From: Acidimicrobiales bacterium | Lineage (GTDB): Bacteria; Actinomycetota; Acidimicrobiia; Acidimicrobiales; VFJN01 | Direction of reading: 5' to 3' | NCBI GenBank assembly: GCA_036558145.1 | Contig: DATBGF010000393.1 | Location: forward strand, 1-36,744 | Length of the DNA stretch: 36,744 nucleotides | In this document: positions 1 through 36,744 of the stretch, piece after piece | How the letters are laid out: every line of letters begins with the position of its first letter | Numbering within the stretch: position 1 is the first letter of the stretch | Position numbers and translations under genes: made by a program | Notes under the pieces: generated by a model | The model's database searches: none | Told to the model about the DNA's origin: nothing | Seen by the model: only the letters and a program-made list of their open reading frames with translations

Positions 1-1000
1 GCGCGGCGGACGGCGTGGTGTTGGCGATGCCCATGTCGCCGGTGACCAGGCAGGCCGCGCCGCCCTGCACCAGGGCAGCCGCGGCGGTGGCGCCGACGTC
101 GAGGGCCTGGAGCGCCTCGTCGACGGACATGGCCGGCCCGACAGTGAGGTCAGAAGTGCCCCGGCGGACCTTGGCGTCGGTGAGGCCGCCGTGGGGCTCG
201 AACGTGGCCGCCGTCCCCACGTCGATCACGACCACCTCGGCCCCGGCCTGGCGGGCGAGGACGTTGATGGCGGCCCCGCCCGCCAGCAGGTTCCCCACCA
301 TCTGGGCGGTGACCTCCTGGGGCCAGGGGGACACACGCTGGGCGTGGACGCCGTGGTCGCCCGCGAACACGGCGACGGCCGCGGGGCGGGGGAGCGGCGG
401 CGGGGAGGTGGCCGCGATGCCCGCGAGCTGGGCGGCGACGTCCTCCAAGCGGCCCAGCGAGCCGGGCGGCTTGGTGAGGCGGAGGTGCTGGGCGCGGGTG
501 GCGGCCTCGGCCCGCTCGTCGAGCGGCCCGCACAGCAGCGCCGAGGCGGCGAAGGCGCCCGCCTCGGCGGACAGCCAGTCGAGGACCGCCCGGTGCACGG
601 CCCGGTCGCCCACGGCCAGCACGGGGTGCCCGGCGGCGGTGGTGCCGACCAGCGGCGCCGCGGCCGGGCCCGGCCGGCGGGTCACGATCAGGGTGCGGCC
701 CGGCTCGGTGCCCCCGGTGGCGGCGGCCAGGTCCTCCACCGTCACGCCCGCGGCGGGGATGCCCGCCTGGGCCAGGACCTGGGCGGTCACATCCGGCCCT
801 CCGGGCGCGTCGCCGGCCACCACCCGTACGTCGAGGCCGCGGCCGGTCAGCGCCGCCACCAGGCGGCGGGCCCCCGGGCGGGGGCAGGGCGGGTCGTCGG
901 GGGTGGGATCGGCCGGGGTGACGAGGGCGGCCAGCTCGAACACCAGCCGGTCGACGGGGGAGGGGAACGGGGCGGGCGACGTCATGGGGCCCACCATCAT
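1..1000 (-). CDS. cobT: Nicotinate-nucleotide--dimethylbenzimidazole phosphoribosyltransferase (CobT). The C-terminal part lies outside the window, and it carries a ~145-aa N-terminal extension.
   Basis: Absent from the ORF track because no stop codon lies inside the window. Manual reverse translation in the frame of the ATGs at 1000/997/985 stays open down to position 2. It reads ...RLTKPPGSLGRLEDVAAQLAGI...AVFAGDHGV...LLAGGAAINVLA...CLVTGDMGIANTT, the hallmark CobT blocks. An in-frame TGA (complement of 1004-1006) bounds it upstream. Third codon positions are almost all G/C. Confidence 0.85.
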   Translation of the reverse strand, partial: MMVGPMTSPAPFPSPVDRLVFELAALVTPADPTPDDPPCPRPGARRLVAALTGRGLDVRVVAGDAPGGPDVTAQVLAQAGIPAAGVTVEDLAAATGGTEPGRTLIVTRRPGPAAAPLVGTTAAGHPVLAVGDRAVHRAVLDWLSAEAGAFAASALLCGPLDERAEAATRAQHLRLTKPPGSLGRLEDVAAQLAGIAATSPPPLPRPAAVAVFAGDHGVHAQRVSPWPQEVTAQMVGNLLAGGAAINVLARQAGAEVVVIDVGTAATFEPHGGLTDAKVRRGTSDLTVGPAMSVDEALQALDVGATAAAALVQGGAACLVTGDMGIANTTPSAA

Positions 1001-1043
1001 GCCTCAGCCGGGGACGCCCGCGCCGGGACTTATGGTGCAGATG

Positions 1044-1970
1044 TCACTCCGCCGCGTGCGATATCCGGCTCAGAGCGCGGTCGAGACGCTCCAGCCCGTC
1101 CGCATCCGGCACCGCGATCCGCACGTGGTCCTCCACGCCGAACGAGGCGCAGTCGCGCACCACGACGGCCTCGCGGGCCAGGGCGTCCCGCAGGCCGGCG
1201 GCTCGGGGCACCAGCACCCAAGGCGCGTCGGACGCCAGCGCGGCCCGGCCCCGGGCCGCCAGCATGCCGGCCAGCTCGGCGCGGGCCTTGGCCACGGCCG
1301 CGGTCCATGCCGGCGGGTCGGCCCGCTCCACCAGGTCCGGCACCAGCGCGCAGGCCAGCCCGCCCACGGCCCACTCCGGCCGGGCCCGCCGCAGCGCGGC
1401 GGCGGCCTCGCCGTCGGGGGCGAGCGCATAGCCGAGGCGCAGGCCGGGGCAGGCGAACGCCTTGGTCAGCGAGCCGAGCGCCCAACCCGGGCGGTCCCGG
1501 CTCCAGGTCCCCGCGGCCAGGGGCAGGAACGCCTCGTCCCACACGCCGGCCCGCTCGTCCGGCCCGGCCAGCCGGCCCGACGGGTTGTGGGGGTCGGAGC
1601 GCCAGCGGGGGGCGGCGGGGTCGAGTCGGGCCAGGTGCCGGCGGTAGAGGCCGAAGTCGGGCTCCTCCACCCAGCCGGCGCGCTCCTGCCCGGCCACCAG
1701 GGCGATGGCCTGGGCGCCGCCGGCCGTGAGGACCAGCCGGTCGGGGTCGAGGCCCAGCCCCGCGGCCAGCGCCGCCTCCGCGCCGGCGACGTCGGGGTAG
1801 CGGCCCAGGGCGTCCAGGCGGCGGTGGGCCAGCGCGGCCACGTCGGGCGCGAACGGGTTGAGGCTGGCGGACAGGTCGAGCACGGCGGCGGGATCGATCC
1901 CGAGCGCGGCGGCCACCCGGGCGCCGTCGCCGCCGTGCGCGCCGGGAGGCGGGATGGGGACGCCGGTCAT
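1044..1970 (-). CDS. cobD: L-threonine-O-3-phosphate decarboxylase (CobD/CobC-type, class I/II aminotransferase fold)
   Basis: Last 308 aa of track ORF 1044..3146 (MTGVPIPPPGAHGGDG...). Motifs: DLSASLNP, DPHNPSGR and the PLP-lysine context GSLTKAFACPGLRLGY. The ATG at 1970-1968 forms an ATGA overlap with the cbiB stop. The upstream 392 aa of the track ORF are Arg/Pro/Gly read-through that overlaps cbiB. Confidence 0.8.
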   Translation of the reverse strand: MTGVPIPPPGAHGGDGARVAAALGIDPAAVLDLSASLNPFAPDVAALAHRRLDALGRYPDVAGAEAALAAGLGLDPDRLVLTAGGAQAIALVAGQERAGWVEEPDFGLYRRHLARLDPAAPRWRSDPHNPSGRLAGPDERAGVWDEAFLPLAAGTWSRDRPGWALGSLTKAFACPGLRLGYALAPDGEAAAALRRARPEWAVGGLACALVPDLVERADPPAWTAAVAKARAELAGMLAARGRAALASDAPWVLVPRAAGLRDALAREAVVVRDCASFGVEDHVRIAVPDADGLERLDRALSRISHAAE

Positions 1971-2899
1971 CGCCGCCTCGCCCGGGCCCGGCGTCCGGCC
2001 AGGCCCGCGGTGGCCAGCATCCCGGCCAGCAGCCAGGTCACGTCCCGGGACAGCGCGACGGCGGCGGGGATGTCGCCCGCCTCCGGGGTGCGGCCGCGCC
2101 CGAGCAGCGGCCGGGCCTCCACGACGTCGCCGTAGCGGTTCCGGCCCCCGCCCAGCTGCAGGCCGAGGGCGGCGGCGAACGCGGCCTCGGCCATCCCGGC
2201 GTTGGGGGAGGGGTGCGCGGGCGCGTCCTGCCGGACGGCCCGGACCACCTCGCCGGCCCGCCGGGGCCGCGCCAGGGCGACCAACCCGGCCGTGGCGCGG
2301 GCGGGGACCCAGGCCAGGGCGTCGTCCAGGCGGGCGGCCGCGGTCCCGAAGCGCCGGTAGGTCCGGTCCCGGTAGCCGACCATCGAGTCCAGCGTGTCCC
2401 CGGCGCGGTGCACGAAGGCCCCCGCCGCCCCCGCGGCCAGCGTCCACAGCGCGGGGGCGACGATGGCGTCGGTGGTGTTCTCGGCCACCGACTCGACCAC
2501 CGCCCGGGCGATCCCGGCCTCGTCCAGCCCGGCCGGGTCGCGGCCGACCAGCGACGGGAGCAGCTCGCGGGCCCCGGCGAGGTCGCCGTCGCCCAGGGCG
2601 CGGCCCACGGCCCCGGCCGCGTCGTGCAGCGCCCGCCCCCCGCAGGCCAGGTAGCCGGCCGCGGCGGGCGAGCGCAGCGCGGCCCCAGCGAGGGCCGCGG
2701 CGCCGATCCCCGCCCCGGCCAGCACCGCCCCGGGCCCCGGCCGGTCGTCGTACAGCCGGCGCTCCAGCGCGGCCACGCCCGTGCCGAACAGCGCCACCGG
2801 GTGCCAGCGGTCGGGCACCGGCGGTTCGCCCAGCGCCTGGTCCAGCGCCAGTCCCGCGGCGGCCCCCAGGGCCCGGCCCGGCCAGCGCGGGCTCACCAC
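1967..2899 (-). CDS. cbiB: Adenosylcobinamide-phosphate synthase (CbiB/CobD membrane protein)
   Basis: C-terminal ~310 aa of track ORF 1967..3529 (VVSPRWPGRALGAAAGLALDQALGEPP..HPVALFG...ESVAENTTDAIVAP...HPSPNAG). GTG GTG at 2899-2894 overlaps the cobS stop (complement of 2893-2895). The start could be 2899 or 2896. Confidence 0.85.
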   Translation of the reverse strand: MVSPRWPGRALGAAAGLALDQALGEPPVPDRWHPVALFGTGVAALERRLYDDRPGPGAVLAGAGIGAAALAGAALRSPAAAGYLACGGRALHDAAGAVGRALGDGDLAGARELLPSLVGRDPAGLDEAGIARAVVESVAENTTDAIVAPALWTLAAGAAGAFVHRAGDTLDSMVGYRDRTYRRFGTAAARLDDALAWVPARATAGLVALARPRRAGEVVRAVRQDAPAHPSPNAGMAEAAFAAALGLQLGGGRNRYGDVVEARPLLGRGRTPEAGDIPAAVALSRDVTWLLAGMLATAGLAGRRARARRR

Positions 2900-3600
2900 T
2901 TCGCCGCCGCCACCAGCAGGCCCACGGTCTCGGCCACGACGCCCGCCGCGCCGAGCACGTCCCCCGTGTAGCCGCCGAGCCGGCGCCGGGCGAGGCCCAC
3001 GACCGCCACGAACCCGGCGGCCGCGGCCACCACGGTGACCACCCCGGCCACGACCGGCGCGGCCACGACGATCGCCACGGCCGCGGCCACCAGCGTGACC
3101 AGCGCCCCGGCCGGGGGCGCGCCCGTCGCAAAGCCGGCGGCCGCACCGCCCGGGCGGGCGTAGGGGACCGAGGCCATCGTCACGGCCATGCCACTGCGGG
3201 CCGCGGCCCACAGGCCCACGACCAGCAGGACGTCGGGCGCCTGCGAGGCGAAGCCGGCCACCCGGGCCGCCAGCACCACCACCAGGGCGACGACCCCGAA
3301 GCTGCCGACATCCGGGGCGGACATGATGGCCAGGCGTTGGGGCGCCGGCACGGGCGGCAGCAGCCCGTCGGCGCTGTCGGCCAGCCCGTCGAGGTGCAGC
3401 ATCCCGGTGAGCCAGGCGTCGACCGCCACCGCCAGCACCGCGGCCACCAGCGGCGGCCACAGCTCGCCCGCGGCCCACCACGCGGCACCCACGGCCAGCC
3501 CCACCAGCGCTCCCACCGCCCCGAACCACGGCGCCGCCCGCCGGTCCGGCGGCGCCGCACCCCCGACGACGGTGAGGAAGGCCAGGGCGGAGCGCATCAT
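2893..3600 (-). CDS. cobS: Adenosylcobinamide-GDP ribazoletransferase (cobalamin synthase CobS)
   Basis: Last 235 aa of track ORF 2893..4509 (MMRSALAFLTVVGG...MLHLDGLADSADGL...LGGYTGDVLGA), a polytopic membrane protein. The ATG at 3600-3598 overlaps the cobU stop (ATGA). Confidence 0.85.
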   Translation of the reverse strand: MMRSALAFLTVVGGAAPPDRRAAPWFGAVGALVGLAVGAAWWAAGELWPPLVAAVLAVAVDAWLTGMLHLDGLADSADGLLPPVPAPQRLAIMSAPDVGSFGVVALVVVLAARVAGFASQAPDVLLVVGLWAAARSGMAVTMASVPYARPGGAAAGFATGAPPAGALVTLVAAAVAIVVAAPVVAGVVTVVAAAAGFVAVVGLARRRLGGYTGDVLGAAGVVAETVGLLVAAAKW

Positions 3601-4121
3601 GCGTCCTCCGGGCGGTCGAGCGGGAGCACCCGTCCGGCCACCACCAGCAGCACCCGGTCGGCGATGCCCGCCACGGCCCGGTTGAGGCCGCCCAGCGTGT
3701 CGGCGAAGCGCCGGCCGGCTTCCGTCGGGGCGTGCACGCCCAGGCCGACCTCCTCCGACACGACGACGGTGTCCCCGTCCCGGTCCCGCAGGGCCGCGCA
3801 CAGCGGGGCGGCGTCGGGGTCGAGGTCGTCGAAGCCCGCGACCCATGTCCCCAGGGAGTCGACCAGGACCGGTCCGGCCAGGCCGCGCAGGACCACAGCG
3901 AGGTCGTGGCCGGCCTCCACCGTGGCCCAGCCGGCGGGCCGGCGGGCCCGGTGGGCGGCGATGCGGGCGGCCATGTCCTCGTCGCCGGAGCCCGGGGCCC
4001 GGCACGTGGCCACGTAGGTGACCGCCGCCGAGGTGCGGGCCACCAGGGACTCCGCCACCTCGGACTTGCCCGAGCGGGTGCCGCCGAGCACCAGGGTGAT
4101 CAACCGGACGTGCCTCCACAT
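3597..4121 (-). CDS. cobU: Adenosylcobinamide kinase / adenosylcobinamide-phosphate guanylyltransferase (CobU/CobP)
   Basis: Track ORF of 174 aa. It has the P-loop LVLGGTRSGKSE, and its size and downstream blocks (VDSLGTW, VSEEVGLGVHAPT..GRRF.D.LG) are typical of CobU. It is the first gene of a tightly overlapped cob operon. Confidence 0.9.
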   Translation of the reverse strand: MWRHVRLITLVLGGTRSGKSEVAESLVARTSAAVTYVATCRAPGSGDEDMAARIAAHRARRPAGWATVEAGHDLAVVLRGLAGPVLVDSLGTWVAGFDDLDPDAAPLCAALRDRDGDTVVVSEEVGLGVHAPTEAGRRFADTLGGLNRAVAGIADRVLLVVAGRVLPLDRPEDA

Positions 4122-4177
4122 GCAGTCGGAACGGGAGGGACGCAGCGTAGAGCCTGGGGTTCGTACACTCCCCGCCC

Positions 4178-4660
4178 GTGCGCCTGCTGTTCATCTGCTG
4201 GGGAAACATCTGCCGGTCGCCGACGGCCGAGGCCGTCATGCGGCGGATGGCCGAGGACGCCGGCCTGTCCGGGGTCGTGGAGATCGACAGCGCGGGCACC
4301 AGCGCCGAGCACCTGGGTGCGCCACCCGATCGCCGGGCCACGGCCGAGGCGGACCGGCGCGGCCTCGACCTGCGCTCCCAGCGGGCGCGGCGGACCCAGC
4401 CCGACGACTGGGAGCGCTTCGACCTCCTGCTCGTGGCGGACGAGCCCGTGGAGCGGGCGCTGCTGCGCCAGGCCCCGCCGGGAGCGGATCTGTCCAAGGT
4501 GCATCGCATGACCGCGTTCGGGCCCGACGCCGGCGTCGTCGACGAGGTCCCCGACCCCTACTACGGCGGTGAGGACGGCTTCGAGCTGGTCTACGAAGTG
4601 GTGGAGCGGGCGTGCGGCGGCCTGCTCGACCACGTCCGGGCCGTCCACGGCCTGACCTGA
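4178..4660 (+). CDS. Low-molecular-weight protein-tyrosine/arsenate-reductase-type phosphatase (LMW-PTP)
   Basis: Track ORF of 160 aa with a GTG start. The N-terminal CX5R(S/T) loop is LLFICWGNICRSP, and the downstream DSAGT and DPYYG blocks are present. Confidence 0.9.
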   Translation: MRLLFICWGNICRSPTAEAVMRRMAEDAGLSGVVEIDSAGTSAEHLGAPPDRRATAEADRRGLDLRSQRARRTQPDDWERFDLLLVADEPVERALLRQAPPGADLSKVHRMTAFGPDAGVVDEVPDPYYGGEDGFELVYEVVERACGGLLDHVRAVHGLT

Positions 4661-5520
4661 TGGCGTCCCCCGCGCTCGGGGCCGCGGTGGCGGCGGCGCT
4701 GGGGGAGCGCGCCCGCTCGGTCACGCCCGTGGGCGGGGGCTGCATCAGCGACGCCGGGCGGGTGGAGCTGGCCGGCGGCCGCACCGTGTTCGCCAAGGCG
4801 GCGGCCGGGCTGCCCGCCGGGCTGCTGGACGTGGAGGCGGCCGGGCTGCGCTGGCTGGGCGAGGTGCCCGGCGTGCGGGTGCCGGCCGTGCTGGCGTCGA
4901 CGCCCGAGGTGCTGGTGCTGGAGTGGATCGAGCCGGGCAGCCGCACCGGCGGCACCGGGGAGGACCTCGGGCGCCAGCTCGCCGCGCTCCACCGCGCCGG
5001 GGCTCCCGCCTTCGGCTGGCACCGGGACGGGTTCATCGGCACCGTGCCCCAGCGCAACACGCCCCAGTCCGGCGACTGGTGCGCGTTCTGGGCGACCCGC
5101 CGCATCGGGCCGCTGGTGGACCGGGCGGTCGCCGCGGGGACGCTCGATCCCCGGGCCCGCCCGCTCGTGGACCGCCTCGCCGACCGCCTGGCCGGGCACG
5201 CGGGGCCACCCGAGCCGCCGGCCCGGGTCCACGGCGACCTGTGGTCGGGCAACGTGCACGTCGACCGGGACGGCCGGCCCTGGCTCGTGGACCCCGCTGC
5301 CTACGGCGGGCACCGCGAGGTCGACCTGGCCATGCTCCACCTGTTCGGCTCGCCGGCCCCGGCGGTGGTGGCGGCCTACGACGAGGTCTTCCCGCTGGCG
5401 GCCGGCTGGCGGGACCGGCTGGCGCTGTGGCAGCTGGAGCCGCTGCTCACCCACACCGTCATGTTCGGCGGGAGCTACGGCGGCTCGGCCCTCGACGTGC
5501 TCGACCGGTTCAGTCGTTGA
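4660..5520 (+). CDS. Fructosamine/ketosamine-3-kinase family protein
   Basis: Track ORF 4612..5520, trimmed to the ATG at 4660 (MASPALG...), which overlaps the phosphatase stop as TGATG. It carries the kinase-fold catalytic block RVHGDLWSGNV and the family-typical ..DPA.YGGHREVDLAM.. Confidence 0.85.
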   Translation: MASPALGAAVAAALGERARSVTPVGGGCISDAGRVELAGGRTVFAKAAAGLPAGLLDVEAAGLRWLGEVPGVRVPAVLASTPEVLVLEWIEPGSRTGGTGEDLGRQLAALHRAGAPAFGWHRDGFIGTVPQRNTPQSGDWCAFWATRRIGPLVDRAVAAGTLDPRARPLVDRLADRLAGHAGPPEPPARVHGDLWSGNVHVDRDGRPWLVDPAAYGGHREVDLAMLHLFGSPAPAVVAAYDEVFPLAAGWRDRLALWQLEPLLTHTVMFGGSYGGSALDVLDRFSR

Positions 5521-6310
5521 GCGCTTCGCGGGCCACCTTGGCCATCTCGTAGCCGAACCGGCGGGCGCCGGGGTCCGGGACCGGGCACACCAGGAAGGCG
5601 CCCGGGCTCGGGCAGAAGTGCGCCCGGTCGGGGGCGCGCACCGTGACCTCCCCGTCGGTGCAGCCCTGGCCCGGGCCCTCGTCGGACGCGCACGGCAGCT
5701 TGTCCACGAACCGGTGGTCCTGCGTGACCGTGGCGGCGGCATCCGCGTAGCGGACCCGGCCGAACACCCGGTTGTCCCATTCGTCGACGATGCGCTGGTA
5801 GTCGGCCGCGATCTCCAGCTCGGCCCCGCCGGGGAGGCCGGGGGCCTCGGGCCCGCCCACCAGCACGACCTTGGTGCCCTGGGAGGCGAACATGTCCACC
5901 TCGGCGCGCACGTCCTGCTCGTAGCGGTCGGCCAGCGCCTGGCCGGCCAGCGGGTTCCCGGCCGCGTCGCGGGTGCACGGCACCCCGTTGTTGCCGACGA
6001 ACTGGATGACCACCACGTCGGGGTGCAGCGTGGCGTCGTTGCGCATCGTGTCGGCCACGCTGCACGGGGCCGTGCCCGGGATGGGCTTGGTGATGACGAG
6101 CGCCTTGGTCGTGCGGGCCAGCTCGTCGGAGAAGTAGGGCCCCGACTCCATGGACAGCGAGTCCCCGTAGAGGACGATCATCCCGCCCGGCCGGGACGCG
6201 TCGGCCTTGACGTGCGAGTAGGTGACGGCGGCGCCGATCACCACCAGTGTCAACAGGACGGGCAGAAGCCCACCACCACGACTCGACCCCCGGGCCATGC
6301 CGACGAGCAT
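5510..6310 (-). CDS. Membrane-anchored/secreted SGNH (GDSL) hydrolase, Cys-rich
   Basis: Track ORF 5510..6334. It has an N-terminal TM/signal anchor LLPVLLTLVVIGAAV, block I (VLYGDSLS), block III (FVGNNG) and block V (DRAH). Eight Cys suggest extracytoplasmic disulfides. The start is ambiguous: GTG 6334 would overlap the divergent CHAD gene, and ATG 6310 or ATG 6298 are alternatives. Confidence 0.75.
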   Translation of the reverse strand: MLVGMARGSSRGGGLLPVLLTLVVIGAAVTYSHVKADASRPGGMIVLYGDSLSMESGPYFSDELARTTKALVITKPIPGTAPCSVADTMRNDATLHPDVVVIQFVGNNGVPCTRDAAGNPLAGQALADRYEQDVRAEVDMFASQGTKVVLVGGPEAPGLPGGAELEIAADYQRIVDEWDNRVFGRVRYADAAATVTQDHRFVDKLPCASDEGPGQGCTDGEVTVRAPDRAHFCPSPGAFLVCPVPDPGARRFGYEMAKVAREALND

Positions 6311-6327
6311 GGCAGACTGACCGGTCG

Positions 6328-7893
6328 ATGCCACTCGACGTCCCCACCTACTCCTACGCGCTTCCGGAGGGTGTGGACCCGCCCGCGCTGGTCGCGTTCC
6401 TCCGCCGGCGCTTCGACGTCGAGGCCGAGCGGTCCGTGCCCGTGACCTTCACCGTCGTCGACACCGCCGATCGCCGGGTGCGGGACGCGGGGGCCGACCT
6501 GGTCCTGGAGGGGACCAAGACGACCGAGCTGGTCCTGCGCCTCGCTCCGGGCACTGCGCCCCTGTCCGCCGAGGCGGCCCGGGCCAAGCGCTGGCTGGTC
6601 GAGGACCTGCCGACCGGGCCCCTGCGCGACCACGTGGCCCCGGAGGTCGAGATGCGGGCCCTGCTCCCGCTGGCGCGGGTCCGGGCCGAGGTCAGCGCCC
6701 TCCACGTGCGCAACGCCGACCTCAAGACGGTGGTGCGGCTGCGGCTGGCGACGCACGCGGCGCTGGACACCGGCGGCGACCCGGCCCCGCTGACGTCGCG
6801 GGTCGAGGTGAGCGGCGTGCTCGGCTACCCCCGGCCGCTGGCCCGGGTGGTGGCGGCGCTCACCGCCGAGGCCGGGCTGGTGGAGGCGCCCGCCAGCATG
6901 GCGGACGAGGCCATCGCCGCCTCGGGCGGCGATCCCCGCGGCATCCGGTCCAAGGTCGACGTCGACCTGAGCCCGGACATGCGGACCGACCGGGCGGCCA
7001 TCGCCGTGCTCCGGGAGCTGGCCGGCTTCGTCGAGGCCAACCTGCCGGGCACGCTGGCCGACCTCGACACGGAGTTCCTGCACGACCTGCGGGTGGCGGT
7101 GCGCCGCAGCCGCTCGGTGCTGCGCGAGCTCAAGAGCGCCTTCGCCGACGAGCCGCTCCAGGCCCAGCGGGACGCCCTCAAGTGGATCCAGTCGATCACC
7201 GGCGACACACGCGACCTCGACGTCCAGCTCCTAGAGTGGGACGAGCTGCTGGCCGGCGTCCCGGCCGAGCGCCACGCCGCCCTGCAGCCCGCGCACAAGC
7301 TGCTGGTCCGGCACCGGGCCGCCGCCCTGCGCAAGCTCAAGGCGGAGCTGCGGGGCCGGGCCTACCGCGACGCCTGGGCCGGGTACCGGGCGTTCCTCGC
7401 GGGCAAGCTGGGCCCGGCCCGGGACCGCCCCGACGCCAAGCGCCCCCTGGGCGACGTGGCCGGCGAGCGCATCCGCAGGGTCTACAAGAAGATGGTGAAG
7501 ATGGGCTCGGCCATCGACGACGACAGCCCGGCCGAGGCGCTCCACGAGCTGCGCAAGCGGGGCAAGGAGCTGCGCTACCTGCTGGAGTTCTTCGGCGACC
7601 TGTGGCCGTCGTCGGTGGCCAAGCCGATGGTGAAGACGCTCAAGGGCCTCCAGGACGTCCTCGGCACCCACCAGGACCGTGAGGTCCAGGCCGACCACCT
7701 CCGGGGCCTGGCCGAGGAGCTGGCCGGCGTGGTGGGCGGCCCCGAGGCGCTGATGGTGCTGGGCGTGCTGGTCGAGCGCCTCGCCGTCGAGCAGCGCGAG
7801 GCCCGCAGCCACTTCGCCGAGACGTTCGCCGCCTTCGCCTCGTCCGACCAGCGCAAGCTGGTGTCCTCCACCTTCCGGGGCCCCAGCGGATGA
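6328..7893 (+). CDS. CYTH-like / CHAD domain protein
   Basis: Track ORF 6247..7893, trimmed to the ATG at 6328 (MPLDVPTYSY...). The C-terminal ~300 aa show the CHAD pattern of conserved His/Arg helices (FLHDLRVAVRRSRSVLR, ALHELRKRGKELRYLLEFF, LGTHQDREV). The N-terminal ~200 aa form a beta-rich CYTH-like region with a degenerate ExExK motif (VEAER). Confidence 0.8.
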   Translation: MPLDVPTYSYALPEGVDPPALVAFLRRRFDVEAERSVPVTFTVVDTADRRVRDAGADLVLEGTKTTELVLRLAPGTAPLSAEAARAKRWLVEDLPTGPLRDHVAPEVEMRALLPLARVRAEVSALHVRNADLKTVVRLRLATHAALDTGGDPAPLTSRVEVSGVLGYPRPLARVVAALTAEAGLVEAPASMADEAIAASGGDPRGIRSKVDVDLSPDMRTDRAAIAVLRELAGFVEANLPGTLADLDTEFLHDLRVAVRRSRSVLRELKSAFADEPLQAQRDALKWIQSITGDTRDLDVQLLEWDELLAGVPAERHAALQPAHKLLVRHRAAALRKLKAELRGRAYRDAWAGYRAFLAGKLGPARDRPDAKRPLGDVAGERIRRVYKKMVKMGSAIDDDSPAEALHELRKRGKELRYLLEFFGDLWPSSVAKPMVKTLKGLQDVLGTHQDREVQADHLRGLAEELAGVVGGPEALMVLGVLVERLAVEQREARSHFAETFAAFASSDQRKLVSSTFRGPSG

Positions 7894-8636
7894 AGGTCCT
7901 CGCCACCTACAACATCAAGGGGGGCGTGGGGAAGACATCGGCGGCGGTGAACCTGGCGGCGCTGGCGGCCCAGGACGGGCTGCGCACGCTGCTGTGGGAC
8001 CTGGACCCGCAGGGCGCGGCGTCGTTCCTGTTCCGGGTGCGGCCCAAGGTGCGCGGCGGCGGGCGCAAGCTGGTGCGGGGGCGCAGCGACGTGGCCGACG
8101 TGCTGCGGGGCACCGACGTCGAGGGCCTCGACCTGCTGCCGGCCGACTTCTCGTACCGCCACATGGACCTGGTGCTGGACGAGTCCGGCAAGCCGGAGCG
8201 GCGGCTGCGCAAGGTCCTGGTCCCGCTGGAGGACCACTACGACCTGGCGGTCCTGGACTGCCCGCCGTCGATCTCGCTCGTGTCCGAGAGCGTGTTCGAC
8301 GCGGCCGACGCCCTGCTCGTGCCGCTGATCCCGTCCACGCTCACGCTGCGGACGTTCCAGCAGCTCGGCGACTTCGTGGCCACCGAGGTCGACCACCGGC
8401 CCGAGATCGTGGCGTTCTTCTCCATGGTGGACCGGCGCAAGCGCCTCCACCGCGAGGTGGTCGAGACCCTGCCCGACGGCCGCACCGACATCGCCTTGAG
8501 CGCCATCCCCGCCGCCACCGAAGTGGAGCTGATGGGCGTGTCCCGGGCCCCGGTGGTCGTGGACAAGCCCCGAAGCCGGGGCGCCCGGGCCTACGCCGCG
8601 CTGTGGGCCGAGGTGCGCGAGCGCCTGGGGATCTAG
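7890..8636 (+). CDS. Orphan ParA/MinD-family P-loop ATPase
   Basis: Track ORF of 248 aa with the deviant Walker [17 protein letters not shown], Walker A' (LLWDLDPQG) and Walker B (LAVLDCPPS). Its ATG overlaps the CHAD gene stop (ATGA at 7890-7893). No parB-like gene lies nearby. Confidence 0.85.
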
Positions 8637-9082
8637 GCGTCCGCCCCCTCGTCCTCGCTGTCCGTGTCGTCGCGATCGAGGTCGAGGCTGGCCGAGTTCA
8701 TGCAGTAGCGCAGCCCGGTGGGGTTGGGGCCGTCCTCGAACACGTGGCCCAGGTGGGAGTCGCAGCGGGCGCAGCGCACCTCGATGCGGCGCATGCCGTG
8801 GCTGCGGTCCTCGATGAGCTTGACGCGGTCGTCCGCGAGCGGCTCCCAGAAGCTGGGCCAGCCGGTCCCGGAGTCGAACTTGGTGTCCGAGGAGAACAGC
8901 GGCGCCTTGCAGGCGATGCAGCGGTAGGTGCCGGCGTCCTTGGTGTCCCAGTAGACGCCGGTGAACGCCCGCTCGGTGCCGCCCTTGCGGGCGACCTCGA
9001 ACTGCAGGGGATCGAGCCGCTCGCGCCAGCCCTCCTCGGTGGTGGGCAGGTCGGCCTCGGGGACTTCCTTGGCGTCGGTCAT
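8633..9082 (-). CDS. msrB: Peptide-methionine (R)-S-oxide reductase MsrB
   Basis: Track ORF of 149 aa. It has the zinc CxxC pairs ([23 protein letters not shown]), GWPSF, and the catalytic RYCMNS. Confidence 0.95.
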
Positions 9083-9654
9083 GGCTCCAGCATGCCGCCG
9101 AGAGCACGCAACATGCGCCGGACGACCCGGGACGGGTCGAGGCTGGCCGGCCGCTCCATGGCCTCGAGGGTCAGGAAGGCCTCGGTCCCGTGGGCCCGGC
9201 CCTGGAGCGTGACCAGCAGCGAGCAGGTCTCGCCGTCCTGGCGGACCACGACCTCGAAGATGGCGCAGCTCCGGTCCACGTAGCTGACCTCGCCCACCCG
9301 GTGCCCGGCCTCCAGCAGGAGCGCGAACGCCTCGTCCGGCGGCGCGGCCAGCAGGAGCGTGTCGTTCTCGACCATCTCGACCCCCACGGCGGGCGGCGGG
9401 GGAGGCGGGGGAGGTGGTGGCGGCGCGCTCGGGCCCGGCGCGCTCGGGGCCGGCGCGTGCAGGTGCCCGGCCCGCTTGGCCCGGCTGAGCACGGCGTAGG
9501 CCTCGTTCAACCGGGCTGCGGCCGCCGTGGTGGCCCCGACCGCCTGCGTGTCAGGGTGCGCGGCCCGGATGCGGCGACGGTACGACGTGCGCACGGTGTC
9601 CCATCCGTCGGCCTCGCCCACGCCGAGCACCGACCGGGCCTCGCGCACGTCCAT
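9079..9654 (-). CDS. J-domain (DnaJ-like) protein with a polyproline linker and an uncharacterised C-terminal domain
   Basis: Track ORF of 191 aa. The N-terminal J-domain has the HPD loop ([12 protein letters not shown]). An 11-residue Pro run follows, then a ~100-aa alpha/beta domain. Its stop overlaps the msrB ATG (ATGA at 9079-9082). Confidence 0.75.
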
Positions 9655-9666
9655 GCGCCGATCCTG

Positions 9667-10320
9667 TCACGTCCGGGATCCGGCGGCGGCGTCCAGGCGG
9701 GCTGCGAGGTCGGGATGGCCGTCGCTGCGGGCCACGTCGGCGGGGGTGCGCGCGTCGTCCGTCCGGCGGGCGGGGTCGGCACCGGCCGCGAGCAGGAGCT
9801 CGGCCATGGCGGCGTCGCCCCGGTGGGCGGCCTCGTGGAGGGCGGTGAACCCGCCCGACTGGGTGGCGTCGAGGTCGGCGCCGGCCGCCACCGCCAGCGC
9901 CACCCCGGCTCCGGTGGGGCTGGCCGCGGCGGCATGGACCGCGGCGATCCCCATGGGGTGCGTGGCGTGGGCGTCGACGTCGGCCCCGGCCCGCAGGAGG
10001 ACCGCGGCCGCGCCCGGGTGGTCGAAGAACAGGGCCAGCTGGACCGGCGAGAACCCGTCGGGCGAGCGCCCGTCCACGGCGGTCCCGGCCGCCAGCAGCT
10101 CGCCCACCCGGCGGAGGTCACCGACGGCCGCTGCTTCCGGCAGGTCGAGCGGCCGCAGCTCCCGGATGGCCTCGACGACGTCGCCCAGGCCCCGGTAGCA
10201 GGCGAGCGCCAGCGCGCTGACCCCGGCGGTGTCGACGGCTCCGGCCTGGTCCGGATGGTCCCGCAGCACGGCCAGCGCCCCGGCCCCGTCGCCCGCGGTG
10301 ATGGACTCCACGATACTCAT
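9667..10320 (-). CDS. Ankyrin-repeat protein
   Basis: Track ORF of 217 aa with repeated ..G.(S/T)ALH.AA..G......LL.AGAD.. units (for example GGFTALHEAAHRGDAAMAELLLAAGADP). It has no signal peptide and sits 12 nt upstream of the J-domain gene. Confidence 0.75.
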   Translation of the reverse strand: MSIVESITAGDGAGALAVLRDHPDQAGAVDTAGVSALALACYRGLGDVVEAIRELRPLDLPEAAAVGDLRRVGELLAAGTAVDGRSPDGFSPVQLALFFDHPGAAAVLLRAGADVDAHATHPMGIAAVHAAAASPTGAGVALAVAAGADLDATQSGGFTALHEAAHRGDAAMAELLLAAGADPARRTDDARTPADVARSDGHPDLAARLDAAAGSRT

Positions 10321-10321
10321 G

Positions 10322-10336
10322 TAGGTAGGCTACCTA
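10322..10336. promoter_or_regulatory. Perfect 7-1-7 palindrome TAGGTAG-G-CTACCTA filling the 17-bp MarR/ankyrin divergent spacer. Candidate MarR operator with two embedded TANNNT -10 boxes.
   Basis: Read directly from the sequence. Each arm contains a TANNNT hexamer: TAGGCT at 10326-10331 on plus, and TAGCCT on minus. Each hexamer lies exactly 6 nt before the respective ATG (10338 on plus, 10320 on minus). This is the only AT-rich patch in the neighbourhood. Confidence 0.5.
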
Positions 10337-10337
10337 T

Positions 10338-10787
10338 ATGAATGAGGCACGTCGAGAGGGTCCTCGGGATGTCGCCGGCCGGCTGCACTCGACCGCCATC
10401 CACCTGTTGCGGGTGGCACGGACCGTTGACGCCGAGTCGGGGCTGTCGCCGGCGCGGCTCTCGGCCATGTCGGTCCTGGTGTTCGGCGGGCCCCGGACCG
10501 TGGGCGGGCTGGCCGAGGCCGAAGGCGTGCGGTCGCCCACCATGACGCAGATGGTCAACGGGCTGGAGGCCGGCGGGCTGGTCCGGCGCCGGGCCATGCG
10601 GGAGGACGGGCGGAGGGTCGTCGTCGAGGCCACACCGGCGGGCAGGCGGATCCTGCGCAAGGCGCAGGATCGGCGGCTCGACGTGCTGGTCGAGCTGCTC
10701 GCGGCCGTCGACGACGACGAGCTGGAGCTGCTCGACCGGGCCGCCGCTGTGCTCGACCGGCTGACCGGCGAGCGGGTGCGGGCCTAG
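10338..10787 (+). CDS. MarR-family transcriptional regulator
   Basis: Track ORF of 149 aa with a winged-HTH core (LSPARLSAMSVLVFGGPRTVGGLAEAEGVRSPTMTQMVNGLEAGGLVRR..DGR). It contains no cysteine. Confidence 0.85.
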   Translation: MNEARREGPRDVAGRLHSTAIHLLRVARTVDAESGLSPARLSAMSVLVFGGPRTVGGLAEAEGVRSPTMTQMVNGLEAGGLVRRRAMREDGRRVVVEATPAGRRILRKAQDRRLDVLVELLAAVDDDELELLDRAAAVLDRLTGERVRA

Positions 10788-10796
10788 CCTGGCGGG

Positions 10797-12242
10797 GTGG
10801 CCGAGCCGCGCGATCCCGGGCTGCCGCTGAAGCTGGGGCCCTGCTGCAACGGCGAGTACCCGCCGCGCCCGGCCGCGCCGGTCGTCCGGGAGGCGGCGCG
10901 GCGGGCCCGGCGGATGAGCGACGAGCGGGCCCGGCGGCTGGGGATGAGCCGGCGGGAGTTCCTGCTGTCCACCATGGGGGCGGCCACCGGGCTGCTGGCG
11001 CTGGCGGCCTGCTCGCACGAGGAGTCCGGCGGGCGCAGCGGGGGCACGCTCGACGTCCCCGAGGACGCCACCACCGATCCCGACGTCGCCACCTCCGTCC
11101 TCGGCAGCGGCGAGCCCGTCGTCGACGTGCAGACCCACTTCCTGGAGTACCCCGACGGGGCCGAGGCCAGCTTCGGGCTCGGCTTCCCCCAGGCCAACTG
11201 CGGCGAGGAGAACCCGGCCGACTGCTTCGGCATCGACCGCTGGATGCAGGAGATCTTCGGCCGCAGCGACACCACCGTGGCGGTCCTGTCCGCCATCCCG
11301 GTCGTGGCCCAGGCCGACCCGCTGTCGGCCGCGCTCATGGACCAGGCCCGCGACCAGCTGACCCGGGCGTGCGGGGACGGCCGGGTGCTGGTGCAGGGCC
11401 ACGGCGTGCCCAACGTCGGCGACCTGGGCGCGGCGCTGGCGGCCATGGAGGACGAGGCGGCGCGCTACCCGCTGGTCGCGTGGAAGGCGTACACCCACGC
11501 GGGGCCGCCCTGGCGGCTGGACGACGCCGACCCGGCCGGGGCCCAGGTGGGCGAGGCCTTCCTGTCCAAGGTGGACGAGCTCGGCGTGGACATCGTGTGC
11601 GTGCACAAGGGGCTGTCCGGCGGCCATCCCTTCGCCTCGCCCGCCGACGTCGGCCCGGCGGCCGCGGCCCGGCCGGACCTGCGGTTCTGCGTCTACCACT
11701 CGGGCTTCGAGTCCGGCGTCACCGAGGGGCCCTACGACCCGGCGGCGCCCAACGGCGGCGCCGACCGGCTGGTGGCCAGCCTGGCGTCGGCGGGCATCGG
11801 ACCGGGCGGCAACGTGTACGCCGAGCTGGGGTCGACCTGGCGCAGCGTGATGGGATCGACCGACGAGGCGGCCCACCTGCTGGGCAAGCTGCTGCTGGCG
11901 GTGGGTGAGGACAACGTGCTGTGGGGCACCGACTCCATCTGGTACGGCTCGCCCCAGGACCAGATCCAGGCGTTCCGGGCCTTCGCCATCAGCCCCGAGC
12001 TCCAGGAGACCCACGGCTACCCCGAGCTGACCGACGCGGTGAAGTCCAAGATCCTGTGGCGCAACGCAGCCGCCCTCTACCGCATCGACCCGGCCACCAT
12101 GCCGTGCCAGATGGATCCGGCCGAGGCCGACGCGGCGCGACGCGCCAGCCCGCTGGCGCACCGCACCTACGGCCCGCGGACCGCGGCGGGGGCGCGCCGG
12201 CTGTTCCTGGCCGAGCACCCCTGGGCGGCCTGGCGGGCCTAG
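10797..12242 (+). CDS. Amidohydrolase-family (TIM-barrel metal hydrolase) Tat-exported lipoprotein
   Basis: Track ORF of 481 aa. It has a twin-arginine motif and lipobox (MSRREFLLSTMGAATGLLALAAC) and metal-ligand-type blocks (VVDVQTHF, CVHKG, VLWGTDS). A 39-49-aa coding-looking extension precedes the signal, so alternative starts are ATG 10914 and ATG 10944. Confidence 0.7.
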   Translation: MAEPRDPGLPLKLGPCCNGEYPPRPAAPVVREAARRARRMSDERARRLGMSRREFLLSTMGAATGLLALAACSHEESGGRSGGTLDVPEDATTDPDVATSVLGSGEPVVDVQTHFLEYPDGAEASFGLGFPQANCGEENPADCFGIDRWMQEIFGRSDTTVAVLSAIPVVAQADPLSAALMDQARDQLTRACGDGRVLVQGHGVPNVGDLGAALAAMEDEAARYPLVAWKAYTHAGPPWRLDDADPAGAQVGEAFLSKVDELGVDIVCVHKGLSGGHPFASPADVGPAAAARPDLRFCVYHSGFESGVTEGPYDPAAPNGGADRLVASLASAGIGPGGNVYAELGSTWRSVMGSTDEAAHLLGKLLLAVGEDNVLWGTDSIWYGSPQDQIQAFRAFAISPELQETHGYPELTDAVKSKILWRNAAALYRIDPATMPCQMDPAEADAARRASPLAHRTYGPRTAAGARRLFLAEHPWAAWRA

Positions 12243-13561
12243 GCCGGGGCCAGGAACGCGGCCATCAGCGCCCGGTAGGGACCGGGGTCGTGGCTGCCCG
12301 CGTGCTCGCGCGCCGAGTGCATGGCCAGCTGCGGCATGCCCACGTCCACGGTGGTGATGCCGAGCCGGGCCGCGGTGAGCGGGCCGATCGTCGACCCGCA
12401 CGGCAGGTCGCTGCGCATGGCGAAGCGCTGGAGCGGCACGCCGGCCTGCTCGGCGGCCAGCGCCACCAGGGCGGCGCCGGGGGCGTCGGTGGCGTAGCGG
12501 ACGTTGGCGTTGACCTTCAGCACCGGCCCGCCGTTGAGCGCGACCTGGTGCTCGGGATCGTGGCGGTCGGCGTAGTTGGGGTGGGTGGCGTGCGCCATGT
12601 CGGCCGACAGGCAGGCCGAGCGGGCCAGGGCCCGGTGGTACGCCTCGGTGGTGCCGCCCCGGGCCAGCACGGAGCGCTCCAGCACCGTGGCCAGCAGCGA
12701 CGAGGCGGCGCCCCGGTCCGACGTCGAGCCGACCTCCTCGTGGTCGAACAGGCACACCACGGGGATGGGCGCGCCGCCCTTGGGCGCGGCCCCGGCCAGC
12801 GCCTCGACCGCGGCCCAGCACGAGGCCAGGTTGTCGAGCCGGGCCGATCCGAGCAGCTCGTCGTCCCGGCCCACCAGGGCCCCGGGGGCCAGGTCGTGGA
12901 GCATGAGGTCCCAGCCCAGGAGGTCGTCGGGGCCGACCCCGAGCTCCTTGGCCACGAACCCGCCGAAGCTGCCCTCGGACAGGGCCCACAGCGGGGTGAG
13001 GTGGTGCTGGGCGTCGACCAGGAGGCCCTGGGTGTTGATCTCGCGGTCGAGGTGGATGGCCAGCTGGGGGATGGCGCACACCGGGCGGTCGATCCGCAGC
13101 AGGCGGACCAGCGCGCCGGTGCCGTTGCGCCGGACCGCCACCCGGCCGGACAGGCCCAGGTCACGGCCCAGCCAGCTGTTGAGCAGGACCCCGCCGTAGG
13201 CCTCGACCCCGATCTGGTGGACGCCGGCCCGCACCACGTCGGGCTGGGGCTTGACCCGCAGGTTGGGGCTGTCGGTGTGGGCGCCCACGATGCGGAACCC
13301 GTCGTGGGGCTGGTGCCCCGAGCCGGTGGCCCAGGCGATCAGGCTGCCGCCGCGCACCACGTACCAGCTGCCGGCCCCGCTCGGCCAGGCGGCGTCCTCG
13401 GCCAGCCGGGTGAAGCCGATGTCGCCCAGGGTGGCCGCCGCCGTGGCGCACGCGTGGTACGGCGACGGCGAGGCGTCGCAGAACGCCAGCAGCCTGCGGG
13501 CGGCGTCGAGATCGGGCACCGAGCTGGGGACCAGGTCGGGGAGCGGCTGAGGGACGGTCAC
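12239..13561 (-). CDS. M18-family aspartyl aminopeptidase
   Basis: Track ORF of 440 aa with a GTG start. Motifs: SPSPYH, GAHTDSPNL, LFDHEEVGS, ADMAHA.HPNY, and a C-terminal MHS.RE. Confidence 0.85.
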   Translation of the reverse strand: MTVPQPLPDLVPSSVPDLDAARRLLAFCDASPSPYHACATAAATLGDIGFTRLAEDAAWPSGAGSWYVVRGGSLIAWATGSGHQPHDGFRIVGAHTDSPNLRVKPQPDVVRAGVHQIGVEAYGGVLLNSWLGRDLGLSGRVAVRRNGTGALVRLLRIDRPVCAIPQLAIHLDREINTQGLLVDAQHHLTPLWALSEGSFGGFVAKELGVGPDDLLGWDLMLHDLAPGALVGRDDELLGSARLDNLASCWAAVEALAGAAPKGGAPIPVVCLFDHEEVGSTSDRGAASSLLATVLERSVLARGGTTEAYHRALARSACLSADMAHATHPNYADRHDPEHQVALNGGPVLKVNANVRYATDAPGAALVALAAEQAGVPLQRFAMRSDLPCGSTIGPLTAARLGITTVDVGMPQLAMHSAREHAGSHDPGPYRALMAAFLAPA

Positions 13562-13617
13562 GATCCACCGATCCTAGTGAGAATGCTTTTGGCGCCCGGC
13601 GGCCGCCAGCCACCATC

Positions 13618-14571
13618 ATGCAACGCGTGGCCGCCAGCGCCGTCGACCTCGTGATCGTGCACCGCGACCAGGGCAGCGCCCTGCGCGACACCGTCGACCG
13701 CTTCCTCGCGCAGGAGCCCGCTCCCCGCATCGTGGTGGTGGACAACGGCTCCGGGCCCGACGGGCTGGCCGCCCTGGCGGGCCTGCCCGCCGAGGTCGAG
13801 GTCCTGGAGCTGGGGTCGAACACGGGCTTCGGTCCCGGGGCCAACGCCGGGTTCCGCTGGTTCCTGGCCCACGACCCGGCGGACTGGCTGGCCGTGTGCC
13901 CCCACGACGCCCGCCCGCTGCCGGGCTGCCTGGCCCGCCTGGTGGCCGAGGCCGAGGCGCAGCCCCGGGCCGGGCTGGCGTCGGCCGACGTGGGCGACAG
14001 CCTGACCCCGGTGGTGGACCGCTACTTCGGCGCCATCCCCGCGCCGGCCACCGTGGCCCAGGGCTGGGAGGCGGCCGGCTACCCCCACGGCACGCTCATG
14101 CTGGCCGCCCGCCGCTGCCTGGAGGACGTCGGCCTGTTCGACGAGCGCTACTTCGCGTACTGCGAGGAGGCCGAGCTGGCCATCCGGGCCAAGGCCGCGG
14201 GCTGGCAGGTCGGGGTCGTGCGCGGCGCCGAGGTGCGCAACATGCACGTCGGGTCGCGGGCCGCGGTCGTCGACTACCTGCAACTGCGCAACACCCTGCT
14301 GATGGTGCGCGAGCACTCGGGCCGCTACCACGCGACGATCCGGCTCCTGATCGCCCTGTGGCACCTGGCCAGCGGGGCGGTGGTGCCGAGCCGGCGGGGG
14401 CCGTACTGGGCGCCCCGGGCCCGGGTGCTGGCCATCGCCCACCACATGGTCGGCCGCTACGGCCCGCCGCCCGCGTCGCTGTTCGGCCCCGAGCCGTCCG
14501 CCGGGTCGGAGACGTCCCAGAGCCGGCCGGTCTCGGCGTCGGCCAGCTCGGGCCGGACCCGCACCAGGTAG
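13618..14571 (+). CDS. GT2-family glycosyltransferase (rhamnosyltransferase/WbbL-like GT-A)
   Basis: Track ORF of 317 aa. Motifs: VVVDNGSGPDG, NTGFGPGAN, and the acceptor-side block YFAYCEEAELAIR. The last ~38 aa are low-complexity and overlap the convergent small ORF. Confidence 0.8.
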   Translation: MQRVAASAVDLVIVHRDQGSALRDTVDRFLAQEPAPRIVVVDNGSGPDGLAALAGLPAEVEVLELGSNTGFGPGANAGFRWFLAHDPADWLAVCPHDARPLPGCLARLVAEAEAQPRAGLASADVGDSLTPVVDRYFGAIPAPATVAQGWEAAGYPHGTLMLAARRCLEDVGLFDERYFAYCEEAELAIRAKAAGWQVGVVRGAEVRNMHVGSRAAVVDYLQLRNTLLMVREHSGRYHATIRLLIALWHLASGAVVPSRRGPYWAPRARVLAIAHHMVGRYGPPPASLFGPEPSAGSETSQSRPVSASASSGRTRTR

Positions 14572-14723
14572 ACCGCCGACACCACCAGCCCCACCGGCAC
14601 CACCATCGCCCCGAACAGGATGGCGGCCAGCCACGCCACCCGCCGCCGCCCGACCAGCGCCCACACCCACTCGGGCCGGTGGGCGGTGTCGAGCAGCGCC
14701 CACGCGGTGAGCGCCAGCGGCAC
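14457..14723 (-). CDS. Small two-TM membrane protein, PLD-nuclease N-terminal (PLDc_N)-like
   Basis: Track ORF of 88 aa. The pattern ..TAWALLDTAHRPEW.......VAWLAAILF....PVGLVVSAVYLV resembles PLDc_N. The first TM helix appears to begin upstream of the only canonical start, so the start is uncertain. Confidence 0.5.
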   Translation of the reverse strand: MPLALTAWALLDTAHRPEWVWALVGRRRVAWLAAILFGAMVVPVGLVVSAVYLVRVRPELADAETGRLWDVSDPADGSGPNSDAGGGP

Positions 14724-14785
14724 GGAGAAGATCAGGACGGCCAGGATGGTCCCGGCCTCGGACGAGACGATCGCGGGACCCTACG

Positions 14786-15442
14786 TCAGGACTCGGGGCG
14801 GGGCACCCGGCGGAGGCGGGTGCCGACGTCCTCGAAGCCGGGCAGGGGAGCCTGGAGGGCCAGGCCCAGCTCGGTGACCCGGGCGCCCACCAGGTTCTCG
14901 ACCTCGCCCCAGTCGGCCGCCCGGGGGCCGGGGACGTCGCGGTTGTAGGGCTGCTCGAACACGATCACATGCGCGCCGCTCTCCCGCAGGGCGACCACGT
15001 TGTGGGGCGCGTCCTCCACGTAGCAGTCCGCCTCCACCTGGGGCTTGGCCCCCAGGAAGCAGAGGTCCCGGTAGGGGATGCCGTTGGCGTCGAGCCACTC
15101 GACCGTGTCGGCCACCGCGGTGGCGTGGCCCCAGTTGACGTAGAGCCGGTGGGTGATGATGCGGATCCACACCCCGGCGTCCGACAGGCGCCACAGCGTC
15201 TCCGCCGCCCCCGGCATCATGGGCATGGTGCGGAAGATGCGGTGCTCCATGACCGCCGCCTGGTGCATCTCGTCGAACTGGGCGCCCGACAGGCCCCACT
15301 CCTTGAAGTCCCAGCCGGCGTCGAGGGGCAGCGACTCGGGCGAGGCCCCGGTCCGCTCGATCACGACCTGGCGCAGCGCGGCGGTGTAGTCGCCGCAGAC
15401 ACCGTCGAGGTCGACGCCGAGGATGAACCCCGAGCGACTCAC
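14786..15442 (-). CDS. HAD-superfamily phosphatase, 5'(3')-deoxyribonucleotidase (NT5C)-like
   Basis: C-terminal 218 aa of track ORF 14786..15886 (VSRSGFILGVDLDGVCGDY...), with the DxDGV nucleophile motif and a later VEDAP block. GTG 15442-15440 overlaps the stop of the upstream AftD-like gene (GTGA). An alternative GTG lies at 15472. Confidence 0.7.
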   Translation of the reverse strand: MSRSGFILGVDLDGVCGDYTAALRQVVIERTGASPESLPLDAGWDFKEWGLSGAQFDEMHQAAVMEHRIFRTMPMMPGAAETLWRLSDAGVWIRIITHRLYVNWGHATAVADTVEWLDANGIPYRDLCFLGAKPQVEADCYVEDAPHNVVALRESGAHVIVFEQPYNRDVPGPRAADWGEVENLVGARVTELGLALQAPLPGFEDVGTRLRRVPRPES

Positions 15443-18400
15443 GGATCTGTGTCCGTTCTTCGCTTCTGCCACACCCGGTCGACGACGGCGTCGGCCACCA
15501 GCACCAGCACCGCGATCCAGCCGATCGGATGGGGCCGGCGCATCTCGATGGGCCAGTCGAAGCTGGGGGTCGGGTTCCAGCGGGCCTGGATGTAGAGCAC
15601 GTACAGGGCGCACAGGCCGAGCGCGATGGGGCTGGCGAGCAGCAGGTAGCGCCGGAACGTCTCGTGGCGCGCCCCGATGCCCGCGGCGATGCCGACGCCG
15701 AGACCCACCCAGGGCCCGGCCAGGATCCAGGCGAGCAGGAACACCCCCACGCCCGTCCAGACCGCGGTGCGCCGGCTGGGCAGGGCGCCGTCGTAGCGGA
15801 AGGCCAGCACCGACGAGTACGGCTCCGCCTCCGACGTCGGGGCGTTGACGACCGTGCGGGGGCGCCGCACGATCAGGATCAGGCACGCCAGAGCGGCCGC
15901 GAGCGAGATCCAGATGGCGATGTCGACGCGGCCCTGGGGCGTGAAGCGCATGTCCACCGTGAACGAGGCGTCGTCCGGCGTGACCAGCCAGCCGTTGGCG
16001 AAGCCGTCGACGAGCACCGGGTCGCCCAGCGACCTGCCGTTCACGGTGGCCTGCCAGCCCTGGTTGAAGCTCTGCCCCATGACCAGCCAGAACGGCTGGC
16101 CCGGGGTGGCCCCGGTGACCTTGGCGGTGGCCCTGTCGTGGTTGTCGCCGGTGACCTCGACGGCGGGACCGGACGGCACCGCGCCCGCCGACGCCTCGCT
16201 GACCAGCGTGCCGCTGCCGGCCGGGGTGGCGGACCCGCCGGCGCCGGAGCGCAGCACCAGGCCGTCCACGTTGAGCCCGGTGTCCTGGCCGTCGGCGCCG
16301 GCGATCTCGTGCTCACCGTTGTCCAGCGCCAGCGGCGCGCCGTCGCAGGTGGCCAGGGGGAGCGCCTCGCCCGCCAGGGCCTGGGACATGGGCCCGGTGA
16401 CCCGCACGGGGAGCGGCTGGCCGTCGACGGTCAGCAGGTCGCTGCGGCACCCGGAGTCGTAGACCGCGGGCAGGGCCGGGACCGTGGGTGCCGGCAGGCC
16501 GATCTCGGCGATGGCCGCGGGCTGGTCCACCTCGCGGTCGCTGATCCAGTCGTGGGTGGTGACCGTGCGCACGTCGGCGATCCGGACCCGGAAGCTCGAC
16601 CCGGTCACGGGCTGGTCCAGGGGCAGGTCGACCGAGGCGGTGGCGTTCTGCGCCGCGCCGTCCTGGATCTCGGGCAGGTCCAGCGTGCCCTGGTTGACCC
16701 CGTCGACGATGAGCTCGACCTTGGTCGGGACGGAGTGGCGGCCGTCGGCGATCAGGGTCAGCGGCAGCGAGCTGATGGTCGCCGGAGAGGTCAGGTTGAC
16801 CTCGACCCACTCGTTGTTCGGGTTGCTGCGCACGGTCGTCCAGGCGGTGGACGGGTCGCCGTCGAACGCGGCCGATGCCGTCTCCAGGTCGCCGTTGAGG
16901 CTCGAGCTCGCCCGGGCCCAGGTCACCGAGCCGTCGTGGGGCCGTCCCAGCGCCTGGTCGGTCACGTAGGTCGGGTAGCGGCGGTAGAGGCGGGCCTCGC
17001 CCTCCAGGCCGAAGCTGCGGCCGGTGGGCAGGTCGACCAGGCGGAGAAGGCGCTGCTCCTCGTCCTGGCGGGTGGTGTCGGTCGGGTCCTGGCGCTGGCG
17101 GCTCAGGCTGATGGCCAGGGGGTGGTCGCCGCTGGCGCTGCCCGCTGCGTCCAGCAGGTCGGTCGGCACCCGGATGACGTCCTCGTGGGTGTCGGGCCGG
17201 TCGCCGACCTCGATCTCCGCGAAGCCGAGGCTGGACTGGCCGGCGTAGCGGGGCACGAAGCCCACGTTGTCGTCGAGGATCTCGACCGACAGGGTCTTGA
17301 ACGTGCGCTCCGGGAAGTCGACCTCTTCGCCCGGGGCGTCGCGGGACTGGTCGCTGAGCTCGGCGTCCACGGGGTCGCCGCCGTCGAAGCGCAACCGCAC
17401 CTCGGTGATGAAGCGGTTGCGGGAGCCGTTGGTGACCTGGGTGAGGTTGACGTGGTCGGTGGTGACCGGCTCGTCGTAGGTGAGCTCGATGCGCTCGCCG
17501 CGGGCGTCGGCGAACGCCCCGGTGCGCCACGCGGTCTCCAGGTCGCCGTCCACGGCCAGGGCCGGGCGCTCCTCGGAGGTGAAGGTGATCTCGTTGCCGT
17601 AGGAGGTGGCCCGGGCGCTGACGCCGCCGCGGTCCTCGGCCACCGACATGGCGCCGCTGGACTCGTCGGGGAACAGCGGCAGCCGGTTGTCGCGGGCGTC
17701 GGCCTCGAGCGGCTTGTAGCCGGCGGTCTCGGTGAAGCCCCGGGTGTGGCGGATCGTGGTCCAGCGCTCGCCCCGCTTGCGGTTCGAGTCGGTCACCAGC
17801 AGCGCGGCGCCGTCGTCCAGCGCGTCCTGCACCTGGTCCGAGGACATGGACGCCGAGTAGCGGATCAGCTCGGTGCCGTCGATCAGCCCGGTGCCGGCCG
17901 CGTCGACCAGGCCGGCGCCGTCGCCCGCCACCAGCAGCGGGTGCTGGGTGTCGTGGGTCGACACGATGGGGACCGAGCCGTCCACGGGCAGCGAGGCCAG
18001 CTCGGGCGGGTCGGGCAGGTTCGGGTCGGACTCGAACATCAGCTCGTCGTCGAGCTGCACGTTGTCGACCGTGAGGTTGGGGTTGCCCGGACCGAACGGC
18101 ACCGGTTCGCCCAGCCCGGAGGCCCGGCGCACGAAGTCCCAGAAGTTGCGGGGCCGCGGCGTGTTGTAGCGCTCGTACTGGAGGTCGCTCTGGACCAGCA
18201 CGTCGCCCGCCCGCATCAGCCGGGCGATGGGGGCGATGGAGTCCGAGTCGGCCGTGCGCTCCTGGAGGCGCAGGTCGAAGGCGTTGAGCAGGTTGGCGGA
18301 CGCGGGCGAGCCGTAGGGGATCAGCTCACGCTGCACCGAGGGCCGGTCCATCAGCCCGGGCAGCACCGGGTCGACCGTGTTGCCCCAGCGGTAGCTGGCG

Positions 18401-19890
18401 AAGTCGGTGCCCGGCACCACCAGCACCCGGGTGTCGGACCCCTCGGACTGGAGGTGGTCGGCGGCCTGGGTCCAGTAGTCGGGGATGGCCTCGGGCCGGC
18501 GCAGGTTCTTGGGGACGAAGTCGCCGGTCCACAGCGGGGGCAGGGCCAGCAGGGCGATGAGCACCACGCCGATGGTCAGCGGCCGCCCGGTCCGGGGCCA
18601 GCGCCGGGCCAGGCTGGTGACGCCCGCGCCCGCCAGCACCGCCAGGGACAGCGCCACCAGCGGCACCGCCCGGGGCAGGCTGCGCATGGACAGGCCCACG
18701 TCGGACAGCAGGAAGGCCTTGACCCCCCGGGCCCAGGGCGAGCCGCCGTTCCACGGGTAGGCGCCGACGGACAGGGCGACGCCCAGCGCCAGCAGGGCCA
18801 CGAAGTAGGCCCGGTGGCGCCAGCGGGCCACCACCGCGCCGGCCAGGCCGGCGATGGGGACCATGTAGGAGAAGGCCAGCAGCGGGAGGAACTGGGTGTA
18901 CGGCACGCTGGGCTCGATCCACGGGCCCAGCCGGTCGCCGCCGTAGAAGAACCAGTAGCCGAGGCCGCGCAGCACCTCGTGGCTGACCGAGACCGCGGCC
19001 ACGGTCTGGGCCGTCTCGGTGTAGCGCAGGATCTCGATGCCGTTCGTGCCCTGGACGGACAGCCCGGCGATCCACCAGGCCGACACCGGCAGCGTGAGCA
19101 CCCCCAACCGCAGGGCGCTGCGCACGGCGGTGCGCAGGCTGATCTCGTGGGCCACCCAGACGGCGTGGACGAGCCACACCACCGGCGCCACGCCCACCAG
19201 CATGAGCGCGGTGGCGTTGACGCTGCCGCACGTGGCCACCGCCAGAGCGAACAGGGCGGGGTAGCGCCAGCCCTTGGTGCGCGTCGTGCGGATGGTGAGG
19301 GCGATGAGCCAGGGCAGGAAGGCGAACGGCAGCAGGATGGCCGACAGCCGGGCCACCAGCGTGAGGATGTAGGGGGTCAGCGCGTAGCCGAAGGTGGCGG
19401 CCACCACGCCCGGCCCGGTCCAGCCGAGCGTGCGCAGCAGGTAGACCACCCCGGCCCCGGCCACGAAGATGATCGTGCCCCACCAGAGCCGCTGCGCCGC
19501 CCAGTCGGGCACGCCGACCTTGTCCAGGAACCAGTAGAACGGGCCCATCGGCCACAGGTAGCCGATGTTCTGGTGGGTGACGGTGCCCAGGCCGATCGAG
19601 GGGTCCCACATCGACCAGGACCGGCTCATGAGCTTGGACGGGTCGAGGTAGAGGTAGGTCTTGGTGTCGGCGCTCACCCAGCCCCGCTGCGTGAGCAGCA
19701 GGGGCACGTAGGCGATGGCGCCCAGCGCCGCCAGCAGCTTCGCGGTGGGCCCGCCCGGCAGGCGCCGGCCGGGCGCCTTGACCGCCGTCCGCGACCGGGA
19801 CGGGGCCGAGGCCGGGACCGACGCCACGGTGGCGAGCGCCGGCCGGCGTCCGCGCAGGCCGTGCGCGAGCCGGGCGAACGGGCTCTTCAT
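15439..19890 (-). CDS. AftD-like alpha-(1->3)-arabinofuranosyltransferase-family GT-C enzyme (1483 aa) with discoidin/F5-8-type-C-like domains and a C-terminal TM bundle
   Basis: Last 1483 aa of track ORF 15439..20706, starting MKSPFARLAHG (ATG 19890-19888, ATGA overlap with the GT4 stop). The N-terminal block is WVSADTKTYLYLDPSKLMSRSWSMWDPSIGLGTVTHQNIGYLWPMGPFYWF, followed by ~12 TM helices. The large soluble region has two DGD(L/P)(E/S)TAW(R/T)T carbohydrate-binding-type motifs, and 4-5 TM helices close the protein. Confidence 0.8.
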   Translation of the reverse strand: MKSPFARLAHGLRGRRPALATVASVPASAPSRSRTAVKAPGRRLPGGPTAKLLAALGAIAYVPLLLTQRGWVSADTKTYLYLDPSKLMSRSWSMWDPSIGLGTVTHQNIGYLWPMGPFYWFLDKVGVPDWAAQRLWWGTIIFVAGAGVVYLLRTLGWTGPGVVAATFGYALTPYILTLVARLSAILLPFAFLPWLIALTIRTTRTKGWRYPALFALAVATCGSVNATALMLVGVAPVVWLVHAVWVAHEISLRTAVRSALRLGVLTLPVSAWWIAGLSVQGTNGIEILRYTETAQTVAAVSVSHEVLRGLGYWFFYGGDRLGPWIEPSVPYTQFLPLLAFSYMVPIAGLAGAVVARWRHRAYFVALLALGVALSVGAYPWNGGSPWARGVKAFLLSDVGLSMRSLPRAVPLVALSLAVLAGAGVTSLARRWPRTGRPLTIGVVLIALLALPPLWTGDFVPKNLRRPEAIPDYWTQAADHLQSEGSDTRVLVVPGTDFASYRWGNTVDPVLPGLMDRPSVQRELIPYGSPASANLLNAFDLRLQERTADSDSIAPIARLMRAGDVLVQSDLQYERYNTPRPRNFWDFVRRASGLGEPVPFGPGNPNLTVDNVQLDDELMFESDPNLPDPPELASLPVDGSVPIVSTHDTQHPLLVAGDGAGLVDAAGTGLIDGTELIRYSASMSSDQVQDALDDGAALLVTDSNRKRGERWTTIRHTRGFTETAGYKPLEADARDNRLPLFPDESSGAMSVAEDRGGVSARATSYGNEITFTSEERPALAVDGDLETAWRTGAFADARGERIELTYDEPVTTDHVNLTQVTNGSRNRFITEVRLRFDGGDPVDAELSDQSRDAPGEEVDFPERTFKTLSVEILDDNVGFVPRYAGQSSLGFAEIEVGDRPDTHEDVIRVPTDLLDAAGSASGDHPLAISLSRQRQDPTDTTRQDEEQRLLRLVDLPTGRSFGLEGEARLYRRYPTYVTDQALGRPHDGSVTWARASSSLNGDLETASAAFDGDPSTAWTTVRSNPNNEWVEVNLTSPATISSLPLTLIADGRHSVPTKVELIVDGVNQGTLDLPEIQDGAAQNATASVDLPLDQPVTGSSFRVRIADVRTVTTHDWISDREVDQPAAIAEIGLPAPTVPALPAVYDSGCRSDLLTVDGQPLPVRVTGPMSQALAGEALPLATCDGAPLALDNGEHEIAGADGQDTGLNVDGLVLRSGAGGSATPAGSGTLVSEASAGAVPSGPAVEVTGDNHDRATAKVTGATPGQPFWLVMGQSFNQGWQATVNGRSLGDPVLVDGFANGWLVTPDDASFTVDMRFTPQGRVDIAIWISLAAALACLILIVRRPRTVVNAPTSEAEPYSSVLAFRYDGALPSRRTAVWTGVGVFLLAWILAGPWVGLGVGIAAGIGARHETFRRYLLLASPIALGLCALYVLYIQARWNPTPSFDWPIEMRRPHPIGWIAVLVLVADAVVDRVWQKRRTDTDP

Positions 19891-21074
19891 CGGGGGTGTC
19901 GCCGCCGTGACACCTCGTCGGCGACGACCCGCATCAGCCGCGTGGCGGTGTTGTCCCAGGTGAGCTCGCCGGCCCAGGCGAGGGCACCGGCGCTCAGGCG
20001 GGCCCGGAGGTCGCCGTCGCCGAGCACCCGGGCCATGGCGCCGCCCAGGCTCGCCGGGTCGCCCGCGGCCAGCAGCCCGGTCTCGCCGTGGTGGACCGAG
20101 TCGCGGTGCCCCGCGATGTCGGTGGCCACGGCCGGGGTGCCGCAGGCCGCGGCCTCGGTGAGCGTCATGCCCCAGCCCTCGTGGGCGGAGGCCGACGTGA
20201 TGATCCACGCCTCGCGCATCAGCTCGAGCTTGTCCGCCTCGCTGAGCGAGCCCCGCAGCGTCACCCACGTGCCCGCGTCGAGCTCCTCGATGGCGGCCTG
20301 GACCGTGGGCCGGTCGTAGCCGTCGCCGACGATGTGCAGGCGCAGGTCGGGGATGGTCTTGCGGGCATGGTGGGCGGCCCGCACCAGCAGGTCGTAGCGC
20401 TTGACCGGCGCCATGCGGCCCACCGCCATCACCAGCGGATCCGGCGACTTGGAGCCCGCGGGCGAGTAGTGGGCGTCGATGCCGGGGTGCACGACGGTGA
20501 CCCGGGCGGGATCGAAGCCGAGGTCCGAGACCAGCTCGTCCTTGGACGACTCGCACAGCGTGGCGATGGCGGACCGGCGGTAGAGCGGCGGCGCGACCTT
20601 GGCCTCGAACAGCTTGCCCACGGGCCCGAGCTTGGGCCCGAGGGTCATATTCCACATGTCGGCGTGGACGTGGTGCAACAGGATCACCCGCGGGCCGAGG
20701 TTCCACAGCGGGCTCAGGAAGGGCATGCCGTTCCAGATCTCGACCAGCACGTCGCGCGGCCCTGTGCGCCCCGCGATCTCGGCCATGGCGGCCCGGGGGA
20801 AGACCTGGTAGCGGCCGGCGCGGCGGATCACCTTGTAGCCGTCGCGCATGGCCTCGGTGGGCTGGCCCTGGGCCCAGGAGGTCCGCATCGTGATCTCGAG
20901 CCCGGCGGCGGCCCAGCGCTTGGCGACCTCGGCGATGTGGAGCTCGGACCCGCCGGCCTCGACGTCGTCGAGGTCCCGCCAGGCGAGCACGTGGACCCGC
21001 CGGACGCCGGCCGACGCGGCCAGGTCGCCGATCTTGGCGATGGGATCGGCGTCCTCAGGCACGACATTGCTCAC
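19887..21074 (-). CDS. GT4-family (GT-B, group 1) glycosyltransferase
   Basis: Track ORF of 395 aa. Its GTG start is preceded by GGGAGGA. It carries the C-terminal EX7E-type block (SASAHEGWGMTLTEAAACGTPAVATD..G..D.V). Confidence 0.85.
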   Translation of the reverse strand: MSNVVPEDADPIAKIGDLAASAGVRRVHVLAWRDLDDVEAGGSELHIAEVAKRWAAAGLEITMRTSWAQGQPTEAMRDGYKVIRRAGRYQVFPRAAMAEIAGRTGPRDVLVEIWNGMPFLSPLWNLGPRVILLHHVHADMWNMTLGPKLGPVGKLFEAKVAPPLYRRSAIATLCESSKDELVSDLGFDPARVTVVHPGIDAHYSPAGSKSPDPLVMAVGRMAPVKRYDLLVRAAHHARKTIPDLRLHIVGDGYDRPTVQAAIEELDAGTWVTLRGSLSEADKLELMREAWIITSASAHEGWGMTLTEAAACGTPAVATDIAGHRDSVHHGETGLLAAGDPASLGGAMARVLGDGDLRARLSAGALAWAGELTWDNTATRLMRVVADEVSRRRHPR

Positions 21075-21182
21075 AGGTGGTCGTCCTCCCCAGGGCCAGG
21101 TACCCGGGCGCTCGACAGTAGTGACCGCGGGTGGTTACCGCTCGGATACCGGAACCGCCGTATGCTACGGACTTCCGTGCCA

Positions 21183-21209
21183 GCGCACCAACGCTCGGGG
21201 GTGGTGCGC
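21183..21209 (+). promoter_or_regulatory. 8-bp perfect hairpin (GCGCACCA-11 nt-TGGTGCGC) in the methyltransferase leader
   Basis: Read directly. The stems are 21183-21190 and 21202-21209, ~20 nt upstream of the GGAG/GTG start at 21230. Confidence 0.3.
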
Positions 21210-21229
21210 CCGACCCGACGGAGCAGCCC

Positions 21230-21985
21230 GTGGCCAGCACCGACGACGCCCATGCGATCAGCCTGACCGAGGCCCTGGACGGCGTCGAAGGCTGGTTCAG
21301 CCCCGAGCAGGTGGACCGGGTCGTCGAGCGGGCGTCGCAGGTGCCGCCGACCGGTCGGATCGTGGAGATCGGCAGCTTCCGCGGGCGCTCCATGGTGGCC
21401 ATCGCCCGGTCCGCGCCGGAGGGCACCGAGATCGTCGCCATCGACCCCCACGCCGGCAACGACCGCGGCCCCCAGGAGATCGACGGTTTCGCCGACGAGG
21501 CCGAGGTGGACAGCAAGGTGTTCCTCGCCAACCTGGAGCGGGCCGGGGTGCGGGAGCGGGTCACGTACGTCCGCAAGTTCAGCCATGACGCCCTCGGCGA
21601 CGTCGGCGGCCCCATCGACATGCTGCACATCGACGGTGCCCACCGCTTCGCGCCGGCCAGCGACGACATCCGCAGCTGGGGCGACCGGGTCGTGCCCGGG
21701 GGCTCGATGCTGATCCACGACTCGTTCTCCTCGGCCGGGGTGACGCTGGCGCTGGCCGCCACCGTGGCCTTCTCCGGCGAGTGGCGCTACGCGGGGCGCA
21801 GCCGGTCGCTGGCGGAGTACCGCCGCGAGCCGGTGCGCGGCACCGCCCGGGCCGCCAACATCGGGCGCCAGCTGGCCCAGCTGCCGTGGTTCGCCCGCAA
21901 CCTGGCCATCAAGGCCCTGATCGTGGCCAAGCTGCCCCGCGCCGCGCGGGCGATCGGCCACGACGGCTCCACCTGGCCCTACTGA
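21230..21985 (+). CDS. Class I SAM-dependent methyltransferase (Methyltransf_24-like)
   Basis: Track ORF 21131..21985, trimmed to the GTG at 21230 (GGAG lies 6 nt upstream). Motif I-like is IVEIGSFRGRS, followed by IDPH...., LHIDGAH and PGGSMLIHD. Confidence 0.75.
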   Translation: MASTDDAHAISLTEALDGVEGWFSPEQVDRVVERASQVPPTGRIVEIGSFRGRSMVAIARSAPEGTEIVAIDPHAGNDRGPQEIDGFADEAEVDSKVFLANLERAGVRERVTYVRKFSHDALGDVGGPIDMLHIDGAHRFAPASDDIRSWGDRVVPGGSMLIHDSFSSAGVTLALAATVAFSGEWRYAGRSRSLAEYRREPVRGTARAANIGRQLAQLPWFARNLAIKALIVAKLPRAARAIGHDGSTWPY

Positions 21986-21989
21986 GGGT

Positions 21990-22814
21990 CTAGGAGGCCG
22001 TCGTCTCCACGCCGGGCGCCTCGGGGTCCGGCGTCTGCTGCGTCGACTCCGGCTCGGGAGCCAGCCCGGTGCGGGGCGGCAGCGGCTCGGGCTTGTCGCC
22101 CCGGCGCAGCACCCGGTCCCGCAGGCCCCACCACGTCACCAGCGACATGGCCTCGCCGATGATGTGCCAGGACATCTTGGACACGCCCCGCACCCGGTCG
22201 TTGAAGGTGATCGGCACCTCCACGATGCGGGCGCCCAGGCGGTGGGCCCGGTACGACAGCTCGAGCTGGAAGCCGTAGCCGGTCGCCTTGGTGGCGCTGG
22301 CCTCGACGGTCTCCAGGACGTCGGCCCGGTAGGCCCGGAACCCGGCGGTGGCGTCGCGCACGCCCAGGCCCAGCACCGACGAGGCGTAGAAGTTGCCGGC
22401 GCGGGACAGCAGGATGCGCACGAACGGCCAGTTGGTGGTGCGGCCCCCGGCCACGTAGCGGGACCCGATGGCGATGTCGGCGCCGGCCTCGACCTCGCCC
22501 AGCAGGGCGGGCAGCCGTTCGGGCGGGTGCGAGAGGTCGGCGTCCATCTGCACGACGACGTCGTAGCCCTCGGCGAAGGCGCGCTTGAACCCGGCCCGGT
22601 AGGCCCCGCCCAGGCCGCCCTTCGACGGGCGGACCAGCACATCGACCTGGCCCAGCTCCTTGCCGGCGGCCCGCGCCAGGTCGGCGGTCCCGTCGGGACT
22701 GGAATCGTCGACGACCAGGATGTCGGCTTCGGGCGCGGCCGCCCGGACCTGACCGAGAACGTCGGCGATGTTCTCGGCCTCCAAGTACGTCGGGATGATG
22801 ACCAGGGTTCTCAT
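21990..22814 (-). CDS. ppm1: Polyprenol-phosphate mannosyltransferase (Ppm1/DPM1-like GT2)
   Basis: Track ORF of 274 aa. Motifs: IIPTYLEAENI, VVDDSSPDGT, GGLGGAYRAGF, VQMDADLSHPP, GSRYV.GG...NW and TAGFRAY. Confidence 0.85.
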   Translation of the reverse strand: MRTLVIIPTYLEAENIADVLGQVRAAAPEADILVVDDSSPDGTADLARAAGKELGQVDVLVRPSKGGLGGAYRAGFKRAFAEGYDVVVQMDADLSHPPERLPALLGEVEAGADIAIGSRYVAGGRTTNWPFVRILLSRAGNFYASSVLGLGVRDATAGFRAYRADVLETVEASATKATGYGFQLELSYRAHRLGARIVEVPITFNDRVRGVSKMSWHIIGEAMSLVTWWGLRDRVLRRGDKPEPLPPRTGLAPEPESTQQTPDPEAPGVETTAS

Positions 22815-22885
22815 GCGGCCCCCCAGACGTCGCTCCGCGTCACAACACTACTTCTCACCTCGGGCGTCATGCGCTGTCCTCCCCC

Positions 22886-24625
22886 TCAGTCACAGCGGAC
22901 GTAGAGCTCATAGATCGGCTTGCCCGGCCCCGCGGCCGGGTTCTCGCCGTAGCGGTCGTGCAGGCAGTAGAGCTCGTCGAGGACCTTGCCGGGCTCGGAG
23001 GAGCCGGGGTCCATCGACGTGTTGGGCTCGACCCAGTTGTCGTACATCGTGGACAGGATCACGACGTCGGAGTGGCGCAGCTCGTCGGCCAGCCCCGAGT
23101 CGTCGGCGTTGGCCACGCCCGGGTCCATCTCGATGTAGCGGGTGCCGGGCACGAGCTGCGGGAGCATGAAATAGAGGTAGGCCTCGCTGTAGGGCGTGCG
23201 CCGCAGGTCGCCCGTGCCCACGATGACCTTGTCGCCGGGCTTCGTCAGGCGCTCGACGTCGTCGAGCATGGCCTCGGCCGCCACCGGCACGTCCTGGCGC
23301 CCGTAGTAGAAGCTGCGGCCCCGATGGTCCACCGACCAGACGTGGCGGTCGTAGTTCACGCCCTGGGCCACGTAGTCGGCGTACCAGCGGTACGTGAAGT
23401 GGGGGAACAGCAGCATCACCACGAAGGGCGCCAGCATGGCCACCCGGGCCACCGCCACCCGGGTGCCCCGGAGGCGGGCGGCCTCGGCCAGGAACGCCGG
23501 CAGCAGCCCGAACGGCACGCAGCTCACCCAGGACAGGTGGGCGGTGTCGGCCCGCTGGACCACCTGGGGGAGCAGCCCGGCCGCGAACAGGCTGAGCGCC
23601 AGCAGCCGCCAGCCGTGCTCGCTGCCGCGGCGCTTCGACCACACCGCGATGGCGACCATGGCCACGCAGGTGGCGACCAGGATCCAGAACCACAGCGCGA
23701 TCTGCATGGGCTGCTCGGGCGTGGGCAGCGGCCAGGGGAAGCGCCGGAACGCGAAGGCCCGGTTGAGGAAGCTCGTGTACTCGTCGGACGGAGGCGGGAA
23801 GGGCAGCCGCCGGCCCGGGCGCAGCTTGAACACCGGCTCGACGAACATGCCCTGCACCACGTTCCCCGGCCCGGCCAGGGCGATGTGGACCAGGTAGGGG
23901 CTGATGCCGAGGGCCAACCCGAGCCCGACGCGCTTGCGCCCAGCGCGGTCGAGCGCCCAGACGAACAGGACGCCGAGGGCCAGGCCCAGGCACACGACCA
24001 GGTCGGGCCGGAACAGCAGCGCGAACCCGGCCAGCAGCCCCGCCACCCACTGCGTGCGGGGCCGGATGCCCGGATCGAGGGACCGGGCGGCCACCGCCAC
24101 CGCCCACAGGGCCAGGGCCACGCCGCCGACCCAGGCCAGGGCGGTGACGCCGATGGGCGGGATGATGACGATGGCGGTGACGACCCCGCACAGCGCGGCG
24201 GTGTAGCGGCCCCAGCGGAAGCCCACGTAGGTGGTGGCGGCGATGAGGCCGGCCAGCTGCAGGATGCCGACGACCCGCTCGGTCCACAGCGACACGCCGA
24301 AGACCTTGAAGAAGCCGGCGATCGTCCAGATGCTCCCCGGCCCGTAGAGGTGGAGGAAGTCGCGGTTGGGGATGTCCCCGTGGAGCAGCCGCTCCGGGAA
24401 CACCAGCATGAAGCCCTCTTCCATGGGCGCCCCGGGGGCCCGGAAGACGCCGCGCAGCGGCAGCAGGATGGCGAGGCCCACGATGGCGGTGGGCACCAGC
24501 CAGCGCTGGCGCCGGACCCACGCCCACGGCCCGCGGCCGCGGTCGGGGGCCGGCGTGGCCTCGTCCGCCGCCTCCGGCTGATCCGGCGTGGGCTCGACGG
24601 TCTCGGTCCTGGTCGTCTCGGTCAT
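22886..24625 (-). CDS. Polytopic membrane protein with a C-terminal extracytoplasmic domain; putative unassigned GT-C-fold glycosyltransferase
   Basis: Last 579 aa of track ORF 22886..26929, starting MTETTRTETVEP (ATG 24625-24623, ATGA overlap with the upstream gene stop). It has ~11 predicted TM helices, an acidic first loop (MEEGF..FPERLLHGDIPNRDFLHLYGPGS) and a ~180-aa soluble tail. The function is not recognised. Confidence 0.6.
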   Translation of the reverse strand: MTETTRTETVEPTPDQPEAADEATPAPDRGRGPWAWVRRQRWLVPTAIVGLAILLPLRGVFRAPGAPMEEGFMLVFPERLLHGDIPNRDFLHLYGPGSIWTIAGFFKVFGVSLWTERVVGILQLAGLIAATTYVGFRWGRYTAALCGVVTAIVIIPPIGVTALAWVGGVALALWAVAVAARSLDPGIRPRTQWVAGLLAGFALLFRPDLVVCLGLALGVLFVWALDRAGRKRVGLGLALGISPYLVHIALAGPGNVVQGMFVEPVFKLRPGRRLPFPPPSDEYTSFLNRAFAFRRFPWPLPTPEQPMQIALWFWILVATCVAMVAIAVWSKRRGSEHGWRLLALSLFAAGLLPQVVQRADTAHLSWVSCVPFGLLPAFLAEAARLRGTRVAVARVAMLAPFVVMLLFPHFTYRWYADYVAQGVNYDRHVWSVDHRGRSFYYGRQDVPVAAEAMLDDVERLTKPGDKVIVGTGDLRRTPYSEAYLYFMLPQLVPGTRYIEMDPGVANADDSGLADELRHSDVVILSTMYDNWVEPNTSMDPGSSEPGKVLDELYCLHDRYGENPAAGPGKPIYELYVRCD

Positions 24626-27339
24626 GCCGCCGCTCCCGCTCCGGCGGGGGTGGGCAGCCCCACCGGGCGCCAGCCGGCGAAGAGCCGGTGGTGCCGGTCC
24701 TTGAGGGCGAGCGCCGGCCGCTCCACCAGGTAGTACGAGACCGCGGCCGCGGCGACGCTCACGACCACGGTGAAGGCCAGCGCCTTGGGGAACGAGCCGG
24801 TGAAGAGCGGCACGTCGAACACGTCGCGGTAGATGTCCGTAACCCCTTCGTGCCAGAGGTAGATGCCGTAGGAGAGGACCCCCAGCGTCACCATCGGTCG
24901 GCTTCCCAGCCAGCGCAGGGACCGGGGAAGCGTCGCGCCTGCGAGCGCCACCGGCAAAACCAGGAAGAAGCCGACGCCCGCGTACAGCGCCTCCTTGACC
25001 ACGCCCTGGGTGGGCTCGGTGGCGCCGACCTGGAAGCCGAGGCCGAGCCGCGTCGACACCGCCCAGAAGCAGGCGGCCGCGCCCAGCCAGCACACCATCG
25101 GGTGGCGCCGCGGCCAGTCCAGGATGCGCAGCGGGGCATCGCGGCGGCGCGACCACTCGACCGCGACCGCCAGGGCCATGCCCGGCACGAACAGGTGGAA
25201 GTTGGCCGGCAGCCAGTGCAGCCGGGGATCGAACGTGCCCAGCGAGACGTCGTCGCCCGACAGGCTGTGCAGCCAGTAGCGCCACGTGAGCGCGGCGGCC
25301 GCGGCTCCGGCCAGGACGCCCAGCTCGACCGCCACCGCCCGCCGCGGCGCCATCCGCCGCAGCAGGTAGGCGGCCCCCGCGGCCCACAGCGGCAGCAGCA
25401 GGTAGAAGGCCACCTCGTTGGTCAGGGTCCAGGCCTGCTGGAGCCCACCCAGCGCGGTCGAGGCCGAGTAGCTCTGCAGCAGCCCGAAGTAGCGCACGAA
25501 GTCGCCGAGGCTCTGGAAGTCGTTGCGGTCGCGGGTGTCGAGCACCACGGCCAGCACGGTGAGCGCCAGCCAGTAGGCCGGGAAGATGCGCAGGAACCGG
25601 TTGCGCAGGTAGGCGCGGACGTCCGCCGGCGGGCGGCCGTCCATGCGGCGGGCCACGAACGGCCGGTAGAGCAGGAAGCCGGACAGCACGAAGAACACGG
25701 CCACGCCCACGTCGAGGCGGGCCCAGTACTCGCCGTTGGCGTCGCGCACGGTGAACCCGGTGTGCAGGGCCACGTGGGTGGCGAGCACGCCCAGCGCGGC
25801 GATGGCCCGCAGGCCGTCGAAGCCGGCGAAGCGGCCCGCCGACGACCCCAGGCCGCCCGGGGTCTCGGCCAGCGAGCCACCGGCCGCCGGCTCGCTCACC
25901 GCGCTGGCGGGGATGGGCTCGGGTGGGAACGGGGCCTCGGGCTCCTCCCGCCGGCGCTTCCGGTACGCGACCAGGGCCGCGTCGAGCGAGACCGCGGCCG
26001 GGAACATCAGCGCCAGCTCCGCGGGCAGGCGGAAGCGGGTGGTGCCGTAGATCACCGCCACGGTGATCACCACGGTCCCCACCACCGCGATCAGCGGGAA
26101 GATCGGCCGCCCGGCCCGCCGCAGGCCCACCAGCCCGAAGGCGGCGGCCACGGCGATGGCGTACCAGACGAACATGCCCGCCTGGCCCAGTGCCGGCTCC
26201 TTGGACTCGACCTGGTCGTCCAGGAAGATCTGGCCCTGGGGCTGGTAGACGCCGAACGTGCGCCCGATCCGGGCCGCCACCACGTAGGGGACCCGCTCGG
26301 CGTGGTCCCGCATGTACTGGCGGGCGATGCGGGCGAAGCCGCGCCCCTGGGCCGAGGCGTCGCCCTCGCCCACCAGGTGCTCGGTGTCCTGGATGCACGC
26401 CAGCGACCAGTAGCCCACCCGGTCCCCGTAGTAGACGCGGTCGCAGTTGGCCGTGCCCAGCGTCTGGTCGAACTGGGCCGACAGCGTGGTGGGCTTCTCG
26501 AAGCGCGCCATGTTGTAGCCCACCCACGGCCCGATCACGATCAGCGCGACGAGCCCGGCGGCGCCCAGCTGCAGGCCGTACGAGCGGAGCGGCTTGTGCT
26601 CGGGCCGCCGGTAGCGCCACCACAAGAGCGGGATGGCGATGGCCGGGCCGAGCAGGATGGCCTCCGAGCGCACCAGCGCGGCCACGCCGATGGCCGCCCC
26701 GAAGGCGATGGCCTCGCCGGTGCCGGCCCGGTCCCACCAGCGGTAGGCGGTGAGCAGCACGATCGCGGTCGTCGAGACGACCAGGGTCTCGGACAGCACC
26801 ATGGCGTCGAACAGGAAGATGTTGGGGCTCAGCGCCGTCATGACGGCCACGATCAGCCCGACCCGCTCGCCGCCGATGCGCCGCCCGGCCAGGCCCATGG
26901 CGACCACGCCGCCGACGCCCAGGAAGCACGACACCACCTGGTGCCAGAGGAACGAGCGCATCCCCAGCAGCGAGAACCCGGCCAGCACGGTCAGGTAGCC
27001 CGGCGGGTGGTCCGCGCCCGGCATGCGGACGCCTTCCAGCAGGAAGCGGAAGGGATGGACGTAGCCCTCGCCGTCGGCCAGCAGGTTGGCGCCGTGGTGG
27101 TAGTAGTACGGGTCGCCGATCACCGGCCAGGGGTTGCGCCAGCCGAACAGGTAGACCAGCCGCACGGCCAGCCCCGCCAGGGCGATGACGGCCAGCCAGA
27201 CCCCGAAGCGCCGCGGCCGGACGGGACCGTCCTCGGCGGCCGCGTCGCCGGCCGCGACCTCGTCAGCGGGCGCGCCGGCGGTGGGCACGCCGTCGGGCTC
27301 GGTGACCGTCGGAGTGGATGCTGTCTCGGTGGATGTCAT
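24622..27339 (-). CDS. Fusion protein: N-terminal PMT_2/ArnT-like GT-C glycosyltransferase plus C-terminal acyltransferase-3 (OafA/YrhL-type) domain
   Basis: Track ORF of 905 aa with no internal stop. Residues ~45-460 (..GDPYYYHHGANLLADGEGY...HPPGYLTVLAG..) look like GT39/83-type GT-C. Residues 461-503 are a Pro/Glu/Ala linker. Residues ~504-905 start FAGFDGLRAIAALGVLATHV and continue as a ~10-TM AT3 domain ending ..GIYLWH.... Confidence 0.8.
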   Translation of the reverse strand: MTSTETASTPTVTEPDGVPTAGAPADEVAAGDAAAEDGPVRPRRFGVWLAVIALAGLAVRLVYLFGWRNPWPVIGDPYYYHHGANLLADGEGYVHPFRFLLEGVRMPGADHPPGYLTVLAGFSLLGMRSFLWHQVVSCFLGVGGVVAMGLAGRRIGGERVGLIVAVMTALSPNIFLFDAMVLSETLVVSTTAIVLLTAYRWWDRAGTGEAIAFGAAIGVAALVRSEAILLGPAIAIPLLWWRYRRPEHKPLRSYGLQLGAAGLVALIVIGPWVGYNMARFEKPTTLSAQFDQTLGTANCDRVYYGDRVGYWSLACIQDTEHLVGEGDASAQGRGFARIARQYMRDHAERVPYVVAARIGRTFGVYQPQGQIFLDDQVESKEPALGQAGMFVWYAIAVAAAFGLVGLRRAGRPIFPLIAVVGTVVITVAVIYGTTRFRLPAELALMFPAAVSLDAALVAYRKRRREEPEAPFPPEPIPASAVSEPAAGGSLAETPGGLGSSAGRFAGFDGLRAIAALGVLATHVALHTGFTVRDANGEYWARLDVGVAVFFVLSGFLLYRPFVARRMDGRPPADVRAYLRNRFLRIFPAYWLALTVLAVVLDTRDRNDFQSLGDFVRYFGLLQSYSASTALGGLQQAWTLTNEVAFYLLLPLWAAGAAYLLRRMAPRRAVAVELGVLAGAAAAALTWRYWLHSLSGDDVSLGTFDPRLHWLPANFHLFVPGMALAVAVEWSRRRDAPLRILDWPRRHPMVCWLGAAACFWAVSTRLGLGFQVGATEPTQGVVKEALYAGVGFFLVLPVALAGATLPRSLRWLGSRPMVTLGVLSYGIYLWHEGVTDIYRDVFDVPLFTGSFPKALAFTVVVSVAAAAVSYYLVERPALALKDRHHRLFAGWRPVGLPTPAGAGAAA

Positions 27340-27448
27340 CGGCGGATGGCGCCGCCCCGCCCCCCTTCAGCCGGGCGGTCGGCCATCGCACGACCCTAGT
27401 AGGAGCGACTACGCACCCGATGATTTCTGGCCGGTAGGGTGACCTGCC

Positions 27449-28831
27449 GTGCTTGAGGCACTCCGTGACTGGGGGAGGCGAGTGCTGCCGCCCGTGCCGC
27501 CGCTGGACCGGCGCGCCCGCTGGTGGCTGGCCGGGATCATCGCCGTCGGGGCGATCCTGCGGCTGGTGTGGGCGTTCCAGGCCGAGGAACCGGTGGCCCT
27601 GCGGGACCCGCTCCTGTACCTGGTGCTGGGGGACCACATCGCCTCGGGCGACGGCTACAGCTACGGCTCGGGGATCGAGCAGGGCGCCACGGCCTACTAC
27701 CCGCCCGGCTACCCGGTGCTGCTGGGGGCGGTGGTCTGGGCGGTGCGGCTGCTCCCGGGCGACGTCACGACCTTCGGCGTGGCCATCGGCCTCAACGTCG
27801 TGCTGTCGGTGGCCACCATCGGGCTGGTCTTCGTGCTGGCCCGGCGCCTCGGCGGTCCCACCGTGGGCCTGGTGGCCGCGGGGATCTGGGCGCTGTGGCC
27901 CAACCTGATCTTCCACAGCGGCATCGTGCTGACCGAGACGCTGTTCCTCTTCCTCTTCGTGCTGCTGCTGATCGTGGCCCTGGGCCACCCGGGCGCGGCC
28001 CGGGCGCCGGGCGCCCGCCGGCTGGTGGCCATCGGGGTGCTGTTCGGGCTGTGCGTGCTGGTGCGGCCGGTCACGCTGGTGGCCGCGCCCGCGTTCCTGA
28101 TCCTCTGGTGGGGCCCGGCCGTGCGCACGGTCGTGTGGCGCTCGGCGGTGGCACTGGCGGCGGTCGTGGCCGTGATGCTGCCGTGGGCGATCCGCTCCAC
28201 GGTGGTGATGGACGCACCCGTGGCCCTGTCCCTCAACCTGGGCGACAACCTGTGCCTCGGCCACAACCCGGGTGCCACCGGCGGCTTCGTCGACCTGGCC
28301 GCCTACTGCTACACCGGCGAGGGCCTGCGCCGGCCCGAGTACGAGACCCGCCGCCAGTCGGAGAACATCTCCCGCGCCCTGCACTTCATCCGGGACAACC
28401 CGGGCACGACGCTGCGCCGCACCGTGAGCAAGGGCCGCATCACCCTGGAGAGCGACGCGGACGGGCTGGACGTGGCCGAGGACTTCGGCGAGCGGCCGAT
28501 CATGTCCGACGGCACCCGCTCGGCGCTGAAGCTGGCGGCCAACACCTTCTACGCGGCGGTGGTCGTGGCCGGGCTGGCGGGCGCCGTGCTGCTCGTCCGG
28601 CGGTCGGACCCGGCCCGCCGCGGCCTGTTCCTGGTGGTCGTGGGCGTGGCCCAGCTGCTGTCCCCGCTGGCGACGTTCGGCGACCCGCGCTTCAAGATGC
28701 CGATGTACCCGACGATCGCGGTGGCCGCGGCTGTGGCGCTGGTGGCCGCAGGCGAGTGGCTGCGAGGCCGGGGGAGCTCAGCTCCGGCGCGGGAGGATCG
28801 GGGCGTCCCGGCCGGTGCCGCCACCGGCTGA
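27449..28831 (+). CDS. PMT_2/ArnT-like GT-C glycosyltransferase (GT39/83-like)
   Basis: Track ORF of 460 aa. It has the RDPLLYLVLGDHIASGDGYSY....AYYPPGYPVLLG loop and multiple TM helices. The alternative start GTG 27482 is preceded by GGGGGAGG. TAGGGT lies 8 nt upstream of GTG 27449. Confidence 0.75.
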   Translation: MLEALRDWGRRVLPPVPPLDRRARWWLAGIIAVGAILRLVWAFQAEEPVALRDPLLYLVLGDHIASGDGYSYGSGIEQGATAYYPPGYPVLLGAVVWAVRLLPGDVTTFGVAIGLNVVLSVATIGLVFVLARRLGGPTVGLVAAGIWALWPNLIFHSGIVLTETLFLFLFVLLLIVALGHPGAARAPGARRLVAIGVLFGLCVLVRPVTLVAAPAFLILWWGPAVRTVVWRSAVALAAVVAVMLPWAIRSTVVMDAPVALSLNLGDNLCLGHNPGATGGFVDLAAYCYTGEGLRRPEYETRRQSENISRALHFIRDNPGTTLRRTVSKGRITLESDADGLDVAEDFGERPIMSDGTRSALKLAANTFYAAVVVAGLAGAVLLVRRSDPARRGLFLVVVGVAQLLSPLATFGDPRFKMPMYPTIAVAAAVALVAAGEWLRGRGSSAPAREDRGVPAGAATG

Positions 28832-30334
28832 GGCCGAGCCCGGGGTGACGGACCCGGCCGCCGCCTCCTCGTGGTACTCCTCCTCGACGTTGACGGCCCA
28901 GATGTCGTGGCCGGCCCCGGTGAGGATGTTCTCCACGGTCAGCATGGCCGTGTACATCGAGTGGTCCTGGTTGTTGTACCGGTGCATGCCGTTGCGCCCG
29001 ACCGGGTGGACGTTGGGGACGTTGGCCTCCAGCCAGCGCCGCAGCACCGCCACGTTCTCGGCGTAGTCCGGGTCGTAGACGGGATACGCCTTGGGCATGC
29101 GCACCACGTAGCCGGCCTCGACGTCGGACGCCTTGACCAGGCCCAGCTGCTCCAGCTCGGCCTTGCCCTTCTCGATGAGCTCCTCGTCGGCGGCGGTCCA
29201 CCACTCGTCGCCCTCGACCACCGTGTACTCGAGGCCGAGCACGTTGCGCCCGCTGTGGATCATGTAGGGCGACCACGACCCGAAGTTCTGGACCCGCATG
29301 GTCTTGACCTCGGGGGCGTGGATGTAGATCCAGTTGTCGGTCCACGGGACCTTGTCCTCGGGGACCACCAGCGCCACCGACAGGAAGTCGCGGAAGTAGA
29401 GCTCGTCGGCCGCCGCCTGCACCTCCGGCGGCACCGGCGGGTCCATCGCCTTGGCCAGCAGCGAGTAGGGCATCGACGAGATGACCTGGTCGGCCGGGTA
29501 CTCGGTGGTGACGCCGTCGGCCTCCGAGACCACCGCCACCGCCCGGCCGCCTTCGTGGCGGACCCGGGTCACGGGGGCATCCATGATCACCTTGGTGCCG
29601 GCCGCCTCGACCAGCTCCCGGCAACGCTCCCACATCATCCCCGGGCCGTACTTGGGGTATTGGAACTGCTCGATCAGGCTCGTGACCTGCTTGGACTTGT
29701 CCTGCCTCCGCCCCGCGAGGCGGGCGCGCACCGGCTCCCAGACCGCGTCCCACAGCGACATGCCCTTGATGCGCTGGGCGCCCCACTCGGCCGAGATCTC
29801 CGAGGTCGGGACCGCCCAGACCTTCTCGCTGTAGGTCTTGAAGAAGTGGCGGTAGAGCCGCCAGCCGTAGTTGGCGACCACGTAGTCCTCGAGGGAGCGG
29901 ATCTCCTTGGGGCGGCGCACCCGGATCCACAGGAAGGACAGGCCGCAGCGCACGGCCTCGACCGGGCCGAGCGCGAGCACCGCCTTGACCGGCTTGAGCG
30001 GGTAGTCGAAGAACTTGCCCTGGTAGTAGATGTGGCTGGCGCGGGGCCGGAGCATGAACTCGTCGTCGGCGAGCACCTCGTGCCAGAAGTCCTCCACCCG
30101 CTGGACCTTGGTGAAGAACCGGTGGCCGCCGATGTCGAAGCGCCAGCCGTCCCGCTGCACCGTGCGGGAGATGCCGCCCACCACCGAGTCCGATTCGAGC
30201 ACCGTGCTGGTCACGCCGGCCTTGCCGAGCTCGTGGGCCGCGGTCAGGCCGGCCGGCCCGGCGCCGATGACGACGACGCTGCCCGGACCGTCGGCCGTCG
30301 GCGTCGGCGCGGCGGGTGAGTTGGGTTCGCTCAC
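28778..30334 (-). CDS. FAD-dependent flavoprotein, UDP-galactopyranose-mutase-like
   Basis: Track ORF of 518 aa. Its GTG start is preceded by GAGGGAGAG. It has the Rossmann motif VVIGAGPAGLTAA..L......V.ESD..VGGISRT, an FFKTYSEKVWAVP block and a C-terminal VGRNGMHRYNNQDHS block. From memory these parallel the FFKGYT.KQWG and VGRLG.YRY.DMD blocks of Glf. Confidence 0.75.
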   Translation of the reverse strand: MSEPNSPAAPTPTADGPGSVVVIGAGPAGLTAAHELGKAGVTSTVLESDSVVGGISRTVQRDGWRFDIGGHRFFTKVQRVEDFWHEVLADDEFMLRPRASHIYYQGKFFDYPLKPVKAVLALGPVEAVRCGLSFLWIRVRRPKEIRSLEDYVVANYGWRLYRHFFKTYSEKVWAVPTSEISAEWGAQRIKGMSLWDAVWEPVRARLAGRRQDKSKQVTSLIEQFQYPKYGPGMMWERCRELVEAAGTKVIMDAPVTRVRHEGGRAVAVVSEADGVTTEYPADQVISSMPYSLLAKAMDPPVPPEVQAAADELYFRDFLSVALVVPEDKVPWTDNWIYIHAPEVKTMRVQNFGSWSPYMIHSGRNVLGLEYTVVEGDEWWTAADEELIEKGKAELEQLGLVKASDVEAGYVVRMPKAYPVYDPDYAENVAVLRRWLEANVPNVHPVGRNGMHRYNNQDHSMYTAMLTVENILTGAGHDIWAVNVEEEYHEEAAAGSVTPGSASAGGGTGRDAPILPRRS

Positions 30335-30482
30335 GGGGTCGCTCTCCCTCAGCGGTGCGGACGTGAACGAGCCACCTTACCGAAGGGGCGGCCGCGGCCC
30401 GCTACTCCGTCGGGTCGGCGCCGATCCGGCCCGGCCCAGGAATCGGCCCTGCGGGGTGGCGCGTTGCTAGCATCGCCCTTTC

Positions 30483-32042
30483 ATGCGCACGCTGGTCGAC
30501 GGAGGGGTCGACGACGAGTCCACCGCCGCCGACACCGATCGGTCGACGCGGTACGGATGGGTGGTTCCGGTCATCCTCGGGGCCATCGTGGCGCTGGGCG
30601 TGGCCCTGCGCTTCATCCAGCGCTCGCCCCTCTGGCTCGACGAGGCGCTGAGCGTCAACATCGCCAAGCTGCCGCCCGGCGACCTGCTCCAGGCCCTGCG
30701 CCACGACGGCCACCCGCCGCTCTACTACCTGCTCCTGCACTACTGGATGAGGCTGTTCGGCGAGGGCGACGTGGCGGTGCGGGCCCTGTCGGGGATCATC
30801 GCGGTGGCGTCGCTGCCCCTGGCCTGGGTGGCGGGGCGGGGCCTCGCCGGGCGCTCGGGCGGCCGCTGGGCGCTGATCGTGGTGGCGCTGTCGCCCTACT
30901 GGGTGCGCTACGGCACCGAGACCCGCATGTACTCGCTGGTGATGCTGCTGGTGCTGGCCGGCTACCTGCTGGTGCAGGACGCTCTGGTCAAGCCCACGGC
31001 GCCCCGGCTGGTGGGCATCGGCCTGGTGAGCGGCCTGCTGCTGCTCAGCCACTACTGGGCCTTCTACCTGCTGGCCGCGGTGGTGATGATCCTGGCGTTC
31101 CGCTGGTGGCGCGAGGCCGACGCCCGGGGGACCACCCTGCGGGTGGGTGCGGCCGTCGTGGCCGGCTCGATCCTGTTCGTGCCCTGGCTCGGCGGCTTCC
31201 TGTACCAGGCGGGCCACACGGGCACGCCCTGGGGCGAGCCGTTCCGGCCCACCGCCATCGTGCAGACGACCCTGCAGGACCTGGGCGGCGGCGAGCTCAC
31301 CGAGGCCGCGCTCTACGGCTCGATCGTGCTGGTCCTGGTGCTGGTGGCGCTGTTCGCCGTGCGCTCCGCGAACCACGAGATGGTGCTCGACCTGCGCACC
31401 TCGCCGATCGTGCGGGTCGAGCTGGCGCTCGTGACGCTGGTCATCGGCCTCGGCGCGGTGGCGAGCTACCTGACCCACGCCACCTACCAGAGCCGCTACG
31501 CGGCGGTGATCGTGCCGTTCGTGCTGCTGGCCGTGGCGGTGGGCATCACCCGGGTGCCGGGACTGGGCCGCCTGCTGGTCGGCATCGTGTACATCGGCTT
31601 CTCGCTGGCCGGCATCCTCTGGGTCAACTACTACCAGCGGACCCAGTCCGAGATCGTGGCCGGCGCGGTGGCGGCCCGGGCCCAGCCGGGCGACGTGGTC
31701 GTGTACTGCCCGGACCAGCTCGGCCCGGCCTACTCGCGGGAGATGCCCGACGGCCTCGTGGAGCTGAGCTACCCGGCGCTCACCTCGCCCGAGCGGGTCG
31801 ACTGGGTCGACTACGCGGAGCGGAACGCGGCCGCCGACCCGCACGAAATCGCCGCCGAGATCAACGAGCGGGCCGGCAACCATGCGGTGTTCGTGGTGTG
31901 GATGTCCGACTACCGCACCTTCGGCTCGCAGTGCGAGCAGCTCCTGAGCGAGCTGGGCATGGTCGAGCCCCTGGTGATCCAGGACAGCACGCGGTTCTTC
32001 GAGCCGGCCTTCGTGCACTGGCGGCCCGCTCAACCGGAATAA
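30483..32042 (+). CDS. PMT_2/ArnT-like GT-C glycosyltransferase with a C-terminal soluble domain
   Basis: Track ORF of 519 aa. The first-loop acidic motif is SPLWLDEALS, followed by DGHPPLYYLLLHYW, ~10 TM helices and a ~150-aa tail. Confidence 0.75.
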   Translation: MRTLVDGGVDDESTAADTDRSTRYGWVVPVILGAIVALGVALRFIQRSPLWLDEALSVNIAKLPPGDLLQALRHDGHPPLYYLLLHYWMRLFGEGDVAVRALSGIIAVASLPLAWVAGRGLAGRSGGRWALIVVALSPYWVRYGTETRMYSLVMLLVLAGYLLVQDALVKPTAPRLVGIGLVSGLLLLSHYWAFYLLAAVVMILAFRWWREADARGTTLRVGAAVVAGSILFVPWLGGFLYQAGHTGTPWGEPFRPTAIVQTTLQDLGGGELTEAALYGSIVLVLVLVALFAVRSANHEMVLDLRTSPIVRVELALVTLVIGLGAVASYLTHATYQSRYAAVIVPFVLLAVAVGITRVPGLGRLLVGIVYIGFSLAGILWVNYYQRTQSEIVAGAVAARAQPGDVVVYCPDQLGPAYSREMPDGLVELSYPALTSPERVDWVDYAERNAAADPHEIAAEINERAGNHAVFVVWMSDYRTFGSQCEQLLSELGMVEPLVIQDSTRFFEPAFVHWRPAQPE

Positions 32043-32058
32043 CCGATAACATCGGTTA
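32040..32058. promoter_or_regulatory. 19-bp perfect palindrome TAACCGAT-AAC-ATCGGTTA between the GT-C stop and the CGNR gene start. Either an operator or a U-tract-less terminator hairpin.
   Basis: Read directly. The 8-bp arms are 32040-32047 and 32051-32058. It begins in the TAA stop codon and ends 1 nt before GTG 32060. It is AT-rich relative to its surroundings. Confidence 0.4.
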
Positions 32059-32059
32059 G

Positions 32060-32611
32060 GTGACGACTCAGTTCATCTGGATCGGGGAGCATCCCGGCCT
32101 CGACCTGTGCAACACCGAACCGGTCATCGACGGGGCGTTCGTCGATCTCCTCGCGGGGCCCGAGGCACTGGCGGCCTGGGCGGCCGGTGCCGGTCTGCCC
32201 CCGGTGGCCGCCGGCGACCTGACCGAGCGGACCGTGCGCTGGGCCCGGGCCCTGCGCGACGGGTTGCGGGCTGCGCTCGACCCTCCGGAGCGGGACCCGG
32301 ACCGCCTCGGCGACGTCGACGCCCTCCTGCGGCCCGTGCGGGGCACGCTCGGCCTGGCGACCGCTCCGGATCCCCGGCTGGTGCTGCGCTCGGACGGCCC
32401 CGAGGCGCAGTTCCGCCTCGACCTGGCGGCCGCGACGGTGCCCGCGCTGGCGCTCGATCCGGCCCGGGTCCGGCGCTGTGCGAGCGCTGCGTGCGTGTTG
32501 CTGTTCCATGACGTGAGCAAGGCCGGGCGCCGGCGCTGGTGCGACATGGCCACCTGCGGCAACCGGGCCAAGTCCGCCGCCCATCTCGCTCGCTCTCGGA
32601 GCACTCGGTGA
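32060..32611 (+). CDS. CGNR zinc-finger (ABATE-domain) putative nucleic-acid-binding regulator
   Basis: Track ORF of 183 aa. The N-terminal block is G.HPGLDLCNT, and the C-terminal zinc finger is C.....C..LF.D.S..GRRRWC.M.TCGNRAK. Confidence 0.85.
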   Translation: MTTQFIWIGEHPGLDLCNTEPVIDGAFVDLLAGPEALAAWAAGAGLPPVAAGDLTERTVRWARALRDGLRAALDPPERDPDRLGDVDALLRPVRGTLGLATAPDPRLVLRSDGPEAQFRLDLAAATVPALALDPARVRRCASAACVLLFHDVSKAGRRRWCDMATCGNRAKSAAHLARSRSTR

Positions 32612-33270
32612 GTGCCGCCACCGGAGAGATCGTGTCGGTCAACGTGGGCCGGCCCCGCCAGGTGGAGTGGCACGGCCGCACGGTGACCACGGCCATCTGG
32701 AAGAACCCGGTGCCGGGCCGGGTGCTGGTGGAGGGCGTCAACCTCGCCGGTGACGACCAGGCGGATCGCCGGGTCCACGGAGGCGAGACCAAGGCCGTCT
32801 ACGCCTACGCCGCCGAGGACTACGCCTGGTGGGCGGAGCAGCTGGGCGAGGCGCTCCGGCCCGGGACGTTCGGCGAGAACCTCACCCTGGCGGGCGTGGA
32901 CCTCCGGGCGCTGGTGGTGGGGGAGCGCTGGCGGGCCGGCACCGCGGTGCTGCGGGTGACCGAGCCCCGCTTCCCCTGCTTCAAGCTGGGCATACGCATG
33001 GGTGACGCCGCGTTCGTCGACCGCTTCGGGGCGGCCCGGCGCTCCGGCTCCTACTTCGCCATCGAGCGGGCGGGCATGGTCGGCGCCGGTGACGCCATGG
33101 AGCGCCTGGAGACCCCGGACGAGCGGTACACGATCGGCGACTTCGTCGACGACCACGAGGACGGCGGCCCCGAGGCCCTGGAGCGCCTGGCCGGCCAGCC
33201 GCTGGTCTCGCAGGCGTGGCGTGAGCACGCCGAGCGCGCCGCCGCCCGGGCCCGGGCCAAGGCCCCGTGA
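32608..33270 (+). CDS. MOSC-domain protein (YiiM-like)
   Basis: Track ORF 32539..33270, trimmed to the GTG at 32608 (GTGA overlap with the CGNR stop). Motifs: VSVNVGRP........T.I.K.PV.G, GDDQADRRVHGG..KAVYAY, GENLT..G, and the conserved Cys in EPRFPCFKLG. Confidence 0.85.
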   Translation: MSAATGEIVSVNVGRPRQVEWHGRTVTTAIWKNPVPGRVLVEGVNLAGDDQADRRVHGGETKAVYAYAAEDYAWWAEQLGEALRPGTFGENLTLAGVDLRALVVGERWRAGTAVLRVTEPRFPCFKLGIRMGDAAFVDRFGAARRSGSYFAIERAGMVGAGDAMERLETPDERYTIGDFVDDHEDGGPEALERLAGQPLVSQAWREHAERAAARARAKAP

Positions 33271-33339
33271 CTTGTCCACCCCCAGTTCACAGGGTTGTCC
33301 TCTCGTAGCGCACAGGGAGCGCGCCGTACCGTCTGCGCC

Positions 33340-33564
33340 ATGCCGACGTTCGAGGTGATCCTGCGGGACCGGACCGTCGAGACCGTCGACGGCGCCGACG
33401 CCTACCAGCAAGAAGGCCCGATGACCACGTTCTTCCGCCGCGGCGACGGCCGCGACGTGATCGACTCCTGGAGCACGCGCATGGCCAGCTTCCGCACCGC
33501 CGACCTGCTCGTGGTCCGGCGTCGGGACGCTGCGGTCCCCGCGCTGGCCGCGGTGGCGGGCTGA
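33340..33564 (+). CDS. Small hypothetical protein (74 aa)
   Basis: Track ORF 33295..33564 (TTG start), trimmed to the ATG at 33340 (MPTFEVILRDRTVETVDG...). It has strong GC3 bias and no recognisable motif. The start is uncertain. Confidence 0.5.
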   Translation: MPTFEVILRDRTVETVDGADAYQQEGPMTTFFRRGDGRDVIDSWSTRMASFRTADLLVVRRRDAAVPALAAVAG

Positions 33565-33576
33565 GGGGCGGCGGCG

Positions 33577-33768
33577 ATGGGCGAATCCCAGGCGTTCACC
33601 TGCCCCCGGTGCGGCAGCGACGTCACCGAGACCTACTACGGACCGTGCCGGTCCTGCCGCGACGAGCTGCGGGCCGAGGTGGCCGCGGAGGCCCGCACGG
33701 TGGACGAACAGGCGTATGAACCGAAGATGAATGTGACACCCAACGCGGTGGCCCTGAAAGACGACTGA
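33577..33768 (+). CDS. Small zinc-ribbon protein (63 aa, CPRC...CRSC)
   Basis: Track ORF with two CxxC pairs spaced 12 residues apart and an acidic tail. GC3 bias holds except in the last ~15 codons. Confidence 0.55.
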   Translation: MGESQAFTCPRCGSDVTETYYGPCRSCRDELRAEVAAEARTVDEQAYEPKMNVTPNAVALKDD

Positions 33769-33793
33769 AACACAGTTTTCACCATGTCAGAAC

Positions 33794-33809
33794 GGTGACG
33801 AACGTCACC
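33794..33809. promoter_or_regulatory. 16-bp perfect palindrome GGTGACG-AA-CGTCACC. Either an operator or a U-tract-less terminator.
   Basis: Read directly. It lies 26 nt after the zinc-ribbon stop, at the head of the 225-nt leader. Confidence 0.35.
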
Positions 33810-33811
33810 TG

Positions 33812-33935
33812 GCCGCGCGCTAGGGTGCGTGGTGAAATCGCAGTCCGCGCAGGCCTGCAGCCACGCCGGGAAGGGCTGAGGGAACGCCCCGGAAGGGGTG
33901 TCGTCACGAGGTCCTCGGCTACCTGCCTGCGCGGT
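33812..33935 (+). ncRNA. Candidate ligand-sensing leader (cobalamin-riboswitch-like motif order; class unconfirmed)
   Basis: The closing helix is CCGCGC (33813-18) with GCGCGG (33929-34). Inside are a hairpin 33826-42 with loop UGGUGAAAU, GCCAC..GGGAAGG (33860-74), a CGCCCC-GGAA-GGGGUG hairpin (33885-900) and ACCUGCC (33921-27). This was matched by eye to remembered consensus only. Confidence 0.3.
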
Positions 33936-33962
33936 TTCTGCTGGGGTCGGGGGCCGGGGTCG

Positions 33963-33988
33963 GGCTCCGACGCAAGACGAACGGAGCC
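33963..33988 (+). promoter_or_regulatory. Shine-Dalgarno-sequestering hairpin GGCUCCG-12 nt-CGGAGCC upstream of the sensor gene
   Basis: A perfect 7-bp stem (33963-69 with 33982-88). The 3' arm contains GGAG (33983-86), 7 nt before GTG 33994. Confidence 0.4.
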
Positions 33989-33993
33989 GCCAC

Positions 33994-36387
33994 GTGGTCC
34001 GCCGCATCCCCATCCGCGCCAAGGTTGCCGGAGCGCTGGCCATACCGCTCGTCGCACTGGTCGTCGGGGCAGCGATGGGGGCGTCCGCCAACGCCGCCGA
34101 AGCCTCCCAGGTCATGCACCAGGCCGATCTCGCCACCGCCTCGATCGGCCACGCCGGCCTCATCAGCGCGCTGCAGGACGAGCGCAACGTCGCCCTCATC
34201 GAGATGCTGGGGCTGAGCGGGCGCATCCAGCTGGATCCGGCCGACACCGAGGCGGCGCGGCGGGCGACCGATGCCGCCCACACCGCCCTGCACGACGAGA
34301 TCGCCGACCAGGCCGACACGCTGCGCGACGACTACTCCGTGGCGCTGGAGAGCCTGGACCAGCTCGACGGCGTGCGGGACCGGGTCGACGCGGCCACCGC
34401 AGCCGGCACCGGGGCGCCCGACCGCGACGAGGCCCATGAGGTCTTCAGCGCCTACAGCGACATGATCGGGACGCTGTTCGCCTCCCACGACCGCTTCTCA
34501 CCGATGGTCGACGACGCGGCCCTGCGCCAGGGCGACGACCTGCTCCACTCCTCGTCCCACGCGACCGACGCGGTCGCCCAGCTCGTCGAGCGGCTGCTGT
34601 TCTGGGGCAGCAGCCCGGGCGGCATCGACGAGCCCGAGGAGGCGGCGCGCGTCGCCGAGGCCGCCCGCGACGTCGAGCGGAACAACGCGGTGGTGCGCAA
34701 CAAGGGCACGGGGGCCTACGCCCGGGCGACCGACGCGCTGCTCGCCGGCCCGCGGGTCACCGGCCTGCTCGACTACGCCGACGAGGCCATCCGCAGCGGG
34801 CAGGTCGACCCGGACGCGCTGTTGGCCACGACGCCCCTCGGTCCCGAAGGTGGCTACTCGGCGTTCCGTGACCAGGTGGCCGGCGTCCTCGACAACGAGG
34901 CGACCCGCCTGGCGGACGAGGCCGACGCCCGGCGCCGGCTGTACTGGGCGGCCGCCCTGGTGGTCCTGGCCGGCGCCGTGGGGGTCGCGTACATCGTGAG
35001 CCGGTCGATCACCCGGCCGCTGCGCCACCTGAGCAAGGAGGCGGGCGCCACGGCCAGCTACCGCCTGCCGGCGGCCGTGCAGGACATCCTCGACGCCCCG
35101 GCGGGCACCGACGTGGCGGTCCCCGAGATGCCGCCCCACGTGGAGGGCCCGCGCGACGAGGTGGGCGACGTGGCCCGGGCGCTCGAGGACCTGCAGCGCT
35201 CGGCGCTCACCCTGGCGGTCGAGCAGGCGGCGTTGCGGCGCAACGTGGCCGAGTCCTACGTGAACCTCGGCCGGCGCAGCCAGAACCTGCTCAGCCGGCT
35301 GCTGGACTCGGTCGGCGAGCTGGGGCGCACCGAGACCGACCCCGACCGCCTCGACCAGATCTACCGCCTCGAGCACCTGGCCAACCGCATCCGCCGCAAC
35401 GCCGAGTCGCTGCTCGTGCTGTCCGAGCCCGTGGCCCCCACCCGCTGGCAGCCGCCCGTGCACGTGGCCGACGTGGTGCGGGCCGCGCTGGGGGAGATCG
35501 AGAACCACGAGCGGGTCGTGGTCCGCACGCTGGAGCCGGCGATGGTGCGGGGCGGGTCCTCGAGCGACCTCGCCCACATCCTGGCCGAGCTGGTCGAGAA
35601 CGCCCTGCGCCACTCCCCGCCGCGGGAGCTGGTCGAGGTGAGCGGGCACACGGGCGAGGGCGGCTACTGCATCTCCGTCGTCGACCACGGCCTGGGCATG
35701 ACCCCCGAGGACCTGGAGCTGGCCAACCAGCGCCTGGCCGGGGCCGAGTCGTTCACCGTCACGCCCGCCCGCTACATGGGCCACTACGTGACGGCGGTGC
35801 TGGCCGGCCGCCATGGCGTGTCCGTCCGCCTGCACGGCTCGGTGGTGGCCGGGATCACCGCCCTGGTCACGCTGCCCCCAACGCTGCTGACCGAGCACCC
35901 CGACCACCCCGCGTCCCCCCGCCCGCTGGGCGAGCCCGACCCGCTCTCGGGCGGGTGGCCCGACGCCCCGGCCCCCGAGCACCCGACCGCCCACGACGTG
36001 CGGGCGGCGGTGACGCTGCTGCGGACCCGCACCGCGGCTCCCGCCCGCGAGACCGTCACGGCCGGGCTGCGCGCCCCGGCGGTGGAGGCCATCGTCCCGC
36101 GCCACTGGCCCGCCCGCTCCGAGCGCGACCGCCCCGTCGCGGCGGCCCCGGGGACGGGATCGGCCACGGTCGTGAGCGGGCCGAGCGCCCGGTCACGGGC
36201 CACCGAGACGGCGGGGCGCACGGCCAGTGGCCTGGTCCGGCGGGTGCCCACGACCCCGCGGCCGCCGAGCGCGCGCGCCGCCCGGCCCGAGATGGAGCGG
36301 TTCCTCACCAGCCTGGCCGGCCGGACGCCGCCGGTCTCCGACCCCGACCCCGAGGCCGGCGACGGCCCGGACGGACCGGGGAGGTGA
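33994..36387 (+). CDS. Conservon CvnA-type sensor: TM - NIT (nitrate/nitrite-sensing-like) domain - TM - HAMP - histidine-kinase-like ATPase, with a long Pro/Arg/Ala-rich tail
   Basis: Track ORF 33898..36387, trimmed to the GTG at 33994 (VVRRIPIRAKVAGALAIPLVALVVG; SD GGAG lies 7 nt upstream). It has a NIT-like helical sensor (ISALQDERNVAL...), HAMP (ITRPLRHLSKEA), LEHLANRIRRNAESLLVL and HATPase_c blocks (ELVENALRHSPP, VVDHGLGM). The last ~150 aa are low-complexity. Confidence 0.85.
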   Translation: MVRRIPIRAKVAGALAIPLVALVVGAAMGASANAAEASQVMHQADLATASIGHAGLISALQDERNVALIEMLGLSGRIQLDPADTEAARRATDAAHTALHDEIADQADTLRDDYSVALESLDQLDGVRDRVDAATAAGTGAPDRDEAHEVFSAYSDMIGTLFASHDRFSPMVDDAALRQGDDLLHSSSHATDAVAQLVERLLFWGSSPGGIDEPEEAARVAEAARDVERNNAVVRNKGTGAYARATDALLAGPRVTGLLDYADEAIRSGQVDPDALLATTPLGPEGGYSAFRDQVAGVLDNEATRLADEADARRRLYWAAALVVLAGAVGVAYIVSRSITRPLRHLSKEAGATASYRLPAAVQDILDAPAGTDVAVPEMPPHVEGPRDEVGDVARALEDLQRSALTLAVEQAALRRNVAESYVNLGRRSQNLLSRLLDSVGELGRTETDPDRLDQIYRLEHLANRIRRNAESLLVLSEPVAPTRWQPPVHVADVVRAALGEIENHERVVVRTLEPAMVRGGSSSDLAHILAELVENALRHSPPRELVEVSGHTGEGGYCISVVDHGLGMTPEDLELANQRLAGAESFTVTPARYMGHYVTAVLAGRHGVSVRLHGSVVAGITALVTLPPTLLTEHPDHPASPRPLGEPDPLSGGWPDAPAPEHPTAHDVRAAVTLLRTRTAAPARETVTAGLRAPAVEAIVPRHWPARSERDRPVAAAPGTGSATVVSGPSARSRATETAGRTASGLVRRVPTTPRPPSARAARPEMERFLTSLAGRTPPVSDPDPEAGDGPDGPGR

Positions 36388-36744
36388 CCGTGCTGACCGA
36401 CGAGGCCCGCAACTTCAACTGGCTGCTCGAGAGCTTCGTGGGCGAGACCGCGGGGGTCACCGACGCCATGGCCGTCTCGTCCGACGGGATGCTCATCGCC
36501 CGCTCCGAGACCCTGGAGGCGCAGGAGAGCGACCTGCTGTGCGCCATCATCGCCGGCACCGCCGGCCTGGCGATGGCCGCCTCGCGTGCCCTGTCCGGCG
36601 GTGGCCTGGAGCGGGTCGTCATCACGATGGAGCGCGGGTTCCTGTTCGTCAGCGCCATCGCGGACGGCAGCTGCCTCGGCGTGGTCGCCACGCGCGACTG
36701 CGATGTGGGCTCGATCGGCTACCAGACGACCGACCTGGTCCACC
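36384..36744 (+). CDS. Roadblock/LC7 (MglB/CvnB-like) protein, 3' end outside the window
   Basis: Not in the track because there is no stop in the window. Manual translation from GTG 36384 (GTGA overlap with the sensor stop) or GTG 36390 reads (MT)VLTDEARNFNWLLESFVGETAGVTDAMAVSSDGMLIARSE...ERVVITMERGFLFVSAIADGSCLGVVA, the typical Roadblock/LC7 pattern that follows CvnA-type sensors. Confidence 0.8.
   Translation, partial: MTVLTDEARNFNWLLESFVGETAGVTDAMAVSSDGMLIARSETLEAQESDLLCAIIAGTAGLAMAASRALSGGGLERVVITMERGFLFVSAIADGSCLGVVATRDCDVGSIGYQTTDLVH

Follow-up and report, generated by a model that had tools for sequence, protein, structure and literature searches.

A conserved Acidimicrobiia locus with five GT-C membrane proteins and a probable role in cell-envelope glycan assembly

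What is made by a dense block of membrane glycosyltransferase genes in an uncultured organism that is an Acidimicrobiales MAG and not a member of Corynebacteriales? The window, i.e. the whole stretch of DNA analysed (36,744 nucleotides), carries such a block at 13618-32042. A sequence-only reading had taken it for a self-contained assembly line for an undescribed envelope polymer containing furanose and mannose, methylated and acylated. A literature search turned up no paper describing the block, in agreement with the word undescribed.

Because G+C is 72-81% in the window, most listed open reading frames are spurious. A third-position GC frame plot singled out twelve genes, identical in list and strands to those first proposed (Table 1), and six start-codon choices are backed by exact identity to deposited proteins. 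All twelve are real and tightly packed, with about 550 of 18,425 bases (~3%) non-coding, but the earlier list overlooked the small minus-strand frame at 14457-14723. This frame shares 115 bp at its 3' end with the 317-aa GT2 gene and matches PF10724 under the cut-off (9e-5); a DUF2516-like gene has the equivalent position in two distant loci (L081 and L083). Part of the block is translationally coupled, with three 4-bp start/stop overlaps: GT4 stop with AftD-like start, AftD-like stop with HAD phosphatase start, and PMT_2-AT3 fusion stop with the start of the 579-aa gene. The genes lie on both strands, and the divergent and convergent pairs therefore give at least seven transcription units, not a single operon. 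The boundaries stand as first drawn, since both flanks code for unrelated functions: cobalamin genes, LMW-PTP, CHAD, ParA-like, MsrB, MarR and M18 peptidase upstream, and ABATE/CGNR, MOSC and a NIT-histidine kinase downstream.

Table 1. Features of the block, with positions in the window
Positions	Strand	Product	Basis
13618-14571	+	GT2 glycosyltransferase, 317 aa, cytoplasmic GT-A type	PF00535 1e-9
14457-14723	-	Small membrane protein, 88 aa from first start codon	GC3 0.99; weak DUF2516 match
14786-15442	-	NT5C-type HAD phosphatase, 218 aa	PF06941 3e-34
15439-19890	-	AftD-like GT-C glycosyltransferase, 1483 aa	PF11847 GT-C_AftD 2e-100; F5_F8_type_C; CBM_AftD
19887-21074	-	GT4 (GT-B) glycosyltransferase, 395 aa	PF00534 2e-31; PF13439
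21230-21985	+	Class I SAM-dependent methyltransferase, 251 aa	PF13578 Methyltransf_24 4e-20
21990-22814	-	Ppm1/DPM1-type GT2, 274 aa, soluble, DAD motif	PF00535 7e-31
22886-24625	-	GT-C-fold glycosyltransferase (p579), 579 aa, C-terminal alpha/beta domain	AlphaFold + Foldseek
24622-27339	-	PMT_2 GT-C + AT3 acyltransferase fusion, 905 aa	PF13231 43.4 bits; PF01757 7e-29
27449-28831	+	GT-C glycosyltransferase, 460 aa, PMT_2/STT3-like	PF13231 22.8 bits, under 26.1 cut-off; Foldseek
28778-30334	-	FAD flavoprotein, 518 aa, kin of eukaryote-type UDP-galactopyranose mutase (UGM)	NCBIfam PRK07208.1-4 1e-216
30483-32042	+	PMT_2-type GT-C glycosyltransferase, 519 aa	PF13231 44.8 bits, 2e-11

All five large membrane proteins are GT-C by fold or family, as had been proposed. 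The AftD-like protein is placed by HMM and by alignment to a solved AftD, and the PMT_2-AT3 fusion and the 519-aa protein score above the Pfam PMT_2 cut-off (26.1 bits for PF13231). AlphaFold modelled the 579-aa and 460-aa proteins with confidence, and the PDB structures closest to these models are without exception GT-C. For p579, Pfam and NCBIfam searches gave no family match, and hhalign against the PMT_2-like family gave 3% probability. Its model (pLDDT 83.7, pTM 0.87) has only GT-C proteins among the top 17 Foldseek matches in the PDB: ArnT (7e-7), STT3, AftA, DPY19, AftD, ALG3, AftB, PglB and EmbB. This predicted structure places p579 in a sequence-distinct GT-C family that has neither a Pfam nor an NCBIfam model, counts 3081 cluster representatives and has an invariant E69/E70 in the first outer loop. 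In 61 of 66 loci, no more than 500 bp separate the p579 gene from the Ppm1-like gene. Fusions of p579 with PMT_2 and/or AT3 occur in P0320, P0322, P0329, P0335, P0336 and P0348, the types seen being PMT_2+AT3+p579, AT3+PMT_2+p579, PMT_2+p579 and AT3+p579.

The fusion in the block itself has a PMT_2-type domain (~1-470), an AT3 membrane acyltransferase domain (Acyl_transf_3, ~505-867) and 16 hydropathy peaks; AT3 is free-standing in one locus (L082). Orthologues of the 460-aa protein with 77-79% identity match PF13231 and/or PF02516 and carry the NCBI name GT39 family. Its own model (pLDDT 88.2) has GT-C proteins as all top 37 Foldseek matches, and D53 in the first outer loop is invariant. The 519-aa protein, named 'glycosyltransferase family 39 protein' by PGAP (HEY7071182.1), has an LWLDEA motif after TM1. 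In distant lineages the gene of this type (PMT2b) shares an operon with the UGM-like and Ppm1-like genes, all co-directional with gaps of ~45-135 bp.

In the AftD-like protein a polytopic GT-C domain forms the N-terminal part and four TM helices are bundled at the C terminus; the protein also has periplasmic carbohydrate-binding modules, and its 14 hydropathy peaks divide as 10 N-terminal and 4 C-terminal. Residues 53-1349 align with Mycobacterium abscessus AftD (6W98, 2e-52). Acidimicrobiales homologues are already listed in the AftD structure paper. The equivalents of K39, E251 and D474 are kept and K361 is replaced by R, but the essential D41 is Y here and is replaced across the whole clade. 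That arabinose is the substrate is not established by homology to AftD.

On the donor side, the calls of a Ppm1/DPM1-type synthase and of a UGM-like flavoenzyme with retained active-site residues were borne out. The Ppm1-like protein, named 'polyprenol monophosphomannose synthase' by PGAP (HEY7071177.1), is most similar in the PDB to dolichol-phosphate mannose synthase of P. furiosus (5MLZ, 4e-38), with ArnC at 5e-13, and a hydropathy scan gave no TM segment. It is assigned as a polyprenyl-phosphate hexose synthase, with mannose as the probable hexose. The flavoprotein scores 720 bits against PRK07208.1-4 (cut-off 389), a model named 'hypothetical protein' of a bacterial family without any characterised member. 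It gave no GLF domain match in family searches and reaches only 30 bits, under the cut-off of 304, with the bacterial UGM model TIGR00031. The eukaryote-type UGMs of Aspergillus fumigatus (1e-23) and Trypanosoma cruzi (1e-18) are its best PDB matches, and it resembles them in length (~510 aa), in the FAD fold, in the GGH flavin loop and in the Arg, Tyr and Asn residues holding the sugar diphosphate (counterparts of R182, R327, R447, Y453 and N457). This makes it a candidate pyranose/furanose mutase for a nucleotide sugar. Q107 and N163 of the A. fumigatus enzyme, presumably the contacts to uracil and ribose, are K and S in the flavoprotein, and because of these changes the nucleotide or the sugar may differ.

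The GT4 has MshA (1e-15) and PimB' (1e-8) as closest PDB matches and adjoins AftD in 29 of 38 loci with full flanks. The HAD phosphatase, an exact match to HEY7071173.1 with motif I (DLDGV) at residues 11-15, lies immediately 3' of the AftD orthologue in 20 of these 38, with 61-86% identity. The 317-aa GT2 is found in 11/38 and is weakly similar to WbbL/GlfT1 (NCBIfam rhamnosyltransferase and GlfT1 models at ~1e-5, far under cut-offs); a PDB sequence search gave no match, and its orthologues carry the IMG label decaprenyl-PP-GlcNAc rhamnosyltransferase. The methyltransferase, with an alternative start at 21131 giving 284 aa and a weak PDB match (6G7D, 4e-6), occurs in 19/38 loci, and relatives have another methyltransferase (Methyltransf_11/23/25, at times fused to GT2) in the same position.

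Comparison of genomes shows that the block is not a chance grouping but a locus that is conserved class-wide in Acidimicrobiia. Gene order is unchanged over the whole block in all nine close relatives whose loci have full flanks, and most distant Acidimicrobiia, cultured Actinospongicola among them, retain a core of it. Five GT-Cs, three cytoplasmic Leloir-type transferases (GT2, GT4 and the DPM1/Ppm1-type GT2), the UGM-like flavoenzyme, the AT3 domain, the methyltransferase and the HAD phosphatase are clustered and inherited together, with some occurring as fusions in relatives. The synteny partly reaches unrelated neighbours (M18 peptidase, DnaJ), so the conservation of gene order is in part shared ancestry and not selection. 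The homologous locus of relatives is larger and includes an operon with a decaprenyl-phosphate phosphoribosyltransferase, a GMC-oxidoreductase and an SDR. The phosphoribosyltransferase equivalog (327 bits, cut-off 207) is the first gene of this operon, which runs divergently from p579-Ppm1; only 6 of 80 loci have the phosphoribosyltransferase alongside.

The block can hence not be called self-contained: in the window there is no initiating phosphoglycosyltransferase, flippase, LCP-type ligase or polyprenyl-phosphoribose synthase, and the mutase is the only nucleotide-sugar gene. Nor is a single polymer demonstrated, given the at least seven transcription units and the methyltransferase, 460-aa GT-C and PMT_2 half of the fusion, which vary between lineages and are dispensable in some. 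The composition suggested for the product (furanose, mannose, methyl, acyl) is read from family names only.

The closest known system is the assembly of LM/LAM and arabinogalactan in Mycobacterium and Corynebacterium (Ppm1; the GT-Cs MptA-C, PimE, EmbA-C and AftA-D; SucT). Likenesses are the Ppm1-type synthase with several GT-Cs working outside the membrane, the full-length AftD homologue with carbohydrate-binding modules and C-terminal TM bundle, the GT4 as candidate primer enzyme, an AT3 for glycan acylation (weakly SucT-similar, far under the cut-off) and, adjoining the locus in relatives, the DPPR synthase equivalog. That the block is a plain orthologue of that pathway is nevertheless hardly credible. 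The host belongs to another class of Actinomycetota, the gene order is unrelated, and domain searches of block and flanks confirmed the absence from the window of ubiA, DprE1/E2, Emb (GT53), GlfT (including GlfT2), AftA/B/C, Mpt/PimE (GT87) and mycolate genes. Four of the five GT-Cs are PMT_2-type or of the model-less family, the partners of the AT3, by fusion or coupling, are GT-C modules and not an SGNH domain, the AftD-like protein has Tyr at the D41 position and is coupled to an NT5C-type phosphatase, and relatives have GMC and SDR enzymes where DprE1/E2 would be expected. The cultured relative Actinospongicola, which carries the core locus, has rhamnose, ribose, mannose and galactose but no arabinose among its whole-cell sugars (PMC12263773), a pattern that fits the use of mannose and galactose. 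Actinobacterial protein O-mannosylation (Ppm1 + Pmt, GT39), in which the PMT_2 proteins would mannosylate secreted proteins with polyprenyl-phosphate mannose as the donor, is also improbable. The Ppm1-type synthase adjoins GT-Cs named 'glycosyltransferase family 39' that have an acidic motif in the first outer loop, and Pmt1, Pmt2 and Pmt4 are among the Foldseek matches. However, no block protein matches the true Pmt models (PMT, PF02366; PMT_4TMC), only the broad PMT_2 family shared with ArnT-like lipid/glycan transferases, and in structure the closest matches are AglB/STT3 and ArnT instead of Pmt. The CBM-bearing AftD-like protein, AT3, mutase and GT4 are foreign to a Ppm1 + Pmt system and indicate a polysaccharide substrate. 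The earlier view that the gene order differs from that of mycobacterial AG/LAM loci is upheld, and the locus is not the mycobacterial Pmt locus either.

Three-component extracytoplasmic glycosylation (GtrA/GtrB/Gtr*, ArnC/ArnT, PpgS/Rv3779) is resembled by the Ppm1-like gene beside p579 and, in relatives, by UGM-like, Ppm1-like and PMT_2 genes side by side. Its pentofuranose version, with polyprenyl phosphoribose synthase, HAD phosphatase, flippase and GT136 GT-C, gives a precedent: there, pentofuranose is added outside the cytoplasm with the help of a HAD phosphoribose phosphatase and a CBM-bearing GT-C (Kelly et al. 2024, PMC11127046). The HAD phosphatase of the block likewise adjoins a CBM-bearing GT-C, and related loci have SDR epimerases and a UbiA-type phosphoribosyltransferase. 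The block differs in that its HAD is free-standing and NT5C-type, not a synthase domain, the window has no flippase or phosphoribosyltransferase gene, there are five GT-Cs instead of one, and the likely role is building of a polymer, not decoration of side chains. An unlikely alternative is that two or more independent modules lie side by side, each acting on a different envelope molecule: mannan/lipomannan (PMT_2-AT3, p579, Ppm1-like), pentofuranose (GT4, AftD-like, NT5C) and three-component side-chain (UGM-like, PMT_2). The number of transcription units on both strands, the patchy distribution of the methyltransferase, PMT2a and GT2a, the synteny of adjoining housekeeping genes and the changes in relative order between lineages, with each module internally intact, agree with this. 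Against it, the modules adjoin again after rearrangement and fusions join different types, GT-C with AT3. In mycobacteria such enzymes cooperate on shared polymers.

The block is thus best read as the local form of an Acidimicrobiia locus that probably assembles a cell-envelope glycan, mostly at the outer side of the cytoplasmic membrane. The glycan would be a lipoglycan or wall-linked polysaccharide built from polyprenyl-phosphate sugars, and more than one product is possible because of the transcription units and the three dispensable parts. GT4 and/or the 317-aa GT2 might make a cytoplasmic primer, either glycolipid or polyprenyl-linked, while the Ppm1-like enzyme would load a hexose onto polyprenyl phosphate, most likely mannose from GDP-mannose. 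After flipping of the lipid-linked donor by a protein presumably encoded outside the window, p579, the near-constant neighbour of Ppm1-like, and the PMT_2-type GT-Cs could elongate and branch the glycan, and the AT3 domain, which fusion or coupling joins to two GT-C modules, could O-acylate it during synthesis. The AftD-like protein may grip the polymer with its lectin-like modules and add residues, most plausibly pentofuranose from a polyprenyl-phosphate donor, which the co-translated HAD phosphatase may create by taking the 5-phosphate off polyprenyl-phospho-ribose-5-phosphate. The UGM-like enzyme would be a source of furanose nucleotide sugar, and the methyltransferase would add O-methyl groups in some lineages. 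The enzyme types are those of the tuberculosis cell wall, in an arrangement so far uncharacterised.

The block at 13618-32042 is best explained as this genome's version of a locus that is spread through the Acidimicrobiia and that builds an envelope glycan, outside the cytoplasm, from sugars carried on polyprenyl phosphate. Its modules are clustered, coupled, inherited together and fused. The G+C content of the window is 72-81%, and mechanical ORF lists therefore consist mostly of spurious frames. Genes were called with a third-position GC frame plot, which resolved a single coding frame at every position and recovered all twelve genes, with their strands, that a sequence-only reading had placed in the block. 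One further small ORF, not included in that reading, has a GC3 of 0.99 and a weak DUF2516 match. Six of the chosen start codons give exact matches to deposited proteins, and the window proteins are deposited as HEY7071173-82 under the label Acidimicrobiales bacterium. The window is one entire contig, 36,744 bp long, from a metagenome-assembled genome at NCBI. Non-coding sequence amounts to about 550 of the 18,425 bases of the block, and stop and start codons overlap by 4 bp at three junctions (GT4/AftD-like, AftD-like/NT5C and PMT_2-AT3/579-aa). The divergent and convergent junctions show that there are at least seven transcription units and that the block is not one operon. In two convergent pairs the 3' ends of the genes overlap, and the low-complexity C-terminal tail of the GT2 protein may be mere read-through across the antisense of the small DUF2516-like gene.

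Positions of features in the window and in related loci (L058 and L085 are from Actinospongicola halichondriae)
Feature	Position (strand)	Assignment or observation	Source
Cobalamin nucleotide-loop run	2-4121 (-)	CobT-type phosphoribosyltransferase, aminotransferase, CobD/CbiB, CobS, CobU; ~80% G+C	
MarR-family and amidohydrolase-family genes	10329-12242	End of MarR-family gene at 10787; 10 bases on, start of amidohydrolase-family gene in the same reading frame	
GT2	13618-14571 (+)	GT2 glycosyltransferase, 317 aa	Pfam/NCBIfam
GT2/small ORF overlap	14457-14571	Convergent 3' overlap, 115 bp	
Small ORF	14457-14723 (-)	DUF2516-like	
NT5C	14786-15442 (-)	NT5C-type HAD, 3e-34	Pfam/NCBIfam
AftD-like	15439-19890 (-)	1483 aa; GT-C_AftD 2e-100, F5/8-type-C and CBM_AftD modules	Pfam/NCBIfam
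GT4	19887-21074 (-)	GT4 glycosyltransferase	Pfam/NCBIfam
Methyltransferase	21230-21985 (+)	Methyltransf_24 enzyme	Pfam/NCBIfam
Ppm1-like	21990-22814 (-)	GT2, polyprenyl-phosphate sugar synthase type	Pfam/NCBIfam
579-aa protein	22886-24625 (-)		
PMT_2-AT3 fusion	24622-27339 (-)	PMT_2 and Acyl_transf_3	Pfam/NCBIfam
460-aa GT-C	27449-28831 (+)		
460-aa GT-C/UGM-like overlap	28778-28831	Convergent 3' overlap, 54 bp	
UGM-like flavoprotein	28778-30334 (-)		
519-aa protein	30483-32042 (+)	PMT_2 protein	Pfam/NCBIfam
Two short ORFs	33271-33768	Same frame, split by a stop codon, immediately after the MOSC gene	
Divergent operon, L058	5248-9934		
Divergent operon, L085	10001-18321		
Divergent operon, L084	10001-18558		
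Unrelated methyltransferase, L058	12331-13950		
Unrelated methyltransferase, L085	6063-7604		
Unrelated methyltransferase, L084	6680-7621		
Tandem AftD-like genes, L085	1-4810		
Tandem AftD-like genes, L058	15167-21600		
GT4 and GT-C_AftD in a single gene call, L084	1904-6151	1415 aa	
GT4 and GT-C_AftD in a single gene call, L081	14508-17507	999 aa	

The flanks are unrelated to the block. The upstream side has the cobalamin nucleotide-loop run and genes for LMW-PTP, fructosamine kinase, CHAD, ParA-like, MsrB, DnaJ-like, ankyrin, MarR, amidohydrolase and M18 aminopeptidase proteins, and the downstream side has ABATE/CGNR, MOSC and NIT-histidine kinase genes. An Rfam scan of the window found no cobalamin riboswitch, and nothing else was found by Rfam and tRNA scans. 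The two short ORFs after the MOSC gene have coding-like GC3 yet no Pfam match, and could be either the remains of one gene or a pair of small ones.

The proposal that the block encodes five polytopic proteins of the GT-C type was checked by HMM and structure searches. The fold is supported for all five, by HMM for three and by structure match for the 579-aa and 460-aa proteins, and the failure of most of them that would speak against the proposal was not seen. A PDB sequence search gave no match for the PMT_2-AT3 fusion, the 519-aa PMT_2 protein or the 317-aa GT2, and the GT-C status of the first two comes from Pfam. The 579-aa and 460-aa proteins were examined by structure because firm HMM support was missing. 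For the 460-aa protein (AlphaFold model, pLDDT 88.2) the best 37 PDB structure matches are all GT-C; its own PF13231 (PMT_2) score is under the cut-off, and its orthologues carry PF13231 and/or PF02516 (STT3).

Neither Pfam nor NCBIfam gives a match for the 579-aa protein at an E of 0.01 or better. It has a polytopic N-terminal module and an outer soluble domain, as in the GT-C fold, and the invariant residues E69 and E70 come after TM1, in the first outer loop. With an AlphaFold model of pLDDT 83.7 and pTM 0.87, every one of its best 17 PDB structure matches is a GT-C enzyme (probability 1.00, TM about 0.5), among them ArnT, STT3, AftA, DPY19, AftD, ALG3, AftB, PglB and EmbB. That it is a diverged PMT_2 protein was rejected at the sequence level, where hhalign against the family of the 460-aa GT-C gave a probability of 3%. 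Among 1.84 billion cluster representatives, 3081 family members were picked out by a profile search, and homologues of the protein come almost exclusively from Acidimicrobiia genomes and from metagenomes. Some members are 900-1540 aa long, with the domain joined, in several arrangements, to PMT_2, AT3 or both, and these fusions are Rosetta-stone evidence for modules that work together.

The Ppm1-like and 579-aa genes are less than 500 bp apart in 61 of 66 loci. The Ppm1-like protein has the DAD motif (QMDADLSHPP) and is labelled 'polyprenol monophosphomannose synthase' by PGAP. It is closest to the Pyrococcus dolichol-phosphate mannose synthase 5MLZ (4e-38, residues 1-237), with ArnC at only 5e-13. 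No NCBIfam equivalog reaches its cut-off on this protein, the top one being a dolichyl-phosphate hexose transferase with 85 bits against 375. By these similarities it is a candidate polyprenyl-phosphate mannose synthase with GDP-mannose as the probable donor.

The 1483-aa protein scores 337 bits on PF11847 (GT-C_AftD; cut-off 26) over profile positions 6-650 of 661, and its residues 53-1349 align with chain residues 18-1290 of M. abscessus AftD 6W98 (2e-52). The full-length architecture is that of AftD, with an N-terminal TM region, a long periplasmic CBM-bearing region and a C-terminal TM bundle, and the hydropathy profile has the expected 10 + 4 TM peaks. Tan et al. reported K39, D41, E251, K361 and D474 of AftD to be essential in M. 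abscessus/M. smegmatis, and their list of homologues already includes one from Acidimicrobiales (bioRxiv 10.1101/2019.12.22.885152). In the window protein K39, E251 and D474 are retained, K361 is replaced by Arg and D41 by Tyr, with an Asp four residues downstream of the D41 position. The motif at this site, ADTKxYLYLDP, is kept in more than 40 Acidimicrobiia loci, the M. abscessus counterpart being PDTKLDLAINP. Cultured Actinospongicola halichondriae carries the core locus, and its whole-cell sugars are reported as rhamnose, ribose, mannose and galactose, a list that does not include arabinose (PMC12263773). Membership of the AftD family is clear; the change at D41 and this sugar list set limits to a reading of the transferred sugar as arabinose. 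Two AftD-like genes stand in tandem in Actinospongicola, and of these the second is nearer to that of the window (50% versus 39% identity). GT4 and GT-C_AftD are found in single gene calls in two related loci; as the GT4 stop and AftD start overlap by 4 bp in the window, these calls may be true fusions or long-read indel artefacts.

The flavoprotein belongs to the NCBIfam family PRK07208.1-4, the only NCBIfam equivalog above its own cut-off among the block genes, and 'hypothetical protein' is the only name that this family bears. Among solved structures the flavoprotein is nearest to eukaryote-type UDP-galactopyranose mutases (1e-23). A phmmer alignment to 3UKA shows that the GGH flavin loop and the counterparts of R182, R327, R447, Y453 and N457 are retained; in eukaryote-type UGM the Arg and Tyr residues bind the diphosphate. 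The bacterial UGM model TIGR00031 gives 30.4 bits against a cut-off of 303.75, and Pfam finds no GLF domain at an E of 0.01 or better.

All window proteins were used as tblastn queries against 80 related loci. Each of the nine close relatives whose 10-kb flanks are complete has the full block, with order and orientation unchanged. A core is retained in 29 more distant full-flank loci, where at 40% identity or more the Ppm1-like protein is found in 24, GT4 in 20, AftD-like in 17, UGM-like in 16, the 519-aa PMT_2 protein in 12 and NT5C in 11. The parts that vary among distant loci are the methyltransferase, the 317-aa GT2, the 460-aa GT-C and, within the fusion, the PMT_2 half, and the AT3 domain is free-standing in one locus (L082). 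At the methyltransferase site, between GT4 and the Ppm1-like gene on the opposite strand, relatives have unrelated Methyltransf_11/23/25 enzymes, in Actinospongicola fused to a GT2 domain. The presence of a methyltransferase at this site is recurrent, and the identity of the enzyme is not constant.

Cultured Actinospongicola (L058, L085) and another Acidimicrobiia genome (L084) have an operon divergent from the pair of 579-aa and Ppm1-like genes. With overlapping stops and starts, it encodes a UbiA-family protein, a 100-aa protein and a GMC flavin oxidoreductase, followed by a pair of SDR epimerase/dehydratase-family proteins and a pair of polytopic ones, each some 620 aa long. On NCBIfam NF008978 (decaprenyl-phosphate phosphoribosyltransferase; cut-off 207) the UbiA-family protein reaches 327 bits, in agreement with its PGAP name. 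This phosphoribosyltransferase (DPPR synthase equivalog) adjoins the locus in 6 of 80 loci and was found in the related loci L042, L056, L058, L059, L070, L080 and L084; GMC and SDR homologues adjoin the locus in about 22 of 80. The window has none of the three, nor do the close relatives within 10 kb, and among the matches listed for the Actinospongicola phosphoribosyltransferase (at least 60% identity) none is on a close-clade contig. Pfam scans found no DPPR synthase/DprE1/E2 donor pathway within the 36.7-kb contig. The divergent operon could be a DPA-like donor pathway that uses enzymes other than DprE1/DprE2.

A system in which alpha-pentofuranoses are added outside the membrane has been described by Kelly et al. 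2024, with a polyprenyl phosphoribose synthase, a HAD-family phosphoribose phosphatase, a flippase and a CBM-bearing GT-C, and with an SDR epimerase able to turn the ribose donor into xylose (PMC11127046). Unlike that system, the window has no UbiA-family, MATE or SMR/GtrA protein in Pfam scans. The NT5C-type HAD has an intact DxD motif and is co-translated with the AftD-like gene across the whole class; by analogy it is a candidate 5-phosphatase for lipid-linked phosphoribose. It is conceivable, if rather unlikely, that Acidimicrobiia make a pentofuranose-containing, mannan-based lipoglycan by a route analogous but largely non-orthologous to the mycobacterial arabinan pathway. The pentofuranose would be ribo-, arabino- or xylofuranose. 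The DPPR synthase would give polyprenyl-phospho-ribose-5-phosphate, the NT5C-type HAD would take the place of Rv3807c, and the GMC flavin oxidase and SDR reductases that of DprE1/DprE2. The AftD-like enzyme, with its shifted acidic residue, and the AT3-linked unmodelled GT-C family would build and acylate the polymer, and the conserved core of this machinery would be the NT5C-AftD-GT4 and 579-aa/Ppm1-like groups of the window.

The main rival to a single assembly line is that the block consists of adjacent but independent glycosylation modules. Protein O-mannosylation by Pmt (GT39 proper) was rejected because PF02366 and PMT_4TMC are absent from the three PMT_2-type proteins, in which Pfam finds PF13231 only. 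The canonical mycobacterial AG/LAM locus was also rejected, as emb, aftA/B/C, glfT2, ubiA, dprE1/E2 and mycolate genes are not found nearby. The absence of ubiA, dprE, emb, glfT and mycolate genes from the window had already been remarked on, and a Pfam scan of every window gene agrees and likewise finds no aftA/B/C or glfT2. The 519-aa PMT_2, UGM-like and Ppm1-like genes are co-directional with short gaps in several distant lineages, and an operon of mutase and Ppm1-like genes there prompted a route to a polyprenyl-phosphate galactofuranose donor, from the mutase through the Ppm1-like enzyme to a GT-C. This route is a minor possibility, because the Ppm1-like protein is closest to mannose-specific DPM synthases.

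The steps that we infer for building the glycan, and the sugars used, are as follows. GT4 and/or GT2 would make a cytoplasmic primer, and the Ppm1-like enzyme would make polyprenyl-phosphate mannose, to be consumed by the 579-aa and PMT_2 GT-Cs. AT3 would acylate the glycan, the AftD-like enzyme would make a further addition, probably of pentofuranose, and the mutase would provide a furanose nucleotide; methylation would be optional. The observations of the sequence-only reading are confirmed, and its view of a GT-C envelope-glycan locus is supported in part. Its description of a self-contained assembly line has to be given up, since initiation, flipping and attachment functions are missing from the locus.

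Literature on AftD in Acidimicrobiia, Acidimicrobiia envelope glycans, PRK07208 and lipid-linked galactofuranose gave no description of the locus. Envelope-glycan assembly by GT-C enzymes and polyprenyl-phosphate sugars is of an already known kind; this locus has a GT-C family missed by domain libraries and an unusual GT-C/AT3 coupling, in a class with an uncharacterised envelope.

Soil, fresh water, sea water and sponges all harbour abundant Acidimicrobiia, but the class is hardly cultured, and we know of no work on its envelope glycans. The locus offers a concrete genetic way in to an unknown polymer of the envelope, and it extends the GT-C and polyprenyl-phosphate-sugar logic of the tuberculosis cell wall, conserved with another gene set, to a deep-branching actinobacterial class. 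It defines a sizeable GT-C family of about 3000 sequence clusters overlooked by current domain libraries, and the GT-C/AT3 fusions argue for a physical coupling of glycosyl transfer and O-acylation. Candidate non-orthologous replacements are suggested for Rv3807c and for DprE1/DprE2, of which DprE1 is a mycobacterial drug target. The locus also bears on when AftD-type enzymes originated in Actinomycetota and on their role before arabinogalactan.

What the first reader, a model, noticed from the sequence alone, without database searches (positions are those of the whole stretch)
33812..33993. Structured 5' leader with cobalamin-aptamer-like motif order and an SD-sequestering hairpin in front of a conservon sensor gene
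Seen in sequence: the longest non-coding stretch in the window (33769-33993) precedes the NIT/HAMP sensor gene. In 5'-3' order it contains:
- CCGCGC (33813-18), able to pair with GCGCGG (33929-34)
- AGGG
- a hairpin UGCG/CGCA displaying the loop UGGUGAAAU (33826-42)
- GCCAC..GGGAAGG (33860-74)
- a CGCCCC-GGAA-GGGGUG tetraloop hairpin (33885-900)
- ACCUGCC (33921-27)
From memory this mirrors, in the correct order, conserved cobalamin-riboswitch elements: the GGUG..AAUCC hairpin, GCCACUG...GGGAAGG, and the B12 box ending GACCUGCC. However, the element is short (~125 nt), the B12 box matches only in its 3' half, and the CCCGC.ACUG junction is not evident. Downstream, GGCUCCG (33963-69) pairs perfectly with CGGAGCC (33982-88) and buries the only SD (GGAG, 7 nt before GTG 33994), as in translational expression platforms.
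Inference: this is a ligand-responsive leader. If it senses a corrinoid, control of a conservon (Ras-like GTPase signalling module) would be a new regulatory target. The cob operon in this same window has no room for a riboswitch.
Basis: partly seen in the sequence, partly recalled or inferred. Interest (0 to 1): 0.65.

Follow-up and report, generated by a model that had tools for sequence, protein, structure and literature searches.

The report
Conserved cvnA leader, not B12 riboswitch
The stretch in front of this sensor-kinase gene is a conserved regulatory region (probably a promoter plus a short leader whose hairpin hides the ribosome-binding site), but it is not a vitamin-B12 riboswitch or any other known RNA family.

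Summary
The cobalamin reading fails. Rfam finds no cobalamin or AdoCbl-variant match, even at E<=10, in the window or in 15 orthologous leaders. The supposedly B12-like pieces (GGAA hairpin, ACCUGCC, GCGCGG) lie in a variable insert that close orthologues lack.

From 26 distinct orthologous leaders (uncultured Acidimicrobiia):
- **Gene-specific conservation.** It begins abruptly at 33782 and follows cvnA, not the upstream gene.
- **The 5' part looks like promoter DNA.** It reads TGTC-N6-GTGAC-GAAC-GTCA-CTGG, then 20 nt whose last 13 vary freely, then an A-rich hexamer always 24 nt after CTGG. That suggests a transcription-factor site plus core promoter, with transcription starting near 33845. 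This is inferred, not shown.
- **The hairpin is the one well-supported RNA feature.** GGCUCCG (33963-69) pairs with CGGAGCC (33982-88) and buries the Shine-Dalgarno sequence. Its 6-bp core is invariant although the loops vary in length and sequence.
- **No covariation, no excess folding stability, no supported alternative pairing.** What opens the hairpin is unknown.

Orthologous loci carry cvnA and cvnB followed by a radical-SAM gene, not a four-gene conservon. Interest is low to moderate.

The parts
33782..33791 (+). Upstream edge of conservation: CCATGTCAGA with an invariant TGTC (33785-88), always 6 nt before GTGA.
   Evidence: TGTC-N6-GTGA-N6-TCA occurs once in each of 28 loci that carry the cvnA leader and in none of the other 76 loci held at that time. 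Nothing upstream of it is conserved; L092 has a different upstream gene.
33795..33808 (.). Palindrome GTGACGAACGTCAC. It fits GTGA-N6-TCAC (CRP/FNR-like) or TGAC-N4-GTCA. Most likely a transcription-factor binding site.
   Evidence: GTGAC and GTCA are near-invariant, while the inner bases vary (CGAACG, CGAATG, CGAAAG, CAAACG, CGATCG). The outer G-C pair is lost in most leaders (TCAAC), so half-sites are kept but a hairpin is not. L016 lacks it and L014 has a different palindrome.
33809..33819 (+). CTGGCCGCGCG (CTGGTTGCGCG in most orthologues). Semi-conserved block in the position of a -35 region.
   Evidence: CTGG and GC are near-invariant.
33820..33832 (+). 13-nt spacer of fixed length and free sequence (CTAGGGTGCGTGG).
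   Evidence: Length is identical in 23 of 24 distinct leaders. Sequence is unrelated even between near-identical leaders (L012 vs L095). The hairpin model for this stretch was rejected.
33833..33838 (+). A-rich hexamer TGAAAT (TAGAAA in most orthologues). Candidate -10 element.
   Evidence: It always lies 24 nt after the C of CTGG (25 nt in L016). Assignment as -10 is an inference: it lacks the canonical final T in most leaders.
33843..33882 (+). Start of the probable 5' UTR (TSS inferred near 33845). Holds the diverged counterparts of conserved blocks YCCGUACCGG and GCCGUGAACGCUGGGG.
   Evidence: The blocks are conserved in sequence, but no helix has covariation support.
33883..33934 (+). Variable insert (approximate bounds) of GC-rich hairpins.
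   Evidence: Absent from L094 and from all short-type leaders (L007, L010, L012, L014, L090, L092, L093). Different sequence in L002 and L006.
33943..33964 (+). G-rich tract GGGG TC GGGGG CC GGGG TC GGG. It can pair with the anti-SD and formally fits a G-quadruplex motif.
   Evidence: Pairing with the anti-SD is no better than in dinucleotide shuffles. The four-tract arrangement is conserved only in window-type leaders.
33963..33969 (+). Anti-SD GGCUCCG.
   Evidence: GCUCCG is conserved in all leaders except L016 (a variant that still pairs). L001 has CUUCG, which gives a U-G wobble.
33970..33981 (+). Purine-rich loop of the SD hairpin, variable in length (10-16 nt) and sequence.
33982..33988 (+). 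SD strand CGGAGCC (GGAG at 33983-86).
   Evidence: 84% of cells are paired against 21-42% in slid controls. The SD is predicted unpaired with P<0.1 in 13 of 19 leaders.
33994..36387 (+). cvnA-like sensor gene (NIT, HAMP, HATPase_c), start GTG 33994.

Best explanation
The interval 33782-33993 is the dedicated control region of a cvnA-type NIT/HAMP sensor-kinase gene in an uncultured Acidimicrobiia lineage. It has two parts.

**(1) 33782-33838 is most likely promoter DNA (inferred).**
- It holds a protein-binding array: TGTC-N6-GTGAC-GAAC-GTCA, a CRP/FNR-like GTGA-N6-TCAC palindrome.
- This abuts a weak -35-position block (CTGGYYGCGCG).
- A 13-nt spacer of fixed length and free sequence follows, then an A-rich -10-like hexamer (TGAAAT here, TAGAAA in most orthologues).
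- Transcription would then start near 33845 and depend on a bound factor.

**(2) The roughly 150-nt 5' UTR ends in a conserved hairpin.**
- GGCUCCG (33963-69) pairs with CGGAGCC (33982-88) and occludes the Shine-Dalgarno GGAG, 7 nt before GTG 33994.
- Translation of the sensor would therefore be held low, or made conditional on something that melts the hairpin.
- The middle of the UTR is a dispensable, lineage-variable set of GC-rich hairpins.

**Shown versus inferred.**
- Shown: conservation, gene specificity, the spacing rule, conserved SD/anti-SD complementarity, and the absence of any known RNA family.
- Inferred: the TSS, promoter function, factor binding, and translational repression.
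- Unknown: what opens the hairpin.
For: **No known RNA family.** Rfam gives no match at gathering threshold over the whole window, none relevant at E<=10 over 33700-34060, and none in the leaders of 15 orthologous loci at E<=5.

**Orthologues and gene specificity.**
- 26 distinct leaders were collected.
- Conservation starts at CCATGTC whatever lies upstream. In L092, cvnA sits about 1 kb from the Zn-ribbon gene with other genes between, yet the whole leader is kept.
- About 60 loci where the Zn-ribbon gene is not followed by cvnA lack the element.
- A profile search of 405 kb finds exactly one copy per cvnA locus.

**Promoter-like geometry.**
- The distance from CTGG to the A-rich hexamer is 24 nt in 23 of 24 distinct leaders. 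The last 13 nt differ freely, even between near-identical leaders (L012 vs L095).
- Palindrome half-sites are invariant while the inner bases vary and the outer hairpin pair is lost.
- L014 and L016 keep everything from CTGG onward but lack or replace the palindrome block, which is modular behaviour.
- CRP consensus and class II placement over the -35 region are described in PMC10187061.

**RNA helices proposed for the 5' part fail controls.**
- Local hairpin: 63% of cells paired against 70% when slid.
- Long-range GGUUGCGC x GCGCAGCC: 80% paired against 79.2% in shuffles, and 61 of 500 shuffles reach its covariation score.

**SD hairpin.**
- The 6-bp core is invariant with loops of 10-16 nt. 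84% of cells are paired against 21-42% when slid.
- There are wobble-compatible changes in L001 and L062 and one compensatory change in L093.
- The SD is predicted paired in 17 of 19 leaders more than the shuffle mean.
Against: **No transcription data.** The TSS is a guess.

**The -10 candidate is imperfect.** It lacks the canonical final T in most leaders (TAGAAA) and has G at position 2 in the window (TGAAAT). No good -35 is present.

**The palindrome geometry is not canonical.**
- It lies 24 bp, not the class II 22 bp, from the second base of the hexamer (compared with the sequence).
- It also reads as 9-bp-spaced TGTSA repeats, so the factor family is uncertain.
- The motif occurs only once in the window, against 0.53 expected by chance, so no regulon evidence exists.

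**An RNA role for the 5' part is not excluded.**
- The long-range pairing GGUUGCRC x GYGCAGCC shows a G-C, G-U, A-U series (L007, L003, L097) and a compensated U-A to C-G in L062.
- It is in register: 80% paired against 58% or less when slid.

**The SD hairpin has almost no covariation.** Both strands are sequence-constrained, so its conservation is compatible with structure but does not prove it.

**SD occlusion by chance is common in 72% GC sequence.** The shuffle mean for P(unpaired) is only 0.26-0.48.
Confidence: 0.5

Rival explanations
1. A new, undescribed cis-regulatory RNA: a riboswitch or protein-binding leader. The whole conserved region 33782-33993 would be transcribed. GGYYGCGC (33811-18) would pair with GCAGCC/GCGCAGG downstream, enclosing the A-rich box and the YCCGUACCGG block as a binding core. 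The SD hairpin would be its expression platform.
For: - Conserved sequence blocks continue downstream of the A-rich box.
- The long-range helix is 80% paired against 25-58% in slid registers. It shows G-C, G-U and A-U variants and a compensated pair in L062.
- Lineage-specific hairpins in the UTR show compensatory or wobble-consistent changes: L010 GAUCG/CGAUC against L090 GAUCC/GGAUC, and L097, L101 and L003 (read from the sequences).
- A conserved SD-occluding hairpin is the usual translational expression platform.
Against: - No measure of the long-range helix clearly exceeds column-preserving shuffles: 79.2% of cells pair by composition alone, and 61 of 500 shuffles reach its covariation score.
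- RNAalifold recovers only the SD helix.
- The mean MFE z-score of 26 UTRs is -0.31.
- Pairing of an anti-anti-SD with the anti-SD is no better than shuffles.
- Conservation begins abruptly with no conserved promoter upstream of it, in several different upstream contexts.
- A 13-nt stretch of fixed length and unconstrained sequence is atypical for an aptamer core.
Confidence: 0.15
2. A divergent cobalamin (AdoCbl) riboswitch.
For: Only the motif resemblance in the window itself: GGUGAAAU in a loop, GCCAC..GGGAAGG, ACCUGCC, and an SD hairpin.
Against: - RF00174 and RF01689 are not reported even at E<=10 in the window, nor at E<=5 in 15 orthologous leaders. The whole window has no Rfam hit at gathering threshold.
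- ACCUGCC, the GGAA hairpin and GCGCGG are absent from L094 and from all short-type leaders. GGGAAGG is GUGAACG or GGGUCGG elsewhere. GGUGAAAU is GUAGAAAAC in most leaders.
Confidence: 0.02
3. An RNA thermometer or a purely constitutive translational damper. The SD hairpin alone sets a low, possibly temperature-dependent, output of the membrane sensor, with no ligand or factor involved.
For: - The SD hairpin is conserved, with a duplex energy of about -8 to -12 kcal/mol and variable A-rich loops.
- There is no evidence for an aptamer or for a specific alternative pairing.
Against: - No resemblance to ROSE or fourU elements, and no Rfam hit.
- It does not explain the conserved UTR blocks YCCGUACCGG and GCCGUGAACGCUGGGG.
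- A 6-7 bp G-C-rich stem is rather stable for a thermometer.
Confidence: 0.2
4. Chance structure in GC-rich intergenic DNA, with no dedicated function.
For: In the single window sequence, neither folding energy nor SD occlusion exceeds shuffles convincingly.
Against: - Blocks are about 80-100% identical across orthologues whose CvnA proteins are only 52-62% identical.
- The spacing is strict, and there is one gene-specific copy per locus.
Confidence: 0.03

Closest known systems
Cobalamin riboswitch (Rfam RF00174) and AdoCbl-variant (RF01689)
   Same: Both lie in a 5' leader, and translational versions end in an SD-sequestering hairpin. A few short strings in the window resemble conserved cobalamin-riboswitch strings.
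   Different: - No covariance-model match at any permissive threshold.
- The look-alike strings are not conserved in orthologues and lie partly in probable promoter DNA and partly in a dispensable insert.
- No B12 box.
- The downstream gene is a sensor kinase, not a cobalamin-related gene.
Translational expression platforms and SD-occluding leader hairpins (riboswitch platforms, RNA thermometers such as ROSE or fourU)
   Same: A conserved anti-SD segment 10-16 nt upstream pairs with the SD and its flanks. The loop is free to vary. It lies immediately before the start codon.
   Different: - No identifiable sensor domain.
- No supported alternative (anti-anti-SD) pairing.
- No sequence similarity to the known thermometer families.
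CRP/FNR-type activator-dependent (class II-like) promoters, site consensus TGTGA-N6-TCACA (PMC10187061)
   Same: - A GTGA-N6-TCAC palindrome (TGTGA-N6-TCAAC in most orthologues), with invariant half-sites and a variable centre.
- It sits directly next to and upstream of a poor -35 region, at a fixed distance from a -10-like box.
   Different: - The distance to the second base of the hexamer is 24 bp, not 22 bp.
- There is an extra invariant TGTC 6 nt upstream, and the central AA is conserved.
- The TSS, the factor and any regulon are unknown.
- The same bases also read as three TGTSA repeats spaced 9 bp apart.
Conservon / actinobacterial G protein system (cvnA-D; PMC13343842, PMC13621833)
   Same: The regulated gene is a CvnA-type NIT/HAMP/HATPase sensor, followed by a Roadblock/LC7 (CvnB-type) gene.
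   Different: In orthologous loci L001 and L003 the next gene is an AmmeMemoRadiSam radical-SAM enzyme, not cvnC (DUF742) or cvnD (Ras-like GTPase). The four-gene system is not verified here.

Membership tests
Cobalamin riboswitch (RF00174 / RF01689) | Match to the family covariance model at or above the gathering score | tested here: not met
   No match even at E<=10 in 33700-34060, nor at E<=5 in 15 orthologous loci.
Cobalamin riboswitch (RF00174 / RF01689) | A conserved B12 box and core junction elements retained across homologues | tested here: not met
   ACCUGCC, the GGAA hairpin and GCGCGG are absent from L094 and from short-type leaders. The other look-alike strings change in orthologues.
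Cobalamin riboswitch (RF00174 / RF01689) | Corrinoid binding or a structural response | not testable with these tools
   Needs in-line probing or SHAPE with AdoCbl, MeCbl or OH-Cbl.
Any riboswitch or structured cis-regulatory RNA | A consensus secondary structure supported by covariation in homologues | tested here: not met
   - RNAalifold recovers only the SD helix.
- covariation scores are not above shuffles.
Any riboswitch or structured cis-regulatory RNA | Folding stability above the compositional background | tested here: not met
   The mean z-score is -0.31 over 26 leaders; the window scores -0.69.
SD-sequestering translational control hairpin | An anti-SD segment complementary to the SD, close upstream of the start codon | tested here: met
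   GGCUCCG 33963-69 pairs with CGGAGCC 33982-88, and GGAG lies 7 nt before the GTG.
SD-sequestering translational control hairpin | Complementarity retained in orthologues despite loop variation | tested here: met
   84% of cells are paired against 21-42% when slid. The 6-bp core is invariant, with wobble changes in L001 and L062 and one compensatory pair in L093.
SD-sequestering translational control hairpin | A regulated alternative structure that frees the SD | tested here: inconclusive
   An upstream G-rich partner exists in every leader, but it is no better than in dinucleotide shuffles (mean fraction 0.40).
SD-sequestering translational control hairpin | A measurable effect on translation | not testable with these tools
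   Needs reporter fusions or toeprinting.
CRP/FNR-type activator site at a class II promoter | A 16-bp palindrome TGTGA-N6-TCACA with conserved half-sites | tested here: inconclusive
   GTGA-N6-TCAC is present and the half-sites are invariant. However, the flanking T/A positions vary, the centre is conserved, and an extra TGTC block is present.
CRP/FNR-type activator site at a class II promoter | A site centred near -41.5 relative to a mapped TSS | not testable with these tools
   No TSS data. The distance to the candidate -10 is 24 bp rather than 22 bp.
Conservon (cvnA-cvnB-cvnC-cvnD) | A CvnA-type sensor kinase followed by a Roadblock/LC7 protein | tested here: met
   NIT, HAMP and HATPase_c are found, and Robl_LC7 lies at 36387-36743 with E=1e-16.
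Conservon (cvnA-cvnB-cvnC-cvnD) | cvnC (DUF742) and cvnD (Ras-like GTPase) in the same operon | tested here: not met
   The window ends inside cvnB. In L001 and L003 the next gene is an AmmeMemoRadiSam radical-SAM enzyme (TIGR04337, E=7e-178). The four-protein definition comes from PMC13343842 and PMC13621833.

The most novel reading that the evidence does not exclude
The conserved region is a previously undescribed cis-regulatory RNA class specific to NIT-domain CvnA sensor genes of Acidimicrobiia. Its conserved blocks (GUAGAAAAC, YCCGUACCGG, GCCGUGAACGCUGGGG) would form a ligand- or protein-binding core, closed by the GGUUGCGC x GCGCAGCC helix. The conserved SD hairpin would be its expression platform. 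This would be the first riboswitch-like control of a conservon-type signalling gene.
Probability: 0.12. Interest if true: 0.6.

Novelty: new member of a known kind. Interest (0 to 1): 0.27.

Why it matters
How conservon-type sensor genes are themselves regulated is largely unknown. Here a lineage of uncultured Acidimicrobiia keeps a dedicated, strongly conserved control region in front of a NIT-domain CvnA gene. It has a likely factor-binding site and a conserved hairpin that masks the ribosome-binding site.

This gives concrete, testable handles: a DNA probe for pulling down the factor, and a hairpin to mutate.

For the scan itself, the main value is negative. The window holds no cobalamin riboswitch. 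Short motif look-alikes in 72% GC sequence do not survive covariance-model or comparative tests.

Tried and rejected
1. **Cobalamin or any Rfam family.** Rejected.
The 3' partner lies in a variable insert that L094, L002, L006 and short-type leaders lack.
3. **Hairpin GUGAC-GAAC-GUCAC as a conserved RNA stem or terminator.** The outer pair is lost in most leaders, leaving only 4 bp. There is no U-tract. Inserts upstream of it in L003, L097 and L010 fold no better than shuffles, so there is no terminator evidence.
4. **Local hairpin UUGCGCG/CNCGUAG.** 63% of cells paired against 70% in a slid register.
5. **Long-range helix GGUUGCGC x GCGCAGCC.** It is in register, but covariation is not above shuffles. 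Kept only as a rival.
6. **ACCGG/CCGU hairpin.** No covariation.
7. **Three-part switch (pseudo-SD UCGGGG, anti-SD, SD).** No better than dinucleotide shuffles.
8. **Excess thermodynamic stability.** Absent.
9. **N-terminal extension of cvnA from GTG 33898, or a uORF.** L001 carries 1-nt indels in this stretch (one after 33898), there is no GC3 signal before about 33990, and the AUGs in some loops are out of frame and not conserved (reading of sequences).
10. **Sigma-70 consensus promoter or intrinsic terminator.** None found by the simple scan.
11. **GlnR box, sigma-54, and ECF-type -35/-10 readings of the 5' block.** Spacings do not fit, or the elements are not conserved. This rests on reading the alignments against what I know of those consensus sequences.
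12. **Regulon search for the palindrome in the window.** One site against 0.53 expected.
13. **Repeat or mobile element.** One copy per cvnA locus and none elsewhere in 405 kb.
14. **More orthologues.** A protein search with CvnA gave only 8 hits. The P0119 look-up gave 8 copies identical to L048. P0016 and P0059 are not followed by cvnA.
Full report
**1. Observation**

- CCGCGC 33813-18 and GCGCGG 33929-34
- TGCG / TGGTGAAAT / CGCA 33826-42
- GCCAC..GGGAAGG 33860-74
- CGCCCC-GGAA-GGGGTG 33885-900
- ACCTGCC 33921-27
- GGCTCCG 33963-69 and CGGAGCC 33982-88
- GGAG 33983-86, 7 nt before GTG 33994

The start at 33994 is supported in two ways. Third-position GC rises only from about 33990. All orthologues begin with a conserved GTG/TTG followed by VVRRIPIRAKVAG. 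The gene encodes a NIT/HAMP/HATPase_c sensor.

**2. Direct test of the cobalamin idea**

- cmscan of the whole window against Rfam 15 at gathering thresholds gives no hit of any family.
- The sensitive mode on 33700-34060 at E<=10 returns only two meaningless eukaryotic matches. It returns no cobalamin or AdoCbl-variant match.
- The same permissive search over 15 orthologous loci (58.8 kb) finds nothing in any leader.
- The window sequence folds only marginally better than dinucleotide shuffles: z = -1.89 for 33769-34010 and -0.69 for the probable UTR.

**3. Orthologues**

- A scan of species-representative genomes with the sensor protein found three loci: two Actinomycetota MAGs at 90% and 82% identity, and one Acidimicrobiaceae MAG at 52%.
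- The 63-aa Zn-ribbon gene just upstream (33577-33768) has 840 homologues. It served as a handle for a metagenome scan and for contig look-ups.
- Only a minority of Zn-ribbon loci are followed by the sensor gene.
- In total I obtained 26 distinct leaders.

Three observations place the element:
- In L092 the sensor gene is about 1 kb from the Zn-ribbon gene, with other genes between. The full leader still precedes the sensor gene.
- The roughly 60 loci without the sensor gene lack the element.

The element therefore belongs to cvnA and is not a repeat.

**4. Anatomy from the comparison**

Conservation begins abruptly at CCATGTC (33782). Nothing upstream of it is conserved, in several different upstream contexts.

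The consensus of the first 60 nt is TGTC-N6-GTGAC-gAAc-GTCA-n-CTGG-yy-GCGCG-N13-(T)AGAAA. Its features:
- GTGAC and GTCA are near-invariant while the bases between them vary (CGAACG, CGAATG, CGAAAG, CAAACG, CGATCG).
- The base that would close a hairpin is lost in most leaders (TCAAC). The half-sites are conserved, not a stem.
- The distance from CTGG to the A-rich hexamer is 24 nt in 23 of 24 distinct leaders.
- The last 13 nt of that interval differ freely. This holds even between L012 and L095, which are otherwise almost identical.
- L014 and L016 keep everything from CTGG onward but lack or replace the palindrome block.

Downstream follow:
- two sequence blocks (YCCGUACCGG and GCCGUGAACGCUGGGG), diverged in the window-type leaders;
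- a middle section that varies by 0 to about 100 nt;
- a G-rich tract;
- the invariant GCUCCG(A), a purine-rich loop of 10-16 nt, and RAACGGAGC before the start codon.

**5.

- L094 encodes a CvnA 78% identical to the window's and has identical 5' and 3' leader ends. It lacks about 45 nt of the middle, including the CGCCCC-GGAA-GGGGUG hairpin, ACCUGCC and GCGCGG.
- L002 and L006 have different sequence there, and the short-type leaders have none of it.
- GGGAAGG is GUGAACG or GGGUCGG in other leaders. UGGUGAAAU is GUAGAAAAC in most.
- The UGCG/CGCA hairpin spans the free-sequence spacer and the A-rich box.

**6. Tests for RNA structure**

- RNAalifold on 13 diverse UTRs recovers only the SD helix with any confidence.
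- The mean MFE z-score of 26 UTRs is -0.31, with a range of -2.3 to +1.3.
- On a 22-sequence alignment:
  - The local hairpin is worse than a slid register: 63% of cells paired against 70%.
  - The ACCGG/CCGU helix shows no covariation.
  - The long-range helix GGUUGCGC x GCGCAGCC is 80% paired against 25-58% when slid, with G-C, G-U and A-U variants. Column-preserving shuffles give 79.2%, and 61 of 500 reach its covariation score. It is possible but unsupported.
- The attractive three-part switch (a G-rich pseudo-SD competing for the anti-SD) does not beat dinucleotide shuffles: mean fraction 0.40.

**7. The SD hairpin**

- On 19 distinct sequences, the 8-pair helix is 84% paired against 21-42% in slid registers.
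- Its 6-bp core is essentially invariant.
- L001 (C to U) and L062 (C to U on the SD side) keep pairing through wobble. L093 has one compensatory G-C to C-G.
- The SD is predicted unpaired with P<0.1 in 13 of 19 leaders. Shuffle means are 0.26-0.48, and 17 of 19 leaders fall below their shuffle mean.
- Loop length varies by 6 nt, so a spacing-sensitive DNA-binding dimer is an unlikely explanation. An RNA hairpin is the simplest one.
- Because both strands are sequence-constrained, this is conservation of complementarity, not covariation.

**8. Best explanation**

- 33782-33838 is most likely promoter DNA. It holds a factor-binding array that fits GTGA-N6-TCAC, the CRP/FNR type. The consensus and the class II placement over the -35 region come from PMC10187061.
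- This array abuts a poor -35-position block and sits at a fixed distance from an A-rich -10-like hexamer. The TSS would then lie near 33845.
- The UTR ends in an SD-occluding hairpin that keeps sensor translation low or conditional.

Weak points:
- There are no transcription data.
- The hexamer is non-canonical.
- The spacing to the hexamer is 24 bp rather than 22 bp.
- The same bases read as TGTSA repeats at 9-bp spacing.
- The motif occurs once in the window against 0.53 expected, so no regulon evidence exists.

My estimates are about 0.55-0.6 that the 5' part acts as DNA, about 0.75 that the SD hairpin is a selected feature, and above 0.95 that this is not a cobalamin riboswitch.

**9. Context correction**

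- The gene after cvnA is a Roadblock/LC7 (cvnB-type) gene that runs off the window.
- In L001 and L003 the next gene is an AmmeMemoRadiSam radical-SAM enzyme, not cvnC/cvnD.
- Conservons are defined by four core proteins (PMC13343842, PMC13621833).
- Control of a Ras-like GTPase module is therefore not established for this locus.

**10. Novelty and score**

The region is absent from Rfam, and my literature searches turned up no description of it. What can be supported is a promoter-plus-leader with an SD-masking hairpin, which is a known kind of regulation. It is a useful handle for a poorly understood signalling family in uncultured Acidimicrobiia, but it is not surprising. A new riboswitch-like RNA remains possible at roughly 0.12.

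Noticed in passing
window 33577-33768 (+): A 63-aa Zn-ribbon protein (CPRC...YGPC..CR) with an invariant C-terminal tail, YEPKMNVTPNAVALKDD. It has 840 homologues and at least 595 metagenome loci, mostly Acidimicrobiales, with no Pfam or NCBIfam family. The invariance is at protein level, because synonymous differences are present. Only a minority of copies sit next to cvnA.
   Followed up: partly
window 36387-36743 (+); L001:5388-6939; L003:5543-7211: cvnA is followed by a Roadblock/LC7 gene. In orthologous loci the next gene is an AmmeMemoRadiSam radical-SAM enzyme (TIGR04337, E=7e-178) rather than cvnC/cvnD. This is a two-gene cvnA-cvnB unit, not a verified four-gene conservon.
   Followed up: partly
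window 33943-33964 (+): GGGG TC GGGGG CC GGGG TC GGG formally fits a G-quadruplex motif on the sense strand, immediately upstream of and overlapping the anti-SD. The four-tract arrangement is conserved only in window-type leaders.
   Followed up: partly
L010:~3316-3330 and L090 equivalent: A hairpin between the G-run and the anti-SD shows a clean compensatory swap between two related leaders: GAUCG-CACGA-CGAUC against GAUCC-CACGA-GGAUC. The L097, L101 and L003 hairpins show G-U/A-U/G-C changes. This hints that the variable UTR middle is kept as hairpins.
   Followed up: partly
window 33295-33564 (+): An 89-aa ORF with no family assignment is conserved next to the Zn-ribbon gene. It is on the same strand in L002 and on the opposite strand in L003.
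   Followed up: no
window 32060-33270 (+): An ABATE/zf-CGNR putative regulator and a MOSC-domain protein lie just upstream. The same order is kept in L084-L089. The CGNR zinc-finger protein is a conceivable binder of the conserved region, but this is untested.
   Followed up: no
window 1-36744: The whole window has no Rfam match at gathering thresholds.
   Followed up: partly
L014:~3210-3240: In L014 the usual palindrome block is replaced by a different palindrome, TGACG-ACGG-CGTCA. It lies 11 bp (one helical turn) further from CTGG, and its half-sites are spaced 2 bp wider. This is unexplained.
   Followed up: no
L048 and L105-L112: The L048-type leader and its Zn-ribbon gene are found with identical sequence in many independent samples. 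The index lists the protein in 131 blocks of the collection, so this is an abundant environmental lineage.
   Followed up: no
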